Shown here in pieces: positions 1 through 64,000 of a DNA stretch of 64,000 nucleotides; within the stretch, counting starts at the first letter, position 1, and every line of letters begins with the position of its first letter. Both the position numbers and the translations under genes were made by a program. The stretch comes from a virus. The DNA is taken from IMG/VR virus record IMGVR_UViG_3300037310_000240, positions 806 through 64,805 of that record. The stretch is one strand, 5' to 3'. Under the pieces are notes generated by a model. It did not search any database and was not told the origin of the DNA. It saw nothing but the letters and a program-made list of their open reading frames with translations.

Positions 1-156
1 CGCAAGGTCGGGATCCCGCAGGACGTGGCGGCCGACTACGTGGCCGCCGACAGGAAGGAAGGCAAGTACGCGGACGGCGGCATCGTCGGCGCAGGCAACG
101 CCGCGCCGCGCTCCTATCCGAAGGTCAAGGTTTCATCCACGAAGAAAGGCAGGTGA
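1..156 (+). CDS. 3' end of a small hypothetical protein, truncated by the window edge
   Basis: Frame 1 reads RKVGIPQDVAADYVAADRKEGKYADGGIVG...KKGR* with GC-rich third positions; carries the YADGG motif seen in other small genes. Confidence 0.6.
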   Translation, partial: RKVGIPQDVAADYVAADRKEGKYADGGIVGAGNAAPRSYPKVKVSSTKKGR

Positions 157-161
157 GAAAC

Positions 162-371
162 ATGGGCGCATCGATTGCGAAGAACACCTCGGGCGGCGGC
201 ACGACGTTCCCGGGCGGCTCGGTGTCCGCGCCGAGGGAAGGCAAGGGCGGGGGTCCCAAGTCCCCGACCAACCCGGTGAAATCCGGCAGCAAGGACTTCA
301 TCGCGGGCGGCGGCTGCTCCGACCACTTCACGCAGGTCACGGCGCAGCGCGAGTACGGCAAGAAGAAGTAG
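162..371 (+). CDS. small basic Gly-rich hypothetical protein
   Basis: ATG at 162 after AGGTGAGA; ends ...QREYGKKK, like the C-termini of the 9368 and 9601 ORFs. Confidence 0.6.
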   Translation: MGASIAKNTSGGGTTFPGGSVSAPREGKGGGPKSPTNPVKSGSKDFIAGGGCSDHFTQVTAQREYGKKK

Positions 372-424
372 CTTCACCGCAGCACCGCAGCACCCACCAT
401 CCAACCATCTAGGAAAGGCATCAA

Positions 425-859
425 ATGGCGAACTACACCACGTATGCGAACGGCGCCCCGATCGCCCCCGGCGTCGAGGTCAAGACCGGCGGCCCGGGCG
501 CCCCGGCGATCGTGTTCTACACGAACACCTTCGACGCGTCCCTGCGCAACATCACCACGTCCGACACAGCGGACATCCTGAACCTGCCGGCGGGCGGACT
601 CGTGCAGGGCTTCACCTACCAGATCCTGACGGCCGATGCCGGCGGCGGCACGATCGGGCTGGGCGAGGGCGCCTCGACGGGCATCTACGTCGCGGCGGGC
701 ACGGCGATCAGCGCCACCACCCAGCCCACGGCGGGCAACGGGTCGGCCACGTACCCGCGCTCGATGGGTTCGTCCGACAAGACGGTGCGCATGTCGGTGG
801 CGACCGCGACCGTGACGACCCTGAAGCTGCGGGTCACGGCGCAGGTGCTGATGGCCTAG
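425..859 (+). CDS. putative virion structural protein (capsid cement/decoration-like)
   Basis: 144 aa, Thr/Ala/Gly-rich beta-type sequence (ILNLPAGGLVQG); purine-rich SD AGGAAAGG; function is inference. Confidence 0.5.
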   Translation: MANYTTYANGAPIAPGVEVKTGGPGAPAIVFYTNTFDASLRNITTSDTADILNLPAGGLVQGFTYQILTADAGGGTIGLGEGASTGIYVAAGTAISATTQPTAGNGSATYPRSMGSSDKTVRMSVATATVTTLKLRVTAQVLMA

Positions 860-876
860 GCGTAATTGGAGGAGGG

Positions 877-2343
877 GTGTCGCAACCGGCCCTTGTCGCC
901 TACACGCCACCGGGGCCGGTGGCGGCGGATTTCCATCGCTCCAACGACTACGTTCGCGGACTGCTCGGCCCGGTCGGGTCGGGCAAGTCCTCGTCGTGCT
1001 GCTGGGAAATCATGCGGCGCGCATCGATGCAGGAGCCGGACCGCAGGGGTGTGCGCCGCACGCGCTGGGCGGTGATCCGCAACACCTACGGCGAGTTGAA
1101 GACCACGACCATCAAGACGTGGCTCGAATGGTTCGAGGGCATCGGCACGATGAAGTGGGACCCGCCGATCACCTTTCGCGGAAAGATCGGCGACATCGGC
1201 GACGGCACCGCGATGGACATCGAGGTGATCTTTCTCGCGCTCGACCGCCCCGAGGACCTCGGCAAGCTGCGGTCCTTGGAACTGACCGGCGGGTGGATCA
1301 ACGAGGCATCCGAGGTCCACGACGAAATCCTGCAGATGCTGACGCAGCGCGTGAACCGCTTCCCGCCCGCGCCGGATGGCGTCGGCGGCGCGACGTGGAC
1401 CGGCGTCATCTACGATTCCAACTTCCCCGACGACGACCACTGGATCTACGCGCTCAACGTCGAGAAGAAAACCGAGACCTACTCGCTGTACCGGCAGCCC
1501 GGCGGCCTGATTTACGTGGCCGGCGACATCAACTCGCGGGACTCGTACAAGCCCAACCCGGCGGCCGAGAACATCCGCAACCTGAAGGGCGGGTACGAGT
1601 ACTACTTCCAGCAGCTGCCCGGCAAGAGCGAGAAGTACATCCGGGTGTTCATCCTCGCGCAGTGGGGGACGACCCTTTCCGGGCAGCTGGTGTACCCCGA
1701 GTGGTCCGAGACGAAACACCTGTCGCCAGTCGAACTCAAGCCGATTGAGGGCCGGACCATCGTGCTGTCGTTCGACTACGGCCTCACGCCGGCCTGCCTC
1801 GCCGGGCAGCTGGGTCCGCTCGGGCGCGCGGTGGTGCTGCGCGAGTGGTGCGCCGACAAGGAAGGCATGGGCATCCGCCAGTTTTATTCCGAGGTGGTGC
1901 GCCCGGACGTGATGAACGAGTTCAAGCAGTACCGCATCGAGGCGACCGGCGACCCGAGCGGGCGCAGCCGCATGCCCACCGACGAGCGTTCCTGCGAGCA
2001 GGAACTGGCCGGGCTGGGCCTCGCGGTCGAGGGCGCGCTGACGAACGACTTCCTGCCACGGCGCGACGCCGTGGCGTACTTCCTGCGGGCGCAGGCGGGC
2101 GACAACCCGGCGTTCATCATGGACCCGCGCTGCCGCATGCTGCGCAAGGGGTTCAACGGCGGCTACCACTATGCGCGCCTGCAGACCTCGGGGCCGTACC
2201 CGCGCTACCGCGACCGCCCCGACAAGAACATGTTCTCCCACCCGCACGACGCGCTGCAGTACCTGTGCATGTACCTGCGCGAGGACCTGAATCCGGTGCG
2301 GGCGCAACCTGTCCAGCGCGTGAGCGCGGGGGCGTGGAGTTGA
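877..2343 (+). CDS. terL: terminase large subunit
   Basis: Walker A GPVGSGKS, Walker B GGWINE, nuclease motifs SFDYG and HPHDALQY; directly upstream of portal; SD GGAGGA. Confidence 0.95.
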   Translation: MSQPALVAYTPPGPVAADFHRSNDYVRGLLGPVGSGKSSSCCWEIMRRASMQEPDRRGVRRTRWAVIRNTYGELKTTTIKTWLEWFEGIGTMKWDPPITFRGKIGDIGDGTAMDIEVIFLALDRPEDLGKLRSLELTGGWINEASEVHDEILQMLTQRVNRFPPAPDGVGGATWTGVIYDSNFPDDDHWIYALNVEKKTETYSLYRQPGGLIYVAGDINSRDSYKPNPAAENIRNLKGGYEYYFQQLPGKSEKYIRVFILAQWGTTLSGQLVYPEWSETKHLSPVELKPIEGRTIVLSFDYGLTPACLAGQLGPLGRAVVLREWCADKEGMGIRQFYSEVVRPDVMNEFKQYRIEATGDPSGRSRMPTDERSCEQELAGLGLAVEGALTNDFLPRRDAVAYFLRAQAGDNPAFIMDPRCRMLRKGFNGGYHYARLQTSGPYPRYRDRPDKNMFSHPHDALQYLCMYLREDLNPVRAQPVQRVSAGAWS

Positions 2344-2346
2344 TCT

Positions 2347-4983
2347 ATGGCGAACCTGCTGGGCAACGACGCGACCGCATCCTTCTCCAACCTCGCGCGA
2401 GTGGGGCCGGTGCAGGAGAGCGCCTCCCCGGGCGCCACCTCGAAGTTCGCCGCGATCCCGGTGAGCAACGAGCAGGTCATCACGTCGCTCGCCGGCTACG
2501 TGCAGCAGTGCTACGACCGCGCGCTCACCGCCAAGCAGCACATCACCGAGCGTCTGCTGAAGTGCGATCGCCAGCGTCGGGGCGAGTACGACCCCGAGAA
2601 GCTGGCCGAGATTCGCAAGGTCGGCGGCAGCGAGGTCTACCTGATGCTGACCGACATCAAATGCTCGGCGGCCGAGTCGTGGATCCGCGACGTGATGCTC
2701 AACGCTGGCGAGCGCGCGTGGGACGTGGAACCCACGCCCGAGCCGAGCCTGCCGAACGCGCTGCGCGAGCAGATCATCGAAATGGTCTCGATGGAAGCGC
2801 AGATGGTGCAGCAGCAGGGCGTGCAGGTGACGCGCGAGGTGATCGGCCAGCGCATGCGCGAGATTCACCTGCAGCTGCAGGATCAGATGAAAGAGGAGGC
2901 GAAGCGCGCCGCCGAGAACATGTCGGTGCGCATCGACGACATCCTGCTCGAAGCGAACTGGCCGGATCAGTTCAACGACCTGATCCACGACTTCTGCACC
3001 TTCCCGGCGGCCTTCGTGAAAGGCCCGATCTTCCGCAAGAAGCGCGCGATGCGCTGGGGCGCGGGGTGGACCCCGGTGGTGGTGGAAATCGTGGCGCCGG
3101 ACTTCGAGCGCGTCAGTCCCTACGACATCTTCCCCAGCCCGCAGGCGCTGAACGAGCAGGACGGCTACCTGTGCGAGCGCGTGCGTTACTCGCTCGGCTC
3201 GCTGTCGAAGATGATCGGCCTGCCGGGCTACAACGCGGCCGAAATCACGGCCGTCATGGAGCAGTACCGGCGCGGCGGGCTGCGCAACCTGACCTACGGC
3301 GAGACCGAGAGGGACCGCCTCGGGGGCCGCATCCCGTGGTACGACTCGAACGAAATCATCGAGGGCGTCGAGTACTGGGGCGAGATTCCCGGGCTGCTGC
3401 TCCACGAGTGGGGCATGCAGCAGAAGATCGACCCCTACACGGTCTACCCGTGCAAGGTCATCAAGATCGGCAGCCACGTCATCTACGCGAGCCTGAACCC
3501 CGACCCGCTCGGGCGCCGCCCCTACCGGCGCATGTGCTTCGAGCAGACCCCGGGCGCGTTTTGGGGCAAGGCGCTGCCCGAGAAGATGACCGACACGCAG
3601 GCGATGTGCAACGCCTCGGGGCGCGCCTTGGCGAACAACATGGGCGTGGCCTCCGGGCCGCAGGTCGAGGTTACGGTCGATCGCCTGCCGACCGGCGAGA
3701 ACGTGACGCAGATGTTCCCGTGGAAGGTGTGGCAGACGACTTCCGACCGGACGGGCGGCGGGCAGCCGGCGATCCGGTTTTTCCAGCCCGACATGAACGC
3801 GCAGCCGCTGCTGGAGGTGCTGCAGTACTTCGTGCGTATTTCGGACGAGGTGACGGGCGTGCCGAACTACATCTACGGCACCGGCACCACGGGCGGCGCG
3901 GGGCGCACGGCCTCGGGCCTGTCGATGCTGATGGACAACGCCTCGAAGGGAATCAAGCAGGCGATCCTGCACCTCGATCGCGGCATCAACGCGATGCTCA
4001 CGTCGCTGTACGAGTGGCTGATGATGAACGACCCGGACCAGAGCATCAAGGGCGACATGCAGGTCGTCCCGTCCGGCATCGTGGGCGCCTTGGTGATGGA
4101 TCACGTGCAGGAGAAGCGCCAGCAGTTCCTGCAGCTGACCTCGAACCCGATCGACATGCAGATCATGGGCGCGAAGGGTCGCGCCTCGCTGTTGCGGCAG
4201 CTGGCGCGCGGACTGAAGATGAACGTGGACTCGATCGTCCCGAGCGACGAGAAGATCGAGCAGGCGATGCAGGGCGGCGGCATCCCGCCAGAGGTGATGG
4301 CGCAGATGGAGCAGCTGCAGCAGGAGGTGATGCAGCTGACCATGCAGGTGCAGGACAAGTCCGAGGAAATGGTGGTGCGCCGCGAGGAAATCGGCGCCCG
4401 CATCGAGGAGGCTCGCATTCGCGCCGACGCGATGATCGACTCGCGCATCCACGAATCCGAGTTGCGCGCCAAGGTCGAGGCGGACGCGCGCATGGACGAG
4501 GCGCGCCTGCATGCCAAGCTGGAGCGCGAGAAGATCGCCGCCAAGCGCGACGACTCGCGCGCCTCCGAGCAGGGCCGCAAGGCGGTCGAGTCCTTGGTGG
4601 CGCCGCTGGTGCGGCAGCTGGAGAAGCTGCAGGCCGAAATCAAGACCAACGAGAAGGTACGCAAGGCCGAGGACAAGGGGCGCAAGGAAGCCGAGAAGGA
4701 CCGGAAGGCCGAGGAAAAGACGGAGCCTGTCCCCATGTCTCCGGTCCAGATCATCAACACGCCCGACGGGCAGGCGATCAAGGCGGCCGAGCCGCAGCCG
4801 ATCGTGCTGAAGATCGCGATGCCGGACCCGGGTGACAAGAGCGTTGAATTCGTGCGCGACGCGAGCGGCAAGATCAAGAGCGCGAAGGTCAAGCAGAGCG
4901 GGAAAACTCAGGAAGTCGTCGTCGAAGTCGAGGCGAAGGGCGACAAGCCCAAGCCCAAGAACAACACGGGAGGGGGAAAGTAA
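2347..4983 (+). CDS. portal protein with long C-terminal coiled-coil extension
   Basis: 878 aa after TerL; VSPYDIFPSP, GAFWGKALPE and GRTASGLSMLM motifs typical of podovirus portals; charged helical tail. Confidence 0.9.
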   Translation: MANLLGNDATASFSNLARVGPVQESASPGATSKFAAIPVSNEQVITSLAGYVQQCYDRALTAKQHITERLLKCDRQRRGEYDPEKLAEIRKVGGSEVYLMLTDIKCSAAESWIRDVMLNAGERAWDVEPTPEPSLPNALREQIIEMVSMEAQMVQQQGVQVTREVIGQRMREIHLQLQDQMKEEAKRAAENMSVRIDDILLEANWPDQFNDLIHDFCTFPAAFVKGPIFRKKRAMRWGAGWTPVVVEIVAPDFERVSPYDIFPSPQALNEQDGYLCERVRYSLGSLSKMIGLPGYNAAEITAVMEQYRRGGLRNLTYGETERDRLGGRIPWYDSNEIIEGVEYWGEIPGLLLHEWGMQQKIDPYTVYPCKVIKIGSHVIYASLNPDPLGRRPYRRMCFEQTPGAFWGKALPEKMTDTQAMCNASGRALANNMGVASGPQVEVTVDRLPTGENVTQMFPWKVWQTTSDRTGGGQPAIRFFQPDMNAQPLLEVLQYFVRISDEVTGVPNYIYGTGTTGGAGRTASGLSMLMDNASKGIKQAILHLDRGINAMLTSLYEWLMMNDPDQSIKGDMQVVPSGIVGALVMDHVQEKRQQFLQLTSNPIDMQIMGAKGRASLLRQLARGLKMNVDSIVPSDEKIEQAMQGGGIPPEVMAQMEQLQQEVMQLTMQVQDKSEEMVVRREEIGARIEEARIRADAMIDSRIHESELRAKVEADARMDEARLHAKLEREKIAAKRDDSRASEQGRKAVESLVAPLVRQLEKLQAEIKTNEKVRKAEDKGRKEAEKDRKAEEKTEPVPMSPVQIINTPDGQAIKAAEPQPIVLKIAMPDPGDKSVEFVRDASGKIKSAKVKQSGKTQEVVVEVEAKGDKPKPKNNTGGGK

Positions 4984-5205
4984 ATGGTGAAGTGCTGCGG
5001 TACGTGCCTCGCGTACAACGCGATGTCCCAGCAATGCCGGCGTGAGTCGCCGAAGGTGTTCGTGATCGGGGTGAACCCCAAGACGGGTCCGATCACGTTC
5101 TCGGCGTGGCCGCCGGCCTCGGCGCAGGATCCCGGCTGCATGCAGTACGAGCGCGACGAGAACGCGGTGGAACCCGTGCCGGGCGGGGTGGGCGAGGCCG
5201 GGTAA
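4984..5205 (+). CDS. small Cys-containing hypothetical protein
   Basis: Starts right after the portal stop; CxxC...CRRESP...WP...C pattern. Confidence 0.6.
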   Translation: MVKCCGTCLAYNAMSQQCRRESPKVFVIGVNPKTGPITFSAWPPASAQDPGCMQYERDENAVEPVPGGVGEAG

Positions 5206-5226
5206 CACCGGAACCCGGGTCCCAAC

Positions 5227-7122
5227 GTGGGAGCGTCTGCCCGGCACGCCAAGGTCCTGCCGTCCCCGAGTACCGGGGCGGACCCGAACAAGGTCTACGG
5301 CGCCGACTGGAATCAGTCGGTTCAGGTTTTCGGGGTGGCCGAGCAGGCGGCGCTCGATGTCCTGTCGAACGCGCTTTCCGCATTGGAGGTGCGGGTCTCC
5401 GCGCTGAGCGGGGCGCCGAGCGGCGCATCGGTCACGTCGGACGAGTTGTCCATCGTGGCGGCCGGGCTGTCGGTGCGCGTGGATTCAACCGCGCAACAGC
5501 TGTCCCTGCTGTCGCAGCAGAATTCCGTGGACCACGCCTCGATCATGGCGGCGGTCAACGTGGTGTCGAACGCGCTGTCGGCCGAGACCGCCGCCCGCGC
5601 CGCCGCCGATAACACGCTGTCGAACAACCTGTCGGCGTTGTCGCAGCAGAACTCGGTCGATCACGTCTCGATCAGGAACCTGATTTCGATCCTGTCGCAA
5701 GCGGTGTCCGTGGCCGACACGGCTCTGTCAGTGCGCGTGGACTCGGTGGCGCAAGGGCTGTCCGCGCTGTCGAACGCAAACTCGGCTGCCCACGTCTCCC
5801 TGAACAACGCCGCCTCGAACGCCCTCTCGGTGGCGAACGCGGCGTCGCAGGCAGCCAGCGTGGCGGGCGCGAACGCGTCGAACGCGCTCTCGATCCTGAA
5901 CAACCTGTCGGCCCACGAATCCGCAGGCGGCGTGTCTGTCACCGGGCTTCAGGCGATCCTCGACGCGCTGTCTCGCAGGATCAGCGCGGAAGCCCCGCAG
6001 GGCGGCGGTGGCGGCAGCGTCACCAGCACGGAAGTCTCGGCGGGCGATGCGGCTGTGAGCTTGCAGGCGGCGAGCGCGTTGTCGCAGGCCATGTCGCTCA
6101 CGTCTGTTGCGCTGGCTGGGCTGTCGGCCAGAGTGGATTCCGTGGCGAACGGGGTGAGCATCGTCAGCAACGCAGCGTCGAACGCCCTGTCCGTGGCGAA
6201 CGCCGCATCGCAGGCTGCGTCGGTTGCAGATACGAAAGCCTCGAATGCTCAATCGGACTTGAACAGCGTCAGGTCGAACCTGCTGTCGCAGATCAGCCAG
6301 TTGAACAGCGTCCACTCGGCGCTGTCTCAGGCGAACTCTGCGGCGCACGTTTCGCTCAACAACGCGGCAAGCAACGCCCTGTCAGTAGCGAATGCCGCGA
6401 GCCAGGCGGCGAGCGTGGCGGACGTCAAGGGATCGACTGCGCTCTCGATCCTGAACAACCTGTCGGCGCATGAGTCTGCGGGCGCGACGTCCACGACCGG
6501 ATTACAGGCGATTCTGGATGCGCTCTCCCGCCGCATCAGCGCGGAAGCCCCGCAGGGTGGAGGTGGAGGATCGGTGACGAGCACCGAACTCTCGGCGGTG
6601 AGCGCGCAGGCCGCGAGCGCGATCAACGTGGTGTCGGCAGCGCTCGTCTCGGAGCAGGCTCTCACGCAGCGCCGTGTCCGCGCTGCCTCGATCACGGTGT
6701 CGGCAGCGACGATGACTAACATTCCGAGCCTGTCGATCTCGTGCGCGGCTGGCGGTGTGTACGAGATCGATGGATGGGTGGCCTACGAGGCGCTTACTTC
6801 CGGCGGCTTCGCGTTTGGTGCGTCCCTGCCCGCCCTCGGGCAACTCGGGGCCAACTTCATCGTTGACATGATGTCCCTTGGCGGTTCGCAAACTGGTGCG
6901 GGCCATAGCGCGGGAGTGGTTGCCATGTCTGCGGTTGCGGCAGGGCAGACGATCATGGCCTCGGCCTCCATCGCCACCATCAACTCCCGCCGCCATGTGA
7001 ATTTTCGCGGCGTGTTTGAGGCAAGCGCAGCAGGCACCTTCCAACTGATGGCGAAAACGTCGGTTGCTGGAGCGGGAATTCTCATCAAGGGCGGCTACAT
7101 CAAGGCTGTGAGGATCGTGTAA
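5227..7122 (+). CDS. Ser/Ala-rich repetitive fibre-like protein with C-terminal beta domain
   Basis: 631 aa; recurring SNALSVANAASQAASVA and a ~90-aa internal duplication; coiled-coil-like composition. Confidence 0.75.
   Translation: MGASARHAKVLPSPSTGADPNKVYGADWNQSVQVFGVAEQAALDVLSNALSALEVRVSALSGAPSGASVTSDELSIVAAGLSVRVDSTAQQLSLLSQQNSVDHASIMAAVNVVSNALSAETAARAAADNTLSNNLSALSQQNSVDHVSIRNLISILSQAVSVADTALSVRVDSVAQGLSALSNANSAAHVSLNNAASNALSVANAASQAASVAGANASNALSILNNLSAHESAGGVSVTGLQAILDALSRRISAEAPQGGGGGSVTSTEVSAGDAAVSLQAASALSQAMSLTSVALAGLSARVDSVANGVSIVSNAASNALSVANAASQAASVADTKASNAQSDLNSVRSNLLSQISQLNSVHSALSQANSAAHVSLNNAASNALSVANAASQAASVADVKGSTALSILNNLSAHESAGATSTTGLQAILDALSRRISAEAPQGGGGGSVTSTELSAVSAQAASAINVVSAALVSEQALTQRRVRAASITVSAATMTNIPSLSISCAAGGVYEIDGWVAYEALTSGGFAFGASLPALGQLGANFIVDMMSLGGSQTGAGHSAGVVAMSAVAAGQTIMASASIATINSRRHVNFRGVFEASAAGTFQLMAKTSVAGAGILIKGGYIKAVRIV
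5761..6590 (+). repeat. intragenic duplication of about 270 bp
   Basis: Block NSAAHVSLNNAASNALSV...LQAILDALSRRISAEAPQGGGGGSVTSTE occurs twice (~5761-6033 and ~6318-6590) with synonymous divergence. Confidence 0.85.
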
Positions 7123-7388
7123 TGGCGCACAGGGCGATCATTCGCGAAACACGCTTTGAGCCTTCTCCTTCCGTGGTCGGAGCGGTAGAGGCGACCTACA
7201 GCATCCTGTTCATCGACACCGTAGGGACTGCGCACGAGGCTGCGGAAGTGGTGCTGACCATCGACCTTTCGGGCACGATCAACTCCATCCAGAGCCAGAT
7301 CGCCAGCGCGATCCGGTCTCATGGCGCATCGCTCGGGCTGACGGTCGGGGTGAACGATGTGTTGCTCAACGATTTTGTAAAGGGGTAG
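7122..7388 (+). CDS. hypothetical protein
   Basis: Coupled via TAATG to the fibre gene; 88 aa. Confidence 0.7.
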   Translation: MAHRAIIRETRFEPSPSVVGAVEATYSILFIDTVGTAHEAAEVVLTIDLSGTINSIQSQIASAIRSHGASLGLTVGVNDVLLNDFVKG

Positions 7389-7390
7389 GA

Positions 7391-8740
7391 ATGCTCGACT
7401 TCAAGAACCTGCCGCCCACAAAGTATTGCATCGAGGATTGGCTGCGTGACGAGCAGATCAAGGTCAATCTGCGGCGCAAAGACATCGGCCGAATTCAGGC
7501 ACATCCCGATCGCGACGATCCGATCGCGGTGGTCGGCTTCGGCGCCAGCCTGAAGGACACGTGGGAGGAAATCAGGAACTTCAAGTACATCATCACCTGC
7601 TCGGGCGCGCACAAGTTCCTGATCGAGCGCGGCATCATCCCGACGTGGCATCTGGAAGTTGATCCGCGCGAACACAAGGTCGAGTTGCTGGGCGACCCGC
7701 ACCCCGACGTGATCTACCTGCCGGCCTCGACTGTGCATCCAAGGTACTTCGACCTCCTGCAGGGCCACAAGGTCGAAATGTGGCACATCTTCGAGGGCAC
7801 CGAGGAATCCAAGTACAAGCTGCCGCGCGGCGAGTGGACGGTGCTGGGCGGCATCGACGCCGGGCAGAGGTGCATGGCGATGGCGCGATTCTTCGGGTTT
7901 TGGGATCAGCACGTCTTCGGCATCGACGGCTCGGCGCCGGAGGGCACGGACAGGAAGCATGCCGCCGCGCACCCCCTGCAGGACGGCAAGGGCATGGAGC
8001 AGATCGAGTACCCGGAAGGCTCGGGACGGCTGTGGAACACGTCGCTCGCCCTGATCGCGGCAGTGAAGCAGATCTGGCACGAACTCGACATGATGCCCTC
8101 GGTGCGGGCGACGTTCTACGGTCGCGGGCTGATTCAGGAAATGGCGAAATCCTACGTGCGCCAACTGCCGGACCAGAGCGGCGTCGGGATCGTGGCGACC
8201 ATCCGGCCGACGCTGATTTCAGAGGAGTACAGGGCGATGAACGCGCAGCTGCATCGCGACAACCTCGCCTTCGGCGTCGGCGGCGGCAGGCACGCCGAGA
8301 CGGTGGCGAGGATGAAAATCAAGATCGGGGCAGCCTCGGTGCTGGACTACGGCTCCGGCAAAGGCTATCTCGCGAAGGCGCTGCCGTTCCCGATTTGGGA
8401 GTACGACCCGGCGATCGAGGGCAAGGACCAAGCGCCGCGCCCGGCTGAACTCGTGGTGTGTACCGACGTGCTGGAACACATCGAGCCGGACAAGCTGCTG
8501 GCGGTGCTGGACGACCTGCGGCGCGTCACCAAGAAGATCGGGTTCTTCGTCATCCACACCGGGCCGAGTTCCAAGAGTCTGCCCGACGGCCGGAACGCGC
8601 ACCTGATCCAGCAGCCGATCCTGTGGTGGAAGGAAATGCTTGACGCGTTTTTCAACGTCGCGCAGATCAAGGAATCCGGCCCGCTGCTGTACTGCGTCGT
8701 TTCTCCCAAGAGGGCGGCAGCGACGCGCAAGGCGGCGTAA
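7391..8740 (+). CDS. DUF115/Maf (MptE-like) domain fused to class I SAM methyltransferase
   Basis: N-terminal IAVVGFGASL...IITCSGAHKFLIERGIIP..HLEVDP and VFGIDGS (DUF115-like); C-terminal VLDYGSGKG and CTDVLEHI (methyltransferase). Confidence 0.75.
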   Translation: MLDFKNLPPTKYCIEDWLRDEQIKVNLRRKDIGRIQAHPDRDDPIAVVGFGASLKDTWEEIRNFKYIITCSGAHKFLIERGIIPTWHLEVDPREHKVELLGDPHPDVIYLPASTVHPRYFDLLQGHKVEMWHIFEGTEESKYKLPRGEWTVLGGIDAGQRCMAMARFFGFWDQHVFGIDGSAPEGTDRKHAAAHPLQDGKGMEQIEYPEGSGRLWNTSLALIAAVKQIWHELDMMPSVRATFYGRGLIQEMAKSYVRQLPDQSGVGIVATIRPTLISEEYRAMNAQLHRDNLAFGVGGGRHAETVARMKIKIGAASVLDYGSGKGYLAKALPFPIWEYDPAIEGKDQAPRPAELVVCTDVLEHIEPDKLLAVLDDLRRVTKKIGFFVIHTGPSSKSLPDGRNAHLIQQPILWWKEMLDAFFNVAQIKESGPLLYCVVSPKRAAATRKAA

Positions 8741-9181
8741 GTGCATTTCGTCTGCGAGAACTTCGATCCCGTCTGCTTCGACACGGACTGCGGGATCGTC
8801 GTTGCTCCCGGTGGTGGCGGCGGCTACATCGGCGGTGGCGAGCCGGAGGTTGTTCGCGGCCCGCGCCGGGAAAAGACCGACTACCAGCGCCTGATCGCCG
8901 AGGTCAGGGAACGCACCCGGCGACGCATCGAGCAGGCAGAAGCGCCGCCGGAGAAGAGAGAATCAGAGGAGGTCGTGCGCATCCCGCCGATCATCGGCTC
9001 GGATGCCAGCACCGAGAGGACAAGGGTCGCCAAGGCGACCGAGGAAATCAAGCGCGAGGCTGCAGCCAAGGTGGCCAAGGCGCGCGACGACGAGATTGCC
9101 GAATTGATGCAGCTGGCGATCAAGGCCGCCGAGGACGACGACGAGGAAGCACTGACCTTCATCCTGATGGAGATTGTATGA
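8741..9181 (+). CDS. hypothetical protein with acidic C-terminus
   Basis: Contiguous in operon; ends EDDDEEALTFILMEIV. Confidence 0.7.
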   Translation: MHFVCENFDPVCFDTDCGIVVAPGGGGGYIGGGEPEVVRGPRREKTDYQRLIAEVRERTRRRIEQAEAPPEKRESEEVVRIPPIIGSDASTERTRVAKATEEIKREAAAKVAKARDDEIAELMQLAIKAAEDDDEEALTFILMEIV

Positions 9182-9366
9182 AAACCCCCACCCTGACACG
9201 CGTGCTGACCCCAGCCGATACGTACGCCGAGCGCAGCAAGGCCGGCCACAAGACCGAGATTCCGGTGCCGCACGGAGGCGTCGGTGGCGGCGGCTACGAC
9301 GGCGACATGAAGAAGAAGTCGATCCACAACGAGAAGGTCTCGTCGCTCGACAAGATCGGGGGCTGA
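9178..9366 (+). CDS. small hypothetical protein
   Basis: ATGA overlap with the upstream stop; SD GGAG. Confidence 0.6.
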   Translation: MKTPTLTRVLTPADTYAERSKAGHKTEIPVPHGGVGGGGYDGDMKKKSIHNEKVSSLDKIGG

Positions 9367-9367
9367 T

Positions 9368-9598
9368 ATGTGGTGGATCCCGCTCGCGATGATGGCGGCG
9401 CAGGCGGTCGCCAAGTCGCAGGAGAAGAAGGGCGGCGGCAAGCCCAAGGGCGACGAGTCGAACATCGGCGCCGACAAGGACATCGACTATCCGACCGAGG
9501 CCCCGCCGCCGCGCGAGCCGGACGACATCGACACCTACAAGGACGGCGGCATGATCGGGCGCTCGCACGGCAACCGCCAGTACGGGAAACGGAGGTAG
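9368..9598 (+). CDS. small protein with YKDGG and GRSHGNRQYGK motifs
   Basis: 76 aa, hydrophobic N-terminus; C-terminal motif shared with the next gene. Confidence 0.7.
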   Translation: MWWIPLAMMAAQAVAKSQEKKGGGKPKGDESNIGADKDIDYPTEAPPPREPDDIDTYKDGGMIGRSHGNRQYGKRR

Positions 9599-9600
9599 TC

Positions 9601-9909
9601 ATGGCACGTCGCCGCAGCACAGGCGCGCTTCTCGGATTCGCCGGAAGCGTGGGCGCGGGGTACATGTACGGACAGCGGATGAAGGAAATCCGCGCCCGCA
9701 ACAAGCCCAAGACCCCGGCAAGCGAGGACGAAAAGCTGGCGCTCGCGGACGCCGCGAACCGCGACGCGCTCGAAGCGGGCGACAACGCCCCCACCAGCCT
9801 GCCCAGCGACGTGAACACGGACTTCGAGGAATACGCCAACGGTGGCGTGATCCAGAGCAACCTGCCGGGACGCTCGCACGGCAACCGCAACTACGGAAAG
9901 AAAGGGTAA
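9601..9909 (+). CDS. small protein with YANGG and GRSHGNRNYGK motifs
   Basis: ATG 9601 preceded by GGAGG; C-terminus paralogous to the 9368 ORF. Confidence 0.7.
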   Translation: MARRRSTGALLGFAGSVGAGYMYGQRMKEIRARNKPKTPASEDEKLALADAANRDALEAGDNAPTSLPSDVNTDFEEYANGGVIQSNLPGRSHGNRNYGKKG

Positions 9910-9912
9910 GTC

Positions 9913-10185
9913 ATGGCCGAAATCGTCACGTCAATGACCGCCTCCGGCATTCTCAGGAGGGGTCCGGGGTACTACAAGGGCGCGCTCGTCACCACCGCGC
10001 TGTCCGCCGCCGCGATCACGATCTACGACAACACCGCTGCCTCTGGCAAGATCATCGCCGTGATCCCGGCCTCCAGCGCGATCGGCTACCGCGACATCAG
10101 CCCGGACATCAATGGGATCCGCGTGGACAACGGGATCTACTGCAGCTTCGGCGGCACCGGCACCGTCACTTTCTTGGCCGACTGA
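9913..10185 (+). CDS. small putative structural protein
   Basis: 90 aa, beta-rich (ITIYDNTAASG, GIRVDNGIY); located in the head module. Confidence 0.65.
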   Translation: MAEIVTSMTASGILRRGPGYYKGALVTTALSAAAITIYDNTAASGKIIAVIPASSAIGYRDISPDINGIRVDNGIYCSFGGTGTVTFLAD

Positions 10186-10254
10186 TTCGGGCATCCCGCC
10201 CGATCCTGCGGCTCACCCCGCAGGGAATGTTGCTCTACTACAAAAGGAACGACC

Positions 10255-10599
10255 ATGAGCAAGCGTGAACAATTCGTGATGGGCGAACTCGTTTCGCCTC
10301 CCCGTGCGGTCGCTGCATCCGGCGACTACAAGGGCACCTTCCTGCAGGACTGCACCCTCGCCCCATCGGCGCTGTCCGCCGGCCCGAGCGTCGGCGAGCA
10401 GACCTTCACCGTGAAGGGCCTCAAGACGACCGACCGCATCATCTACTGCGCCTACCAAGGAGCGCAGACGGCGGCCGTGGCCGTGACCTCGGCGCGCGTC
10501 AGCGCCGCGAACACGCTCGCGCTGACATTCGTCGCGACGGCCGGCACCCCGACGCCCGCATCCGGCGTGTACACGATCGGCGTGGTGCGCGGCGCGTAA
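10255..10599 (+). CDS. putative structural (head decoration-like) protein
   Basis: 114 aa; EQTFTVKGL..D and ARVSAANTLALTF beta pattern; SD AAAGGA. Confidence 0.65.
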   Translation: MSKREQFVMGELVSPPRAVAASGDYKGTFLQDCTLAPSALSAGPSVGEQTFTVKGLKTTDRIIYCAYQGAQTAAVAVTSARVSAANTLALTFVATAGTPTPASGVYTIGVVRGA

Positions 10600-10619
10600 G
10601 CGAAACAAGAGGAGGAGGG

Positions 10620-10865
10620 ATGAAACAGCCAGAATCCCAGCTGCTCAATGCCGCCGCGCGGCTGGGGGGCAACCAAGATTTCCAGAGATTTCTCGCTTGG
10701 ATCGAAGCCTCGCGCGAGGATGCGCGTAACACTGCGGAGAGCGTGTGTTCGGCCGACGCGTATCGCGCCGCCTGCTCTCTCAGCTACGCAGCCGCGCTCG
10801 GGGACATCCTTCGATTCATGGCGGAAGCACAGGAGGTCACGCGCAAGTCTGGAGTGATCGCCTGA
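10620..10865 (+). CDS. hypothetical protein
   Basis: Strong SD GGAGGAGG; 81 aa helical; precedes scaffold. Confidence 0.7.
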   Translation: MKQPESQLLNAAARLGGNQDFQRFLAWIEASREDARNTAESVCSADAYRAACSLSYAAALGDILRFMAEAQEVTRKSGVIA

Positions 10866-10983
10866 CCCTTACCTCGCGGGTTGCGAGGGATGCAGTGTGA
10901 ACCCCATCACCAAGCGGTGAGAGCGAAACCCGGGACACGCAACTTCCGGCTCGCCTTGCCTGCTCGATGGCTCACGGAGAAAT

Positions 10984-11970
10984 ATGAACCTCCCAAGGAA
11001 TGTTGAAGAGCAGGGCAAACTCGCAGACGCCCTTTTGCAGGAAGAAGTGACACGCCGCGCCGCTCTGAAGGACGGCGCGCCGCCAGCAGGAACCCCCGGG
11101 AAACCGGCTCCCGCAGGTGGCTCACCCGGTCAACCCGCGCAACCCGCGAAGCCCGCACCCGACGCTCCACCCGGCGCTGCAGCGCCCAAGGAAGAAACCG
11201 TCGAGTACTGGAAGAGCCGGTTCGACGTGCTTGAAGGCAAGTACAACGCGGAAGTCCCGCGCCTTGCCGCCGAGCGCCGCGCGCTGATCGAGGAGAACAC
11301 CCGCCTGAAAGAGTCGAAGTCCGCCGCGCCATCCGGCTCGGCGCCTACGGCTCCTGCGGCGCGTCCGTCCGAAGAGAAGGTGAAGGAACTGAAGGAAAAG
11401 TACGGCGATCAGTTCGTCGATGACTTCCTTCAGTCGTTCACGCTTCCTGCAGGCCAACCCCCGGCAGCCGACGACAAGACCGCCAAGGACATCGCGGACC
11501 TGAAGGCGCGCGATACAGCGCGCTCGAAGCGCGAGTTCTTCGACGGCTTGGACATCAAGGCGCCGGTCTGGCGGAAACTCAACGAGGACGAAAAGTTCCT
11601 CACGTGGCTCGCCGAGTTGGATCCGGCGAGCGGGCGTTCAAGGCAAGACCTGTTCGACGATGCGGTGGCGAGTTTCGACTTGGCCCGCGTCGCCTACTTC
11701 TTCAACACGTACGGGAGCCAGACCGGGGCGGGGCAACCGAAACCCGGCGGCGATGCGCCGAAAAACGAGGACGCCACACCTCCGCAGCCTCCGATCGACC
11801 CACCCAAGGGTGGCGGCGACAAGCCGCCCGCTGGGAAGAAGATGTGGACCGGCAAGGAAGTGCAGCAGTTCTACGATGACGTGCGTCGCGGCAGGTACAA
11901 GTCGGACGAGGTTGCCTCAATCGAGCAGGACATCCTCTCTGCGCAACGCGAGGGCCGGTTCGCCGGCTGA
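10984..11970 (+). CDS. capsid scaffolding protein
   Basis: Pro/Ala-rich N-terminus, coiled coil (WKSRFDVLEGKYNAEVPRL), C-terminal AQREGR; directly upstream of capsid gene. Confidence 0.8.
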   Translation: MNLPRNVEEQGKLADALLQEEVTRRAALKDGAPPAGTPGKPAPAGGSPGQPAQPAKPAPDAPPGAAAPKEETVEYWKSRFDVLEGKYNAEVPRLAAERRALIEENTRLKESKSAAPSGSAPTAPAARPSEEKVKELKEKYGDQFVDDFLQSFTLPAGQPPAADDKTAKDIADLKARDTARSKREFFDGLDIKAPVWRKLNEDEKFLTWLAELDPASGRSRQDLFDDAVASFDLARVAYFFNTYGSQTGAGQPKPGGDAPKNEDATPPQPPIDPPKGGGDKPPAGKKMWTGKEVQQFYDDVRRGRYKSDEVASIEQDILSAQREGRFAG

Positions 11971-12006
11971 AGCAACGCAGCGGGGAGCAACCGGAAAGGG
12001 CAGTAA

Positions 12007-12948
12007 ATGTCTCTCCCCGTAAGTGGCAACTATTACGGTGCCGGCGCAGGCACCGACGGCTACACCGCGAAGTTCATTCCGCAGATCTGGAGCGGGAAAC
12101 TGCAGGTGAAGTTCTACCAGCAGACCTGCATGACCGAAATCTGCAACGCGGATTGGGAAGGCGAGATCAAAGACCAAGGCGACACGGTTGAGATCCGCAC
12201 CATCCCGAACATCACGGTCAGCGACTACCAGAAGGGCATGACCCTCGCCAATCAGGTCCCGCAGGCGGGCCTGATCGTCCTCAACGTGGACAAGGGCAAG
12301 TACTTCTCGTTCGTCGTGGACGACGTGGATGCCGTGCAGGCCGATCTTCGGCTGATGGACATGTTCAGCAATGACGCGTCCCAGCAGATGAAGATCAAGA
12401 TCGAGCAGGAACTGTTCGCTGCGATCTACTCGCAGACCCACGCCAGCAACACCGGCAACTCCGCAGGCGCGATCAGCGGCAACATCGCCCTCGGAGCGGC
12501 CAGTTCGCCGGTAGCGATCACCAAGGCAAACGTGCTGGACGTGATCGTGGACTGCGGGCAGGTCCTCGACGAGCAGAACGTCCCCGAGACGGGCCGCTGG
12601 TTGGTGGTCCCGCCGTGGATGGCCGGCCTCATCAAGAAGTCCGACCTGAAGGACGCCTCGCTGACCGGCGAGGGCACGACCATCCTTCGGAACGGCAGGC
12701 TGGGCATGGTCGATCGCTTCACGCTGTACGTGAACAACAACCTGACGCTGACGCTGGACGGTTCCACGAACGTCACGAACATGCTGTTCGGGACGCGCGA
12801 TGCCGTCTGCTTCGCGTCGCAGTTCACGAAGATGGAGTCCCTGCGCAGCACCTCTACCTTCGGCAACATCGTCCGGGGGCTGCAGGTGTACGGCTTCAAG
12901 ACGACGGCCGACAAGACGCTGGGTCGCCTGTACGGCTATCGCGCCTAA
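12007..12948 (+). CDS. major capsid protein (HK97 fold)
   Basis: FIPQIWSGKL, DWEGEIKDQGDTVEI, LDEQNVPETGRW and VRGLQVYG motifs. Confidence 0.93.
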   Translation: MSLPVSGNYYGAGAGTDGYTAKFIPQIWSGKLQVKFYQQTCMTEICNADWEGEIKDQGDTVEIRTIPNITVSDYQKGMTLANQVPQAGLIVLNVDKGKYFSFVVDDVDAVQADLRLMDMFSNDASQQMKIKIEQELFAAIYSQTHASNTGNSAGAISGNIALGAASSPVAITKANVLDVIVDCGQVLDEQNVPETGRWLVVPPWMAGLIKKSDLKDASLTGEGTTILRNGRLGMVDRFTLYVNNNLTLTLDGSTNVTNMLFGTRDAVCFASQFTKMESLRSTSTFGNIVRGLQVYGFKTTADKTLGRLYGYRA

Positions 12949-12972
12949 GTAGCGGCGCGCAGCCGAGGCAAG

Positions 12973-13006
12973 GGTCGGGGGTACAGGTGTGCCCCCGGCC
13001 TGTTTT
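12973..13006 (+). terminator. intrinsic terminator after capsid gene
   Basis: GGTCGGGGGTAC-AGGT-GTGCCCCCGGCC hairpin followed by TGTTTT. Confidence 0.65.
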
Positions 13007-13031
13007 ACCTTCAACCTGTGAGGAGAACGCA

Positions 13032-13262
13032 ATGGCGTACTACAAGAACATCGACAACGGCCACGTCTACTTGGCCGGACCGGGCATGAACGACATGCCG
13101 AACATGAAGCCGTGCGACGCGGACGGCAACCTGATCGAGCCGAACGCCGTGCCGCCCAAGGCCGAGCCGATCGAGAGGCCCGAGGTTCCGGCGATGGGCG
13201 ATCCGGTGGAGGCGCACCCCGAGGACGCCGTGGACGTGGACGACATCGGGCTGCCGGGGTAG
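13032..13262 (+). CDS. small hypothetical protein
   Basis: SD GAGGAG, ATG 13032: MAYYKNIDNGHVY...MKPCD. Confidence 0.75.
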   Translation: MAYYKNIDNGHVYLAGPGMNDMPNMKPCDADGNLIEPNAVPPKAEPIERPEVPAMGDPVEAHPEDAVDVDDIGLPG

Positions 13263-13273
13263 CGGGGCCTGTG

Positions 13274-13666
13274 ATGGCCAAGTACCTGCGCTCCAAGCTG
13301 AACGGCCACATCTACATCGACGACGGCCGGCTGGGGAAGATGGAACACATGGAGCCGTGCGATCCGCCGGCTGTTGTGGAGGTGCCCACAGCTGTTGGCA
13401 GCGAAAAACCGGGTCCGGCCACATCCCCCTACGTGGCCGACGCGGCAATTGCCAAGCGGGACAAGGCAATTGCCATGTCCACGGCCACGTCCACGCCGCA
13501 GGAATCAGAATCCGAATCCATTCACGTATCCGAGCGTGATCGTCTGGTGATGGAGTACACGCGCCTGATCGGGAAGCGTCCGCATCCCGACATGCGCACC
13601 GACAACATGAAGCGTTCGATCAAGAGGGCCATGCGCCGTGGCGGTGAAAGCCAAGCTAGTCATTGA
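13274..13666 (+). CDS. hypothetical protein, N-terminus paralogous to the 13032 ORF
   Basis: MAKYLRSKLNGHIY...MEPCD; C-terminal GKRPHPDM helical motif. Confidence 0.7.
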   Translation: MAKYLRSKLNGHIYIDDGRLGKMEHMEPCDPPAVVEVPTAVGSEKPGPATSPYVADAAIAKRDKAIAMSTATSTPQESESESIHVSERDRLVMEYTRLIGKRPHPDMRTDNMKRSIKRAMRRGGESQASH

Positions 13667-14363
13667 TACCTGTGCCCGGCTGTTGCTCGACGATTCCAAC
13701 GTCGGTTGGGGCAGGTCGGAACTTCTCGGCTACCTCAACATGGGCCAGAAGCAGATCGTCGCGATCAAGCCGGAAGCCAACCCGGCGCGCACCGTCATCA
13801 CGCTCGTCGGCGGCACGCGCCAGAGCCTTCCGGCCGGCGGCTACCAGCTTATCAAGGCGACGCGCAACTTCCAGAGCGACGGCACGACGGCGGCCGACGC
13901 GATTCGCCTCGGCAACATGGAGGTGCTGGATCAGGTGAACCCGGGGTGGCACGCGGACGCGACGAGCGCCACGGTGAAGGAATACATGCACGACATCCAA
14001 GAGCCGACGATCTTTTGGGTGTATCCGCCGCAGCCCGGCTCCGGGCAGGGAAAGATCGAGGTGGTCTACTCGATGCCTCCGGCCGATGTCGCCGACCTCA
14101 CCGCAGACCCCCCGGGCGGCACCGGGCCGAACACCACGGATTCCATCAACATCCCCGACATCTACATGCCCGCGCTCGTGGACTACATCATGGCGCGCGC
14201 ATACCTGAAGAACTCCGATCGCGGGACCGAGACCGCGATGGCGATGACGCACTACAACGCGTTTCTCTCCGCGCTCGGCGTACTCGACAAGAACAACCAG
14301 CTGCGCAATCCCAACGTGCAGCTGATGCCGTTCTCGCCCACCACACCGGCCGCCGCGAGGTAA
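13638..14363 (+). CDS. head-tail adaptor protein
   Basis: ARLLLDD..W.RSELLGYLN, FWVYPP and ALVDYIMARAY motifs; position after capsid. Confidence 0.75.
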   Translation: MAVKAKLVIDTCARLLLDDSNVGWGRSELLGYLNMGQKQIVAIKPEANPARTVITLVGGTRQSLPAGGYQLIKATRNFQSDGTTAADAIRLGNMEVLDQVNPGWHADATSATVKEYMHDIQEPTIFWVYPPQPGSGQGKIEVVYSMPPADVADLTADPPGGTGPNTTDSINIPDIYMPALVDYIMARAYLKNSDRGTETAMAMTHYNAFLSALGVLDKNNQLRNPNVQLMPFSPTTPAAAR

Positions 14364-14366
14364 GTC

Positions 14367-15002
14367 ATGGCGAACATCGACGCCTTGCTGCCGGACCTCA
14401 TGCCCTACTGCCCGGGAGTCCCCTACTCTCAGGCGGTGCGGGCGCTGCGCGACGCCACGATCAAGCTGTGCGCGCGCTCCCTGATCCACATCTACTTCGA
14501 CCCCGGGTCCTCTCCGGCGGCCAACACGACGCAGTTCACGGTGACGCCACCGTCCAACACGGCGCTCGTCCGTGTCATGGAGTTGTTCGTGGACAAGCGT
14601 CGCGTTGACCCGGTTCCTCCGCAACAGCTGTCGCGGTATTTCCCGAACGACTGGCCGCTCGCGGACGCCGGATACCCTCGCGGCTGGTATCAGGATGGCG
14701 CGACAACCGTGCGCGTGGTCCCCAAGACGGATGCGACCTACGCGTTCTCGGCCCTGATCGCCCTGCGCCCGTCGGATGCCGCGACCGTGATCGACGACTT
14801 CCTGTTTCAGGACTGGGCGACGGAAATCGTGAACGGCGCCCTTGCATCACTGCTTGCGATCCCGAGGCAGCCGTGGACCGACCCGAAAGAGGCTTCGCGC
14901 TACGAGAAGATGGCGACCGCCGGCATCAACAACGCCATCATCGAGGCGAATCGCGGGCGCGCGAACGCCCTGCTCGGCGTCCAACTCCCGTCAAGGCCGT
15001 GA
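14367..15002 (+). CDS. second adaptor/tail tubular protein
   Basis: LLPDLMPYCPG...IVNGALASLLAIPRQPW; position in tail module. Confidence 0.7.
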   Translation: MANIDALLPDLMPYCPGVPYSQAVRALRDATIKLCARSLIHIYFDPGSSPAANTTQFTVTPPSNTALVRVMELFVDKRRVDPVPPQQLSRYFPNDWPLADAGYPRGWYQDGATTVRVVPKTDATYAFSALIALRPSDAATVIDDFLFQDWATEIVNGALASLLAIPRQPWTDPKEASRYEKMATAGINNAIIEANRGRANALLGVQLPSRP

Positions 15003-15006
15003 CGAC

Positions 15007-16644
15007 GTGGCCGTCATCGTTTTTCCCAAGTTCTCGGGGGTTGCGCCTGTACTGAACCCTTCGCGCTTGCCGCCCGGCATGGCGCAGGACGCGACCGATG
15101 TGGATCTGCTGGCGCGCACCCTGCGCCCGTGGAAGGGACTGCTCGACGTGCAGACCGGGCTGGGCACGACGGAGCCTTGCTCGATCTACAGGTTCGGCCT
15201 GACGCTCACGTCGGACACGCAGTACTGGATGACGTGGCAGGGCTACGACGTGGACGCCGTGAAGGCGCCGATCGTGGCCGATGCGACCGAGCGCACCCTG
15301 TACACGGGCAACGGCGCGCCGAAATGGACCAACAGCACGCTCGCCCTGACCGGCGGGCCGCCGTACCCGCAGGCGTATCGCGACCTCGGGGTGCAGTCCC
15401 CGGCGGCGGCGCCGAACGTGGTGGTCACGGGCACCGGGTCCGGCACGGCCGAGAGCCGCGCCTACGTCTACACCAACGTCACGCAGTATGGCGAGGAATC
15501 CGCGCCGTCCCCGGCTTCCTCGGTGGTGAGCGTGCAGAGCGGCCAGACGGTGACGATCGACGGCTTTTCGGCGGCGCCGGGCGGCAACGGCAGCACCACG
15601 GCGCGCAGGATCTATCGCGGCATCGCGAATCAGGACGTATTCAACTACTTCTTTGTCAAGGAAATCGCGAACGCCGTCACCAGCACGACGGACGACGTGG
15701 GCGAGAACATCGGCGAGGCGCTGATTACGCAGGGCTGGCTGGTGCCGCCCTCCGACATGGCGGGTATCACCGTCATGGCGAACGGCATCTGCGTGGGGTT
15801 CTCGGGCTACGACGTGTGCGTGAGCGAGCAGGGCGTGCCGTATGCGTGGCCCTACGAGTACCGCAAGGCGGCCGACTTCCCGATCGTGAACTGCAAGGCG
15901 CTTGGCAACTCGACGGTCGTCGGCACCAAGGGGTTCCCGTACCTGCTGAGCGGGGCGGCCCCCGACCAGCTGGTGTTGACCAAGATCGAGGTGCCGGAGC
16001 CGTGCGTCTCGAAGCGCAGCATGGTGTCGATGGGCGGCTACGTGGCCTATGCCTCGCAGCACGGATTGATCGGCATCGATGGCGGCGGCGGGGTGCGCAA
16101 TCTCACCGAGGGGCTGTTCTCGCGCAAGGAATGGACGACGCTGGTCCCGTCCTCTATTCGCGGCTACCTGTACAACGGGCGCTACATCGGCTTCTACAAC
16201 ACCGGATCCGTGACCGCCGGCTTCGTGTTCGAGCCTCGGCAGGGCGATGCAGCGTGGACGTGGCTGTCGGCCTACGCGCTCGCGGGGCACACCGATCTGG
16301 CGCAGGACAACCTGTACCTGCAGGTCTCGACCAAGATCCAGAAGTTCGACGCGAGCGGCAGCTACAACAACTACGTCTGGCGCTCGGGGGTCACGACGAT
16401 GGTGCGCCCGGTGGCGATTCGCTCCGGCATCGTGTTCGCCGCGACCTACCCGGTGACGCTGAAGCTGTACGCGGATGGCGCCTTAGTCCACACCGAGACG
16501 GTTGCCGGAAAGAACATCTTCCGCATCGGCATGAACGACGAGAAGCGCGAGTTCGAGGTGCAGCTGGAGGGCGCCAACGAAATCGAGAAGGTGATCCTCG
16601 CGTCGTCCGTCTCGGAGATTAAGTCCCTTCTCGGCGGGTCCTGA
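15007..16644 (+). CDS. tail nozzle/stabilisation protein
   Basis: GTG 15007; FSGVAPVLNPSRLP, RAYVYTNVTQYGEESAPSP and PYAWP; beta-propeller-like composition. Confidence 0.75.
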   Translation: MAVIVFPKFSGVAPVLNPSRLPPGMAQDATDVDLLARTLRPWKGLLDVQTGLGTTEPCSIYRFGLTLTSDTQYWMTWQGYDVDAVKAPIVADATERTLYTGNGAPKWTNSTLALTGGPPYPQAYRDLGVQSPAAAPNVVVTGTGSGTAESRAYVYTNVTQYGEESAPSPASSVVSVQSGQTVTIDGFSAAPGGNGSTTARRIYRGIANQDVFNYFFVKEIANAVTSTTDDVGENIGEALITQGWLVPPSDMAGITVMANGICVGFSGYDVCVSEQGVPYAWPYEYRKAADFPIVNCKALGNSTVVGTKGFPYLLSGAAPDQLVLTKIEVPEPCVSKRSMVSMGGYVAYASQHGLIGIDGGGGVRNLTEGLFSRKEWTTLVPSSIRGYLYNGRYIGFYNTGSVTAGFVFEPRQGDAAWTWLSAYALAGHTDLAQDNLYLQVSTKIQKFDASGSYNNYVWRSGVTTMVRPVAIRSGIVFAATYPVTLKLYADGALVHTETVAGKNIFRIGMNDEKREFEVQLEGANEIEKVILASSVSEIKSLLGGS

Positions 16645-19592
16645 TGCCCGGGTTCCCACAGATCCCAACGGACCTGCCGGTAGGGTTGCGCAGGTTCCTT
16701 GAGCGCGTAAAGGAACAGCTGGAGGTCAGCGGCGCCGAGCGCGGCTCGCCGCTCGATGCAACGCCGACGTTCCGCGACCTGATCGACGCGGGCCTGATTA
16801 TCGTGGACCCGAACGCGCCGCTCACGGCGAACGGGCGCGAATTCACGCTCAACATGAATACGTGGTCCGACCTGATGCTGCCGGACTGGCTGACGGAGAA
16901 CGTGGATCCTCCGGTGCCGACGGGCCTCGTGGTCACGCAGGACACGGCGAACATCAAGCTGTCGTGGGACGCGCCGACGTTCAGCACGTACCTGCAGACG
17001 CTGGTCTACAGGAACACCGCCAACGACTTGTCCGGCGCGACGCTGATCGGCTCGACCACCGGCCGGACGTACGTGGACAACCTGCCGCCCGCAGGGTCGC
17101 AGTACTACTACTGGCTGCGGCAGGAGTCGCAGTCGCACTACCTGTCTGGCTACAACGCGGTGTCCGGCACGTCGTCGTCGAACCAGCCGGGCGCACCGAG
17201 TGTCCAGCACTCGTTCGTTCTGGACCAGATGGTGCTGTCGTGGACCACGCCCACGTCGGCGCTCGCGATCCAGTACTACATCATCACGTACGGAGCGGCC
17301 TACCCGGGAGGTACGCCCGTAGGGATTTCACAGTCGAACACGCTGCGCATCCCGGTGAACTGGACCGGATCGCGCACGTTCTACGTGGTCCCGGTGGACA
17401 TCAACTTCAACCTCGGGCTGAGCGGCAACACCGCCACCTCGCAGAACGTGCCCGGCACGCCGTCGATCCAGCTGGCGGTGGCGAACGGATCGGTGGTGCT
17501 GACCTACTCGTCCACGCCGGGATCGTTCCCGGTCGATCACTACGAGATTCGGTACGGGGCCAGCTGGGCGGCCGGAACGTCGTACGGATTGACAATCTCG
17601 ACGCGCCGCGAGTTCGAGGTGAACTTCGCCGGCAACCGCACGTACTGGGTGAAGGGGTACGATGCGATCGGCAACGTCTCTGCGGAAGCGCAGATCACGT
17701 TCACGCCGACCCTGCCATCCGTGTCCGGCCTGTCGTTGCAGGTGATCGACAACAACGTGCTGGCGTCGTGGTCCAGCACGCCCGGCACCCTGCCGATCGA
17801 CCACTACAACCTGTATCGAGACGCGGCGCTGATCGGCACGGTGGGCGGCAAGTTCGCCACGTTCTTCGAGTCGGCGGCAGGGACCTACGAGTACGGCGTG
17901 GCCGCCGTGGACACCGCCGGCAACACCGGGTCAACAGCTGTTCTCGAAGCGGTGGTCAACCAGCCGCCGGATTACGTGCTGAACACGCTGTGGGACTCGC
18001 AGTTCGACGCCCCGACGCACACGAACGCGAAGTCGCAGGACGAGAACTCCTACGCACTCCAATGCTCGTCGAGCGACTACGGCTACAGCACCGGGAGCAA
18101 CCTGAAGTCCATCACCGGGGACTTCACGCTGGAGGCGTGGTGCAAGCTGGATGTGACGTTGGGCAGCGCATCGAATAACTACACGGTGATGGGCAACGAG
18201 GTGTTCCAAGCCTCGGGCTTGTTGTTCAGGATCGAGGACACCACGGACGCGAATTGGGGAAAGGTCGCCGTTCGCACCAGCCAAGCGGGATCCTTTACCA
18301 CCCTGACTTCCGCTGCTAACAAATGGCCCAACGACAGGGCTTGGCATCACTTTGTCGCGCGGAAAAGCGGCAGCACGTTCGACATCTACATCGACGGCAC
18401 GTCGGTTGCCACCGGAGGCGGGGCTACAGGCGCTGTCACGGCCACGAAGGACTGGGCGGTTGGCGCGGGATGCCACCCGACCCCTGTACAGCCGTTCAAC
18501 GGACAGCTGTATGGGTGCCGCGTGTACGCGCGCGCGCTGACACCGACCGAGGTTTCCGAGCATTACAAGGGAATGTTCAAGAGCGAATCTAACCTGATCG
18601 GCGCGTGGGATTTCGACGAGGGCCAAGGAACCGTCGTTGCGGACGACAGCGACAGCAGCAACGACCTTGCTCTGGTAGATACGCCGGTTTTCGTCAGCAC
18701 CACGATCAACGGGCAGCTGGACACGAACCAGACCAACGCGCTGTACTTCCCGATCAAGCGCGACGAGTCGTACGAGGAACACTTCACCACGAACAGCTGG
18801 ACCACGTGGCAGGACGCGATCAACGCCGGGTACAACTACTACCTCGAACCCAGCGTCAGCGGCGCGTCGCTGTACACGGAGATTTTCGACTACGGCACCG
18901 TGCTGGCGGCTACGCTGATTACCGCCACGCTCACCAAGAACGACATCGAGGCGGTGGGCGGATACACGATCACGCCGACGATCAGCATCAGCTTGGATGC
19001 CTCGTCGTGGACGGACTACGCGGGCGTGTGGTCGGTGTTCGGCACCAACTTCCGCTACGTCAAGATGAAGCTGGATGTCTCGGCCACCGGCAACAAGAAT
19101 CTCGTGCGCGCGACGGAACTAATCATCCGTCTCGACACCAAGCTGAAGAACGATGCCGGGATGGTGAACTGCCACTACGGCAGCGGGTTGAGCATCACCC
19201 GGTCCGGGTCCGTGGCGACCGTGAACTTCACGGCGCACGGCGTGGAAACCGGGGACTGGGTGACGATCGCCGGGGCGACACAGACCGAGTACAACGGCGA
19301 GTTCGTGGCGACGAAGATCGACGCCAACAACTTCAGCTACACGGTCTCCGGCTCTCCCGCGACGCCGGCTACCGGGACGATCACGCTCGACTCGAACGGG
19401 ACGCGCGTGGACTTCACCGTGGCGTTTATCGACATCAGCAGCATCACGCTGACGGCGATGGGAACTGCGGCGCGCACCGAGGTCGTGGACTTCACGGACA
19501 TTCCGAATCCGACGACGTTTCGTGCCTACCTGTTCGACCTTGCCGGCACCCGGAAGGCAGGCAAGGCATCGTGGGCGTCCAAAGGGGCATAA
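16644..19592 (+). CDS. tail/host-specificity protein with FN3-like repeats and a LamG-like domain
   Basis: VPTGL, YEIRYG and YWVKGYDAIGN FN3-like motifs; FTLEAW...WHHFV...IYIDG...VYARALT LamG motif; HG..TGD.VTIAGA..TEYNG domain. Confidence 0.8.
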   Translation: MPGFPQIPTDLPVGLRRFLERVKEQLEVSGAERGSPLDATPTFRDLIDAGLIIVDPNAPLTANGREFTLNMNTWSDLMLPDWLTENVDPPVPTGLVVTQDTANIKLSWDAPTFSTYLQTLVYRNTANDLSGATLIGSTTGRTYVDNLPPAGSQYYYWLRQESQSHYLSGYNAVSGTSSSNQPGAPSVQHSFVLDQMVLSWTTPTSALAIQYYIITYGAAYPGGTPVGISQSNTLRIPVNWTGSRTFYVVPVDINFNLGLSGNTATSQNVPGTPSIQLAVANGSVVLTYSSTPGSFPVDHYEIRYGASWAAGTSYGLTISTRREFEVNFAGNRTYWVKGYDAIGNVSAEAQITFTPTLPSVSGLSLQVIDNNVLASWSSTPGTLPIDHYNLYRDAALIGTVGGKFATFFESAAGTYEYGVAAVDTAGNTGSTAVLEAVVNQPPDYVLNTLWDSQFDAPTHTNAKSQDENSYALQCSSSDYGYSTGSNLKSITGDFTLEAWCKLDVTLGSASNNYTVMGNEVFQASGLLFRIEDTTDANWGKVAVRTSQAGSFTTLTSAANKWPNDRAWHHFVARKSGSTFDIYIDGTSVATGGGATGAVTATKDWAVGAGCHPTPVQPFNGQLYGCRVYARALTPTEVSEHYKGMFKSESNLIGAWDFDEGQGTVVADDSDSSNDLALVDTPVFVSTTINGQLDTNQTNALYFPIKRDESYEEHFTTNSWTTWQDAINAGYNYYLEPSVSGASLYTEIFDYGTVLAATLITATLTKNDIEAVGGYTITPTISISLDASSWTDYAGVWSVFGTNFRYVKMKLDVSATGNKNLVRATELIIRLDTKLKNDAGMVNCHYGSGLSITRSGSVATVNFTAHGVETGDWVTIAGATQTEYNGEFVATKIDANNFSYTVSGSPATPATGTITLDSNGTRVDFTVAFIDISSITLTAMGTAARTEVVDFTDIPNPTTFRAYLFDLAGTRKAGKASWASKGA

Positions 19593-19595
19593 CGC

Positions 19596-20588
19596 ATGGC
19601 GGACTTCAACACACCATCGCTGAGCGACAGCTACACGAATATCCTCGCGTACCTGAAGAACCGCGACTTGGACATCATGAAGTGGCTGGATTCCACGCAG
19701 ACCAGCCCGTCCAACGTCCCGCAGTACTCGAAGCGATGGAACCGCAGCAGCAAGATCATCGAGGAATACGACGGCTCGTCGTGGGCCTCGGTGGGCACGT
19801 GGGGCATCAGCATCACCGGGTCGGCCGGAAGCGTCCCGTGGAGCGGCGTTACCTCGACCCCGACCACGCTGGCGGGCTACGGCATCACGGACGCACAGCC
19901 GCTCGACTCGGACCTGACAGCTGTTGCCGCGCTGTCCACCACCGGGATCGTCGTGCGCACGGGATCCGGCACGATGGCAACCCGGTCGATGGGCGCCCCG
20001 GCCGCCGGCATCACGTGGTCGAACGCGGACGGCGTGTCCGGCAACCCGACGATCGCGCTGGCGAACGACCTGTCGGCCTTGGAGGGCTTGGCCTCGACCG
20101 GCATCGCGGTGCGCACCGGAACCGATGCGTGGGCGCAGCGCACGATCACCGGCACCACCAACAAGATCACCGTCACGAACGGCGATGGCGTCTCGGGCAA
20201 CCCGACTCTGAACATCGGCTCGGACGTGGTGACGCTGACCGACTCGCAGACGCTCACCAACAAGCTGCACACCAACCCCGACAACACGTCGCAGACGCTG
20301 ACCGACGGGGCGAACATCGACTGGAACATGAACAGCGGGCACATCGCGAGCGTGACGCTCGCCGGCAACCGCAACATGAACGCGCCGACGAACCTGAAGA
20401 AGGGCGTCTACATCCTGCATGTTCTTCAGGACGGCACCGGAGGCAGGACGCTCACTTGGAACTCGGTGTTCAAGTGGGTGCAGGCGATCGCACCCGTCCT
20501 CACGACCACAGCGAATCGTCGCGACATCATTTCGTTTGTATGCGATGGCACCAACCTGTATGGCAGCTTCCTGCCTGACGTGAGGTAA
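19596..20588 (+). CDS. tail fibre protein
   Basis: PTTLAGYGITDA, AQPLDSDLTA, duplicated NxDGVSGNPT, QTLTNK and QDGTGGRTLTW fibre motifs. Confidence 0.85.
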   Translation: MADFNTPSLSDSYTNILAYLKNRDLDIMKWLDSTQTSPSNVPQYSKRWNRSSKIIEEYDGSSWASVGTWGISITGSAGSVPWSGVTSTPTTLAGYGITDAQPLDSDLTAVAALSTTGIVVRTGSGTMATRSMGAPAAGITWSNADGVSGNPTIALANDLSALEGLASTGIAVRTGTDAWAQRTITGTTNKITVTNGDGVSGNPTLNIGSDVVTLTDSQTLTNKLHTNPDNTSQTLTDGANIDWNMNSGHIASVTLAGNRNMNAPTNLKKGVYILHVLQDGTGGRTLTWNSVFKWVQAIAPVLTTTANRRDIISFVCDGTNLYGSFLPDVR

Positions 20589-20593
20589 CGGCC

Positions 20594-21463
20594 ATGATGA
20601 TGTCGCCAGTATTGATGCCAGTAATCGCGTTGTTGGTGTCCGGCGCGACCAACAACTTCAACGCGCGCACGCAGGCCGGAAGCCCGGCCTTTCTCTGCAT
20701 CTTGGATGTTCGCGTCAGCGCGACCATCGGGTCCACCACGCCCAGCACTCCGGCGTTCAGCAGCGGTAGCGGCTGGCATGCGGCGATGGCGACCTACTCG
20801 TTCGCCTATGTCAAGCAGACATCAACTATCACCGGAGGGACCGGGGCCGCCGGCACGAACGGCAACGGCGGTAACGGCGGAAAGGGCGGCGAAGCGCAGA
20901 ACAACGGCAACGGCTTCGGGGTTGGCATGCCCGGGTCCGCCGGCTCCGGGGCCACGAGCGGAAGCACCGGGGGAGATTCGTTCTACACCACGATCAAGAT
21001 GAACGTGGACAACGGATCCGGCACCTTGACCGGCGGTACTGGGGGCGCAGCCGGATCCGGCGGTGGCGGCGGCGGGGGCGGAGGCGGGGCGCGCTATTAC
21101 CAGACAGGAAGCGGCACCAAGAAAGATCCATACGTGGATCACTACGAAGGTGGCGGTGGTGGTGGTGCTGGACTTGGCTTGTCCAACGGCTCTCCCGGCG
21201 CTGGCGGTTCTTTCGGGTGCGATGTGGCTGGAAGCGCAGGATCAGGGCAATCAGGCGGCGCTGGCGGCGGACTTGCTGGGGCCGGCGGCAATGGCGGCGG
21301 ACTCAGCAGCAGCGGCAACAGTGGCACCGCTTCTTCCTACGGTGCTGGGGCTGGCGCGGCAGCAGGATCAAACGGTTCAGCTGGGGCGCAAGGCAACAGC
21401 GTCAACGGCAACAGCCTGATCTACTGGATCGCCACCGGGACGCGCAACGGCCCAATCGTTTGA
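20594..21463 (+). CDS. glycine-rich tail-associated protein
   Basis: Long GGxGGxG runs; follows the tail fibre gene. Confidence 0.75.
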   Translation: MMMSPVLMPVIALLVSGATNNFNARTQAGSPAFLCILDVRVSATIGSTTPSTPAFSSGSGWHAAMATYSFAYVKQTSTITGGTGAAGTNGNGGNGGKGGEAQNNGNGFGVGMPGSAGSGATSGSTGGDSFYTTIKMNVDNGSGTLTGGTGGAAGSGGGGGGGGGGARYYQTGSGTKKDPYVDHYEGGGGGGAGLGLSNGSPGAGGSFGCDVAGSAGSGQSGGAGGGLAGAGGNGGGLSSSGNSGTASSYGAGAGAAAGSNGSAGAQGNSVNGNSLIYWIATGTRNGPIV

Positions 21464-21473
21464 GGAGCGGCAG

Positions 21474-21962
21474 ATGAACGTGAAGATGCGCATCTTGGGC
21501 TTCGACCCGAACTCACATCAGGCAATCGTGAGGTTCTACACAGACAAGGTGACGGAGGACGTGCTGGCATCATCGTTCAAGATCGAGCGATACCAGCCGG
21601 ACCCCAAGGCCGACCCGGGTCACTGGCTAGAGCGCGAAGTGATCGCGCGTCACGAGAACGGATATCCGCTGCGGTGCCGCACCGATTGCAGCGTGGATGT
21701 CTTGGTGGTGCCGGCGCCAGAGGGACAGGCGTTGATCGAATACATTCTCTCGAAGATCACTCCGCCGAGGGAGTGGCTGGAAATGATGGAGAAGGTGATC
21801 GATCCGTCTATCGACACATCGATGCGTGGTGCGTTGTCGGCACTCGGAACCGAACACAGTGTGCCGGAGCGCGAACGGGAATCCCCGGAGAACGCCCCAC
21901 GGCCGATCGTGCTGCGCGCGCGTCGCCCACCGGAGAAGAAAATCGGAACAACGGTGCTATGA
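21474..21962 (+). CDS. hypothetical protein
   Basis: SD GAGGAG; 162 aa. Confidence 0.7.
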   Translation: MNVKMRILGFDPNSHQAIVRFYTDKVTEDVLASSFKIERYQPDPKADPGHWLEREVIARHENGYPLRCRTDCSVDVLVVPAPEGQALIEYILSKITPPREWLEMMEKVIDPSIDTSMRGALSALGTEHSVPERERESPENAPRPIVLRARRPPEKKIGTTVL

Positions 21963-22507
21963 GCGAACGCAGGTTGGTCCAAACGCCGTTTTACAGGGAC
22001 CCGCAATTTGCGGTCGCGCTGTGGGATGGCGATGTCGGCGCGGTCCTCAAGGTCATGGTTGACAAACCAACCCCGAGGTCTGCGTTCGCGTGCCTGACGG
22101 TCTGTTTGCGCGGACAGCTGTTGATGATTTCTCCTAGCGGCGCCGAGAAGTGGCGGTTTTTCCCCGGCAGCATCAGCGACGAAGGCGGGGATTTCGACGA
22201 GGTTGGTGTCTGGACTTGGACGGCTGTTAGGGGCAACACGCAGGAGTTGTGCTTTTCTGCACTCGGCGAGGACGGCAAGGAATGCGATGACCCGTTCCCG
22301 CGCGAAGTAATTGACATGCAATTCGGCCAGAAGCTGACCATTAAGGGCGGGTGCCTGATGGTTGTTGCAACGGGCGGGGTGGTTGCCAACATCAGCGGAG
22401 ACCGGGATTTGCAGCTGTTGGCGCCGCACTTCTCGAAGGTCGAGAACGACGTTGAACTGACTGCGAACTACTCTGACACGAGGCTCGTGGTGGTGCGCAG
22501 GAAATGA
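21959..22507 (+). CDS. hypothetical protein (beta-rich, possibly cupin-like)
   Basis: ATGA overlap at 21959; lower GC at third positions. Confidence 0.65.
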   Translation: MSERRLVQTPFYRDPQFAVALWDGDVGAVLKVMVDKPTPRSAFACLTVCLRGQLLMISPSGAEKWRFFPGSISDEGGDFDEVGVWTWTAVRGNTQELCFSALGEDGKECDDPFPREVIDMQFGQKLTIKGGCLMVVATGGVVANISGDRDLQLLAPHFSKVENDVELTANYSDTRLVVVRRK

Positions 22508-23172
22508 ATCTACTTGATGCCACATTTGCGAAGTTGAACTTCGAGTACGATCGCCCGCGCGCATTCATGGAAATGGAACAGCTGTTCCCGTTGCTCGACT
22601 GGACAAGAACCGCCCCGGGGATGATGGATGTTGCCCCGCCGTTCTCAGTCAACGAAGTCTTCGTTGGCGGCAGAGAAGATTCGATGATTACGGCGTACAC
22701 GTGGAAATCGATCGGCCTGACGCACCTTCCGGGGCACGAGGCATCAAAACTCGGGCGTGGTAGCATGAGAAACAGGTATACGAACGATAGGTGGGCGTGG
22801 CGTGACGACATTTTCGCGCCGTATGTTCGACAGTTGTGCGAGTCGTTGCCGTTCGAGAAGATCACCGTGGTCAGGTTGATTGTCTTGCCGGCCGGCAACA
22901 CCGGCACAGTTCACCACGATGATCCGTCCAATATCTACTACTCCAGCGGTGGACGCAGCCTAACTCTCAATATCGAGAGCGGCGGTCGTGGTCTGGAATT
23001 CATGCGCGAAGGGCGGCACTACACGATCGGCGATCACCCGGCGTTCATCTTTCGAGACGACTGTTTCCATGGCGTGAGGAAGGTGGAGAGGGTTCGGGTG
23101 CAGCTTCGTGTCAACGGGTTTTTCTCCCCCGCGATGGAGAATCTGATCGACAGATCGAAGGTGGTTATGTGA
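22504..23172 (+). CDS. putative 2OG-Fe(II)/Asp-Asn beta-hydroxylase-like oxygenase
   Basis: VRLIVLPAG..G.VHHDD (HxD) ... FRDDCFHGV (distal His) ... RVQL. Confidence 0.65.
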   Translation: MNLLDATFAKLNFEYDRPRAFMEMEQLFPLLDWTRTAPGMMDVAPPFSVNEVFVGGREDSMITAYTWKSIGLTHLPGHEASKLGRGSMRNRYTNDRWAWRDDIFAPYVRQLCESLPFEKITVVRLIVLPAGNTGTVHHDDPSNIYYSSGGRSLTLNIESGGRGLEFMREGRHYTIGDHPAFIFRDDCFHGVRKVERVRVQLRVNGFFSPAMENLIDRSKVVM

Positions 23173-23750
23173 GCGGACCATACGCGCACCTGCTGAACAG
23201 CGATTCGCGCGCCGTTCGCGCGATCGACGACGATGTTCCCGGCGGCGTCTTGCTGCCCGGGGGATACCTGCTTGGCCAATGGCACGGCAACATCGGCGAT
23301 TATCATGACATCATCTACCAGAAAGGCTACAGGGGGGGCGATGCTGCAATCCCGCACTACGCGAGCGGCGGCACGGTCATGGTGTCCGAGACGGATGGCG
23401 TCTGGTGGGGGCAGGACAAAGATCACCCGATCGGCGCCCTGATGAAGCCGGACGGCTCGCTGTCGGAAGAGGTGTTCTATTACAGGCCGGAGGGAAGAAC
23501 GAGGGTCTTCTTCCTCAACAACACCTACAAGGTGTGTGTAAACGCCGTTGATGTGATTGGTGCCAGAACCTACGAGCAGCTGGGATACAGGTTCGAGGTT
23601 GGCCCGAGCGAGGTTCAGATCCCCAAGGGCGGAATCTTGGTCGTTCTGGATGGCTCTGGTGCAGACGCCCATGTGGTCCATGCCCAAAGCGGAGACCACG
23701 CCTTCACTCTCTCTGCCGGCCTACACGGCATGACGGTATGGAAGCTGTAA
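23169..23750 (+). CDS. hypothetical protein, paralog of the 24204 ORF
   Basis: Shares DGVW..DHP, TR.FF..NT...CV..VD and terminal WKL. Confidence 0.7.
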   Translation: MSGPYAHLLNSDSRAVRAIDDDVPGGVLLPGGYLLGQWHGNIGDYHDIIYQKGYRGGDAAIPHYASGGTVMVSETDGVWWGQDKDHPIGALMKPDGSLSEEVFYYRPEGRTRVFFLNNTYKVCVNAVDVIGARTYEQLGYRFEVGPSEVQIPKGGILVVLDGSGADAHVVHAQSGDHAFTLSAGLHGMTVWKL

Positions 23751-24235
23751 TCGGCAAGTTCTGCGTGATCGAGGATGGCGCTGTTATCGGGGATGGCGTC
23801 AAGATCGGTGACTTCTGCATCGTGCGTGACGGCGCGGTAATCGGTGATGGCGTTGTGATCGGTAACTATTGCGAGATTCGCAACGATTGTGTGATTGGTT
23901 CGGGCACGACACTCGGCAGCCGCTGCACTCTCAGCGCCGGCACGAGGATCGGCAACAACGTGATCGCGAAGTTCGGTTTCACGACCACAGACACCCCGAA
24001 GCTGGGGTCTCCAGAGAGGAGGCCGTGCGTCGTCGGCGATGCAGCGAAGTTCGGGGCATGGGTCACTCTGATGCCGGGCGTGAAGATCGGCGATGGCGTC
24101 GAAGTTGGTGCCTGCTCGCAGGTCAGGCACAGCATTGCCAGTGGTGTGTGGTTTGGCAACCCGGCCAAGCATTTCAGGCCACAACATGAACTGGAGCGCG
24201 CGGATGCAGAGGCATACCAAATCGCTTCTCTTTAA
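23738..24235 (+). CDS. left-handed beta-helix (hexapeptide) acyltransferase
   Basis: VIGDGVKIGDFCIV hexapeptide repeats; GVWFGNPAK terminal motif. Confidence 0.88.
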   Translation: MEAVIGKFCVIEDGAVIGDGVKIGDFCIVRDGAVIGDGVVIGNYCEIRNDCVIGSGTTLGSRCTLSAGTRIGNNVIAKFGFTTTDTPKLGSPERRPCVVGDAAKFGAWVTLMPGVKIGDGVEVGACSQVRHSIASGVWFGNPAKHFRPQHELERADAEAYQIASL

Positions 24236-24794
24236 CCCGCGCGCCAAATACAAGGCGCGCGCTCGCGTGATCTTCGAGGGCTACGGCTATCAGATCACGG
24301 AGTTGTCCGGTGACGAGGGCGCGTACTGGGACGTGGTGTTTCCAGAGGCATCGGTACGCGAGTTGCCATACTTCAACTTGTGCGTCAGCGGTAGTCTGGA
24401 GTGCTTGAACGAGATTGATGGCGTTTGGTATTACAACGACACCGATCACCCGTTGAGCGTGGTTCTTGGGCAGGACGGCAAACCCACCGACAAGATTCAC
24501 GAGGTTCGCAGCCCGGGAATTACTCGGATGTTTTTTGGCAGCAACACAAGGCGCCTGTGTGTATACCCCGTTGACAGCTTTGGGCAAGCGAGCGCCGAGC
24601 CGATTGGCTTTGAACATTTTCGCGGCCCGGCTGACTTGGTTTTGCCGAGGGGGGCAATCTTCATCATTTCAAATGGATCCATGCTGGCGAACGGCATGGA
24701 GGTTCAGTCCCCCAACGTCCTGTACGCCAAGACGACGGACGTGAGAATTTCGTTGCCCGCCAACGCTTACGGAGGAATGTCGTGGAAACTTTGA
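24204..24794 (+). CDS. hypothetical protein, paralog of the 23169 ORF
   Basis: SD GGAG then ATG 24204; motifs shared with the 23169 ORF. Confidence 0.65.
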   Translation: MQRHTKSLLFNPRAKYKARARVIFEGYGYQITELSGDEGAYWDVVFPEASVRELPYFNLCVSGSLECLNEIDGVWYYNDTDHPLSVVLGQDGKPTDKIHEVRSPGITRMFFGSNTRRLCVYPVDSFGQASAEPIGFEHFRGPADLVLPRGAIFIISNGSMLANGMEVQSPNVLYAKTTDVRISLPANAYGGMSWKL

Positions 24795-25357
24795 ATTTGC
24801 AGGTCAAGGAACTCAGGCGCGTGGTTCCAGAGCCGGCGCTGCCGGATTTCGAGTGGCCAGATCTGGAACACTTCGCGGAGTGGTTCTGCGCGAGCGGCTT
24901 CCCAATGCTGCTGCCGGAACTGGACCATCAGCGCATGTTCGCCACCGACTCGTCGTCCAGCTTCGTGTGGTTCAGGCATGGTCGCTACCAAGCCGAGTTG
25001 TACATGTTCCATCCGCACCAGAAAGTGCCGAAGCACTCGCACCCGATGGAGCAGATCTTCATCCCGCTCTCTGGACACATGCGGACCTACACAGAAATCT
25101 CAGGCGGCACCGAGGGATGCTGGAGGCCCAAGCACAGCGGCAGGCTTATCAGCAAGAAGCTGCCGTCGAACTACTGGCACCGGCTCAAGACCACCGAGCG
25201 CGGCTGCCTGATGTTCGTGCTGCAACGCTACCCGGAGGGCTACCCGATGGTTAGCGCCGCCGTGGACTACGACGGCGAAGTAACCGGGGAGGTGCAGCGC
25301 AGGCAGAAGGCCGCCCTCGGACGCCAGAGCGAGACGCCGCTGGCGAAGCATGATTAA
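24782..25357 (+). CDS. cupin-domain protein
   Basis: VPKHSHPMEQIFIPLSG...YWHRL cupin metal motifs. Confidence 0.7.
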   Translation: METLNLQVKELRRVVPEPALPDFEWPDLEHFAEWFCASGFPMLLPELDHQRMFATDSSSSFVWFRHGRYQAELYMFHPHQKVPKHSHPMEQIFIPLSGHMRTYTEISGGTEGCWRPKHSGRLISKKLPSNYWHRLKTTERGCLMFVLQRYPEGYPMVSAAVDYDGEVTGEVQRRQKAALGRQSETPLAKHD

Positions 25358-25766
25358 CGTCATCTACTGCCACGAGTTGCGCCGTTGCCCGGTCGAGGTG
25401 GTGAATGGCGCTCTCGAACTGAATCTAGAATTGAGAAAGCGCACGCCTCACGTGTTCGGATTCCTGACGGGAGAAGAGCGCGCCCTATGGGCTGAAATCA
25501 ATGGCGATTTTGCTGGGGTGTTCTTGTGGAACATCCTCGACAACGGCGGAAGGTGGTGGGTGGACTTCTGCGGCGTGAAGCCACAGTACCAGCGCCTCGG
25601 AGTGTACCGCGCACTGCGTGGGCGCTTCCGCCAGATTTTCGACGGTGATCCGATTGTCACGGCGTTCGAGAGTCACGTAGCGTACGACAACGAGCGTATG
25701 CGCAAACTGAACGAAGTTGCTGGATCAAAGCCGGTGTTTGTTCGTTATCGATTTGACAAGGGGTAA
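25350..25766 (+). CDS. GNAT-family acetyltransferase
   Basis: VKPQYQRLGV motif A; N..M..L motif B. Confidence 0.75.
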   Translation: MINVIYCHELRRCPVEVVNGALELNLELRKRTPHVFGFLTGEERALWAEINGDFAGVFLWNILDNGGRWWVDFCGVKPQYQRLGVYRALRGRFRQIFDGDPIVTAFESHVAYDNERMRKLNEVAGSKPVFVRYRFDKG

Positions 25767-25769
25767 GAC

Positions 25770-26141
25770 ATGAGCGATGAACAGCAGGGGCGTCGATCAG
25801 ACGATGCCAGCGGGTCCGTCGAGGTCGGCGCGGGCGACAAGAGACTGGCGATCCGTGGCATCCGCATCACGGACTGGGTCGGCATCGCGACGGTGATCGC
25901 CATGACGGGGGTCATCATCATGGTCTACGACCACCGGAACGACGCCAAGGATGCGCAGGCGATGTTCGTGCAAACCATCAAGGAAGTCAGCAGCGCCAAC
26001 ACCAGCGCGATCAAGGAACTCACCATCGCGCAGAAGGAAGGCAACTCCGTGCAGCGCGAGCAGACCTGCCTGCTTCAATTCGCGCAGACCGAGAGGCAGA
26101 CGCAGGCGCAGTTCTGCAAGCAGATGGGGCAGCTTCGCTAG
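25770..26141 (+). CDS. single-TM protein, holin/antiholin candidate
   Basis: TM segment WVGIATVIAMTGVIIMVY; directly upstream of endolysin. Confidence 0.55.
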   Translation: MSDEQQGRRSDDASGSVEVGAGDKRLAIRGIRITDWVGIATVIAMTGVIIMVYDHRNDAKDAQAMFVQTIKEVSSANTSAIKELTIAQKEGNSVQREQTCLLQFAQTERQTQAQFCKQMGQLR

Positions 26142-26143
26142 GC

Positions 26144-26587
26144 ATGGAACTGCTGCTCCAGCGCACCAAGCTGCTCGATCACGCAACGATCGGGGAGTTG
26201 ACGGACGACGCCGGGCACGTCTGCTGGATCCTAGAGGATCGGGTTCGAGAGAGGCCCGGGGTTCCGGTGGCCGAATGGAAGGTCGCCGGAGAAACAGCTG
26301 TTCCATCCGGGCGCTACAAGGTCATCATCAACGAGTCGGCCCGCTTCGGGCGCCCGCTCCCGCTGCTGGTGGGCGTCCCGGGGTTCTCCGGGGTGAGGAT
26401 CCATCCCGGCAACGACCACGACGACACGGAGGGCTGCCTGCTGCCGGGCGCGAAGTTCACGGGCGACGGCGTGGTGCTGGAGTCGAGGAAGGCGTTCGCA
26501 CAGCTGTTCGAGTTGATCGACGGGGCGATCGAGGGCGGCGAGGAGGTGTGGATCACGATCCAGAACCCCGTGGCCGTCGAGGCATGA
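26144..26587 (+). CDS. putative endolysin (DUF5675-like)
   Basis: TIGEL, ETAVPSGRY, VPGFSGVRIHPGN..DTEGCLLPG; sits between holin candidate and spanins. Confidence 0.8.
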   Translation: MELLLQRTKLLDHATIGELTDDAGHVCWILEDRVRERPGVPVAEWKVAGETAVPSGRYKVIINESARFGRPLPLLVGVPGFSGVRIHPGNDHDDTEGCLLPGAKFTGDGVVLESRKAFAQLFELIDGAIEGGEEVWITIQNPVAVEA

Positions 26588-26955
26588 AGATCGCGATCTA
26601 CGCCGTGCTGGCCCTCGCCATCATGGCGATGATTGCCACCGGGGTAGCCAAGGTCAAGGCGTGGGGCGCCTCGGAAGTGAAGGCCGAGTGGGATGCGGCT
26701 GTTGCAGCGCAGAAGGAAGTCGAGTTGCTGCGCTCGCGCACGGCGGCGAAGGAACTGGCCGAGGAGCGCGCCAAGAAAAAAACAGTTGTTCGCTGGAGAA
26801 CCGAGCATGTCGAACGGATCATTGATCGCCCTGTGTATCGCAACCTGTGCTTCGATGCTGACGGGCTGTGCCTCGCAAACGCCGCCCTCCTCGGGAAGAA
26901 TGCCGCTGGATGCAAGCCTGACGGAGGAATGCCCGCACCTGACCGTACTGACTGA
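26584..26955 (+). CDS. inner-membrane spanin (Rz-like)
   Basis: N-terminal TM, coiled coil, C-terminal Cys residues. Confidence 0.75.
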   Translation: MKIAIYAVLALAIMAMIATGVAKVKAWGASEVKAEWDAAVAAQKEVELLRSRTAAKELAEERAKKKTVVRWRTEHVERIIDRPVYRNLCFDADGLCLANAALLGKNAAGCKPDGGMPAPDRTD

Positions 26956-27055
26956 CGGCTCTGCTGGCGCGGTGCTGCGCAAGCTGATCGAGGTCAGCGA
27001 CCTGTACTACGACTGCGCGCTCTCCAAGAAGAAGCTGATCGAGGCGACGCGGTGA
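26807..27055 (+). CDS. outer-membrane lipoprotein spanin (Rz1-like)
   Basis: Overlaps Rz in the +1 frame; lipobox LTGC. Confidence 0.75.
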   Translation: MSNGSLIALCIATCASMLTGCASQTPPSSGRMPLDASLTEECPHLTVLTDGSAGAVLRKLIEVSDLYYDCALSKKKLIEATR

Positions 27056-27510
27056 CATACAGGTACGGCAGCGAGCATCTGGAGACGATCATCAAGGAAG
27101 TCTCAGAACTCTGGCGAGCGAACTGGGAGGAAACGGAGAGGTATCACCGCGAGATCCCGTTCAACCCCGATTACCAGCAGTACTTCCGGCTGGACCACGA
27201 AGGCAAGTTCAGGCTCTACACGGTGCGTGACAACGGGCGCCTGATGGGTCACATCGGGTTCGTGGTGGCCCCGCACCGGCACACGCAGACCTTGGTGGCC
27301 GGCGAGGAATTCTTCTACCTGCGCCCGGAAGCGCGCAGGGGATGGGTGGCGGCGAAGCTGCTGCGGTTCGCGTTCGCCTGCCTGCGGTGGGAGATTCCCA
27401 AGATCAGTGAAATCAAGATCGTCAACAAGCACCTGACGGCCGATACCGGCAAGTTGCTCGAACGCCTCGGCATGAAGTGCGTGGCCAAGCTGTACAACAT
27501 CGTGTTGTAG
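27052..27510 (+). CDS. GNAT-fold protein preceding the ejection proteins
   Basis: FFYLRPEARRGW..AKLL...LLERLGM; position typical of podovirus internal-protein modules. Confidence 0.7.
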   Translation: MTYRYGSEHLETIIKEVSELWRANWEETERYHREIPFNPDYQQYFRLDHEGKFRLYTVRDNGRLMGHIGFVVAPHRHTQTLVAGEEFFYLRPEARRGWVAAKLLRFAFACLRWEIPKISEIKIVNKHLTADTGKLLERLGMKCVAKLYNIVL

Positions 27511-27519
27511 GAGACCCCT

Positions 27520-28779
27520 ATGGGTGGAATTCTTGACATCTTCGGTGGCGATGATCCGTCTCCGCCCCCGGCCCCGAACTACGCGCCGATGCAGGCGGCC
27601 AGCGATCACGCCGTGAATGTGATGGCGCAGGTGGCGCGCGAGGACCGCGCGTTCCGCGAGCGCGTCTACGAGGAGTCGAAGGCCGAGCGCAAGGATCTGA
27701 TGTCTCAGATCACCAAGACGGTCGAGCAGCAGCGCGACATCGAGCGCAAGGCGGCGATCCGCTCGGACGAGCAGTACGAGGACTACCGCCAGAGGTTCCG
27801 CCCGGCAGAGGAGCAGATGCTGGCGGATGCGTACGGGCGCCAGAACCTCAACGCCCAAGAGCGCGCACAGCTGCATGACCTGCTGACGAACCCGTCGATT
27901 CGCGATGACGAGCGTCAGGAGCGGCTGTCGGCCCTGTCGGACATCGCGATCGAGCGCGCGGCGGAGCGTTCCGGCGCCACCGCCACGGCCGCCGTGAACA
28001 ACGCGACGAGCCAGCAGGCCCGCCTGCTCGGCCGGTTCAGCGTGGATCCGAACCGCATGGCGGCCTTGGCGCGCGACTACGCCAACACCTCTGCGCTTGG
28101 GATCGCGGGAGCGCAGAACAGCACGCGCAACGCCGAGCAGTCGAGGTTGATGGCGCTGCGCTCCGGTGCCACGGCCTTCGGGCGCGGCATGCCCAACACC
28201 GCCGGCCAGATGGCCGGGGTGGCGCTGAACGCCGGCAATTCCTTGGTCAACAACGCCAATGCCGGATACGCGTCCGGCCTGCCGTACGCGCAGTTCCAAG
28301 GCGCCGGCACCCAGTACGGCATGATGCCGGCCGAGTTGCAGGCGAAGAACGCTCTCGGCTGGGGCGGGATCTACTCGCAGAATTATGGCCAGATGCTCAA
28401 CTGGAGCGCCGCTACAGGGGGCGATGCGGGTGCCGGCATGGGCGGCCTCGGCCAGATGGCGGGGATGTTCGCGTCGTCGTACTTCGGCGGCGGCAAGGCC
28501 GATGGTGGCGTGATCGGTCGCTCCTTCCGGCGGCGCTATGCCGATGGCGGCGAGGTTGACGGGACCCACGGCGGCAAGGTCCGTGGGCGCGGCACCGGCA
28601 CCTCCGACAGCATCCGCGCGATCAACGTGGACGACGGCGACCACTTGGCCGTGTCGAACGGCGAGTACGTCCTTCCGGCCGACACGGTGCGCAAGATCGG
28701 CAAGGAAGAACTTGACCGCATCGTGCGTGCCACCCACACGCCGGTACGGCGTCGGCGCCCGTCCGCAGTCTACGCATAG
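27520..28779 (+). CDS. internal virion/DNA ejection protein
   Basis: PPPAPNY N-terminus, helical Ala/Gln-rich body; ADGG x2, GRGTGTSDSI and SNGEYVLPA motifs. Confidence 0.7.
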   Translation: MGGILDIFGGDDPSPPPAPNYAPMQAASDHAVNVMAQVAREDRAFRERVYEESKAERKDLMSQITKTVEQQRDIERKAAIRSDEQYEDYRQRFRPAEEQMLADAYGRQNLNAQERAQLHDLLTNPSIRDDERQERLSALSDIAIERAAERSGATATAAVNNATSQQARLLGRFSVDPNRMAALARDYANTSALGIAGAQNSTRNAEQSRLMALRSGATAFGRGMPNTAGQMAGVALNAGNSLVNNANAGYASGLPYAQFQGAGTQYGMMPAELQAKNALGWGGIYSQNYGQMLNWSAATGGDAGAGMGGLGQMAGMFASSYFGGGKADGGVIGRSFRRRYADGGEVDGTHGGKVRGRGTGTSDSIRAINVDDGDHLAVSNGEYVLPADTVRKIGKEELDRIVRATHTPVRRRRPSAVYA

Positions 28780-28787
28780 GGGGCGAC

Positions 28788-30179
28788 ATGAACCGCAGCA
28801 CTGGAAGGGCCATCAATACCTTCGCGGGTGGCATGGCTGAAGGCTGGGCGCAGGGCGAGCGTCTGCAGGACCTGCGCCGCCGTACCGCATCCGAGGAGCG
28901 CCGCACCGCTATTCTGGAGGCGGACGAGAAGCGTCGCGAGCGCGCGTTCGAGCAGGAAGAAAAGATCCGCGCCGGGCAGGTCACGGATATGGAGAACAAG
29001 CAGAGGATGCGCGCCGAACTTCAGGACCTGTTCTCGAAGTTCAACATCGGCGGCCGTGACGAGCAGGGCAACGAAATCAAGCCGACCGCGAACACGATGA
29101 TGGATTTCGCGAAGGGCCAGATTGGCATCTACTCCAAGTACGGCGCCCTCGACCCGCAGCAGTTCACAGCCCTCACAGACATGCACAACCGCTTCGAGAA
29201 GGCGGGCGTGGACGAGGACCTTGTGCGCGCCGTGTTTCAAGGCGACTCGAAGGCGATGGATCGCCTCGGCAAGAAAGTGGGTGTGGACCCCGCAACGATG
29301 CGCGTCGAGCCGGTGATGGGCCGGGACGGGCAGCCGACCGGAGATTACAAGTTCGTCGGCATCGGGCAGAGCGGCAAGGAATTCTCGATCACCGCGTCCA
29401 CGATCGGACAGACCTTCGGCACCGGACAGCTGTTGAGGCAACGCGGCGAGGAAGCGAAGATCGGCAAGACGACGGCCGAGACGAGGGCCGAGGAGGAGAA
29501 GGGCAGGTACTACAAGTCCTACTCCCAGTACCTCGACCGCGACAAGCCACAGTCCGGCAAGTCGGAGGCAGCCGCGCAAAAAGAGGTGCGCGCCACGATC
29601 AAGGAAATGTGGAACGACGTGGAGAAGGAAAAGGACCCCCTCACGCAAAACTCCGCGATCAACACGAAGTCGCGCAAGGTCGGCGAGGAACTTCAGGAAG
29701 AACTGATGCGCCGCAACCCCGACATGTCGGCGAACGAAGCCTTCGTGATGGTGATGCGCAACATCACGGCGCTGCGCGACAAGTCCGTGGATGCCAAGGG
29801 ACAGTTCGACGAGAAGGTGTTCGACAAGAACATCGACAAGGCGTTCGACGCCCTGCGCAAGCGGCGCAGCGGCCCGGGCGCCCCTGCTGCCCCGGCGCGC
29901 CCGCGCGCGGCAGCCTTGACGACGGAAGAACCCGCCGTTGTTGGGACCAACACGGGGGCCGCTGCCATGCGTCGCGCGGAGCAGTCCCCCGGCATGGCGC
30001 CAGCAACCCCAAGCGGCCAGCGGAACTACGGCATCCTCACCCCGAACGACATCATCGAGAACGATTTGCGCGCCGGAGTGCCGGCTGCGGCGGCTTACGA
30101 AAGGGATCGTCGCAATCGCGCCATCGCGCGCGAGGCAGAACTGGAGGAGTACCGCAATCGTCAAGGCGCATTCCCGTAA
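28788..30179 (+). CDS. internal virion/DNA ejection protein
   Basis: FAGGMAEGW N-terminus, charged helical; lies between ejection genes. Confidence 0.65.
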   Translation: MNRSTGRAINTFAGGMAEGWAQGERLQDLRRRTASEERRTAILEADEKRRERAFEQEEKIRAGQVTDMENKQRMRAELQDLFSKFNIGGRDEQGNEIKPTANTMMDFAKGQIGIYSKYGALDPQQFTALTDMHNRFEKAGVDEDLVRAVFQGDSKAMDRLGKKVGVDPATMRVEPVMGRDGQPTGDYKFVGIGQSGKEFSITASTIGQTFGTGQLLRQRGEEAKIGKTTAETRAEEEKGRYYKSYSQYLDRDKPQSGKSEAAAQKEVRATIKEMWNDVEKEKDPLTQNSAINTKSRKVGEELQEELMRRNPDMSANEAFVMVMRNITALRDKSVDAKGQFDEKVFDKNIDKAFDALRKRRSGPGAPAAPARPRAAALTTEEPAVVGTNTGAAAMRRAEQSPGMAPATPSGQRNYGILTPNDIIENDLRAGVPAAAAYERDRRNRAIAREAELEEYRNRQGAFP

Positions 30180-33100
30180 TGGGTGATCGTCCACTTCGTC
30201 CGCCGAACGCAGCCGAGCGCCGCATGGCGGTGCAGGTTGGACTCACGCCAGAGGAGGCGGCGTGGGATGCGGCGAACAACCTCTCCGAGGGGAACCTTGC
30301 CGAACTGGAGCGCGAGATTCGTCGCGCCAAGGACCCGAAGATCAAGGCCACCCTCGTTGCCGAGAGAGAGAGGATCCTGCGCGACGACCCGTCTGTGGCT
30401 GCCGGCGCGCCTCCTGCCCCAACGACGGTACATCGCCAAGAAGCCAAAGAAGAAGGGGCGGAGGAGTTCTTGGACAGCATTTTCGGCATTTCAACAGCCA
30501 AAGGCCGTCCCGGCGCAGCGCCAACAGCTGTTCGGCGCGCCGAAACAGCAGACGAGTTCCTGAACGGGATCTTCGGTGGCGTGCTTGAAGAAGCAGAAAA
30601 GAAGCCCGCCGAACCGAGCGGTGGCTTCGCGCGCCGTGCCGGCGATGCCGCGATCGATCTTCTAGCCAAGGGTCCTGTCGCGCTCGGCGAATCCGCCGTC
30701 GGGCTGCTCGACATCCTGACGCTCGGCGGCGCCGGCAGCGCCCTTGCCATCGCGGGCTACGACCCGAAGCGCACGCGCGAGATTCTCGAAGGCTATTACA
30801 GCGACGCCCGCAAGGCCGCCAACAAGGAAGTCGGCGACGCGAAGGGGTTCGTGGACACCACGTTGTCGATGATCCAGAACCCCAGCACGATCGCCGGCAT
30901 GATCCTCGAATCGCTGCCCGGCACCGTGGGGATCGCGGGCGTGGCACGCCAGTTCGCCACGAAGGTTTTCGTGGAGGCCGGGAAGAAAGCCGCCGCTGTC
31001 GGCCCGCTCACCCCGGCGATGCTGGAGAAGGCGGGGCGCGAGGCGGTCGAGGCGGCGCTGCCGAGGATCCTTGCGGTCGCCGCAGGCGCCGAGGGCGCGC
31101 AAGCCGCCGGCTCGATCGCCGAGCAGGCGCGGCAGGCGAACCGGGACTGGAGTGAATACGTACTTCCCGCGCTCGCGGGCGGGACCGGGACCGCTGTGAT
31201 CGGCTTGGCGGGCGGCAAGATCGCCGGCACCGCGCTCGGCAAGAAACTGGGCATGGCGGACGTGGAGACCGGGATCGCCACGGCCGGCATGCGCAAGGAA
31301 GTCACCGAGGCTCCGGGTCTTGCGAAGCGTGTCGTCGGATCTGCGGTGCGCGAAGGCGTGCTGGAGGAAATGCCGCAGTCCGCACAGGAACAGGCGATGC
31401 AGAACATCGCCGAGGGCAAGCCGGTTGGCGAGGATGTGGGCAAGGCGGCTGCGCAGGGCATGCTGGCTGGCTCGGGCATGGGTGGACTGTACGGCGCCGT
31501 GTCGCGTCCGCGCGAGGCCGCGCCCGAGACGGCGCCCGCGACAGCGCCAGCCGTCACCGTAGAAGCCGCAGCCGCCGAGGCGCCCGTGGTGGTCAGCGCG
31601 GAGCAGGTGCGCGCGCTGGCCGGCGAGCGCATCGAGGAACTGGCGGCGCGCGAGCGCCTTGGCCCGGCGCCCGAGAAGTTCGTGGGCCGCGACGAGAACG
31701 GCAACGCGATCTTTGAGAAGCAGGAGCAGGAGCGCATCACCCCGGCAGAGCGCCGCGAACTGCGCAACCTGCGCGCCGCGCTTAACCGCAAGAACGACGA
31801 CGAACTGGGCGCCATCCTTGGCGTTCAGGTTGGAGGAACCGATGAAGCTGGTCAGCAGCAACCCGATGTTGCACAACCCGCTGCTGGGACAGCGACAGCG
31901 GCAGATCAACAAAATCTCGCTGCTCAAGGCGTGGGTGGAGCGGGAGCGCCAGCAGCTGCGGCTGGTGAGCGCGTTGCCCCAGCCGGAACACGGATCGTTG
32001 CTCAAGAGGAACTGCCCGACAGCGATACTGAGGTCGAGGTTGGTATCGGGGGGCAAAACTACAAAGCCACCCGCCTTGGCAAGCGCACCTTCGGATACCT
32101 CCAGCGGCTGAGCAAGGCGCTGTTCAACAAGGACATCGTTCTGGTCGAACACCAGAACGCGTCGAAGGAATCGTGGTTCAACGGCATCACGATGCCGGAC
32201 GACAACAACATCTACCTGTCGCGCGACGCCACGGATGCGCATGCCTCGGTGGTATTCGGCCACGAACTCGGCCACCACCTGCGCAAGGAAGCGGGCGAGA
32301 CGTGGGGCAAGCTGGCCGACACGGTGATTTCGCTTGCCAACCCGGACTGGATGCAGCGCATGCGCGCCCAGTACACGGGATCCGAGGGGTTGAGCGACGA
32401 GGCGGTGAAAGAGGAAATGGTCAACGACATCCTCGGCAACCGCTTTGGCGAAAAGCAGTTCTGGACGCAGCTGTTCCAGAGGATCGAGCAACAGGACGGA
32501 CAGCCCGCGATGCAGCGCGTGTTCAACGCGGTGAAGGGTTGGTTCACCAACCTGCTCACCCGCGCTCGGGTGCGCGGCTTCGAGACCGACAGCTACGTGA
32601 AGGACCTCGCTGCCGCGCGCACAGCTGTTGTCGATGCGATGTCCGACTACATCAAGATCCGCAGCGCGCCAGCTGCCGCAACCGCCGCTCCGGCCGCCGC
32701 GCCAGAACCCTCCGCCGCCGAGGCCGCCCGCGCCTTCCGCGCCCAGCAGACCGAAGCCCTCACCCGCGAACCCTCCCTGCAGGAAATCCTCTCGCAACGC
32801 GCCGAGCAGGGTATGCGTTCGGCCGTTCGCACACGCGGGGAGGAGCGCGTCATGGAGGAAGCGGCGCGCCACCTCACCGGGGACGAGGCCGCGAAGCTGC
32901 GCCCGGACCTTGCGCGCAAGATGGTGGACCTGCTCACGAAGCTGCCGACCGCGAAGGAAATGGCGGCGGTGGCGCACGCCGGGCGCGCCAAGCGCGGCTG
33001 GTACAGGGAGAGCGCCGAGGCGATCATGCGCGTGTTCGGGCCGGATGCGCCGCGCTTCGCCGCGATGCTGGCGGCCACGTCTCCGCAGACCTCGGTCGAG

Positions 33101-36100
33101 TACAACCTGCTGAACGCCCTGACGATCTGGAAGAACTGGGTGCAGGCCGGGCGCCCCACGACGGACAAGGAAATCCTCGACATCATGGGCGACTCGGTGC
33201 TGCAGTCGCCGATCCACAACCGCGACAAGGAACAGATCTTCCGCCTCGGCGCCAAGCTGGGGATGAAGCTGGACGGCGGCAAGGACGCGATCGCGGATCG
33301 CATCGTGAACTTCGCCAACTCCTCGCCCGAGAACGGCCAGCGCGTGCGCAACTACTCGGTGCTGGACGCGTGGGTGAAGAACACCCAGCGCGCCCTCACG
33401 GCCGCAGAACCTGCCAGCTTGGTGTTGTCCGGCCCCAAGGTCAACTCGTTCTTCCGCAACCTGCTCGGTCACGTCAACGAGGTCACGAACGACGCGTGGA
33501 TGGCGGCCTATGCCGCCGTGGACCAGAAGCTGTTCGGCGGCACCCTGAACGTCAGCGGCACCGAGCCGGGCAAGCGCCCGGGATACCTCGCCATGTCGGC
33601 GCGCGTACGGGAGACATCCAAGCTGCTTACGAAGCTGACCGGCGACACGTGGACCCCGGTCGAGGTGCAGGAAACAATTTGGGCGTGGGCCAAGACGCTG
33701 TACGAAATGCGCGAGCGCGCGGGCGAGCAGCGCACCATGCCGGAAATCCTGTCCGACACGGACGCCATCAACCAGCTGATCCAAGCAACCCCCGACTTCG
33801 GGAGCCTGTTCAATGAACGCATCTACCAAGACCTTCTCGCAGAAGCCGGACTCGACCCAACTCGCGCGCGCAGCGACTGGGGTGGCCGCGCTCCAGCAGT
33901 CGCCGCCGTCGCCGCAGACGCAGGACAAAAGGCGCCGTTTGCTGGGCGCACTCAAGGCCAACTCGAACGCCAAGCCGCAGCCCGCCTCGAAGGCGTAAAG
34001 CAGCAGCGCGACAAGGAAGGCAAGAAGTCCGCGTTCCGCGTCACCGACAAGGCATACGTCGGCAACGGCCTCGCGATCCAGAAAGGGGACAACCTCCTGC
34101 CCGAGCAGCGCGCGGTCGAGGAAAGCGCCGCGCGCATGGTCATCGAGGACCTTGATGGCACGATCGCGAGGTACGGAAAGCTGGATGGGGCGTACGGTGG
34201 CCGCTACCTCAACACCGACCTTGCCCGTGAATTGGTGCCGGAGTACGCCGCCAGCAAGGCGTCGCGCGCCCTGCACTCGGCGTCCGTCCATGAGCCGATG
34301 TCGTTCCTCGTCAAGAAGATGTACGAGCGCCGGCTGGCGATGCCGCGCGACCCGAAGCGCAACTTCGAGGTGTTCTTCACGGCTGGCGGCACCGGGTCCG
34401 GCAAGACAACCGGCCTGAAAACCTACGCCGCCCTGTACAAGCGCGCGATGAACGCGGACATGATCTACGACACCAACCTGAACACGCTGGGGTCGTCGAT
34501 GCAGAAGATTTCGCAGGCGCTGCGGTCGGGGCGCGATGCGACGGTGATGTTCGTCTACCGGGATCCGGTCACGGCCTTCGTGGAGGGGACCCTGCCAAGG
34601 GCGGTGCGGCAGGGGCGCGCAGTGCCGCTTGCCGAGCATCTTCGCACCCATGTCGGCGTGGCAACAACTGTTCCACAGCTGCGCCGCGAGTTCGGCGGCA
34701 ACCGCAAGGTGTACTTCATCTATCTTGACAATGGCACGCAGGGGTACGGGAAGAAAAACGCCGTCATCATCCAGCCTGCGCGGTACAATGAATTCGATCG
34801 TCGGATGCAGGAGCGTGCAAGCGACGAGGCGGCGCTTCACAAGGAACTTATCGATGGCCTACGTGAGTCAGAGGTTGCTGGACGAGTATCAGAAGATGTC
34901 GTCCGAGGAACTCTCGGCGGAAGCGGAGAAGTACCTCGTGAAGGACGGGGACGAGGCGCGGGAGAGGCGCGCGGCGATCGCGGCGGTAGGGATGTCTCGC
35001 GGCTTGCAGAAGGTCGCGGAAATGTCGGAAGAGGAGAGGGTCAAGCTGGACCAGCTTGGCTGACGCGCGAGCCGTCCGGCGAAGCGCAGTATTCCAAGGT
35101 ACGCAACAAGACCCAGCTGTCCATCGGTGATGCGCCTCCCGCCAAGACCGGCGAGGCGTTCGTGGTGTACCGGGCGGCGACCAGCGCGCCGCAGCTGGCG
35201 GGGCGCAACGCCGGGAACTCTGACGGCGTGGCGCGCTATCTGGCGAACATGGACGACATCGACGCCCCGTCGTACGGGGCAGAGGCCACGCACGTCCACG
35301 CGTTCCTCGTCAGGACCACCAAGCCGTTCGGTGACTACGATGTCATCGTGCGCGGCGCGCGCGATCGCGCACCGCGTGAAGAAGCCCCGGTCGGGAAGTT
35401 CGAGCATCAGGGCGGCGCCGTTGCCTACAGCTTCGAGCGCGGCGGGGCGTGGACCGCAGAATACCTCGGCAGCGTCCCGATCGAGGACCTGCGCAAACAG
35501 CTGTCGGCGACGTTCCGCGATGTCACCAAGGAACGCGGGCGCGTAACCAGCTTCGATGACGCCGGCTCCGCGATCGGCGGAGAGGCGATCCGCCGCGCCT
35601 TCGCGCCGATGGTCAGGGCGCATGGCAAGGAAGTTCCGAATCGCAGCGCCTTCCGCGTACAGGAAGGGGAAGCCTACTGGCCCTCGATCGAGAAGCTGAT
35701 CGAGCGCATGGAGAACGGCGCCACCGAGTTCGATCGCAAGGTGGCCTCGACCACCAAGATCCCGGTGATGCAGACCCCGGACGCGTTGCGCGCGGTGCGG
35801 GCGTTGCGTCACAACAGGTACGTGGTGTCCACGGCCGGCAATGTGTGGATGAAGGGCACCGACCAGCACCACGAGTCCAAGCACGGCACGGCGATTCCGC
35901 GCGAGACGCTGGAGCGCCTGCCCGAGTTGCTGGCCGACCCGATCGCGATCTACCACAAGTCGGAGTTCGACAAGAGGAACCAGAAGGTCGCGCGCACCAT
36001 CAACGGCGACACCTTCCTCGTCATCACGCGCGCGCGCCTGCCGAACGGCGATTACGTCGCGGCGGCGGTGGCGCCGGACAAGTACGCCGGGCAGATGGTG

Positions 36101-39100
36101 AACTTCGTGAAGAGCGTCCACCCGAGGACGCCGCAGCAGATCAACACCTACGCGCAGCACCTGCTGTACTACGACGAAAGGGAAGCTAGAAATAAAACGG
36201 GCCTACCGTCGGCAGGCCCTACCGCTTCGGATCAGTCCACGGGTCAATCCCGGGGTCCTAACGGATGGCTCACTGTACCCACCCAGCGCGGCGCGGTCAA
36301 GATCCCGTCGCGCTCAGACGTGGAAAATCGACAGCTGTTGGCGCAGCGTTCGACTGTTCGTACGCCCGAAAACGAGGCCGCCCGGCAGGCGGCGGATCTT
36401 GCCGAGCGTGCGCGGGAGGAGGGCTACGAAACCCTCGATGACCTGCTGCTGCGTGATCCGAGGCGGTTCAATGAACTCGCTGCGGAGTGGCGCGCCGACA
36501 ACCCCCTGTACAGCAAATTCCGCACGCAGCTGACGCACGGCGATTCGTCGATCCGCAACCGCTCGATGTACGTCGGCAACCGCAAGGTCGGCGAGACCAC
36601 GGTGTACCGGGACGGCACGGACACGGCGCACCTGTCCTCGATCTTCGTCCGCCCGGACATGCGCGGAGAAGGTCTTGGCTCGGCCACGGTCGATGCGTTC
36701 GTGCGCGACGCCAAGGAACTCGTGCCGAACGGGCGCTACATCACCGCCGAGGTGGTGAACCAGCGCATCTACGACATGCTGAAGCGTCGCCTCGGCGAGC
36801 CGACGCAGATCGGAGAGGAGGGCCAGTACAGCGAGCAGGACCTGCGCGAGTACCTGCCGACCAAGCCGGACGCCAAGGCGAAGCAGCTGACGTGGGACCG
36901 CAAGATGTACGTGCGCTGGCTCAACGAGGTGACGTTCGAGGACGCGAAGAAATCCACCATGCGCCTCGTGCAGAGCAAGGCGTTCGAGAAGTGGTTCGGC
37001 AACTCGGTGGTGGTCCACAACGACGGCTCGCCGAAGATGGTGCTGCACGGCACCTTCGGGGATTTCGTCGAGTTCGATCCGCAAAAGACCTACGAGTCCT
37101 CGTACGCCGGGCGCGGCATCTACCTCACCGATTCGCCTGTGGACGCGAGCGAGAACTACGCGAACCGCCTCGGCCCCGATGTGGACTGGAAGGTGCGGCA
37201 ATATCGCGATGAACAGGTTCTCGGTTCCGAGGAATGGGGGCCGGAGGAACTGATGGCGTGGTGGCAGAACAATCGCGACCGCAATCGCACCGAGCCTCTG
37301 TCCCCCGATGAGGAGCGCGCCGCCGCCTTGGCGATCGCCGAGCAGGAGGTGCTGGGCATCCACGGCCCCCACATCATGCCGCTGTTCGCGCGCATCGAGA
37401 AGCCGTTCAAGATCGGCTACGGCAATGACAGCACGCGCTTCAACATGCGCGACGTTCCGCGCATGCGCCGCGCTCTGGAGAAGCTGGCGGACGAGGTGGA
37501 CGACGAGTCGGTTGCCGAGGCCGGGTTGAGGGTGTTCGTCAACGAGGTTCACGACAAAGGCCGGGTTTTCGCGGACTGGATCATCGAAGAAGGCTTGGGC
37601 CTCGAAGTGACGGATGCCCGCACCGGGGAATTCCTCAACAACGGCAGCATCGCCAATCGGCTTGCCCGCTACATGGGATTCGACGGCATCCAGATGAACG
37701 CCGGCTACTACTTTGGCCCCCGGATGCCGCAGACGCGTGGCGCCACGCACTACGTCGCATTCGATTCCTCGCAAGTCAAGTCGGCGATCGGCAATGCCGG
37801 GACGTACGGCCGCCACAGTCGCAACATCCTTCGCTCCGCGATGCGCACCAACATCGCGAACGCGATCGCCAACACGAACCTTCCCTCGGGCTTCGTCGGC
37901 GCCGTGCGCGACAACCTTTCCGACATCATCCGCCCGACCGAGGCGGAACACTTCAATTGGTTCCATCGCTCGATCGGCACCCAGCTGCACAAGGCGCGCG
38001 TCAACCCGTTCTTCTCCAAGGTGTTCAACCTCGGCCAGAAGTTTCTCGACGACGTGGCGATGTTCGCGATGCGCGCGCAGAGCCTCGCGCCCGACATTCT
38101 GCCCAACCTAGGGAAGCTGTCGTGGAAGGCGCTGCGCGGCGGCGTCAGCAGCAGGGACAACGAACTGCTCGGGCAAGCCCTTGCGGAGGGCACGCTGCAG
38201 AACGGGCCGGACCCGCATACCGGAGTGGTGTGGACGGATGCCGACCTGCGCAGCCGCTACAACATGAACGACTACCAGATCAGCCTGTACCGGCAGGCGC
38301 GCGCAGCGATCGACCAATCCCTCGACGACATCGGCAAGGCGCAGATGGCGCAGATGGCGCGCACCGCCGGGGTGCCGCAGGCGGTGATCGAGCAGCAGAT
38401 GGAGCAGCACCTGACCCTGCCGCAGGTGCAGGCGAACCTTACGGCCGCGCTCAACCAGCTGCCGCAGACGCGCGGCCGGGACAACGCGCTCAAGACGGTT
38501 CGCAGCATCGGCGGCGAAACGGCTGTCCTGAAGGGTGCCGGCTACGCGCCGCTGATGCGCTTCGGCAAATACACGGTGACGGTCCACGATCGTCAGGGGA
38601 ACCGCGAGTGGTTCTCGATGCACGAGACCAAAGCCGAGGCCCAGCGCACCAAGGACAGGGTGATGGCCTCGCAGTACCCGGCGTCGCAGGGCTACACCGC
38701 GCAGACCGGGGAAATGAACGAGGAATCCTACAAGCGGTTCGCCGGGGTATCGCCCGCGACCATCGAGGCGTTCTTCAACAACGTGCCGCTGTCGAACGCG
38801 ACCGAGGAGGCGATGCGTCAGGCGTACATGCAGATGGCGATTTCCAATCGCTCCGCGATGTCGCGCATGATGCGCCGCGAGGGTGTGCCGGGGTTCTCGA
38901 AGGATGCCACGCGCAACCTCGCGCACTTCATTGCCTCGAACAGCCGGCAGGCGTCGAAGATCGTCAACATGCCACAGCTGTTGCGTGCGGCCGAGGAAGC
39001 CACCGAGCAGGGTGGCGGCGACATCGGCGCGGAAGCCGACAAGCTGATTCGCTATATCTCGGATCCGGCCGAGGGCGCGCAGAAGTTCCGCAGCTTCCTG

Positions 39101-40570
39101 TTCTTCAATTTCCTCGGCGGCTCGATCGCGGCCGGCCTCGTGAACCTGTCGCAGCCGGTGATGATGACGCTGCCGTACCTGTCGCGCTACGGCGTGGCCC
39201 GTGCCTCGTCGGCTCTGGCCAAGTCGCTGCGCCACACCGGCAACTGGCTGCGCAACAACCGTGTCAGCGATCCGGTCCTGAACGCGGCCATGAAGCGCGC
39301 GCAGGAACTCGGGATCATCGAGCCGCAGGAGGTCTTTCAGCTGATGGCTGCCGCCGAGTCGGGCGCCGGGTCTCTGCTGCAGCACAAGTTCATGCGGGTA
39401 TGGGGGTACAACTTCGCGATCACCGAGGCGTTCAACCGCACGCTGACCTTCGGCGCGGCCTACGACATGGCGCGCCAGATGACGCCGCAACAGCTGTCGG
39501 CAAGCGGCGCCGCCAACGCGTTCGACTTCGCGGTGCGCGCGGTCGAGGACACGCAGGGCCTGTACAACAAGGGCAACCGCCCCAACTGGGCGCGCGAGAC
39601 CGGGCCGCTCGGCGCGCTCGGCACCGTGATGTTCACCTTCAAGCAGTACTCGATCGCGTACGTGGAGTTCCTGAAGCGTCTGTACGGCGACGGCTTGCTG
39701 CCGAAGAAGGAATTCCTGATGGCGATCGGGGTGTTGATGCTGGCGGCCGGGGCCAACGGCCTGCCCGGGTCGGACGACATCGACGATCTGATCGACACCT
39801 TGGGCAACTGGCTGGGCTACCCCACCAACTCGAAGAAGTTCAAGCGCGACATCCTGCTGTCCCTCGGTCTGGACGAGACCGGGGCGGACTTTGTGCAGCG
39901 CGGCATTTCGACCTTCCTCCCACTCGACATCCAGTCCCGCCTCGGGGTGGGCAACCTCGTCCCGGGGACCGCCCTGTTCAGCCCGACAAAGGCCGACAAG
40001 AGCCGGGAGGCGACCGACGTGCTGGGGCCGGCCGGCGGCGTCGTCCAGAACCTCGTGGACACGGCCAAGGCGGCGGCGAAGGGGGACGTGAGGGGTGCGC
40101 TGCTGGCGCCCCTGCCGAAGGCCGTACGCGATCTGGCGATGGGCATTGAAATGGCCCGGACCGGCCAGATGAAGGACCTGCAGGGGCGGCTTGTCAGGAA
40201 ATCGACACCCGCCGATGCGGCCGTGAAGGCGGCCGGGTTCATGCCCGAGGATGCCGCCCGGGAGGCGTACGAGGAACGGGTGCTGAAGGCCGACGTTGAC
40301 ATCGTGAAGGCCAAGAAGCAGGAGATTCACAACAAGCTGGCGCGCGCCCTCGCCGAGGGGGATGCCGACGCGCGCGGGAAGGCGATGCGCGAACTGGCCG
40401 AGTGGAACCGCAGCGCGGACAAGGATTACCGCATTGTCATCAACCCGAGGGCTGTGTCGCAGCAGGCCATGCAGATGCGCATGACCCGGGAGCAGAGGTT
40501 CACCAAGGCGGCGCCCAAGGAACAGCGCGGCGAGGTGCAGCGCCGCCTGCAGGCCCTGCACGTGGATTGA
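30179..40570 (+). CDS. giant polyvalent (injected) protein, ~3463 aa, with zincin, P-loop kinase (zeta-like), RelE/MuF-C-like, GNAT, ART-like and PLxRFG domains
   Basis: TAATG coupling at 30177-30181; HELGHH ~32261; GGTGSGKT ~34385; FVRPDMRGEGLG ~36645; FEKWFGNS..V..DGSP..VLHGT...QVKSAIGN ~36980-37800; YAPLMRFG ~38545. Confidence 0.85.
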   Translation: MGDRPLRPPNAAERRMAVQVGLTPEEAAWDAANNLSEGNLAELEREIRRAKDPKIKATLVAERERILRDDPSVAAGAPPAPTTVHRQEAKEEGAEEFLDSIFGISTAKGRPGAAPTAVRRAETADEFLNGIFGGVLEEAEKKPAEPSGGFARRAGDAAIDLLAKGPVALGESAVGLLDILTLGGAGSALAIAGYDPKRTREILEGYYSDARKAANKEVGDAKGFVDTTLSMIQNPSTIAGMILESLPGTVGIAGVARQFATKVFVEAGKKAAAVGPLTPAMLEKAGREAVEAALPRILAVAAGAEGAQAAGSIAEQARQANRDWSEYVLPALAGGTGTAVIGLAGGKIAGTALGKKLGMADVETGIATAGMRKEVTEAPGLAKRVVGSAVREGVLEEMPQSAQEQAMQNIAEGKPVGEDVGKAAAQGMLAGSGMGGLYGAVSRPREAAPETAPATAPAVTVEAAAAEAPVVVSAEQVRALAGERIEELAARERLGPAPEKFVGRDENGNAIFEKQEQERITPAERRELRNLRAALNRKNDDELGAILGVQVGGTDEAGQQQPDVAQPAAGTATAADQQNLAAQGVGGAGAPAAAAGERVAPAGTRIVAQEELPDSDTEVEVGIGGQNYKATRLGKRTFGYLQRLSKALFNKDIVLVEHQNASKESWFNGITMPDDNNIYLSRDATDAHASVVFGHELGHHLRKEAGETWGKLADTVISLANPDWMQRMRAQYTGSEGLSDEAVKEEMVNDILGNRFGEKQFWTQLFQRIEQQDGQPAMQRVFNAVKGWFTNLLTRARVRGFETDSYVKDLAAARTAVVDAMSDYIKIRSAPAAATAAPAAAPEPSAAEAARAFRAQQTEALTREPSLQEILSQRAEQGMRSAVRTRGEERVMEEAARHLTGDEAAKLRPDLARKMVDLLTKLPTAKEMAAVAHAGRAKRGWYRESAEAIMRVFGPDAPRFAAMLAATSPQTSVEYNLLNALTIWKNWVQAGRPTTDKEILDIMGDSVLQSPIHNRDKEQIFRLGAKLGMKLDGGKDAIADRIVNFANSSPENGQRVRNYSVLDAWVKNTQRALTAAEPASLVLSGPKVNSFFRNLLGHVNEVTNDAWMAAYAAVDQKLFGGTLNVSGTEPGKRPGYLAMSARVRETSKLLTKLTGDTWTPVEVQETIWAWAKTLYEMRERAGEQRTMPEILSDTDAINQLIQATPDFGSLFNERIYQDLLAEAGLDPTRARSDWGGRAPAVAAVAADAGQKAPFAGRTQGQLERQAAARLEGVKQQRDKEGKKSAFRVTDKAYVGNGLAIQKGDNLLPEQRAVEESAARMVIEDLDGTIARYGKLDGAYGGRYLNTDLARELVPEYAASKASRALHSASVHEPMSFLVKKMYERRLAMPRDPKRNFEVFFTAGGTGSGKTTGLKTYAALYKRAMNADMIYDTNLNTLGSSMQKISQALRSGRDATVMFVYRDPVTAFVEGTLPRAVRQGRAVPLAEHLRTHVGVATTVPQLRREFGGNRKVYFIYLDNGTQGYGKKNAVIIQPARYNEFDRRMQERASDEAALHKELIDGLRESEVAGRVSEDVVRGTLGGSGEVPREGRGRGAGEARGDRGGRDVSRLAEGRGNVGRGEGQAGPAWLTREPSGEAQYSKVRNKTQLSIGDAPPAKTGEAFVVYRAATSAPQLAGRNAGNSDGVARYLANMDDIDAPSYGAEATHVHAFLVRTTKPFGDYDVIVRGARDRAPREEAPVGKFEHQGGAVAYSFERGGAWTAEYLGSVPIEDLRKQLSATFRDVTKERGRVTSFDDAGSAIGGEAIRRAFAPMVRAHGKEVPNRSAFRVQEGEAYWPSIEKLIERMENGATEFDRKVASTTKIPVMQTPDALRAVRALRHNRYVVSTAGNVWMKGTDQHHESKHGTAIPRETLERLPELLADPIAIYHKSEFDKRNQKVARTINGDTFLVITRARLPNGDYVAAAVAPDKYAGQMVNFVKSVHPRTPQQINTYAQHLLYYDEREARNKTGLPSAGPTASDQSTGQSRGPNGWLTVPTQRGAVKIPSRSDVENRQLLAQRSTVRTPENEAARQAADLAERAREEGYETLDDLLLRDPRRFNELAAEWRADNPLYSKFRTQLTHGDSSIRNRSMYVGNRKVGETTVYRDGTDTAHLSSIFVRPDMRGEGLGSATVDAFVRDAKELVPNGRYITAEVVNQRIYDMLKRRLGEPTQIGEEGQYSEQDLREYLPTKPDAKAKQLTWDRKMYVRWLNEVTFEDAKKSTMRLVQSKAFEKWFGNSVVVHNDGSPKMVLHGTFGDFVEFDPQKTYESSYAGRGIYLTDSPVDASENYANRLGPDVDWKVRQYRDEQVLGSEEWGPEELMAWWQNNRDRNRTEPLSPDEERAAALAIAEQEVLGIHGPHIMPLFARIEKPFKIGYGNDSTRFNMRDVPRMRRALEKLADEVDDESVAEAGLRVFVNEVHDKGRVFADWIIEEGLGLEVTDARTGEFLNNGSIANRLARYMGFDGIQMNAGYYFGPRMPQTRGATHYVAFDSSQVKSAIGNAGTYGRHSRNILRSAMRTNIANAIANTNLPSGFVGAVRDNLSDIIRPTEAEHFNWFHRSIGTQLHKARVNPFFSKVFNLGQKFLDDVAMFAMRAQSLAPDILPNLGKLSWKALRGGVSSRDNELLGQALAEGTLQNGPDPHTGVVWTDADLRSRYNMNDYQISLYRQARAAIDQSLDDIGKAQMAQMARTAGVPQAVIEQQMEQHLTLPQVQANLTAALNQLPQTRGRDNALKTVRSIGGETAVLKGAGYAPLMRFGKYTVTVHDRQGNREWFSMHETKAEAQRTKDRVMASQYPASQGYTAQTGEMNEESYKRFAGVSPATIEAFFNNVPLSNATEEAMRQAYMQMAISNRSAMSRMMRREGVPGFSKDATRNLAHFIASNSRQASKIVNMPQLLRAAEEATEQGGGDIGAEADKLIRYISDPAEGAQKFRSFLFFNFLGGSIAAGLVNLSQPVMMTLPYLSRYGVARASSALAKSLRHTGNWLRNNRVSDPVLNAAMKRAQELGIIEPQEVFQLMAAAESGAGSLLQHKFMRVWGYNFAITEAFNRTLTFGAAYDMARQMTPQQLSASGAANAFDFAVRAVEDTQGLYNKGNRPNWARETGPLGALGTVMFTFKQYSIAYVEFLKRLYGDGLLPKKEFLMAIGVLMLAAGANGLPGSDDIDDLIDTLGNWLGYPTNSKKFKRDILLSLGLDETGADFVQRGISTFLPLDIQSRLGVGNLVPGTALFSPTKADKSREATDVLGPAGGVVQNLVDTAKAAAKGDVRGALLAPLPKAVRDLAMGIEMARTGQMKDLQGRLVRKSTPADAAVKAAGFMPEDAAREAYEERVLKADVDIVKAKKQEIHNKLARALAEGDADARGKAMRELAEWNRSADKDYRIVINPRAVSQQAMQMRMTREQRFTKAAPKEQRGEVQRRLQALHVD
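31842..32111 (+). CDS. candidate overprinted ORF (+1 frame) inside the giant gene
   Basis: SD GGAGGA before ATG; GC3 bias shifts to this frame for about 55 codons. Confidence 0.35.
   Translation: MKLVSSNPMLHNPLLGQRQRQINKISLLKAWVERERQQLRLVSALPQPEHGSLLKRNCPTAILRSRLVSGGKTTKPPALASAPSDTSSG
33813..33998 (+). CDS. candidate overprinted ORF (+1 frame) inside the giant gene
   Basis: SD GGAG 8 nt before ATG; GC-ending codons in this frame. Confidence 0.35.
   Translation: MNASTKTFSQKPDSTQLARAATGVAALQQSPPSPQTQDKRRRLLGALKANSNAKPQPASKA
34854..35063 (+). CDS. candidate overprinted ORF (+1 frame), possible antitoxin of the zeta-like domain
   Basis: SD AAGGA 8 nt before ATG; 69-aa acidic helical product while the main frame becomes G/R low-complexity. 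Confidence 0.5.
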   Translation: MAYVSQRLLDEYQKMSSEELSAEAEKYLVKDGDEARERRAAIAAVGMSRGLQKVAEMSEEERVKLDQLG

Positions 40571-40737
40571 GCGGGAACGGTCCGGGCGTGGGCAGATTCC
40601 CTCCCCGGCGAGGTCTGGAGTGCTGGAGCGCCCGCTTTCTGACGAGAGGCGCTACAACCGTGAGTCTACGATCAGATCTGCCAGCCTAGCAGGCCCACGT
40701 TCGGCCCGCGCTCGTCTCGCTGCGTAACAACAATAAC

Positions 40738-41070
40738 CTATTCCAGCGGGTCGCCCTGCGCCAGCGCCCCCGCCAGCTGTCCCGGCATCGGCACGTTGAG
40801 CGGCATCACCACGTTGCCGTTCGTCGAGTGCTGGTGGCACTCGAACGTGTAGCGCATCTGCGCCAGCTGCGCCTTCAGTTCGTTCACTTCCTTCTGCTGG
40901 TTGTAGACCACCGAGCGCAGCAACTCGACCTGCTCGTATTCCTTGAGGTCCGCCCACTTGCGCTTGCGCTTCTGCGCTTCCAGAATCTGCTGCGCCACCG
41001 GCTTCGTTGCATCGCCTGCGACAGGCTGCGTTGCGGCGGGGACCACCACCTTCTCTGCCTTCTCGATCAC
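40738..41070 (-). CDS. hypothetical coiled-coil protein
   Basis: GTG start with SD GAGGAG. Confidence 0.65.
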   Translation of the reverse strand: MIEKAEKVVVPAATQPVAGDATKPVAQQILEAQKRKRKWADLKEYEQVELLRSVVYNQQKEVNELKAQLAQMRYTFECHQHSTNGNVVMPLNVPMPGQLAGALAQGDPLE

Positions 41071-41627
41071 AGTTCTCTCCTCTTGATTGGATCCAGCTTT
41101 TTCCCGTTCGGCAACCACCACCCGCGCGGCTGTGCCGCGTAGGGAAGATACAGCGGGTGTGCCGGTTGCCCGCTGCGATTCAGCTTCAGCGCGTGGACGT
41201 ACAGCGTCCCGCGCCGCTCAAGCATGTCCAGCACCGCCTCTCCACGACCGCGCAGCTTCCCGTGTTCGCCCCACGCCATGACGGCCATGCCGCCGTTGTT
41301 GAAGGCGTTGTCGATCACGGCGTAGATGATGTCGTCGTTCTTCGGTCCCACCGGGTCGGGGTCGTTGTACAGCGCCTGCGGGTCGGTGCTGCGCAGCGCG
41401 AAGATGTTCACCACCTCCAGAGACCCGAACCCCAAGTCCCTTGCTCGCCGCTCGCACCTCTCGACCGTGGGGTCGTTGAAGCTCTCGTTGGCTGTTGACG
41501 GGTTGAGCATGCAGAACACGCACACCCCGCCCTCCGAATCGAAATTCCACCTGCGCCATAGTCGGTAGCGGTACTTCATGTCGTCGGAGAAGATCGCCCC
41601 GCTCCTGCTGTCACCGAGCGTTTTCAT
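41067..41627 (-). CDS. DUF1643 family protein
   Basis: YRYRLWRRW, MLNPSTA, DPT, VNIFALRSTDP, AWG and PAHPLY motifs. Confidence 0.88.
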   Translation of the reverse strand: MKTLGDSRSGAIFSDDMKYRYRLWRRWNFDSEGGVCVFCMLNPSTANESFNDPTVERCERRARDLGFGSLEVVNIFALRSTDPQALYNDPDPVGPKNDDIIYAVIDNAFNNGGMAVMAWGEHGKLRGRGEAVLDMLERRGTLYVHALKLNRSGQPAHPLYLPYAAQPRGWWLPNGKKLDPIKRREL

Positions 41628-41848
41628 CGCGGCCTCTCCAGCAGGTTCAGGTACTGCCCCATTCCGTTCTGTCGCAGCAGACGCTTGGCGACGCAAATCC
41701 AGTTGTTCGCGGATCGCGGTTCATCGCCTAGGTGGCACGACAGGATTATCGCCAGTCTTCGTGTCGGGTCCACCAGCTTTCGGTGCGACCCCTTTGCCCG
41801 CTCTATGGTCCACCCTGCCGCCGTCAGGCGCGACAGGATTTCGTTCAC
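41624..41848 (-). CDS. HicA-like mRNA interferase
   Basis: ILSRLTAAGWTIERAKGSHRKL...H, the HicA GSH signature. Confidence 0.65.
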   Translation of the reverse strand: MNEILSRLTAAGWTIERAKGSHRKLVDPTRRLAIILSCHLGDEPRSANNWICVAKRLLRQNGMGQYLNLLERPR

Positions 41849-42059
41849 CCTGCTGCTGCGTGTTAGTCGCACGGCCACACCTCCATTCACAGTTGTCGAG
41901 AATGTACCAGCTGCCCAAGACGATCACGGCGATCACCACGCCCGCACCGAACAGCGCGCCGAGCATGAAGTTCCACCACGCCCGCACCTCGTTGAACACG
42001 AACCAATGCTGCAGGTCCTGCTCGCTGTAGGCGAACGCCTTGTCAGTAACCGGACGCAC
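41721..42059 (-). CDS. membrane protein
   Basis: TM segment FMLGALFGAGVVIAVIVLG; 3' part overlaps the HicA-like gene. Confidence 0.55.
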   Translation of the reverse strand: MRPVTDKAFAYSEQDLQHWFVFNEVRAWWNFMLGALFGAGVVIAVIVLGSWYILDNCEWRCGRATNTQQQGERNPVAPDGGRVDHRAGKGVAPKAGGPDTKTGDNPVVPPRR

Positions 42060-42441
42060 CGCCCGTCCCTCCCCGGTTCTGGTCGAACCTTTGCTTGCTC
42101 GGATTCTCGTACTTGTTGCGCAAGCGGTCCACCTCCGTCTTCAGAAGAGCAGTCTCGACCTGCAACTTCTGAATCTCCGAAAGCCTTGCCTTGATGCGGT
42201 CTGGAACCTCGTGCTTGTAGAACGACGAGGACATGCCCAACGCCTCGCAGATGTCCTTGATAAGGATGGTGTCCTTGATGTAGCGGCTGAGAATGCTCAG
42301 GCCGTAGAAAATCACCGAGACAAACCCGAGCGCGATCAGGACATCGACGCCGTACTTGGCGATCAGGTAGGCGATGAACGCCCACTTCGCATCCCCGCCG
42401 ATCGTGGACAGCAGCTTGACGATGGTTTCTAGTTCAGTCAT
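42043..42441 (-). CDS. membrane protein with coiled coil
   Basis: SD GGAGG; hydrophobic segments. Confidence 0.65.
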   Translation of the reverse strand: MTELETIVKLLSTIGGDAKWAFIAYLIAKYGVDVLIALGFVSVIFYGLSILSRYIKDTILIKDICEALGMSSSFYKHEVPDRIKARLSEIQKLQVETALLKTEVDRLRNKYENPSKQRFDQNRGGTGGASGY

Positions 42442-42725
42442 TTCATCCTCCACTTGGGATACGGGCTTTGTGCATCGAACTCGGCCTCGTACATCGGGAT
42501 CACAGCCCCGTCCTGAACGATGTCAAAGTCGGGGTGCCACCCGATGTAGTAAACCCGATCCTCGATCGGGCTGTGCTGTACCTCTAGGACGATCATGCGG
42601 TGGAACAGGTTCTCGCCCTCGCCGCGCTGGGCGCCGATGAAAAAGGTGCTGTTCACGGTGAAGCGCCCAAGGCGGCGATCGAGGTGCTTGCCTCGACCGG
42701 CCTTGGGCGTGTCGCTAACAGCCAC
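42438..42725 (-). CDS. hypothetical protein
   Basis: Contiguous in operon; HPDFD...IPMY motif. Confidence 0.65.
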   Translation of the reverse strand: MAVSDTPKAGRGKHLDRRLGRFTVNSTFFIGAQRGEGENLFHRMIVLEVQHSPIEDRVYYIGWHPDFDIVQDGAVIPMYEAEFDAQSPYPKWRMK

Positions 42726-42728
42726 TGC

Positions 42729-44129
42729 CTACCTCGCCGCGCTCTCGCTGGCGCGGATGTACTCGATGATCGCCTCCGACCATCCGTCGATGTGCGTCCA
42801 CGGACCGTAGCCGATGCCGTTCTTGTAGGTAGCGACGTTCACGAAGTAGGCGAGCGACCCGGCAAGCGGAGGCGGGATGTTGGTGTGGCTCTGCTCGTCG
42901 GTGAGGACGATGATGCGGTCGTAGTTCCGGCCATTCGCGAGTTTGACCGCCTCGTCGGTGTTGGTTCCGCCGCCCGGTCCGGCGTGGATCGCATCGCGCA
43001 GCGCGAAGCCGCGCCGAGGCGGGATGGCTTGGGCGTGGGTGCCGAAGCCGATCACAGCACAATCCTCGCAGATTTCGCGCAGCAGGATGGCGAGCGCCGC
43101 CGCCGCGTCGAAGCGCGTCATGTCGCTCTTGTTGGACAGGCGGTCCCGCATCGAGCCGCTGTTGTCTACAACGAGGGTCGTGTTGCCCGGCAGCTTCTCG
43201 GCCGTGAGCAGGGCGCGCATCATCATGCGCTCGATCATCGGCTCCCACGAAGGAACCGCGCGCGCCGCCGCCACGAAGCGGAACGGCAACACACGGTCGA
43301 GTTTGACCTTCCCGGCGTACTCGCCCACGAGCGCCGAATCGACCCCAGCCTTCTCCATGTTGCGCAGGTTGCGCAGGAACGCGAGCGCGCCCAGCTTCCC
43401 CTCCTGCATCAAGCGGGTGAACGTCTCTTTCTTGTCCGCCCCCTTCGACAACGCGACCTCCCACGTGTCGGGAACCGTGAGGGTGCGGTCGATGATCTTG
43501 CGCCACAGCCGTTCGCCGAGGGACGACTGCGCCTCGGCGACCGCCTCCTGCCCGAGGGTGATCGTGGTCTGCCGGCGCCATTCCTTGTTGCGCCCTGCGG
43601 TGCCCCCTGCCGGCTTGGCGTGGGACAGGAACAGCGCGTCGCGCAGCTTCACGATGCCGTCGCGGTCGTACTTCGCGAAGTCGAACTCGCTGAAGTTGTG
43701 GAACGCCTTGGCGAGTCCCTTTTTCACCTGCGCCGAGAGCGGCTGGTTGGGCTTGTCCTTCCAGTAGATCGCGAGGAATTCCGCAATCTCGTCGGCGCGC
43801 TGGATGATGTTCGGAAGCAGGGCGCCGACCACGTGCTTGTGGCTCGGCAACCGGGCCATGATGCGCGCCAGCATCAGCGGCGCGTGGCGCAGCTTCATCT
43901 TGGTGCGGGCATCGATCGCCATGTCGGCGACCGCCTCCGGCTTCACGCTCGGGACGAGCAGCTGCAGCCGATCGACGATCGACACGCCGTCCTCGTAGAA
44001 CGTGTCCTCCCACAGCAGGCAGGCCATGATCGAGCGGCGCAGTGCCCGCTCGGGGTGGATATGCGCGGCAGTCGCGCCCTCGTGGGTGAACACCGGGCCA
44101 CGCTTCGCGGCTACGTTCGTCTTGCTCAT
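42729..44129 (-). CDS. rsr: TROVE-domain Ro60/Rsr RNA-binding protein with vWA domain
   Basis: THEG, LLWEDTFYE, RADE, KKGLAKAF..F..FDFAKY, TWEVALS, ALAFLRNLRN, LPFRF, DNSGSM, GGGT and LTDEQ motifs; SD GGAGG. Confidence 0.92.
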   Translation of the reverse strand: MSKTNVAAKRGPVFTHEGATAAHIHPERALRRSIMACLLWEDTFYEDGVSIVDRLQLLVPSVKPEAVADMAIDARTKMKLRHAPLMLARIMARLPSHKHVVGALLPNIIQRADEIAEFLAIYWKDKPNQPLSAQVKKGLAKAFHNFSEFDFAKYDRDGIVKLRDALFLSHAKPAGGTAGRNKEWRRQTTITLGQEAVAEAQSSLGERLWRKIIDRTLTVPDTWEVALSKGADKKETFTRLMQEGKLGALAFLRNLRNMEKAGVDSALVGEYAGKVKLDRVLPFRFVAAARAVPSWEPMIERMMMRALLTAEKLPGNTTLVVDNSGSMRDRLSNKSDMTRFDAAAALAILLREICEDCAVIGFGTHAQAIPPRRGFALRDAIHAGPGGGTNTDEAVKLANGRNYDRIIVLTDEQSHTNIPPPLAGSLAYFVNVATYKNGIGYGPWTHIDGWSEAIIEYIRASESAAR

Positions 44130-44150
44130 GCGGCACCTCCCTCTCTATGT

Positions 44151-44227
44151 TCGCGGGAACAATTGCTTGCAGTCTGGCCCGAAGGCCATTCGCTCACGTG
44201 AAGTAACTGCTTGCGTACGCCACGCGA
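44151..44227 (-). ncRNA. short Y-RNA-like ncRNA (copy 3)
   Basis: Paired ends, conserved GTGGCGTA/TACTTC/TGTTCCC blocks, GGCC-TTCG-GGCC hairpin. Confidence 0.7.
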
Positions 44228-44234
44228 TTCTTCA

Positions 44235-44360
44235 GGCGGGAACAAATCGATTGCGGCACTAGGCAGTGCTCTACCACTGAGCTACACCGCCTCTCAGCGG
44301 TGACGGGAATCGAACCCGCGACACACGGCTTAGAGAAGTATCCGCTATCTACGCCACGCC
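44235..44360 (-). ncRNA. yrlA: YrlA-like Y RNA with circularly permuted tRNA-like module (copy 2)
   Basis: T arm GCGGGTTCGATTCCCGT, then closed acceptor-like stem CACCGC/GCGGTG, then D arm TAGCTCAGTGGTAGAGC, inside a terminal stem; adjacent to the Ro gene. Confidence 0.85.
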
Positions 44361-44391
44361 AATTCTTCAACCCCTCCGTTCCTGAATTCGT

Positions 44392-44454
44392 GCGGGGAAC
44401 TAAGCGAGTACGGCATCTTTCGTCAGAGGAAGTAGCCGTTCTCTACGCCACCGC
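44392..44454 (-). ncRNA. short Y-RNA-like ncRNA (copy 1)
   Basis: GCGG/CCGC ends, GTGGCGTA/TACTTC/AGTTCCC blocks, ACGGC/GCCGT stem. Confidence 0.7.
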
Positions 44455-44461
44455 GATTCGC

Positions 44462-44490
44462 ATCATAGTGTTGCGAGCAACAGAACGCAA
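44462..44490 (-). promoter_or_regulatory. sigma70-type promoter of the Y RNA-Ro operon
   Basis: TTGCGT-17 bp-TATGAT; predicted start ~44455 matches the 5' end of the first RNA; palindrome TGTTGC-TC-GCAACA in the spacer. Confidence 0.7.
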
Positions 44491-44507
44491 CATCTTTCGA
44501 CAGCTGT

Positions 44508-44756
44508 TCAGGACACCCGCCAGATCCGCCAGCGGCTCTTGTGGCGGATGTCCTTGCGGCAAGTGAACTTGCAGTTGTTCCGCCCGCCGTACAGGTAGGC
44601 CGCGTTCCGGGCGCGCTTCATCGTCTCGACGCTGGTCACGATGAACGAGTCGTTCACCTTCATGCGATCGAACGGGTACTTGCGCGTCTTGCCGCCCGGG
44701 TAGGCACTCACCGGGACGCCGCTTTCCACCTTGAATTCAACGGGTTTGCTTGCCAT
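44508..44756 (-). CDS. small putative DNA-binding phage protein
   Basis: KYPFDRMKVNDSF...RIWRV pattern, common in small phage proteins. Confidence 0.7.
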   Translation of the reverse strand: MASKPVEFKVESGVPVSAYPGGKTRKYPFDRMKVNDSFIVTSVETMKRARNAAYLYGGRNNCKFTCRKDIRHKSRWRIWRVS

Positions 44757-44771
44757 CTTGTCGCTCCGTTT

Positions 44772-45614
44772 CTATGCCACCACGCCCACGGCGCGAACGA
44801 CCTGATGCTCGCGCCTGCGGATGTACTCGGCGGTCTGCTCCGGGGTGCGGTGGCCGGCGATCTGCTGCGCGTCCTGCCCCTGAAGTTTGGCGTCGGTCAG
44901 GGCCTTGGCCCTGATGTCGTGGAAGGTGAACGATTCCTTGAGGGTGCCGCTCGCCAGCGCCCGATCCCTTGCCCGGCGGAACATGCACGAGAACCCGAAG
45001 TAGGAGTACGGGCGACCGTAGAGGTTCACGAACAGGTGTCCGCCGCTGCGCTTGGGCAGCGTGGCGCGATCTTGGTAAATTTTCACGACCCTCAAGTTTG
45101 CCTCGATCGCGACCTTGGACCCGGTTTTCTGCTGGGTTACTTGCAACAGCATCCTGTCGCTCGTGTCGTAGCAGAAATCCTCGATCCTGATGTTGAGCAG
45201 GTCGGACGCGCGCTGCCCGGTGGCGTAGGCGAGGTCCATCATGTCGGTGATGAACAGCCCCGCCTCATTGCGCACGGCAGCGAACTCGGCGTCGGTGACG
45301 TACCGTGTGCGCGGCTTCTCCACGTGCCCAGCCACACCGCGACAGGGGTTCATGTCCACCACCCCCCACCGCATCGCCATCGTGAACACGTGCGACAGCA
45401 ACGCCTTCTCCCGGTTGGCGCGCACCTTGGCGTGGGCGCCACGGCAGTCGAGGAACTGGGCCACGTGCTTCGGGCGGACGCTCTTGGGCCGCATCGATCC
45501 GAAGAACATCGACAGCGCCGTCGCCTGCGACAGGTTGTCCTTGAAGCTGCGCGGCGATTTCTTCGACGACACCTCGGACAGGTACTTGTTCAGCAACGCC
45601 TGCATCGTTCGCAT
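44772..45614 (-). CDS. int: tyrosine recombinase/integrase
   Basis: TGQR (R), QQKTG (K), FHDIR (HxxR), AGH and terminal Y. Confidence 0.92.
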   Translation of the reverse strand: MRTMQALLNKYLSEVSSKKSPRSFKDNLSQATALSMFFGSMRPKSVRPKHVAQFLDCRGAHAKVRANREKALLSHVFTMAMRWGVVDMNPCRGVAGHVEKPRTRYVTDAEFAAVRNEAGLFITDMMDLAYATGQRASDLLNIRIEDFCYDTSDRMLLQVTQQKTGSKVAIEANLRVVKIYQDRATLPKRSGGHLFVNLYGRPYSYFGFSCMFRRARDRALASGTLKESFTFHDIRAKALTDAKLQGQDAQQIAGHRTPEQTAEYIRRREHQVVRAVGVVA

Positions 45615-45626
45615 TGTGGTCTCCTG

Positions 45627-45998
45627 TTATGCCGCTGGCGGGCCTTGGGTGGGCGGCTCGCCCGGCGGCTCCGTGGCGGGTGGCTTCGCCTTGGGTTTGC
45701 GGATCGGGATCGGAGCCTTCGGCTTTCCGCCCTCCACGGCCTTGAGCGGCGGCTTCGTGGCGCCGATCGTCGTCTTGATGTAGTCCCCGGCGTCGGCCGA
45801 CATCTTGAAATCGGTTTTTGATTCGACGTTGAGCAGCGCCCTCGACATCAGGATGTTCGCCTTCGCCGTCTCGATCGCCGGACTGCCCTGATCCTTCATC
45901 AGCGGGATCGCGATGCTGAACAGCACATCCTCCAGCGAGCGCAGGGTGGCGAGGTGCGCCCGCAACAACAGCAGCATCATGCGATCTTGGTCCGTCAT
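45627..45998 (-). CDS. hypothetical protein
   Basis: ATGA overlap; Pro-rich tail. Confidence 0.65.
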   Translation of the reverse strand: MTDQDRMMLLLLRAHLATLRSLEDVLFSIAIPLMKDQGSPAIETAKANILMSRALLNVESKTDFKMSADAGDYIKTTIGATKPPLKAVEGGKPKAPIPIRKPKAKPPATEPPGEPPTQGPPAA

Positions 45999-46228
45999 GC
46001 CGGCGTCAGGGTCAGGTTCTCGTTGTCGGACATGTCGGCGCCGAGTCCGACCGCGTTCTGGACATCCTCGGGGTTCTTGCCCAACAGCTGTTCCTGCTTC
46101 GCGATCGTCGCGGAAATGGTGTTGCGCGCGACGTAGGCCACCGCCTGCTGGCGGTTCTTTGCGCGCACGAGCGACTGCGTGATCTTGCCGTTTACGTTCT
46201 GCAGCACTACGTAGATCCTCGGTTCCAT
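45995..46228 (-). CDS. small hypothetical protein
   Basis: SD AAAGGA; RIYVV...LVRAKNRQQAVAYVA. Confidence 0.65.
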   Translation of the reverse strand: MEPRIYVVLQNVNGKITQSLVRAKNRQQAVAYVARNTISATIAKQEQLLGKNPEDVQNAVGLGADMSDNENLTLTPA

Positions 46229-46680
46229 CGTTTTCCTTTCTCTTTCGGTTGTTGGTTGCTCGAACATTCGTTGTGAAGTTTTTTGTGGCAGGATTGGCAA
46301 AGCCACCTAATCTGCAGCGGCTTGTCGTAACTGTCGTGATGCGCTACCGAACGTCCATCCCCACACCGCTCGCACGGTAGACGTTCGATACGGCCGCTGC
46401 GCAACGCGCGCGCCACGGCGTTGTGACAGCGCATGCGCCGATGATCTTCCCTTCGCCATTGCTTTGTATATGCGATGGAGGCCGCAAGATGGCGCGGCTC
46501 GGTTGCGCGCGCCCTGTCATAGGCGCGGTAACGCTCGATGTTGAGTGTGCGGTTCTTTTGCACGGCCTCCCTGTGGCAAATTTTGCAGTGAGCAAGCAGC
46601 CCATCCTTTGTGTACGGGTGTGAGTAAAAGTCAGAGCGCGGCCTTGAGGCGCCGCATTTCGTGCAGGTTTTCTTTCCCAT
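46207..46680 (-). CDS. HNH-type endonuclease with Zn-finger N-terminus
   Basis: CTKC...CKIC, CERCG, AHHDSYDKPL.IRWLCQSCH...H; lower GC. Confidence 0.8.
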   Translation of the reverse strand: MGKKTCTKCGASRPRSDFYSHPYTKDGLLAHCKICHREAVQKNRTLNIERYRAYDRARATEPRHLAASIAYTKQWRREDHRRMRCHNAVARALRSGRIERLPCERCGDGRSVAHHDSYDKPLQIRWLCQSCHKKLHNECSSNQQPKEKGKRWNRGST

Positions 46681-47131
46681 AGTGGATGCGCTCGCGGGCG
46701 GTTGAACGAGCGGTCAGCATAGCATAGAAAGGGTCTGAGACGTTATAAAGGAACGGAATATCGTCCTCCATGTCGTCGAAGTGGCCGCGCGGCTTGTCGG
46801 CCTTGTCCTTGCCGGCCGGCTCGTCGTCACGGTCGCGCCCGGGGCGGCGATCCTCGCCACTCGGTGCCGCCCCACGGCCCGAATCGCGATCGTCGCCGCC
46901 CCTGCGCCCTCCACCACCGCGTTGCTCTTCGCAGGGGTCGCCGATCGACAGGCTGATTGCCCTGCGCTTGTTGCCTTTCTTGTCCTCGTACTCGAAGAAC
47001 CAAGCGGCCAGCCAATGCTCGGTTCCCTCGATGTTGATGCGCCCCCGCATGTCGGGATGTTTCTCGGTTTCCTTGTCGTTGTTCTTGAACAGGACCCCGC
47101 GATTCGTGTTGTCGTATTCCTTACGCGGCAT
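46631..47131 (-). CDS. single-stranded DNA-binding protein
   Basis: GVLFKN..K...HPD.RG.I.I.G...WLAAW, Gly/acidic linker and FDDMEDDIPF. Confidence 0.75.
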   Translation of the reverse strand: MPRKEYDNTNRGVLFKNNDKETEKHPDMRGRINIEGTEHWLAAWFFEYEDKKGNKRRAISLSIGDPCEEQRGGGGRRGGDDRDSGRGAAPSGEDRRPGRDRDDEPAGKDKADKPRGHFDDMEDDIPFLYNVSDPFYAMLTARSTARERIHYGKENLHEMRRLKAAL

Positions 47132-47759
47132 TGTCGTCTCCGGTCTTGGGTTTCTTCAGGCTGGCCACGCCCTTCGCCTCTTTCTTCTCGGGGTTGCGCA
47201 GCCGGTTCAGTTGCTGCTCATACACCTCCGAGAGGCGCGCCTTCACGCCGGGGTTTTCCTTCACGAAGGCGACGATTTCCGTGACCATCAATTCCAAATC
47301 CTCGGTCCGCTTGCAGGCGAGAATCTTGTGGGCCAGTTCCTCGGTGAGGGAGGTTAGGCCGCGCGGCAAATCCTCCCCGGCGTAGATGTACAGGCCGATG
47401 CCGTGCAGCGCGATCGCCTTGGCGAGGCAGCGCATCATCGTCGTGTTCAGGTCGAACGCGTCGAAGTCGGGGATCGCCCGGTTCTTGTAGTCGATGATCG
47501 GCATCTGCACCGTGCGGCTGCGGCCGAACGCCTTCACTGTGCAGATCACCATGCCGGTGTTGCTGGCGCCGACGATGAAGTACGGCTTGCCATCCCACAC
47601 CGCGTAATTCCACTCCGCCTCGGGGTCCTCCATCAACAGCAACTCGACCATCTTGACCCACGATATGTAGGAGAGGTCGTTCTTGCGCTCGATGAACTCG
47701 GTGACATTCAGTTCCTTGAGGTCCCTGAACGTCTTGGTGGCAACCGCAGGCGTGGCCAT
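47121..47759 (-). CDS. Sak/Rad52-like ssDNA annealing protein (DUF1071-like)
   Basis: NV..FIERKNDLSYISW and MRCLAKAIALHGIGLYIYAGEDLP. Confidence 0.85.
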   Translation of the reverse strand: MATPAVATKTFRDLKELNVTEFIERKNDLSYISWVKMVELLLMEDPEAEWNYAVWDGKPYFIVGASNTGMVICTVKAFGRSRTVQMPIIDYKNRAIPDFDAFDLNTTMMRCLAKAIALHGIGLYIYAGEDLPRGLTSLTEELAHKILACKRTEDLELMVTEIVAFVKENPGVKARLSEVYEQQLNRLRNPEKKEAKGVASLKKPKTGDDNAA

Positions 47760-47760
47760 G

Positions 47761-48672
47761 CTATCTCCCGATCCTGAACACACGCGCGCCCGGACGAACG
47801 CGCTTCACCTTCTCGTACACCTCCGGGTGGTCGCGCTTCAGTGCATCGGCGTCCACCACCTCACCATCCTTGTTGTACTTCCATGTGGCGACTGTCTTGC
47901 CCTCGAAGGTCAGCACCTCGTTCTCGGCCATCGCTTCCTTGATGCGACCCTCGATCGCGTCTGCGGTGGCTTGCAACCCCGAGATTTCCGCCTTCGTCTC
48001 GCGCAGCAGGCGCGCATCCGCAACGATCAGCGCGCTCGCCTCCACGGAGGTCTGCGTCACCTTGCCCTTGGGCCACGCCTGATTCAGAAGGTGCTTCGGG
48101 CGCGGCGGCGGAATCTTGGCGACCACGTGGTTGTTCCAGAAGTCGATCGACGCCTTCAGCATGTCCTGCGTCACATCCGGGTCCGGGCGCACCACGTAGC
48201 TGCGCAGGCGGTTGCCGCCGATCAGGGCAGCGACGTACCCGACCTTTGAGTTCGTCACCTCGATGTAGTGCAGAACCTGTGTCAGATAGTACGGCGGGAT
48301 GTGGTCGGTTCCTTCGTCGCCCCACTCGTCCGCCATGTACTCGCCGACCACCTTCACTTCGAGAATGGCATCCTCGTCCACGACCTTGAAGTCCGGGTTC
48401 GCGATCAGGAAGTGGTGGTCCCGGTGGCGCACGGTGTTCGAGTACGCGACGATCGGCGATCCGTGCCTCGACGCCCACTCGTTCGCCACCGCATCCTCCA
48501 GCAGCTTGCCCCACCGCATCGCCTCGGTTTCTTCCTTGGTGGGCAGCCCCTCGACCTTCTCGATGTACACATCGTATGCCGAGTTGAACGGGCTGAGTCC
48601 CACGATGGCGGCGATGTCGCTGCCGCCAAGGCCGGTGCGCCTCTCGGCTAGTTGTTTCTCGGTAAGCGGCAT
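47761..48672 (-). CDS. YqaJ/lambda-exonuclease family recombinase
   Basis: RRTGLGGSDIAAI, WGKLLE, ANPD..LEVK and YLTQV. Confidence 0.92.
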   Translation of the reverse strand: MPLTEKQLAERRTGLGGSDIAAIVGLSPFNSAYDVYIEKVEGLPTKEETEAMRWGKLLEDAVANEWASRHGSPIVAYSNTVRHRDHHFLIANPDFKVVDEDAILEVKVVGEYMADEWGDEGTDHIPPYYLTQVLHYIEVTNSKVGYVAALIGGNRLRSYVVRPDPDVTQDMLKASIDFWNNHVVAKIPPPRPKHLLNQAWPKGKVTQTSVEASALIVADARLLRETKAEISGLQATADAIEGRIKEAMAENEVLTFEGKTVATWKYNKDGEVVDADALKRDHPEVYEKVKRVRPGARVFRIGR

Positions 48673-48693
48673 TTGCTTCCTCCTGTTGGACGC

Positions 48694-48800
48694 ACTCTAC
48701 CCCACCCCACGGCGCTAAGCAACACCAATCAACAGTCGTAACACGAACGTAAGAACAGCTGTCGATTACGCTTGCGGCGTTTCGTTTGTTGGTCCATCAT
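48694..48800. promoter_or_regulatory. divergent promoter pair
   Basis: Leftward TTGCTT-17-TAGAGT (48722-48694), rightward TTGCGG-17-CATCAT (48772-48800); AACAGCTGT between them. Confidence 0.55.
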
Positions 48801-48841
48801 CCCAATCGCACGATCAACGACACGAACAGGAGCCGCCCCAC

Positions 48842-49672
48842 GTGTTCAGCTGGATCAAGGTCGAATGCACCACCCCTGACAAGCCCGAGGTTCACGCGAT
48901 CGCGACCCTTCTCGGGATCCCTCCAGAGCAGGTCGTCGGGCACCTCATTCGATTGTGGGTGTGGGCCGACCAGCAGTCCGTCACCGGCACCATCGTCGCC
49001 GCTCCAGACCCCACCGAGACCCCGAAGCCAGACCCCGAAAAAGGTGTAACGCAGTCGCCGTATACGTTTGCGAAACAAAATCATGTCATCGATGACGTTG
49101 CGCGCATGCCCGGGTTCGCGAGGGCGATGAAAACAGTCGGGTGGTTGAAAGAGAGCAGCGGAAAAATCACCTTCCCGGGGTTTGCACTGCACAACGGGAA
49201 AACAGCGAAGCAGCGGGCACTTACGTACAGGCGCATCAAGGAATTCCGTGCCGCACAAAAGCAAAAAAAGACCTCAACAGCTGTGGAAAACGGTAACGCT
49301 GTTGGCGTATACGTTTCGCAACAAGAGAAAGAGAAAGAATATAGTACCCCTATAGTCCCCACGGCGAGCGCGAAGCGCGTCCTGAAGATCGACCCCGGAC
49401 TGCTGTTCAGGTTCGACACCTTCTGGAACGCGTACCCCCGCAAGGTGGCGAAGCCCGCCGCGCTGCGCGCGTGGGTCCAGTTGAAGCCCGACACCAACCT
49501 GACGACCAAGATCATCGACTCCGTGAACGCGCACTGCCACACCGAGCAGTGGCTACGCGATTCCGGCCAGTACATCCCACACCCAGCCACCTTCCTGAAC
49601 CAGCGCCGCTTCGAGGATGCGCCGGCCGCGCCGGCACGGCCCGGGGGTGATCCGTTCAAGGGGGCAACATGA
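48842..49672 (+). CDS. replication initiator (O/DnaT-like)
   Basis: WIKV..TPDKPEV, LIRLWVWAD, FDTFWNAYPRKVAK and YIPHPATFLNQRRFED. Confidence 0.8.
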   Translation: MFSWIKVECTTPDKPEVHAIATLLGIPPEQVVGHLIRLWVWADQQSVTGTIVAAPDPTETPKPDPEKGVTQSPYTFAKQNHVIDDVARMPGFARAMKTVGWLKESSGKITFPGFALHNGKTAKQRALTYRRIKEFRAAQKQKKTSTAVENGNAVGVYVSQQEKEKEYSTPIVPTASAKRVLKIDPGLLFRFDTFWNAYPRKVAKPAALRAWVQLKPDTNLTTKIIDSVNAHCHTEQWLRDSGQYIPHPATFLNQRRFEDAPAAPARPGGDPFKGAT

Positions 49673-50073
49673 TCCTCGTCACCGGCTACCGTGAGTTGCG
49701 GCGGATGCGCGAGAGGGGGCGCCGCCCGGTTGGCCCGGTGCTGTTGTGCGACCGCATGGACGTAACCCGCCGCATGCGGCATCAGTTCGACAGCCACGTG
49801 CTGTACTTCTGCGAGGGTGTGAGGCCGGACGAAGTAGACCTGTCGGACCTGCGCGGCTTGGTGGTCCACCTGTTGTTGACCCGCACCCCACCCGAGCAGG
49901 TGGCGCGGCTCGCGAACAAGTTGATCGAGAAGGTGAGGGTGAGCGGTTTGGCCGATCGCGGCGAGGTTTTGCACGGCGAGTCCGAGTGCGCCAAGGAAAT
50001 AGTGCGTTGGTTGGTGGCGAGGGCGAAGATCAGCAAGAGAAAGGTTGCGAGTGGCGACGATCATCGTCCCTGA
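49669..50073 (+). CDS. hypothetical protein
   Basis: ATGA overlap in the replication operon. Confidence 0.6.
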   Translation: MILVTGYRELRRMRERGRRPVGPVLLCDRMDVTRRMRHQFDSHVLYFCEGVRPDEVDLSDLRGLVVHLLLTRTPPEQVARLANKLIEKVRVSGLADRGEVLHGESECAKEIVRWLVARAKISKRKVASGDDHRP

Positions 50074-51016
50074 CGAGATTGACCTGTCGGCCTTCGAGGC
50101 CGAGGAAGGCGGCGCCAAGGTGCGCCCAGCCTCCTACTGGGCCGACAAGGTGATCGAGCGCATGTACCCGCCGGCCGGCTCCACGCTGGCCGGCGCCTGC
50201 CTGCCGTGGGGCAAGACGCACGGGAACATCCGGCTGCGTCCGGGCGAGGTGTCGCTGTGGCCCGGCATCAACGGGCACGGCAAGTCGATCCTGACCTCGC
50301 ACGTGGCGCTGTCGTTGTGCTGCCACGGTGAGAGGGTGTTGATCGCGTCTATGGAAATGAAGCCCGAGGCCACGCTGGCGCGCATGTCTCGACAGCTGTC
50401 GGGGCACCAAGACCCGGCGATCAAGATGATTCGCTCGTTCCTGTCGTGGAGCGATGATCGCCTGTGGTTGTACGATCAGCTTGGCACGGTGCATCCGATG
50501 CGCATGGCGGCGGTGGTGCGCTACGGCATCGAGAAGCTGGGCATCACCCACTTCTTCATCGACTCGTTGATGAAGGTGGTCCACGCCGAGGACGACTACA
50601 ACGCGCAGAAGTCGTTCGTGGACAACCTGTGCGTGATCGCGCGCGACAACGGTGTGCATGTACACCTGATCCACCACAGCAAGAAACTCTCGGACGAGTT
50701 CTCTCCGCCCGGCAAGTTCGACGCGAAGGGAACCGGCGCGATCACCGACCTCGTGGACAACGTGTTCACCACGTGGCGGAACAAGCGCAAGGAAGAAAAG
50801 GTGGCGAGAGGGGACGCCGTGGACAAGGGCGAGCCGGATGCGATGGTGATCTGCGACAAGCAGCGCCACGGCGAGTGGGAGGGCCGCATCGCCCTGTGGT
50901 ATCACAAGGAATCGATGCAGTACCTGCCGCAGCCGGCGTCGTTGCCGGCGCAGTACTCTCAGCTGATGGACAGTGGATCCGAGGCCCCCGCTGTTATTGA
51001 GGGGGTGGAACTGTGA
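50051..51016 (+). CDS. DnaB-like SF4 replicative helicase
   Basis: GINGHGKS Walker A, SMEM, FFIDSL, GTGAITDLVDN and KQRHG. Confidence 0.9.
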   Translation: MATIIVPDEIDLSAFEAEEGGAKVRPASYWADKVIERMYPPAGSTLAGACLPWGKTHGNIRLRPGEVSLWPGINGHGKSILTSHVALSLCCHGERVLIASMEMKPEATLARMSRQLSGHQDPAIKMIRSFLSWSDDRLWLYDQLGTVHPMRMAAVVRYGIEKLGITHFFIDSLMKVVHAEDDYNAQKSFVDNLCVIARDNGVHVHLIHHSKKLSDEFSPPGKFDAKGTGAITDLVDNVFTTWRNKRKEEKVARGDAVDKGEPDAMVICDKQRHGEWEGRIALWYHKESMQYLPQPASLPAQYSQLMDSGSEAPAVIEGVEL

Positions 51017-51234
51017 CCACGAGGGAGAACAACAGGCGGATGTTCCCAGCAACAGCTGTTTTCGTGGACGAAATGCGCCGGGTCTTTGGCGAGGGAGTCC
51101 GGGTGATCCGGGCAACCGAGGGTGGCCGCACGATCGGAGAGCCGGACGACGCGGTGTACGCGCAGGCAACACCGATGGCGTCGTTCAACAAGGGAGGGAA
51201 GGATGGCCGACCAAACAGCAGACGACGTAGTTGA
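51013..51234 (+). CDS. small hypothetical protein
   Basis: GTGA overlap; FVDEMRRVFG. Confidence 0.6.
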   Translation: MTTRENNRRMFPATAVFVDEMRRVFGEGVRVIRATEGGRTIGEPDDAVYAQATPMASFNKGGKDGRPNSRRRS

Positions 51235-51556
51235 AAAGCGGATGCTCAACCTGCGGCGCTTCGCCCACGATTGGGCGAAGGCGAGGGCCGAGGTGACGTA
51301 CCTTGAGGAGTTCCGTAAGGCGAAGCTGGCGATGCTGATGAAGAAAGCCGAGGTCGATGGGCACAAGACCGCCGCCGCGCAGGAGCGGGAGGCGTACGCT
51401 GACCCCGAGTACATGGAGTTCCTGAAGGCGCTGAAGATCGCGACCGAGGCCGAGGCGCGGCTGCGCTACGAGGTCAAGGTGCTGGAGGCATCGATCGAGG
51501 TGTGGCGCACCCAACAGGCGAACGAGAGGCTGGAGCGCCGGGGGTACGATGCCTGA
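51203..51556 (+). CDS. helical protein, UvsY-like recombination mediator candidate
   Basis: SD GGAGG; EREAYADPEY...WRTQQANER coiled coil. Confidence 0.55.
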   Translation: MADQTADDVVEKRMLNLRRFAHDWAKARAEVTYLEEFRKAKLAMLMKKAEVDGHKTAAAQEREAYADPEYMEFLKALKIATEAEARLRYEVKVLEASIEVWRTQQANERLERRGYDA

Positions 51557-51773
51557 TCTGGTTCTCATGACCATCGACGCCGACGACGGGCACATCGTTT
51601 GCATGCTGGCGCCGCCGCCCGGCTATACGCACCAGCACTACGGTTTGGTGGTGGCCGATCTTCTGCGCCACATTGCAAACGCCTACGGCGTCAGCGTCGA
51701 GGATGTGTTGCCGTGGGTGAACAAGGAACCCGATAACCCCACCTCTCCGATCGAGGGATGGCGTGTTCAATGA
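51549..51773 (+). CDS. hypothetical protein
   Basis: Overlapping operon structure. Confidence 0.6.
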   Translation: MPDLVLMTIDADDGHIVCMLAPPPGYTHQHYGLVVADLLRHIANAYGVSVEDVLPWVNKEPDNPTSPIEGWRVQ

Positions 51774-51786
51774 GGAGAAAAGAGAA

Positions 51787-51990
51787 ATGAACGATCTGTA
51801 CATGCGTCTCAACTACGAGCAGTACAAGCACCTTGAGGAGCAGCTTGCCGAATTCAAGCAGAGGGAGACCACACACCGCACGGTGGAAGGTGGGTATCAC
51901 AAGGCGTTCCGTCTGCAAGTCACCGAGACGCTGTTGATCGAGTTCCAAGGGCCGCTGATTAAGCCGCCCCTTGAACAGGAGGGAAAGTGA
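51787..51990 (+). CDS. hypothetical protein
   Basis: Purine-rich leader GAGGAG; 67 aa. Confidence 0.6.
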   Translation: MNDLYMRLNYEQYKHLEEQLAEFKQRETTHRTVEGGYHKAFRLQVTETLLIEFQGPLIKPPLEQEGK

Positions 51991-52089
51991 CCGCCCCCGC
52001 CGACCTGATCCGCAGAGCATGGGCCGACGCCGCACAGAGGCTCAAATGACCAAACTCGACCCGGCGACGCTACGCGAGGAAAGCAAACA

Positions 52090-52575
52090 ATGAATCGCGT
52101 TCCGGTCCAGTTGACGAAAGACGAATTGTTGTACGCCGCGAAGGTGGCCGCGCACAGACAGGTGTCGAACCTGTTCAATGGTGCCGCGCATCGCTACGGA
52201 GCGAGCGGTCAGCATGCGTGGCAGATGCACATCGAAGGGTGTCTTGGTGAAGCTGCGGTCGCGAAGCACTATGGTCTGGAATGGGATGGCGCGATCGGCA
52301 ACTACCGCGCGAAGGATGCCGGGCCGCTGCAGGTTCGTTCCACGTGGTACAGGAAGGGCATGTTGTGCATTCATCCCAGCGACGACGACGATGATGCGTT
52401 TGTGCTGGCGATCACGTGCGACGAGCCGGTGATCGTGCTTATAGGGTGGTCGTACGGCGTCGAGGCAAAGCGAGGGCGTTACTGGCGCACGGCGCCGGGG
52501 CGCGACGATCGCCCGGCGTATTGGGTCCCGCAGCCAGACCTGCGCCCGATGTCGCAGCTTGAGGTGAGTCGGTGA
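52090..52575 (+). CDS. hypothetical protein, possible PD-(D/E)xK-like
   Basis: EGCLGEAAVAK...D...QVRST; SD GAGGA. Confidence 0.65.
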   Translation: MNRVPVQLTKDELLYAAKVAAHRQVSNLFNGAAHRYGASGQHAWQMHIEGCLGEAAVAKHYGLEWDGAIGNYRAKDAGPLQVRSTWYRKGMLCIHPSDDDDDAFVLAITCDEPVIVLIGWSYGVEAKRGRYWRTAPGRDDRPAYWVPQPDLRPMSQLEVSR

Positions 52576-52910
52576 GCATCGAAATTGCAAACCCGATGGA
52601 GTCCAGTTACCTTGCCCGGGTGAAGATGCTGCCGTGCGTGTTGTGCGCCGAGCGCATCGGCAGGGAGACGATGTTCTCGGAGGCGCACCACTTGCTCGGC
52701 GAAAACCACAAGCGCGTCAGTCACTACCTCACGATCCCGTTGTGCGAGGAACATCATCGCGGCAAGACCGGGGTGCATGGGGTCGGCGGTCGGCGCGGAT
52801 TCGAGCGTCGATGGAAAACCACCGAGCAACAGCTGTTGGGGCTGACGATCGAAATGCTGGAGCGCATGCGTCATGGCCTCCCGCCGTGGCTGGGGAAACT
52901 CAGTGACTGA
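52572..52910 (+). CDS. Ref/DUF968-like HNH-fold nuclease
   Basis: PCVLC...EAHH...TIPLCEEHH..GVH. Confidence 0.75.
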   Translation: MSIEIANPMESSYLARVKMLPCVLCAERIGRETMFSEAHHLLGENHKRVSHYLTIPLCEEHHRGKTGVHGVGGRRGFERRWKTTEQQLLGLTIEMLERMRHGLPPWLGKLSD

Positions 52911-53172
52911 CGACGAGCGCAAGGAATCCGAGGCGCTGGTCGTGACCGTGCTGGAGGAAACGAAGGCGCTCGCCCTCAAGGACAAGCCGGTCGGCGTGTT
53001 TGTGATCCTGTTCTACGACGATCAGGGATACCGACGCTCCGCCGGCAGGTTTTCTACCGAGGCGCTGCACATTATGATGCAGCGAGCGTTGGTCGAGGCG
53101 TACGGGGACGAGACCAAGGCGGCGCAGGTATTCGCCGCGATGCGCGAGGCCGCTGGGGCGGTCAAGCATTGA
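52903..53172 (+). CDS. hypothetical protein
   Basis: Operon continuity. Confidence 0.55.
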   Translation: MTDDERKESEALVVTVLEETKALALKDKPVGVFVILFYDDQGYRRSAGRFSTEALHIMMQRALVEAYGDETKAAQVFAAMREAAGAVKH

Positions 53173-53387
53173 ACTCGAAGCGGGTAAAGCTGATGGGTGG
53201 GCCGGCGGATGGGCGCTTGTATGCCGTGCCCTCTCACAAGATCGAGTTCAGGGTTGCTGTGGCGACACCGCTGCGGATGATGGCGCAGGTTGATCCCGGC
53301 CAGTTGAACGAGGCGCCTCTGTTCAAGTGCGCGGTGTACGCCATCTTCGATACGGTTGGGTTCTATGTCGGCACGAGGGAGGGGTGA
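53169..53387 (+). CDS. small hypothetical protein
   Basis: GGPADG motif, common in small phage proteins. Confidence 0.55.
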   Translation: MNSKRVKLMGGPADGRLYAVPSHKIEFRVAVATPLRMMAQVDPGQLNEAPLFKCAVYAIFDTVGFYVGTREG

Positions 53388-53803
53388 TGGGGTTGAAGTC
53401 GAGGCGGAAGGGAAAGGTCTACGAGCGGGAGGTGTGCGCCGAGGTGAACGCTGCGCTGCGCTTGAAGGGAGGAAACGAGGTGGGGAGGAATCTCGGGCAG
53501 GAGAGGGACAGCGGGAATGACATCACGCTGACGAAGCCCGAGCCGATGAAGGGGAGGTACGTAATCGAGGCGAAGCGGCGGCAACAGCTGTCGTCGCTGT
53601 ACAGGTGGCTCGATCAAGCGCGCGAGGCAGCGCGCTCGCCGAGCGATACGCCGATCGTGGTGACGCGACAGGACAACAGGGAGAGCATCGCCATCCTGCC
53701 GTTCACCGAGTTGCTGCGCCTGCTGGCGGACGAGAGGGTCGCCGCCAACATCATCAATACAATTCCACCTGACGCGCCGCCATCAGTGACATCCTCGCCA
53801 TGA
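53387..53803 (+). CDS. Holliday junction resolvase-like PD-(D/E)xK nuclease
   Basis: SRRKGKVYERE, GNDI, IEAKRR and WLDQA. Confidence 0.8.
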   Translation: MGLKSRRKGKVYEREVCAEVNAALRLKGGNEVGRNLGQERDSGNDITLTKPEPMKGRYVIEAKRRQQLSSLYRWLDQAREAARSPSDTPIVVTRQDNRESIAILPFTELLRLLADERVAANIINTIPPDAPPSVTSSP

Positions 53804-54563
53804 CGTTCGCCTTGGCGGGGTCGTCCGACCACATCCACGGAACCCGCGTGTCGATCGCGTAGAGCGTGTAGTGCTTGCCTGACAGCTGTTCTGGCGGGAT
53901 GGCCTTGCTGTCGGCCCAGTCGATGAAGTCCAGTTCCATCCCCCATGCCGCGAACCTGCACACGCCGGGAAGGTTGGCTGCGATCTTCTGCATGTCGGGG
54001 CGCAGGTTCTGATCCCCGATGTTCGGCCAGATGTCGATCGCCGCGAGGTCGAAGTGCTGCTGGTCTCGGAACAGAAGCATGTCGCTGTTCACCACGGAAA
54101 TCTTTTTGCGAACGCTCTCCGGCCATTCGCGGAGGTTGGTCTTGAAGATGTTCAGCACATCGAAGCTGTTGTCCACCACCACCACCTCGCTCACGTTGTG
54201 CTTGCGCGCTACGTTGTAGGCCAGCACCCCGATGCCAGCGCCGCCGATCAACACCCGGCCACTCGCCGCCATTGAGTGATGCGCCTGCGACTCCAGTTCC
54301 ATCGGCGTGACCGACATCCACACTTTCTTGCCGTGCATGAGGGTCCAGTTCGGCGTGTTGTCCAGCACCTGCAAGCCGCCGAAGTAGCCTCGGATCATGG
54401 GCGGCATGCGCCGCTTGGTCAACGACCACGTGCCGCCATCGCCGTCGCCGATCTTCATTTCCTTGAGCGGCGGGATTCGCAGCGAGCGGAACGGCGACAC
54501 CGCCCGGGACAGCTGTTCGTATTCCTTTTTTCCTTCGTACAAGATGTCAATAAAGCTACTCAC
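53754..54563 (-). CDS. SAM-dependent methyltransferase (spermidine-synthase-like)
   Basis: WMS.TPME, VLIGGAGIG, VVVVD and FDLAAIDIW. Confidence 0.75.
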   Translation of the reverse strand: MSSFIDILYEGKKEYEQLSRAVSPFRSLRIPPLKEMKIGDGDGGTWSLTKRRMPPMIRGYFGGLQVLDNTPNWTLMHGKKVWMSVTPMELESQAHHSMAASGRVLIGGAGIGVLAYNVARKHNVSEVVVVDNSFDVLNIFKTNLREWPESVRKKISVVNSDMLLFRDQQHFDLAAIDIWPNIGDQNLRPDMQKIAANLPGVCRFAAWGMELDFIDWADSKAIPPEQLSGKHYTLYAIDTRVPWMWSDDPAKANVMARMSLMAARQVELY

Positions 54564-54954
54564 CCGTTGCCTCCTGTTCCTTGGTTGCGAGTTTTGCGAG
54601 GATGCCCAACACCTCCGGCGGCGCGAACATCACGCCGCCTTCTGGTGCCGGGATGTTGAACAGCTTCGAGAACGCGGCCTTGCGCACGTGCGCGATGGTC
54701 CCGGTACGCCACACCGCAGCCGGGTCCACCTCTTTCTCGTCGTGGCCGATGCCGCCTTGCTTCGGGTCTACCTCCACGATCGCGACGTAGCCATCCGCCT
54801 TGCGCTTGGCACAGGCATCACACAGGCCCCAGCCGGTGACAGTGCGCTCCTCGAAGGTGGGACGCAGGCGCCGGTCCATCAGGATCACGCCCGTATCCTT
54901 CGGCGTACCGCAGACCACGCACACGTGTTGCTCTAGCGTCACGTAGGACTTCAT
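54556..54954 (-). CDS. hypothetical Zn-ribbon protein
   Basis: CVVCG...GWGLCDAC. Confidence 0.65.
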   Translation of the reverse strand: MKSYVTLEQHVCVVCGTPKDTGVILMDRRLRPTFEERTVTGWGLCDACAKRKADGYVAIVEVDPKQGGIGHDEKEVDPAAVWRTGTIAHVRKAAFSKLFNIPAPEGGVMFAPPEVLGILAKLATKEQEATGE

Positions 54955-55271
54955 CACGCCGCCTTCGCCACGTTGCGAGCGACGCACCGCACCGAGACGA
55001 ACTCTGTCGCGATCGTGTTGGCGCGGATGAATTGCGGCGACAGCTTCTGCCGCACCGCTGCGATGTCGAGCGATTCGCGGACGCCCTTCGTCACGCTGAC
55101 GCGGAACAGCTGTCCCTCGCCCACGTAGGCCGGGCCATCCTTGCCGCCCTTGGCCAGACCTTCCCCGGCGATCAGGCGCTGCTTGAGAGCATCCCGTTTC
55201 GCTTCGAGGTCGGCGATTTGTGCGGCCAGCAGGCCGTACTCGTCGATGATGTTGCTGTCGATCACTTTCAT
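54954..55271 (-). CDS. hypothetical protein
   Basis: SD ACAGGAGG; IDEYGLL.AQIADLE coiled coil. Confidence 0.65.
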   Translation of the reverse strand: MKVIDSNIIDEYGLLAAQIADLEAKRDALKQRLIAGEGLAKGGKDGPAYVGEGQLFRVSVTKGVRESLDIAAVRQKLSPQFIRANTIATEFVSVRCVARNVAKAA

Positions 55272-55567
55272 GGTTGAACCTCCTGTTGCGGTTGACTTCG
55301 TTTCACCAAGCCGCGCAACACCTTCGCCGCGCGGTTGGACTTGGGCAGGCTGGACTTCAGGTAGAGGCGAGCCGCGCGCCTGACCGGGTACGGCTCGCCT
55401 TTGTGCAGTGCCGGCACGAACAACCGTTGCGCATCCTTGGGCAGCTTTTCCTCGCGGATGATGTTGCCCATGCGCACGACGTAGATCAGCTTGCGACCCG
55501 CGCCGTACAGGATCACGCTGTGATTGTTGTCGGCCCTGTCGTAGTAGACCGCGCACTCGATCTTCAC
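55268..55567 (-). CDS. hypothetical protein
   Basis: GTGA overlap, SD GGAG. Confidence 0.6.
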   Translation of the reverse strand: MKIECAVYYDRADNNHSVILYGAGRKLIYVVRMGNIIREEKLPKDAQRLFVPALHKGEPYPVRRAARLYLKSSLPKSNRAAKVLRGLVKRSQPQQEVQP

Positions 55568-55872
55568 GGTTGCTTCTCCGGTCTTGCCCAGCCCATGTTG
55601 GCGGACATTTCGTAGTCGGCTGCGGCAACGCCGCGCTGTCGCGCGATGTCGTTCCAGCAGAGCCACATGCCGACTTCCTTGCGCAGGGCCGACAGGCAGT
55701 CCGGGCACCCCCACATCGTCTCGGGGTTCACATCCGGGTGAAGCGCGCACTTGCGCCACTCGTGGGCGTCCGACTTCGCCTCGGTGTACCCGCATTGCTC
55801 GCAGAGGTACACGAGCGACACGTGGGACGCCTTGCACGACGGATGATGCGGTGGGCAGGCGACGTTCATCAT
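55564..55872 (-). CDS. Cys-rich hypothetical protein
   Basis: CEQC and CPDC. Confidence 0.55.
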   Translation of the reverse strand: MMNVACPPHHPSCKASHVSLVYLCEQCGYTEAKSDAHEWRKCALHPDVNPETMWGCPDCLSALRKEVGMWLCWNDIARQRGVAAADYEMSANMGWARPEKQP

Positions 55873-56087
55873 ACGAACCTCACGTATTTTCGGGCGCTCT
55901 TGCCGAAAGCCTCGGCGGCGAGCGCGCGCCAGTCTTTGTCGTCGGGGAGCGCGGTCTTGTCGTCGCCGGCCTCGATGTTGTCCATGTCCACCACGTTGAC
56001 CACGACGAGGCCGGTGGACACTTCCTCGGCCACGCCGCCGTTCACCACCACCAGCACTTTCGCTACCTTTTGGAATTCCATCGCCAT
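55869..56087 (-). CDS. small hypothetical protein
   Basis: SD ACAGGAGG; VVVNGGVA...VVDMDN. Confidence 0.65.
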   Translation of the reverse strand: MAMEFQKVAKVLVVVNGGVAEEVSTGLVVVNVVDMDNIEAGDDKTALPDDKDWRALAAEAFGKSARKYVRFV

Positions 56088-56108
56088 GCTCGCCTCCTGT
56101 TGGGTTGA

Positions 56109-56444
56109 CTAATCACAGCTGTTGGAGCGGAAGATGCGGACGAACAACTTGTCGCCGATCATTTTTTCGCTCTCGACGCGGGTGCCGTACCCGATCGGGT
56201 GGTACTCGTCGAAGATTTCCTTTTGCCGCAGCTTCACGGCGCCGGCGTCTCCGTACAGGTCGATGTGCGTGAACGCCACGCCGCCCGAGACGTTCTCGAC
56301 CACGTTCGCGCGCAACTCCGCAATCTTGGCGAACACCTTGTAGTGCCAGCCAAGCTTCGCGTACACCACGATGCCGCTGCGGTGGTATTCGTCGCGAAAA
56401 TTGGCATGCGCGAGCGCGATCTTGCTGTTGTACCTGTCGTCCAT
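56109..56444 (-). CDS. hypothetical protein
   Basis: YHPIGYGT...RSNSCD. Confidence 0.65.
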   Translation of the reverse strand: MDDRYNSKIALAHANFRDEYHRSGIVVYAKLGWHYKVFAKIAELRANVVENVSGGVAFTHIDLYGDAGAVKLRQKEIFDEYHPIGYGTRVESEKMIGDKLFVRIFRSNSCD

Positions 56445-56454
56445 GTCGCCCCCC

Positions 56455-56622
56455 CTACTCGTTGCGGACCGGGACGCCGATGCCGGCCAGTCGCGACATC
56501 GACAGGATGTTGGTCGGGACCACCATCTTCAGGCCGTTGACCAGCAGGAACAACACGGCGTTGCCCTTCTCCGTGCCGACCGCGTACACCTTCGCTTCCA
56601 CCTTGGGTTTGTTGCTGTCCAT
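56455..56622 (-). CDS. small hypothetical protein (55 aa)
   Basis: SD GGAGG; MDSNKPKVEAKVYAVG...; below the ORF-track length cutoff. Confidence 0.5.
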   Translation of the reverse strand: MDSNKPKVEAKVYAVGTEKGNAVLFLLVNGLKMVVPTNILSMSRLAGIGVPVRNE

Positions 56623-56734
56623 TGCGTACCTCCGTCGTTGGTTGAGAAAAAATCCTGCCGGGTACTGCGCGGCCCCATGCTTCCGCGCACCCCGGAGGTA
56701 TCCCTCGGGTCGATCGGGACACCCACAGCTGTTG

Positions 56735-59014
56735 CTACATCACCCGGCGCTCACCCTGTTTCGACAACTCCCGCGCCAGCTTGCCAAGCACCTCGACGTT
56801 CATTTCCGAAAGGCTCGGCACCTCGACGCTGTTCGGGTAGGCGCCGCTGCAATCGGATTGAATGCCGAACCCGATCACCGTTACGTCCAGCTTCTCTGCC
56901 ACCTTGCACAGGTTTTCCACCGAATCGATGTCGCCCATGCCATCGGTCAGCACGAGAACGATGCGCCGTTTCTCGGGCCTCGACGCCATGTCGCGCACGA
57001 TCGAGTACAGCGCCGCGTAATCCGGCGTCCCGCCGTGCGCCGCATACCCCACCATCTTGAACGCATCGACGCGCTGGTGCATGCGCTGCTCGAAGTTTTT
57101 CACCACGAGTAGATCTGCGGGTTCTGCCATCGATACCGAAGTCGCGGCGCCCATGCCATTGAGGCCAAGCATGCCGCCAACGTACTGACGCCGGTCGTGT
57201 CCCTGCTCGGTTGTGTTCTGGAACACAGTGACCTCGACCGGGACCCGAGCGTTTTCGCAGATGCGCGCCAGTTCCAGCGCCAGTACGCCGCACACCTCGA
57301 TGCGCGTTTCTTTGTTGCTAGACCCACAGTAGCTGCCGCCGCGCGAAGTCATGGACGAGGAGCCATCGATCAGGATCGAAACGGCGGTATCAAGCCCCTC
57401 GGTTTCCCAGCGACGCTTGAACACCTGCTCGCTTCCGGCCATCGCCTTCGAGGAACGCTTTGACTCGAAGCGCCCGGAGAGGCGACCGCCATCCCAGCCG
57501 CAACGCTCGGGAGCGTGGAGCAGGCGCAACAGCTGTGCGCGCAAGGCTCCGGCCTTCTCCACTCTCGCAACATCTTCGAGAGTGCAGTACCCCAAGCTGC
57601 CGTAGCTTTCGATCGGCTTGCGAATGCACGGTAGCGCGTTTTTCAGGCCGATCTTGAGTTCGGCGCGTTTGTTGATGCGCTTCGCCGCCTTCTCGATGTT
57701 CGGCTCCACGCTGGCCTGCTGGCTGGGCATCTTGCCCCATTCGCCCTTCTCGAAGGGCGAGCCGGGAGAGTACCCGTTGCCATCGCCGTTGCCATCGCCG
57801 CTTTCGTCGCCGCTGTCCGTGGACAGCTGTTCCGATCCGGCGCTGCCTTCACCTTCGCCATCACCTTCACCTTCGCCATCACCTTCACCTTCGCCTTCAC
57901 CTTCGCCTTCACCTTCGCCTTCGCCTTCGCCTTCGCCTTCGCTTTCGCCTTCGCCTTCACCTTCGCCTTCGTCGTTGCTCGGGGCGGCGGACTTGCCAGA
58001 CTCGTCCCCTTGCTCGGACTTGAACCGACCGTGCCCGGTGTCGTATGGGTCCGCGTCACCGTCGCTGTTGTCGGATTCGGAGAGGTCGTTTTCCCAATCG
58101 TCGGCGTCGTCGCCTGCATCGCCGGGCGCATCTTCACCGCCCGGGTCGCGCTCGAAGCCTTCGTCTTGGTCGCCGAAGTCGGAGCCGCCGCTTTCCTCGC
58201 CGGCATCATCGCCTTCGCTGTCGCTGGAACCGGACTGCCCCTGTTCGTCGGAATCGCCTGCATCGCCGGGCTGCTGCGGCGCGCTGCCTTGGCCTTGGCC
58301 TTGGTCGGGCTGCGGCTGCGGTTGTTCGTTCGCCTTCAGCATGTCGTACAGCTTGCGCGCCAGTGCGATTGACTCCACGCTGCCATCACGGCCCAGCGGC
58401 AGCTTTTTCATTTCCTCGATTGCGTACTCGTAGAACGCCCGGGGTTCGGGCGCGCAGCGATCGAGAAAGTTTGCCGCCGCCGGAAGGTCGCATCCGTACA
58501 GCACCACGCGCCCGATGATCGCGAGCGAGAACGCGACGTTGCCCTTGTCGTTCGGGGTCCACTCGGGAGCGAGCCGCAGCATGTAGGACGCCAGCTGCGC
58601 GAACGCAGTGCGCGCGCCACGAGCGCGCCCGGACCTGACCACGCATGTCTCCATGCGCGCATCCTCGATGCCGTTGTAGATCGTGAACAACGCGTCGTTC
58701 ATGCCGGCGTTCGCAACCGCCTCGTTGTTCGTGTACAGGACATGCCCTGTCTCGTGCAGCGTGTACGCGGCGAACAGGTCCGCCTCTTTGCGCGTCAGGA
58801 GCGCGGTGTCCGCGATCGCCGGGTAATTGATGCGCGCCGAGACGTACTGCTTGTCGCCGCGCACTTCGTGGTCCCACAGCGCGAACGCCTTGGCGCCGCT
58901 CCATGTGCAGACCAGCGGAGCGCGGTTCCAGCTTGACATCTTCTCGGCGGACGAGAACAGCTGTTTTGCCGCCGCCCTTTCTACGCCTTGCTTGAGTACG
59001 AATGCCGGGATCAT
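56735..59014 (-). CDS. CobT-like vWA-domain protein with N-terminal HExxH and acidic linker
   Basis: HETGH..NGIEDAR; D/E/G-rich linker; MIDAS motifs DGSSSM, GGTP and LTDG. Confidence 0.85.
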   Translation of the reverse strand: MIPAFVLKQGVERAAAKQLFSSAEKMSSWNRAPLVCTWSGAKAFALWDHEVRGDKQYVSARINYPAIADTALLTRKEADLFAAYTLHETGHVLYTNNEAVANAGMNDALFTIYNGIEDARMETCVVRSGRARGARTAFAQLASYMLRLAPEWTPNDKGNVAFSLAIIGRVVLYGCDLPAAANFLDRCAPEPRAFYEYAIEEMKKLPLGRDGSVESIALARKLYDMLKANEQPQPQPDQGQGQGSAPQQPGDAGDSDEQGQSGSSDSEGDDAGEESGGSDFGDQDEGFERDPGGEDAPGDAGDDADDWENDLSESDNSDGDADPYDTGHGRFKSEQGDESGKSAAPSNDEGEGEGEGESEGEGEGEGEGEGEGEGEGEGDGEGEGDGEGEGSAGSEQLSTDSGDESGDGNGDGNGYSPGSPFEKGEWGKMPSQQASVEPNIEKAAKRINKRAELKIGLKNALPCIRKPIESYGSLGYCTLEDVARVEKAGALRAQLLRLLHAPERCGWDGGRLSGRFESKRSSKAMAGSEQVFKRRWETEGLDTAVSILIDGSSSMTSRGGSYCGSSNKETRIEVCGVLALELARICENARVPVEVTVFQNTTEQGHDRRQYVGGMLGLNGMGAATSVSMAEPADLLVVKNFEQRMHQRVDAFKMVGYAAHGGTPDYAALYSIVRDMASRPEKRRIVLVLTDGMGDIDSVENLCKVAEKLDVTVIGFGIQSDCSGAYPNSVEVPSLSEMNVEVLGKLARELSKQGERRVM
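57846..57971 (-). repeat. 6-bp tandem repeat encoding a (GE)n tract
   Basis: About 20 units of CCTTCG/CCTTCA/CCATCA on the + strand. Confidence 0.9.
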
Positions 59015-59094
59015 CTTGCCTCCTGTGGAAATTGATCGGTATCGATGCTTGTCGCTGCCCCCGCTCGCGCAGGGGCAGAAGCCAGCACCAACGT

Positions 59095-60390
59095 CTACGA
59101 CTGTTGCGCTACGCCATCGACCTTTGCGGCTTCCATCGCGGCCTGCGCTTCCTTGGCCTCGGCGGTCGCCATGTACTCGGCCAGCTTGCCCTTAGAGGCG
59201 GCGCGGTACACGCCCACATCGACGTTTTGCACGAACAGCTGTTGCATTTCCTCGCGGCTCGCGGTGTCGCACTTGTTCGCGATCGCGGCCTCGAACGCCT
59301 TGCGAGGGGCGACCCCGGCGTGGATCAGCTTCGCCCATGCCATCGCCTGACGCAGCCCGGGCGGGTCCGTGAGGGTGCCGCCGACAGCCGCGTTGCGCGC
59401 CACGTGCATGAATCTGACCACCTCGGTCGCTAGTTGTTCGTTACAGCCGGTGCGATCCTTGATGATGCCAATTTCGACTTCCTCGGGCGGGTAGTCGAAG
59501 TACATCATCACCTCGAATCGGTCTACGGTGGACGAGTCCATTTCGCGCACCACGTACTTCCCGCTCGGGTCCCCGGTGCCGTTGCTGTTGTCCGCAGCCG
59601 CGAACACAACGCCCTCGGCGCGCTTCACCACCTGCCCGGTTTCCACGATCGTCGCCTTGCCACCGCGCTCCAGAATCGGGTTCAGCGCGATGGTGTACTC
59701 GGGACGCGAACGGCAGAATTCATCGAGCAGGATGATCGCCCCGGCGCGCTGCATGCCGCGCAGGATTGCACCGTCCTGCCACACCGTGCTGCCGCCGCGC
59801 ATGCGCTCGCCCCCGAGAAACTCGTACTTCTCGGCGCTCGCGTCGAAGTTGACGCGGATGAAGGCGCGGCCCAGCCGGGCGCAGAGGTTTTTCACGAACT
59901 CCGTCTTGCCCGTTCCCTTCGGACCGCAGAGCCACATGTTGTCGCCGCCGGAAATAGCGGCCATCGCCAGTTGCAGCAGGTCTTTCTCGAACCTGTACAG
60001 CGGGTCCACCTCGGGGGCCTCGGGATCGTCCCACACGTACGCCATGATGCGGTTCCCCTCGGCGTCTTTGAGGTCGATGCCGAAAACCTCTTTGCAGGTT
60101 TTCTTCTCGATCACCTTCGGGACGAAGGCGGGTTGCGCGAATGCCGTGCTGTCGAGCAGGCCCACGGCCGGAGCGGCGATCGGCTGCTGCTCGGGCGCGG
60201 TCATGCCCGTAGGCATGGTGATGCCCACCACTTCATTGACCGCCGATTCCAGCGCCTGCGCGTTGGGATAGCTGGCCACGAGGGACACTAGGTCCCCCTT
60301 GCTCAATCGGGCGTAGTCCCCGATCTTGATGCCGAGCCTGCGGCCCACAGCCACGAGGTTCAGCTTGCTCAGCGAATTGAGATTCGCCAT
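59095..60390 (-). CDS. CobS/CbbQ/MoxR-like AAA+ ATPase
   Basis: GPKGTGKT, ILLDE, AADNSNGTG and DRF; partner of the vWA gene. Confidence 0.9.
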   Translation of the reverse strand: MANLNSLSKLNLVAVGRRLGIKIGDYARLSKGDLVSLVASYPNAQALESAVNEVVGITMPTGMTAPEQQPIAAPAVGLLDSTAFAQPAFVPKVIEKKTCKEVFGIDLKDAEGNRIMAYVWDDPEAPEVDPLYRFEKDLLQLAMAAISGGDNMWLCGPKGTGKTEFVKNLCARLGRAFIRVNFDASAEKYEFLGGERMRGGSTVWQDGAILRGMQRAGAIILLDEFCRSRPEYTIALNPILERGGKATIVETGQVVKRAEGVVFAAADNSNGTGDPSGKYVVREMDSSTVDRFEVMMYFDYPPEEVEIGIIKDRTGCNEQLATEVVRFMHVARNAAVGGTLTDPPGLRQAMAWAKLIHAGVAPRKAFEAAIANKCDTASREEMQQLFVQNVDVGVYRAASKGKLAEYMATAEAKEAQAAMEAAKVDGVAQQS

Positions 60391-60487
60391 AGGTGCCTCC
60401 TGTTGTGAAAACGAAAGGGTGATGCGAGAACACTGGCAAGCACACCGCGATGCGCTTGCCGGCGCTCTCGCGCCGGGTGCTGCTCAG

Positions 60488-61024
60488 CTAGTCGCAGATG
60501 CCGGTGCCGCAGCGAACGATCGCCACCTTGCGCGCCGCGTCATACGAGACGAGGGACGAGCCGGTTGACCAGCGCAGCGCGCCGTAGGATGAAGTCGGCG
60601 GGTCGAGCAGCGCCGCGCCAGCGGACAGCTGTTCCTGCGTCGGGTCGCCGCTGTACGGCACCTCGAACTGATCGCTGTCGCCGTAGGCATACATTTCCTT
60701 GCTGCCATCGATGTACTTGCGACCGTCCCAGTTGAAGCCGCAGGCGTCGAGGATCGCCTTGCACTGCGCCTCGTACGCAGCCCGGGCGGCGGCTTTCTTC
60801 GCCGCCTTCGCCGCGCGCTCGTACTCGGAATCCTCGAACAGCGCCGCCTTTTGGGCGATCGGCACCACGATGTTGACCATGCCGATTTCCACTGCGCAGC
60901 GATGGTGATACGTGCCCCAGCGTACGTCCGATGGCGACTTGTGCGCGATGCCCTCGCCTGCGGGAACGTAGTCTCGGCACACGCGGCACTTGCCGCCGTA
61001 CCTGTTCCACATTGCGTTTGCCAT
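60488..61024 (-). CDS. hypothetical early protein
   Basis: SD GGAGG; NRYGGKCRVC...H..C. Confidence 0.65.
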   Translation of the reverse strand: MANAMWNRYGGKCRVCRDYVPAGEGIAHKSPSDVRWGTYHHRCAVEIGMVNIVVPIAQKAALFEDSEYERAAKAAKKAAARAAYEAQCKAILDACGFNWDGRKYIDGSKEMYAYGDSDQFEVPYSGDPTQEQLSAGAALLDPPTSSYGALRWSTGSSLVSYDAARKVAIVRCGTGICD

Positions 61025-61344
61025 TGATGCCTCCGAATGATCGAACTGGAGCGCACCACGTTGATGCGCTCTAGAAAAATCACTCACACCTCCGGGGTCG
61101 GTTTAGGCGGGGAATTGCGGTCTCACTTCGCCGCTCACCACTCGCCTTGCCTTCCCCATCGCCGGGGAGTCGCGCCGCAGTAGGACAGTCACGTCGTTCG
61201 GGCGCATCGTTCGGGGGAGTCTCTTTGCCGGGGTTCCTACCGGCGACCTTGCCGTTCGACCGAGTTTTCCGAGGGGACCGTTCCGCCGTTCCCCCCACTT
61301 GCCTGCCCTGCCGAACCTCCGTGTGTGAATGTGTGACGATCGTC

Positions 61345-61400
61345 ATACTACGCTGTTGTACAGCTGTTTCACACAACTTTTTTGTAACAAATTGTAACAA
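61345..61400 (-). promoter_or_regulatory. putative leftward early promoter
   Basis: -10 TAGTAT, weak -35, ACAGCTGT in the spacer, AT-rich upstream TTGTAACAA direct repeat. Confidence 0.45.
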
Positions 61401-61458
61401 CGGAGAATTCAGGCAGAATTCAATCCCTTGCGAACGACTGTTGGGGGAGAACAAGAAC

Positions 61459-62148
61459 ATGGGCTTCGCAGAGGTGTGCAGCAGGGCGTTCCGCTCGGAC
61501 GACTTGACGCTGCTGCTCGACAAGCGATGCGACGCCGACACCCTGATCGCGCTGGGCTGGGCCAGCATGCGCTACCCGCTCGGATCAACGCTGGCGCGGC
61601 TGTACCTTGGCGATGATCGCGTGGACGTTTACGTGGCGGTGCTTCACTCGCGCCACTACTGCGACAGGATGCGGTCGCGCTGGGACTTGCCCAAGGGCGC
61701 TCGATGGTGGGACCGCTTCGCCGAGGCCGGGGTCGCGCATTGGCTCGACCCGGTGTGCCGCTCGTGCAAGGGGCGCAAGTTCGAGTCGCATGAGGGAACG
61801 CCGCACTTGCTCGCGCGCGTCTGCGCCGCCTGTCGTGGCAAGGGGCGCAGGCGATACCCTGTGATCGGCGGCGAGCGCATCGACGAGCATGATCGCTGGA
61901 ACGATCGCTTCGGCGAATTGCTCACACACCTCGACACACAGGTAGAAACAGCATTGAATGCGGCGCGCAGGCTGTTGACAGCAAAGGGGTATTCGCCTAG
62001 TCTCTCGGGAAACAAGAACAACAAGATGCCCGACGCCGCGCTCAACTACGCAGGGCATCGTTTTCCCCAAAATTCGCACTCGGGCGCGGTGGCGGCACCA
62101 CCGCTCGATAGGCCCTTGGTATCCGCTTCTATCAAACCCTCCTCCTGA
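61459..62148 (+). CDS. antitermination protein Q-like Zn-finger regulator
   Basis: CRSCKG...CAACRGKG; lies before the late genes with a strong promoter at its 3' end. Confidence 0.6.
   Translation: MGFAEVCSRAFRSDDLTLLLDKRCDADTLIALGWASMRYPLGSTLARLYLGDDRVDVYVAVLHSRHYCDRMRSRWDLPKGARWWDRFAEAGVAHWLDPVCRSCKGRKFESHEGTPHLLARVCAACRGKGRRRYPVIGGERIDEHDRWNDRFGELLTHLDTQVETALNAARRLLTAKGYSPSLSGNKNNKMPDAALNYAGHRFPQNSHSGAVAAPPLDRPLVSASIKPSS
61975..62003 (+). promoter_or_regulatory. putative late promoter (pR'-like)
   Basis: TTGACA-17 bp-TAGTCT. Confidence 0.65.
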
Positions 62149-62307
62149 CGGGGCGGACTTGGGCTGCCCGGCGGCTACGGTCGCCGGGTCTACATCGCAC
62201 AGCGCGACGAGGGGGCGCGGGGTGCATTCACAGTCACACGGACAGCTGGCCGCACAGCTGTTCAGGCCACAGCTGTAACGACAGAAGCGTTACGTGGGGG
62301 AGGGAGC

Positions 62308-62685
62308 ATGAGCGAACCGCAAGCACAGCCGGCGCCAAAGCGCCCGGCGCCGAAGATCACCGCCGACACCCTGCAGCAGGGCGCGGTCCACAAGGCGTTC
62401 CCGCCTGCGAGGTTCGCGCTGAAGCGCGCCGGCAGCATCGCAGGTGGCTTGTACGCCATCGACGCCCACGGCCGCCTCTGCGCCGCCGAGTGGGGCGAGA
62501 ACAGCGCCGCCGAGGTGTGGGCCTTTCGCCGTGTGCTGCGCGACTTCCTGACCAAGGCGATCGAGGACGAAGAGCAGCGCATCAAGGTCGCGGCGGAGGA
62601 TGCTGGCAAGGCGATTGCAAAGGCTTCGGAGGCGGCAAAGCTGGAGGCACCGGAGGGAGCCGGAGTGAATGTCACAACCTCTTGA
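62308..62685 (+). CDS. hypothetical protein
   Basis: SD GGAGG; 125 aa. Confidence 0.6.
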   Translation: MSEPQAQPAPKRPAPKITADTLQQGAVHKAFPPARFALKRAGSIAGGLYAIDAHGRLCAAEWGENSAAEVWAFRRVLRDFLTKAIEDEEQRIKVAAEDAGKAIAKASEAAKLEAPEGAGVNVTTS

Positions 62686-63142
62686 AATCGTTAAGGAATT
62701 CCCGCCGTTCTACGATTGGGTCGGCGTCAAGATGGGCGTCACTCCACCGTACGGCGTGATCTTCACCTACGGCGAGCGCATCTACAATCCGCACGGCGTG
62801 GAGGTTCACCCGGCGCTGATGGCGCACGAGCGCGTCCACAGCCGGCGGCAGCTTGCCACCGACGGAGGCCCGGATGCGTGGTGGGAACGCTACCTGATCG
62901 ACGATGCGTACCGCTTCGACGAGGAAGCGGTCGCCCACCGTGCGGAGTACCTCGCCTTCTGCTCGCGGGAGCATGACCCAAAGCGCCGGGCGCAGGCGCT
63001 GAGCGTGATCGCAGGCAGGCTGGCCTCGCCGCTGTACGGCCGCATCGCCACGCCTCACCGGGCGCGCCGCGCCGTACTCGGACTGCCAGACGAGGCACCG
63101 CGTAACGCGCCCAGCGTTACACCGGAGGTGCTGCATGGCTGA
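62669..63142 (+). CDS. HExxH metallopeptidase-like protein
   Basis: AHERVHSRRQ...YRFDEEAVAH. Confidence 0.6.
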   Translation: MSQPLEIVKEFPPFYDWVGVKMGVTPPYGVIFTYGERIYNPHGVEVHPALMAHERVHSRRQLATDGGPDAWWERYLIDDAYRFDEEAVAHRAEYLAFCSREHDPKRRAQALSVIAGRLASPLYGRIATPHRARRAVLGLPDEAPRNAPSVTPEVLHG

Positions 63143-63971
63143 CGCAGCGAGAACAGCTGTGCCCAAGAAGCCGAAGCGGGTCGAGGCGCCCGAGGAACGC
63201 GCCGCGCGATGGAAGCGGAAGGAAATCGAAGCTCGCGACAACCTCGTCGCCCTGAAGCGCGCCTACGCCGAGGCGCAGCGCATCATCGCCGCAGAGCGGC
63301 TACAGCGCCGCATGTTCCGCATCACCCAGCATGCCGAGTGGCTGAAGGCCGGAAAGCCCGCCGACATCAGCGACGAAACGCTGTACAGCATCTTCGCCCT
63401 TCATGGGGACGGAGAGGCTTTGGCCGAAGCGGTGGAAGCCCACGGGATCACGTTCGGGATGTTCTGGTGGGTGTTGCATGGGGAGAGGGCGGGGACGGAA
63501 GAGGGTAAAAAAAGGCTGGCCGCCCTCGCGCGCGCTCGTGAAGCGTACGCTCACTCTTGCGTCTCGCGGCTGGAGACAGTTGTCGAGGCCGAACCCGACC
63601 CAGCGAAGGCCAAAGTCCTGTCCGATGTCCTGCGGTTCATGGCCGCGAAGGCGCTGCCGGCGATCTACGGCGAGCGCGCCGAGGCCGCGAATCCGGGGCG
63701 AATCACCCTGCAATTCAACCTCGCACCCACAGCTGTTGAGAAAGTCGTGGGTAGCGGCGATGCAAGCCCTTCATCCGACAAGCAAATCGGACACGCAGCA
63801 GCGGATTCAGTATCCGCTGCTCTAGCGAAGAGCCGCATGGGAGGCCGATTGCCCCCGGCTGAGAGCGAATTGGCCGGACCGATCGACCCTGACCGGACCG
63901 AACAACCGGCCTCGACCACCCCCACCCCACCCCCCGGCTTGGACCCGGGTGGCGACCCCCGGGGGCCTTGA
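63135..63971 (+). CDS. terminase small subunit-like protein
   Basis: HTH-like region then ARARE...AKVLSDVLRFMAAK..P..YGER; first part of the late operon; SD GGAGG. Confidence 0.65.
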   Translation: MADAARTAVPKKPKRVEAPEERAARWKRKEIEARDNLVALKRAYAEAQRIIAAERLQRRMFRITQHAEWLKAGKPADISDETLYSIFALHGDGEALAEAVEAHGITFGMFWWVLHGERAGTEEGKKRLAALARAREAYAHSCVSRLETVVEAEPDPAKAKVLSDVLRFMAAKALPAIYGERAEAANPGRITLQFNLAPTAVEKVVGSGDASPSSDKQIGHAAADSVSAALAKSRMGGRLPPAESELAGPIDPDRTEQPASTTPTPPPGLDPGGDPRGP

Positions 63972-64000
63972 GCCTCGCCCCCTCCCCCCCCCTCGCCCCA

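What the first reader, a model, noticed from the sequence alone, without database searches (positions are those of the whole stretch)
5496..63736. Palindrome ACAGCTGT (consensus AACAGCTGTT) occurs at least 40 times across the genome
Seen by manual scan, starts: 5496, 13388, 14624, 17934, 18503, 19917, 22114, 22578, 26294, 26500, 29426, 30524, 32621, 35497, 36331, 38974, 39490, 44500, 46084, 48755, 49277, 50392, 51052, 52829, 53584, 53882, 54509, 55106, 56115, 56725, 57529, 57823, 58957, 59235, 60625, 61360, 62254, 62269, 63153, 63729. In 37 of 40 there is a flanking A or T extending the palindrome. A rough base-composition estimate at ~65% GC gives about one copy. Sites occur in different reading frames and force codons rare here (ACA GCT GTT), which suggests selection at the DNA level. 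They are denser in the early/replication third (23 in ~20 kb versus 17 in ~44 kb) and lie at three putative promoter regions. Inference: a dispersed protein-binding site (stoperator-like silencing, nucleoid or partition site, or methylation/self-marking signal) whose cognate protein is unidentified.
Basis: partly seen in the sequence, partly recalled or inferred. Interest (0 to 1): 0.8.

Follow-up and report, generated by a model that had tools for sequence, protein, structure and literature searches.

The report
Iterated ACAGCTGT palindrome across phage genome
This phage and a scattered set of its relatives have written one 8-10 letter DNA palindrome into their genes about once per 1.5 kb, against codon preference, so some protein that is still unknown most likely reads this word on phage DNA.

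Summary
ACAGCTGT occurs 40 times at the listed coordinates, against about 1-2 expected, and it is the commonest 8-mer of this 64.8-kb phage genome. Shuffles that keep the protein sequences give about 2-3 coding sites instead of 33. Of 46 peptide contexts that could carry the word synonymously, 33 do.

The word is also iterated in 6 other related metagenomic phage records, at 13-43 copies each, and in one MAG contig (34). Eight relatives have 0-5 copies.

Three of those eight instead carry the one-transition forms ACAACTGT/ACAGTTGT. One of them has no CAGCTG at all. These forms sit at orthologous, conserved positions, and the two forms toggle between close relatives.

A second half-site, CTGT, lies 9-12 bp from the core about ten times more often than background. 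Seven of the 40 sites lie in the 3.8% of the window that is non-coding, and several related genomes carry pairs in control regions.

I read this as an array of sites for a two-fold-symmetric, cooperatively binding dsDNA reader. A methylation or repair drive, a Chi-like signal and a coding by-product all fit worse.

No gene is common to all carriers.

The scan noted the same word earlier on another phage genome (e1-3262388). Function remains unproven.

The parts
5496..5503 (.). site, frame xxA|CAG|CTG|Txx (Q-L) in gene 5227-7122(+)
13388..13395 (.). site, frame ACA|GCT|GTx (T-A-V) in 13112-13666(+)
14624..14631 (.). site, Q-L frame in 14367-15002(+)
17934..17941 (.). site, T-A-V frame in tail-fibre-like gene 16644-19592(+)
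18503..18510 (.). site, Q-L frame in 16644-19592(+)
19917..19924 (.). site, T-A-V frame in 19596-20588(+)
22114..22121 (.). site, Q-L frame in 21674-22507(+)
22578..22585 (.). site, Q-L frame in 22504-23172(+)
26294..26301 (.). site, T-A-V frame in 26144-26587(+)
26500..26507 (.). site, Q-L frame in 26144-26587(+)
29426..29433 (.). site, Q-L frame in 28788-30179(+)
30524..30531 (.). site, Q-L frame of ORF 30183-30563(+); frame assigned from local GC3 and uncertain
32621..32628 (.). site, T-A-V frame in giant polyvalent-protein gene (frame of 29609..40570)
35497..35504 (.). site, Q-L frame in giant gene
36331..36338 (.). site, Q-L frame in giant gene
38974..38981 (.). site, Q-L frame in giant gene
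39490..39497 (.). site, Q-L frame in giant gene
44500..44507 (.). intergenic site. Read leftward it lies 9 nt upstream of TTGCGT-17 nt-TATGAT, ahead of the Ro60/TROVE gene
   Evidence: the promoter is my reading and the consensus scan did not flag it
46084..46091 (.). site, Q-L frame in 45995-46306(-)
48755..48762 (.). intergenic site in the divergent region between the exonuclease and replication operons, 9 nt upstream of TTGCGG-17 nt-CATCAT (rightward)
49277..49284 (.). site, T-A-V frame, inside the AT-rich linker of the replication-initiator gene 48842-49672(+); candidate origin
50392..50399 (.). site, Q-L frame in DnaB-like gene 50045-51016(+)
51052..51059 (.). intergenic site (51017-51121)
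52829..52836 (.). site, Q-L frame in 52572-52910(+)
53584..53591 (.). site, Q-L frame in PD-(D/E)xK resolvase-like gene 53327-53803(+)
53882..53889 (.). site, Q-L frame in methyltransferase-like gene 53754-54563(-)
54509..54516 (.). site, Q-L frame in 53754-54563(-)
55106..55113 (.). site, Q-L frame in 54954-55628(-)
56115..56122 (.). site, the only one in frame xAC|AGC|TGT, at the last codons of 56109-56444(-)
56725..56732 (.). intergenic site (56623-56734)
57529..57536 (.). site, Q-L frame in CobT-like VWA gene 56735-59014(-)
57823..57830 (.). site, Q-L frame in the VWA gene
58957..58964 (.). site, Q-L frame in the VWA gene; the same alignment column carries the word in G005
59235..59242 (.). 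site, Q-L frame in MoxR/CobS-like AAA gene 59095-60390(-)
60625..60632 (.). site, Q-L frame in 60488-61087(-)
61360..61367 (.). intergenic site in the 370-bp divergent region between 60488-61087(-) and the Q-like gene 61459-62148(+)
62242..62249 (.). degenerate copy ACAGCTGG, 12 bp before the next site
62254..62261 (.). intergenic site between the Q-like gene and the first late gene (62308)
62269..62276 (.). intergenic site, 15 bp after the previous one
63153..63160 (.). site, T-A-V frame at the start of the small-terminase-like gene 63135-63971(+)
63729..63736 (.). site, T-A-V frame in 63135-63971(+)

Best explanation
ACAGCTGT, with the fuller form S-A-ACAGCTGT-T-S, is a word kept by selection on the DNA itself. 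It serves as a high-affinity site for a two-fold-symmetric, sequence-specific double-strand DNA-binding protein that binds cooperatively along one face of the helix.

Shown: the excess, its independence of protein coding, its conservation and turnover in related phages, the tolerated one-transition variants, the phased auxiliary half-sites, and the enrichment in control regions.

Inferred: that a protein dimer or oligomer reads the word. I also infer that occupancy of many sites is what is selected, as a genome-wide label of phage DNA with operator-like action at early promoters.

No gene is shared by all carriers, so I put about 55% on a host-encoded reader and about 45% on a small or fast-evolving phage protein below BLAST reach.
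For: 1. Excess: 40 sites against 0.6-1.8 expected, and against 7.5-9.0 in protein-preserving codon shuffles, of which 6 are fixed intergenic sites.

2. Saturation: 33 of 46 synonymously compatible peptide contexts carry the word. That is 24 of 31 x-Q-L-[FLSYCW], 8 of 13 T-A-V and 1 of 2 [NHDY]-S-C.

3. The same word is the top over-represented 8-mer in G001 (43 copies), G002 (22), G003 (26, at 52% GC), G005 (22 in 32 kb), G015 (13 in 37 kb), G004 contig 15 (34) and G019 (36 in 45 kb). The reversed-word control gives 0-3 per virus record.

4. Conservation with turnover: in the CobT-like orthologue one column carries the word in 5 of 10 genomes, although 4-fold third positions are only 35-50% identical. 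Most other sites are lineage-specific.

5. Variants: G007 has no CAGCTG at all but 26 ACAACTGT/ACAGTTGT against 2.6 expected, and no ACAATTGT. G006 has 14 and G011 has 13. At two orthologous sites G006 and G011 carry opposite variants.

6. Auxiliary half-site: CTGT starts 5-8 nt after the core in 21, 26, 17 and 15 of 532 flanks, against a background of 2.1 per offset. ACAG at offsets 3-4 occurs 15 and 13 times against 2.2. The four neighbouring offsets are not locked to a reading frame.

7. Seven of 40 sites lie in the 3.8% of the window that is intergenic (P = 7e-4). Pairs or triplets lie in intergenic control regions in G000, G002, G004 contig 15, G005 and G007. Two G000 sites sit 9 nt upstream of TTGCGK-17 nt-YATSAT.

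8. The flank differs in one lineage: CACAGCTGTG in G004 contig 15.
Against: No reader was found. Pfam and PHROGs show no HTH or RHH regulator among the 70-odd proteins scanned.

No protein family, down to 28-aa frames, is shared by G000 and G019 yet absent from the motif-free sister G013.

The two promoter assignments are my own reading. The consensus scan found only 1 promoter-like site in 20 kb, against 2.8 expected, and it is not one of these.

Near-saturation of synonymous opportunities fits a 'more is better' genome signal or a mutational drive as well as it fits regulation.

The sample is about 11 carriers. Seven of them (G001, G002, G003, G006, G007, G011, G015) form one gene-content clade, so they are not independent.

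Nothing here shows binding.
Confidence: 0.55

Rival explanations
1. HIP-type origin. A methyltransferase acting on the inner CAGCTG, together with a methyl-directed very-short-patch-like repair, continually converts near-matches into the word. This would be a mutational drive with no reader function.
For: The word is an 8-bp palindrome with a 6-bp restriction-type core. It occurs in all frames and nearly saturates the synonymous opportunities. HIP1 is the closest described phenomenon (PMC5861425, abstract read). The methyltransferase link for HIP1 is recalled from Elhai 2015, which I did not see.
Against: G006, G007 and G011 keep the word under purifying selection as ACAACTGT/ACAGTTGT, which lack CAGCTG. 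I found no DNA-methyltransferase signature: the only candidate, 53754-54563(-), shows no DPPY, NPPY or SPPY motif by eye, scores weakly on Pfam MTS (24 bits), and has no relative in any of the 14 records first compared (G019 was fetched later and not compared for this gene). A drive does not explain the phased half-sites or the clusters in control regions. None of 301 sampled bacterial genomes shows phage-like density of the 10-mer. For HIP1 itself, Xu et al. argue for selection and against repair (abstract).
Confidence: 0.1
2. The word is a site for a conserved host protein, and the phage gains by recruiting or titrating it. It could act as a DNA sponge or as a recruitment code for replication, transcription or protection. 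This overlaps the best explanation and differs only in who encodes the reader.
For: Carriers with almost no shared non-structural genes keep the same 10-bp word. G000 and G019 share only a DnaB-like protein and the C-terminal domain of the initiator. Relatives without the word exist.
Against: G013 and G019 share late and tail genes at 73-98% identity, yet G013's early half has no copy. This needs a recent module swap. The non-phage part of MAG G004 holds only about 17 copies in 3.1 Mb, against 54 for the reversed word over the whole MAG. However, binning of a phage contig with a MAG is not reliable evidence of host.
Confidence: 0.3
3. The word is a Chi-like signal: two opposed copies of a host RecBCD/AddAB recognition word (GCTGTT) overlapped into a palindrome, protecting replicating phage DNA from either end.
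For: The half-site GCTGTT is about 2-fold enriched outside full sites in carriers and in G010: 60 against 34 expected in G000 and 107 against 52 in G001. Chi-rich lambdoid phages are in print (PMC12315714, listing and start of abstract only). G000 encodes its own exonuclease, annealing protein and SSB.
Against: The palindrome is enriched 20-60 fold but the half-site only 2-fold, although isolated half-sites would be far easier to encode. Isolated half-sites show no strand bias, 30 against 30 in G000 and 53 against 54 in G001. Recognition on single strands gives no reason for 9-12 bp phasing. There is no enrichment in the 301 sampled genomes.
Confidence: 0.05
4. The excess is a by-product of coding, codon usage or the genome's strong avoidance of other palindromes.
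For: 24 of 33 coding sites use the favoured codons CAG CTG. The genome lacks 14 hexamer palindromes that are each expected about 9 times or more.
Against: Protein-preserving shuffles give about 2-3 coding sites against 33. Eight of 13 T-A-V tripeptides use ACA GCT, and each of those codons makes up 8% of its family. Seven sites are non-coding. Relatives of similar GC have 0-5 copies.
Confidence: 0.01

Closest known systems
HIP1 (GCGATCGC) and alternate highly iterated palindromes of cyanobacteria
   Same: Both are 8-bp palindromes with a restriction-type 6-bp core, 15-300 fold over-represented, present in all frames and between genes, and conserved between genomes.
   Different: HIP1 fills host chromosomes. 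This word is confined to phage genomes, and no excess was seen in 301 sampled bacterial genomes. Here the CAGCTG core can be broken by one transition without loss of conservation, and phased half-sites accompany the core.
Stoperators of Cluster A mycobacteriophages (L5 gp71-type repressor)
   Same: Both are dozens of repressor-type sites spread through a temperate phage genome, many inside genes (PMC9283540, PMC6550527; listing and start of abstract only).
   Different: Stoperators are asymmetric, bound by a monomer, and oriented with transcription (the orientation point is recalled). This word is a palindrome, no cognate repressor is known, and the same word is shared by phages with different gene sets.
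Dispersed palindromic operators of global regulators: phiC31 conserved inverted repeats, P1 C1 operators, RK2 KorA/KorB sites (all recalled, none seen in a call)
   Same: All are a palindromic word repeated at many loci of one replicon, including promoters, and read by one dimeric regulator.
   Different: Those number about 7-20 sites and are mostly intergenic. Here there are 22-43 sites in the complete records, mostly intragenic, written against codon preference.
Chi-rich lambdoid phages
   Same: In both, a short word is iterated through phage genomes by selection (PMC12315714, listing only).
   Different: Chi is asymmetric, polar and abundant in the host. This word is palindromic, shows no polarity in its half-sites, and is not abundant in the sampled bacteria.
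Iterated AGTACT palindrome of jumbo coliphages
   Different: The word, the phage group and the hosts all differ. I did not check those notes.

Membership tests
HIP-like iterated palindrome | 8-bp palindrome over-represented 15-fold or more genome-wide | tested here: met
   40 sites against 0.6-1.8 expected, and it is the most frequent 8-mer
HIP-like iterated palindrome | Sites conserved between genomes beyond neutral expectation | tested here: met
   Column 842 of the CobT-like alignment carries the word in 5 of 10 genomes at saturated synonymous divergence. Between G013 and G019, 4 of 6 late-region sites are shared.
HIP-like iterated palindrome | A cognate methyltransferase for the inner hexamer is encoded in the same genome (feature recalled from Elhai 2015) | tested here: inconclusive
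   No N6/N4 or C5 DNA-methyltransferase family was hit. The methyltransferase-like proteins at 53754-54563 and 7391-8740 lack a DNA-methyltransferase signature. The host is unknown.
HIP-like iterated palindrome | Fills the cellular chromosome | tested here: not met
   The 10-mer occurs 0-26 times per genome in 301 sampled genomes, similar to the reversed control. The top three genomes show dispersed single copies.
Stoperator / dispersed-operator system | Many sites through the genome, including inside genes | tested here: met
   33 coding and 7 intergenic sites
Stoperator / dispersed-operator system | Asymmetric site oriented with transcription | tested here: not met
   The site is a perfect palindrome. 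The asymmetric variants in G007 occur 15 times on one strand and 11 on the other, with no link to coding strand by a rough call.
Stoperator / dispersed-operator system | A cognate repressor is encoded by the phage | tested here: inconclusive
   No recognisable repressor was found. No family is common to all carriers.
Chi-like hotspot | Asymmetric word with strand polarity | tested here: not met
   Isolated GCTGTT occurs 30 times on each strand in G000, and 53 against 54 in G001
Chi-like hotspot | Abundant in the host chromosome | tested here: inconclusive
   The host is unknown. There is no excess of the 10-mer in 301 sampled genomes. The half-site itself was not counted there.
Restriction-modification target | Word avoided by phages exposed to the enzyme | tested here: not met
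   The word is enriched here, and CAGCTG outside the word occurs 46 times, about as expected. In contrast, relatives G007, G009 and G010 have 0 CAGCTG, so the hexamer is probably restricted in their hosts.
Lambda-Q-type antiterminator (for the protein 61459-62148) | Sequence or fold membership | tested here: inconclusive
   There are weak PHROG hits to 'anti-termination protein Q-like' (E = 0.07 for G000, 2e-5 to 1e-4 for relatives). The nearest Atlas cluster carries PF03589 on 15% of its members. The AlphaFold model has mean pLDDT 54, so no fold search was made.

The most novel reading that the evidence does not exclude
The word is a phage-side 'address label' read by a host protein that none of these phages encodes. 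Unrelated early-gene modules have each been rewritten with the same 10-bp palindrome because it recruits or soaks up that host factor. The label is caught in a tug-of-war with CAGCTG-type restriction, which forces it to toggle between ACAACTGT and ACAGTTGT. That would be a DNA-level phage-host interface of a kind not described.
Probability: 0.25. Interest if true: 0.85.

Novelty: new variant of a known kind. Interest (0 to 1): 0.66.

Why it matters
Iterated palindromes such as HIP1 have lacked a function for about thirty years. It also comes with natural controls:
- sister genomes without the word (G013 against G019);
- lineages that had to break the CAGCTG core yet kept the rest;
- a lineage with a different flank.

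If a reader is found, it would show how a phage labels or organises its own DNA, and how that label co-evolves with host restriction. The word is also a practical marker for module history in mosaic phage genomes.

Tried and rejected
Close relatives. Megablast of 25 kb against isolated phages found nothing. The best portal match among isolates is 34%. Single-protein locus scans found none, and relatives came only from profile scans.

Reader by gene content. tblastn of 79 G000 proteins against 14 records, ORF clustering and a search of stop-to-stop frames of 28 aa or more gave no family present in all carriers.
- The CobS/CobT-like pair is present in 9 of 11 carriers, but also in motif-free G010, and it is absent from G019.
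- The Q-like zinc finger is present in 7 of 11 carriers. Three proviruses with 27-29% relatives of it have 0-1 copies.
- The GNAT protein (27052-27510) and the Hjc-like resolvase (53327-53803) correlate partly but are not DNA readers by family.

Operator-regulator adjacency. Sixteen viral contigs have two AACAGCTGTT within 30 bp. Fifteen of these are local repeats or longer palindromes with no shared neighbouring protein (apart from two near-identical isolate-derived contigs), and one is a new carrier, G019.

Regular spacing. The coefficient of variation of spacings is 0.8-1.6, so there is no regularity.

Promoter and terminator consensus scan: uninformative.

Rfam and tRNA scans of the window: no hit.

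Structure of the Q-like protein: mean pLDDT 54, so no fold search was run.

Sequencing runs. Two DNA runs, kept as contigs and possibly the source of this DNA, hold the stretch, and no RNA holder is listed. Contigs cannot show molecule ends.

Literature. Searches for 'ACAGCTGT'+'phage', 'highly iterated palindrome'+'phage', 'overrepresented/palindrome/bacteriophage genome/binding site' and 'AACAGCTGTT' returned no paper describing this word in phages. Supplements were not seen.

Host. It was not identified.

Other iterated words. Motif-free relatives have only weak ones: G008 CACCGGTG 9, G009 CAGACCCTG 8, G012 CCTCGAGG 9, G013 GTACACGT 10, G010 ACGAACTG 25 against 5 expected. I did not pursue them.

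Full report
WHAT IS THERE. The window is bases 806-64805 of a one-contig, 64,805-bp phage genome. ACAGCTGT occurs 40 times, exactly at the listed coordinates. Dinucleotide shuffles give a mean of 0.62 and a maximum of 3. Markov models of order 0-3 expect 0.7-1.8 sites, and the word is the most frequent 8-mer in a genome of 64% GC. Of 86 CAGCTG hexamers, 40 are flanked A...T. The other 46 match the hexamer's own expectation. The fuller consensus is S-A-ACAGCTGT-T-S. Position -1 is A in 19, G in 11, C in 9 and T in 1. Position +8 is T in 27. Positions -2 and +9 are G or C in 35 of 40.

THE GENOME. It looks like a temperate podovirus. Genes identified:
- large terminase 877-2343 and portal 2347-4983;
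- internal virion protein 14842-16644 and tail-fibre-like genes;
- a giant polyvalent protein ending at 40570, with DUF7178, zeta-toxin-like, MuF_C, GNAT and ART-PolyVal domains;
- integrase 44772-45614(-) and a Ro60/TROVE gene 42729-44129(-);
- YqaJ exonuclease, Sak annealing protein and SSB;
- a replication initiator 48842-49672 and a DnaB-like protein 50045-51016;
- a MoxR/CobS-like AAA protein 59095-60390(-) and a CobT-like VWA protein 56735-59014(-);
- a zinc-finger protein 61459-62148(+) with weak Q-antiterminator likeness;
- a small-terminase-like gene 63135-63971.

No isolated phage is close: megablast found nothing, and the best portal identity is 34%.

SELECTION IS ON THE DNA. With a curated gene list, 24 sites are read xxA|CAG|CTG|Txx (Q-L), 8 are read ACA|GCT|GTx (T-A-V), 1 is read xAC|AGC|TGT, and 7 are intergenic. 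The frame of the giant ORF was corrected, and ORF 61080-61568(-) was dropped as spurious. Shuffling synonymous codons while keeping every protein gives 7.5-9.0 sites, of which 6 are unshuffled intergenic sites, with a maximum of 13. ACA and GCT are each 8% of their codon families, yet 8 of 13 T-A-V tripeptides are written ACA GCT GTN. Of all 46 peptide contexts that could carry the word by synonymous change alone, 33 do.

The lower density in head genes is mostly a lack of such contexts: 7 in 5192 aa, against 23 in 8898 aa in tail genes and 16 in 6837 aa in early genes. In tail and early genes, Q-L is flanked by compatible residues more often than in head genes (16 of 35 and 13 of 27, against 2 of 21). 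This suggests that amino-acid changes were also recruited where proteins tolerate them (this last step is inference).

RELATIVES. Portal relatives at 50-58% identity are numerous in metagenomes. Profile scans fetched 80 viral loci and 4 MAG loci.

Whole-record counts in carriers:
- G001: 43 in 58.5 kb;
- G002: 22 in 59.6 kb;
- G003: 26 in 56.4 kb;
- G005: 22 in 32.3 kb;
- G015: 13 in 37.1 kb;
- MAG G004: 51 copies, of which 34 lie on the 61-kb phage contig. The reversed-word control for the whole MAG is 54.

Counts in relatives without the excess: G007, G008, G009, G010 and G011 have 0, G012 has 1, G006 has 4 and G013 has 5.

A pattern scan for two 10-mers within 30 bp found one more carrier, G019, with 36 copies in 45.5 kb. 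The other 15 hits were local repeats. In every carrier the word is the top over-represented 8-mer. G004 contig 15 prefers C flanks (CACAGCTGTG, counted 22 times over both strands, i.e. 11 sites).

VARIANTS THAT BREAK THE HEXAMER. G007 has no CAGCTG at all but 26 ACAACTGT/ACAGTTGT against 2.6 expected, and AACAACTGTT is its top 10-mer. G006 has 14 and G011 has 13. Among the 16 possible ACA-NN-TGT words, only GC, or AC and GT, are iterated. The double transition AT is absent in G007 and G011 and occurs once in G006.

In the CobT-like orthologue one column reads as follows:
- GAA CAG CTG TCC in G001 and G003;
- CAA CAA CTG TCG in G006 and G011;
- GAA CAG TTG TCG in G007.

The 4-fold third positions between these genomes are only 35-50% identical. 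So the variant is also under purifying selection. At two orthologous sites G006 and G011 carry opposite variants, which implies passage through the perfect palindrome or the double mutant. Relatives G009 and G010 also have 0 CAGCTG. My inference is that CAGCTG is restricted in some hosts of this phage group, and that the word is kept as close to the palindrome as that allows.

ARCHITECTURE. I examined 532 flanks of sites from 10 genomes; flanks with a second full site within 70 nt were dropped, 24 of 556. CTGT starts 5, 6, 7 and 8 nt after the core 21, 26, 17 and 15 times, against a background of 2.1 per offset. That places it 9-12 bp from the core's own CTGT, in the same orientation. ACAG at offsets 3-4 occurs 15 and 13 times against 2.2. 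The four adjacent offsets exclude a reading-frame artefact. The apparent TTG peak at offset 9 (24 of 558 flanks) is this CTGTTG. The half-site GCTGTT is about 2-fold enriched outside full sites in carriers and in G010, without strand bias.

WHERE THE SITES ARE. Seven of 40 sites lie in the 3.8% of the window that is intergenic (P = 7e-4):
- 44500 and 48755 each lie 9 nt upstream of TTGCGK-17 nt-YATSAT. This is my reading; one search did not flag them.
- 61360 lies in the divergent region ahead of the Q-like gene.
- 62254 and 62269, plus a degenerate copy at 62242, lie ahead of the late operon.
- 51052 and 56725 are the other two.
- Site 49277 lies in the AT-rich linker of the initiator gene, a usual place for an origin (inference).

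Pairs or triplets in control regions recur in G002, G004 contig 15, G005 and G007. Spacing overall is not regular.

WHO READS IT. The CobS/CobT-like pair is present in 9 of 11 carriers and in 1 of 5 motif-free records. The Q-like zinc finger is present in 7 of 11 carriers and in 0 of 5 motif-free records.

G019 settles the matter. Its late half is 73-98% identical to motif-free G013. Its early half and giant gene (0-24 kb) hold 30 of its 36 sites. It has neither gene set, although its early region is complete by synteny with G013. G000 and G019 share only the DnaB-like protein and the C-terminal 73 residues of the initiator. No frame of 28 aa or more is shared by them and absent from G013. Three proviruses with distant Q-like relatives have 0-1 copies.

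The 10-mer is not enriched in 301 sampled genomes of the class of MAG G014: 0-26 copies per genome, against 0-69 for the reversed control. In the three highest genomes the copies are scattered.

MODULES. Between G013 and G019, 4 of 6 late-region sites are shared. Eight alignable early-region sites of G019 correspond to non-sites in G013 with 2-8 mismatches.

COMPARISON WITH WHAT IS KNOWN. The nearest described thing is HIP1 (abstract of PMC5861425). It is the same kind of word with the same signs of selection and the same ignorance of function. This one, however, is phage-only, it tolerates loss of its hexamer core, and it has phased half-sites. Dispersed-operator systems such as stoperators share the idea of many sites for one regulator, but they are asymmetric and come with a known repressor. 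Chi-type and methylation-drive readings fit worse. The scan reported the same word earlier in another phage genome (e1-3262388).

- the core-breaking variants and their toggling;
- the C-flank lineage;
- the auxiliary half-site;
- the saturation count;
- the G013/G019 contrast;
- the exclusion of the proposed readers.

VERDICT. This is a real, selected, lineage-spanning DNA word, most likely a binding-site array for a symmetric dsDNA reader (0.55). Its function is unproven. Against the searched literature it is a new variant of a known kind.

Noticed in passing
whole window: Extreme avoidance of restriction-type hexamer palindromes. CCGCGG occurs 0 times against 52 expected, CTCGAG 0/41, GTCGAC 0/36, TGATCA 0/26, TTCGAA 0/19, ACCGGT 0/17, GGGCCC 0/17, TCCGGA 0/15, GAGCTC 0/13, GGTACC 0/12, AGGCCT 0/11, AACGTT 0/10.5, GTGCAC 0/10, ATGCAT 0/9, AGCGCT 1/27, GACGTC 2/25, CCATGG 1/15.
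   Followed up: partly
related records G007, G009, G010 (L103-L105, L109-L116): These relatives contain no CAGCTG at all in 55-64 kb. That suggests PvuII-type restriction in their hosts.
   Followed up: partly
window 61459-62148 (+): This is a 229-aa protein with two CxxCxG zinc knuckles, placed just before the late operon. It has weak likeness to Q antiterminators. The overlapping ORF 61080-61568(-) is spurious.
   Followed up: partly
window 44462-44490 (- strand): The putative promoter after site 44500 contains TTGC-N6-TTGC across its -35, the layout I recall for lambda CII-activated promoters. No CII-like gene was identified.
   Followed up: no
window 42729-44507: A Ro60/TROVE+vWA gene is preceded by a 378-bp gene-free stretch. 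Rfam gave no hit at gathering threshold and no tRNA was found.
   Followed up: no
window 49240-49350: An AT-rich stretch (about 60% AT) lies inside the replication-initiator gene. It holds one full site, with half-sites AACAG (49132, 49201) to one side and CTGTT (49299, 49403) to the other. It is a candidate origin.
   Followed up: no
window 30566-40570: A giant polyvalent protein has DUF7178, zeta-toxin-like, MuF_C, GNAT and ART-PolyVal domains. In G019 the corresponding 3767-aa gene holds 17 of that record's 36 sites.
   Followed up: partly
window 7391-8740: An MptE/Maf-like domain is fused to a class-I methyltransferase, between the portal and scaffold genes.
   Followed up: no
G013 (L120-L122) and G019 (L148-L150): These two are mosaic sisters. 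Their late genes are 73-98% identical, while their early genes are 35-76% identical. Only G019's early half carries the word.
   Followed up: yes
L128 (Rhizobium phage RHph_TM3_14A, 30.5 kb): RAGGTAAC is iterated: GAGGTAAC 16 against 1.2 expected, AAGGTAAC 15 against 1.6. It may be a start-associated element and is unrelated to this finding.
   Followed up: no
G010 (L113-L116): The asymmetric word ACGAACTG occurs 25 times against 5 expected. I did not resolve whether it is a codon effect or a motif.
   Followed up: no
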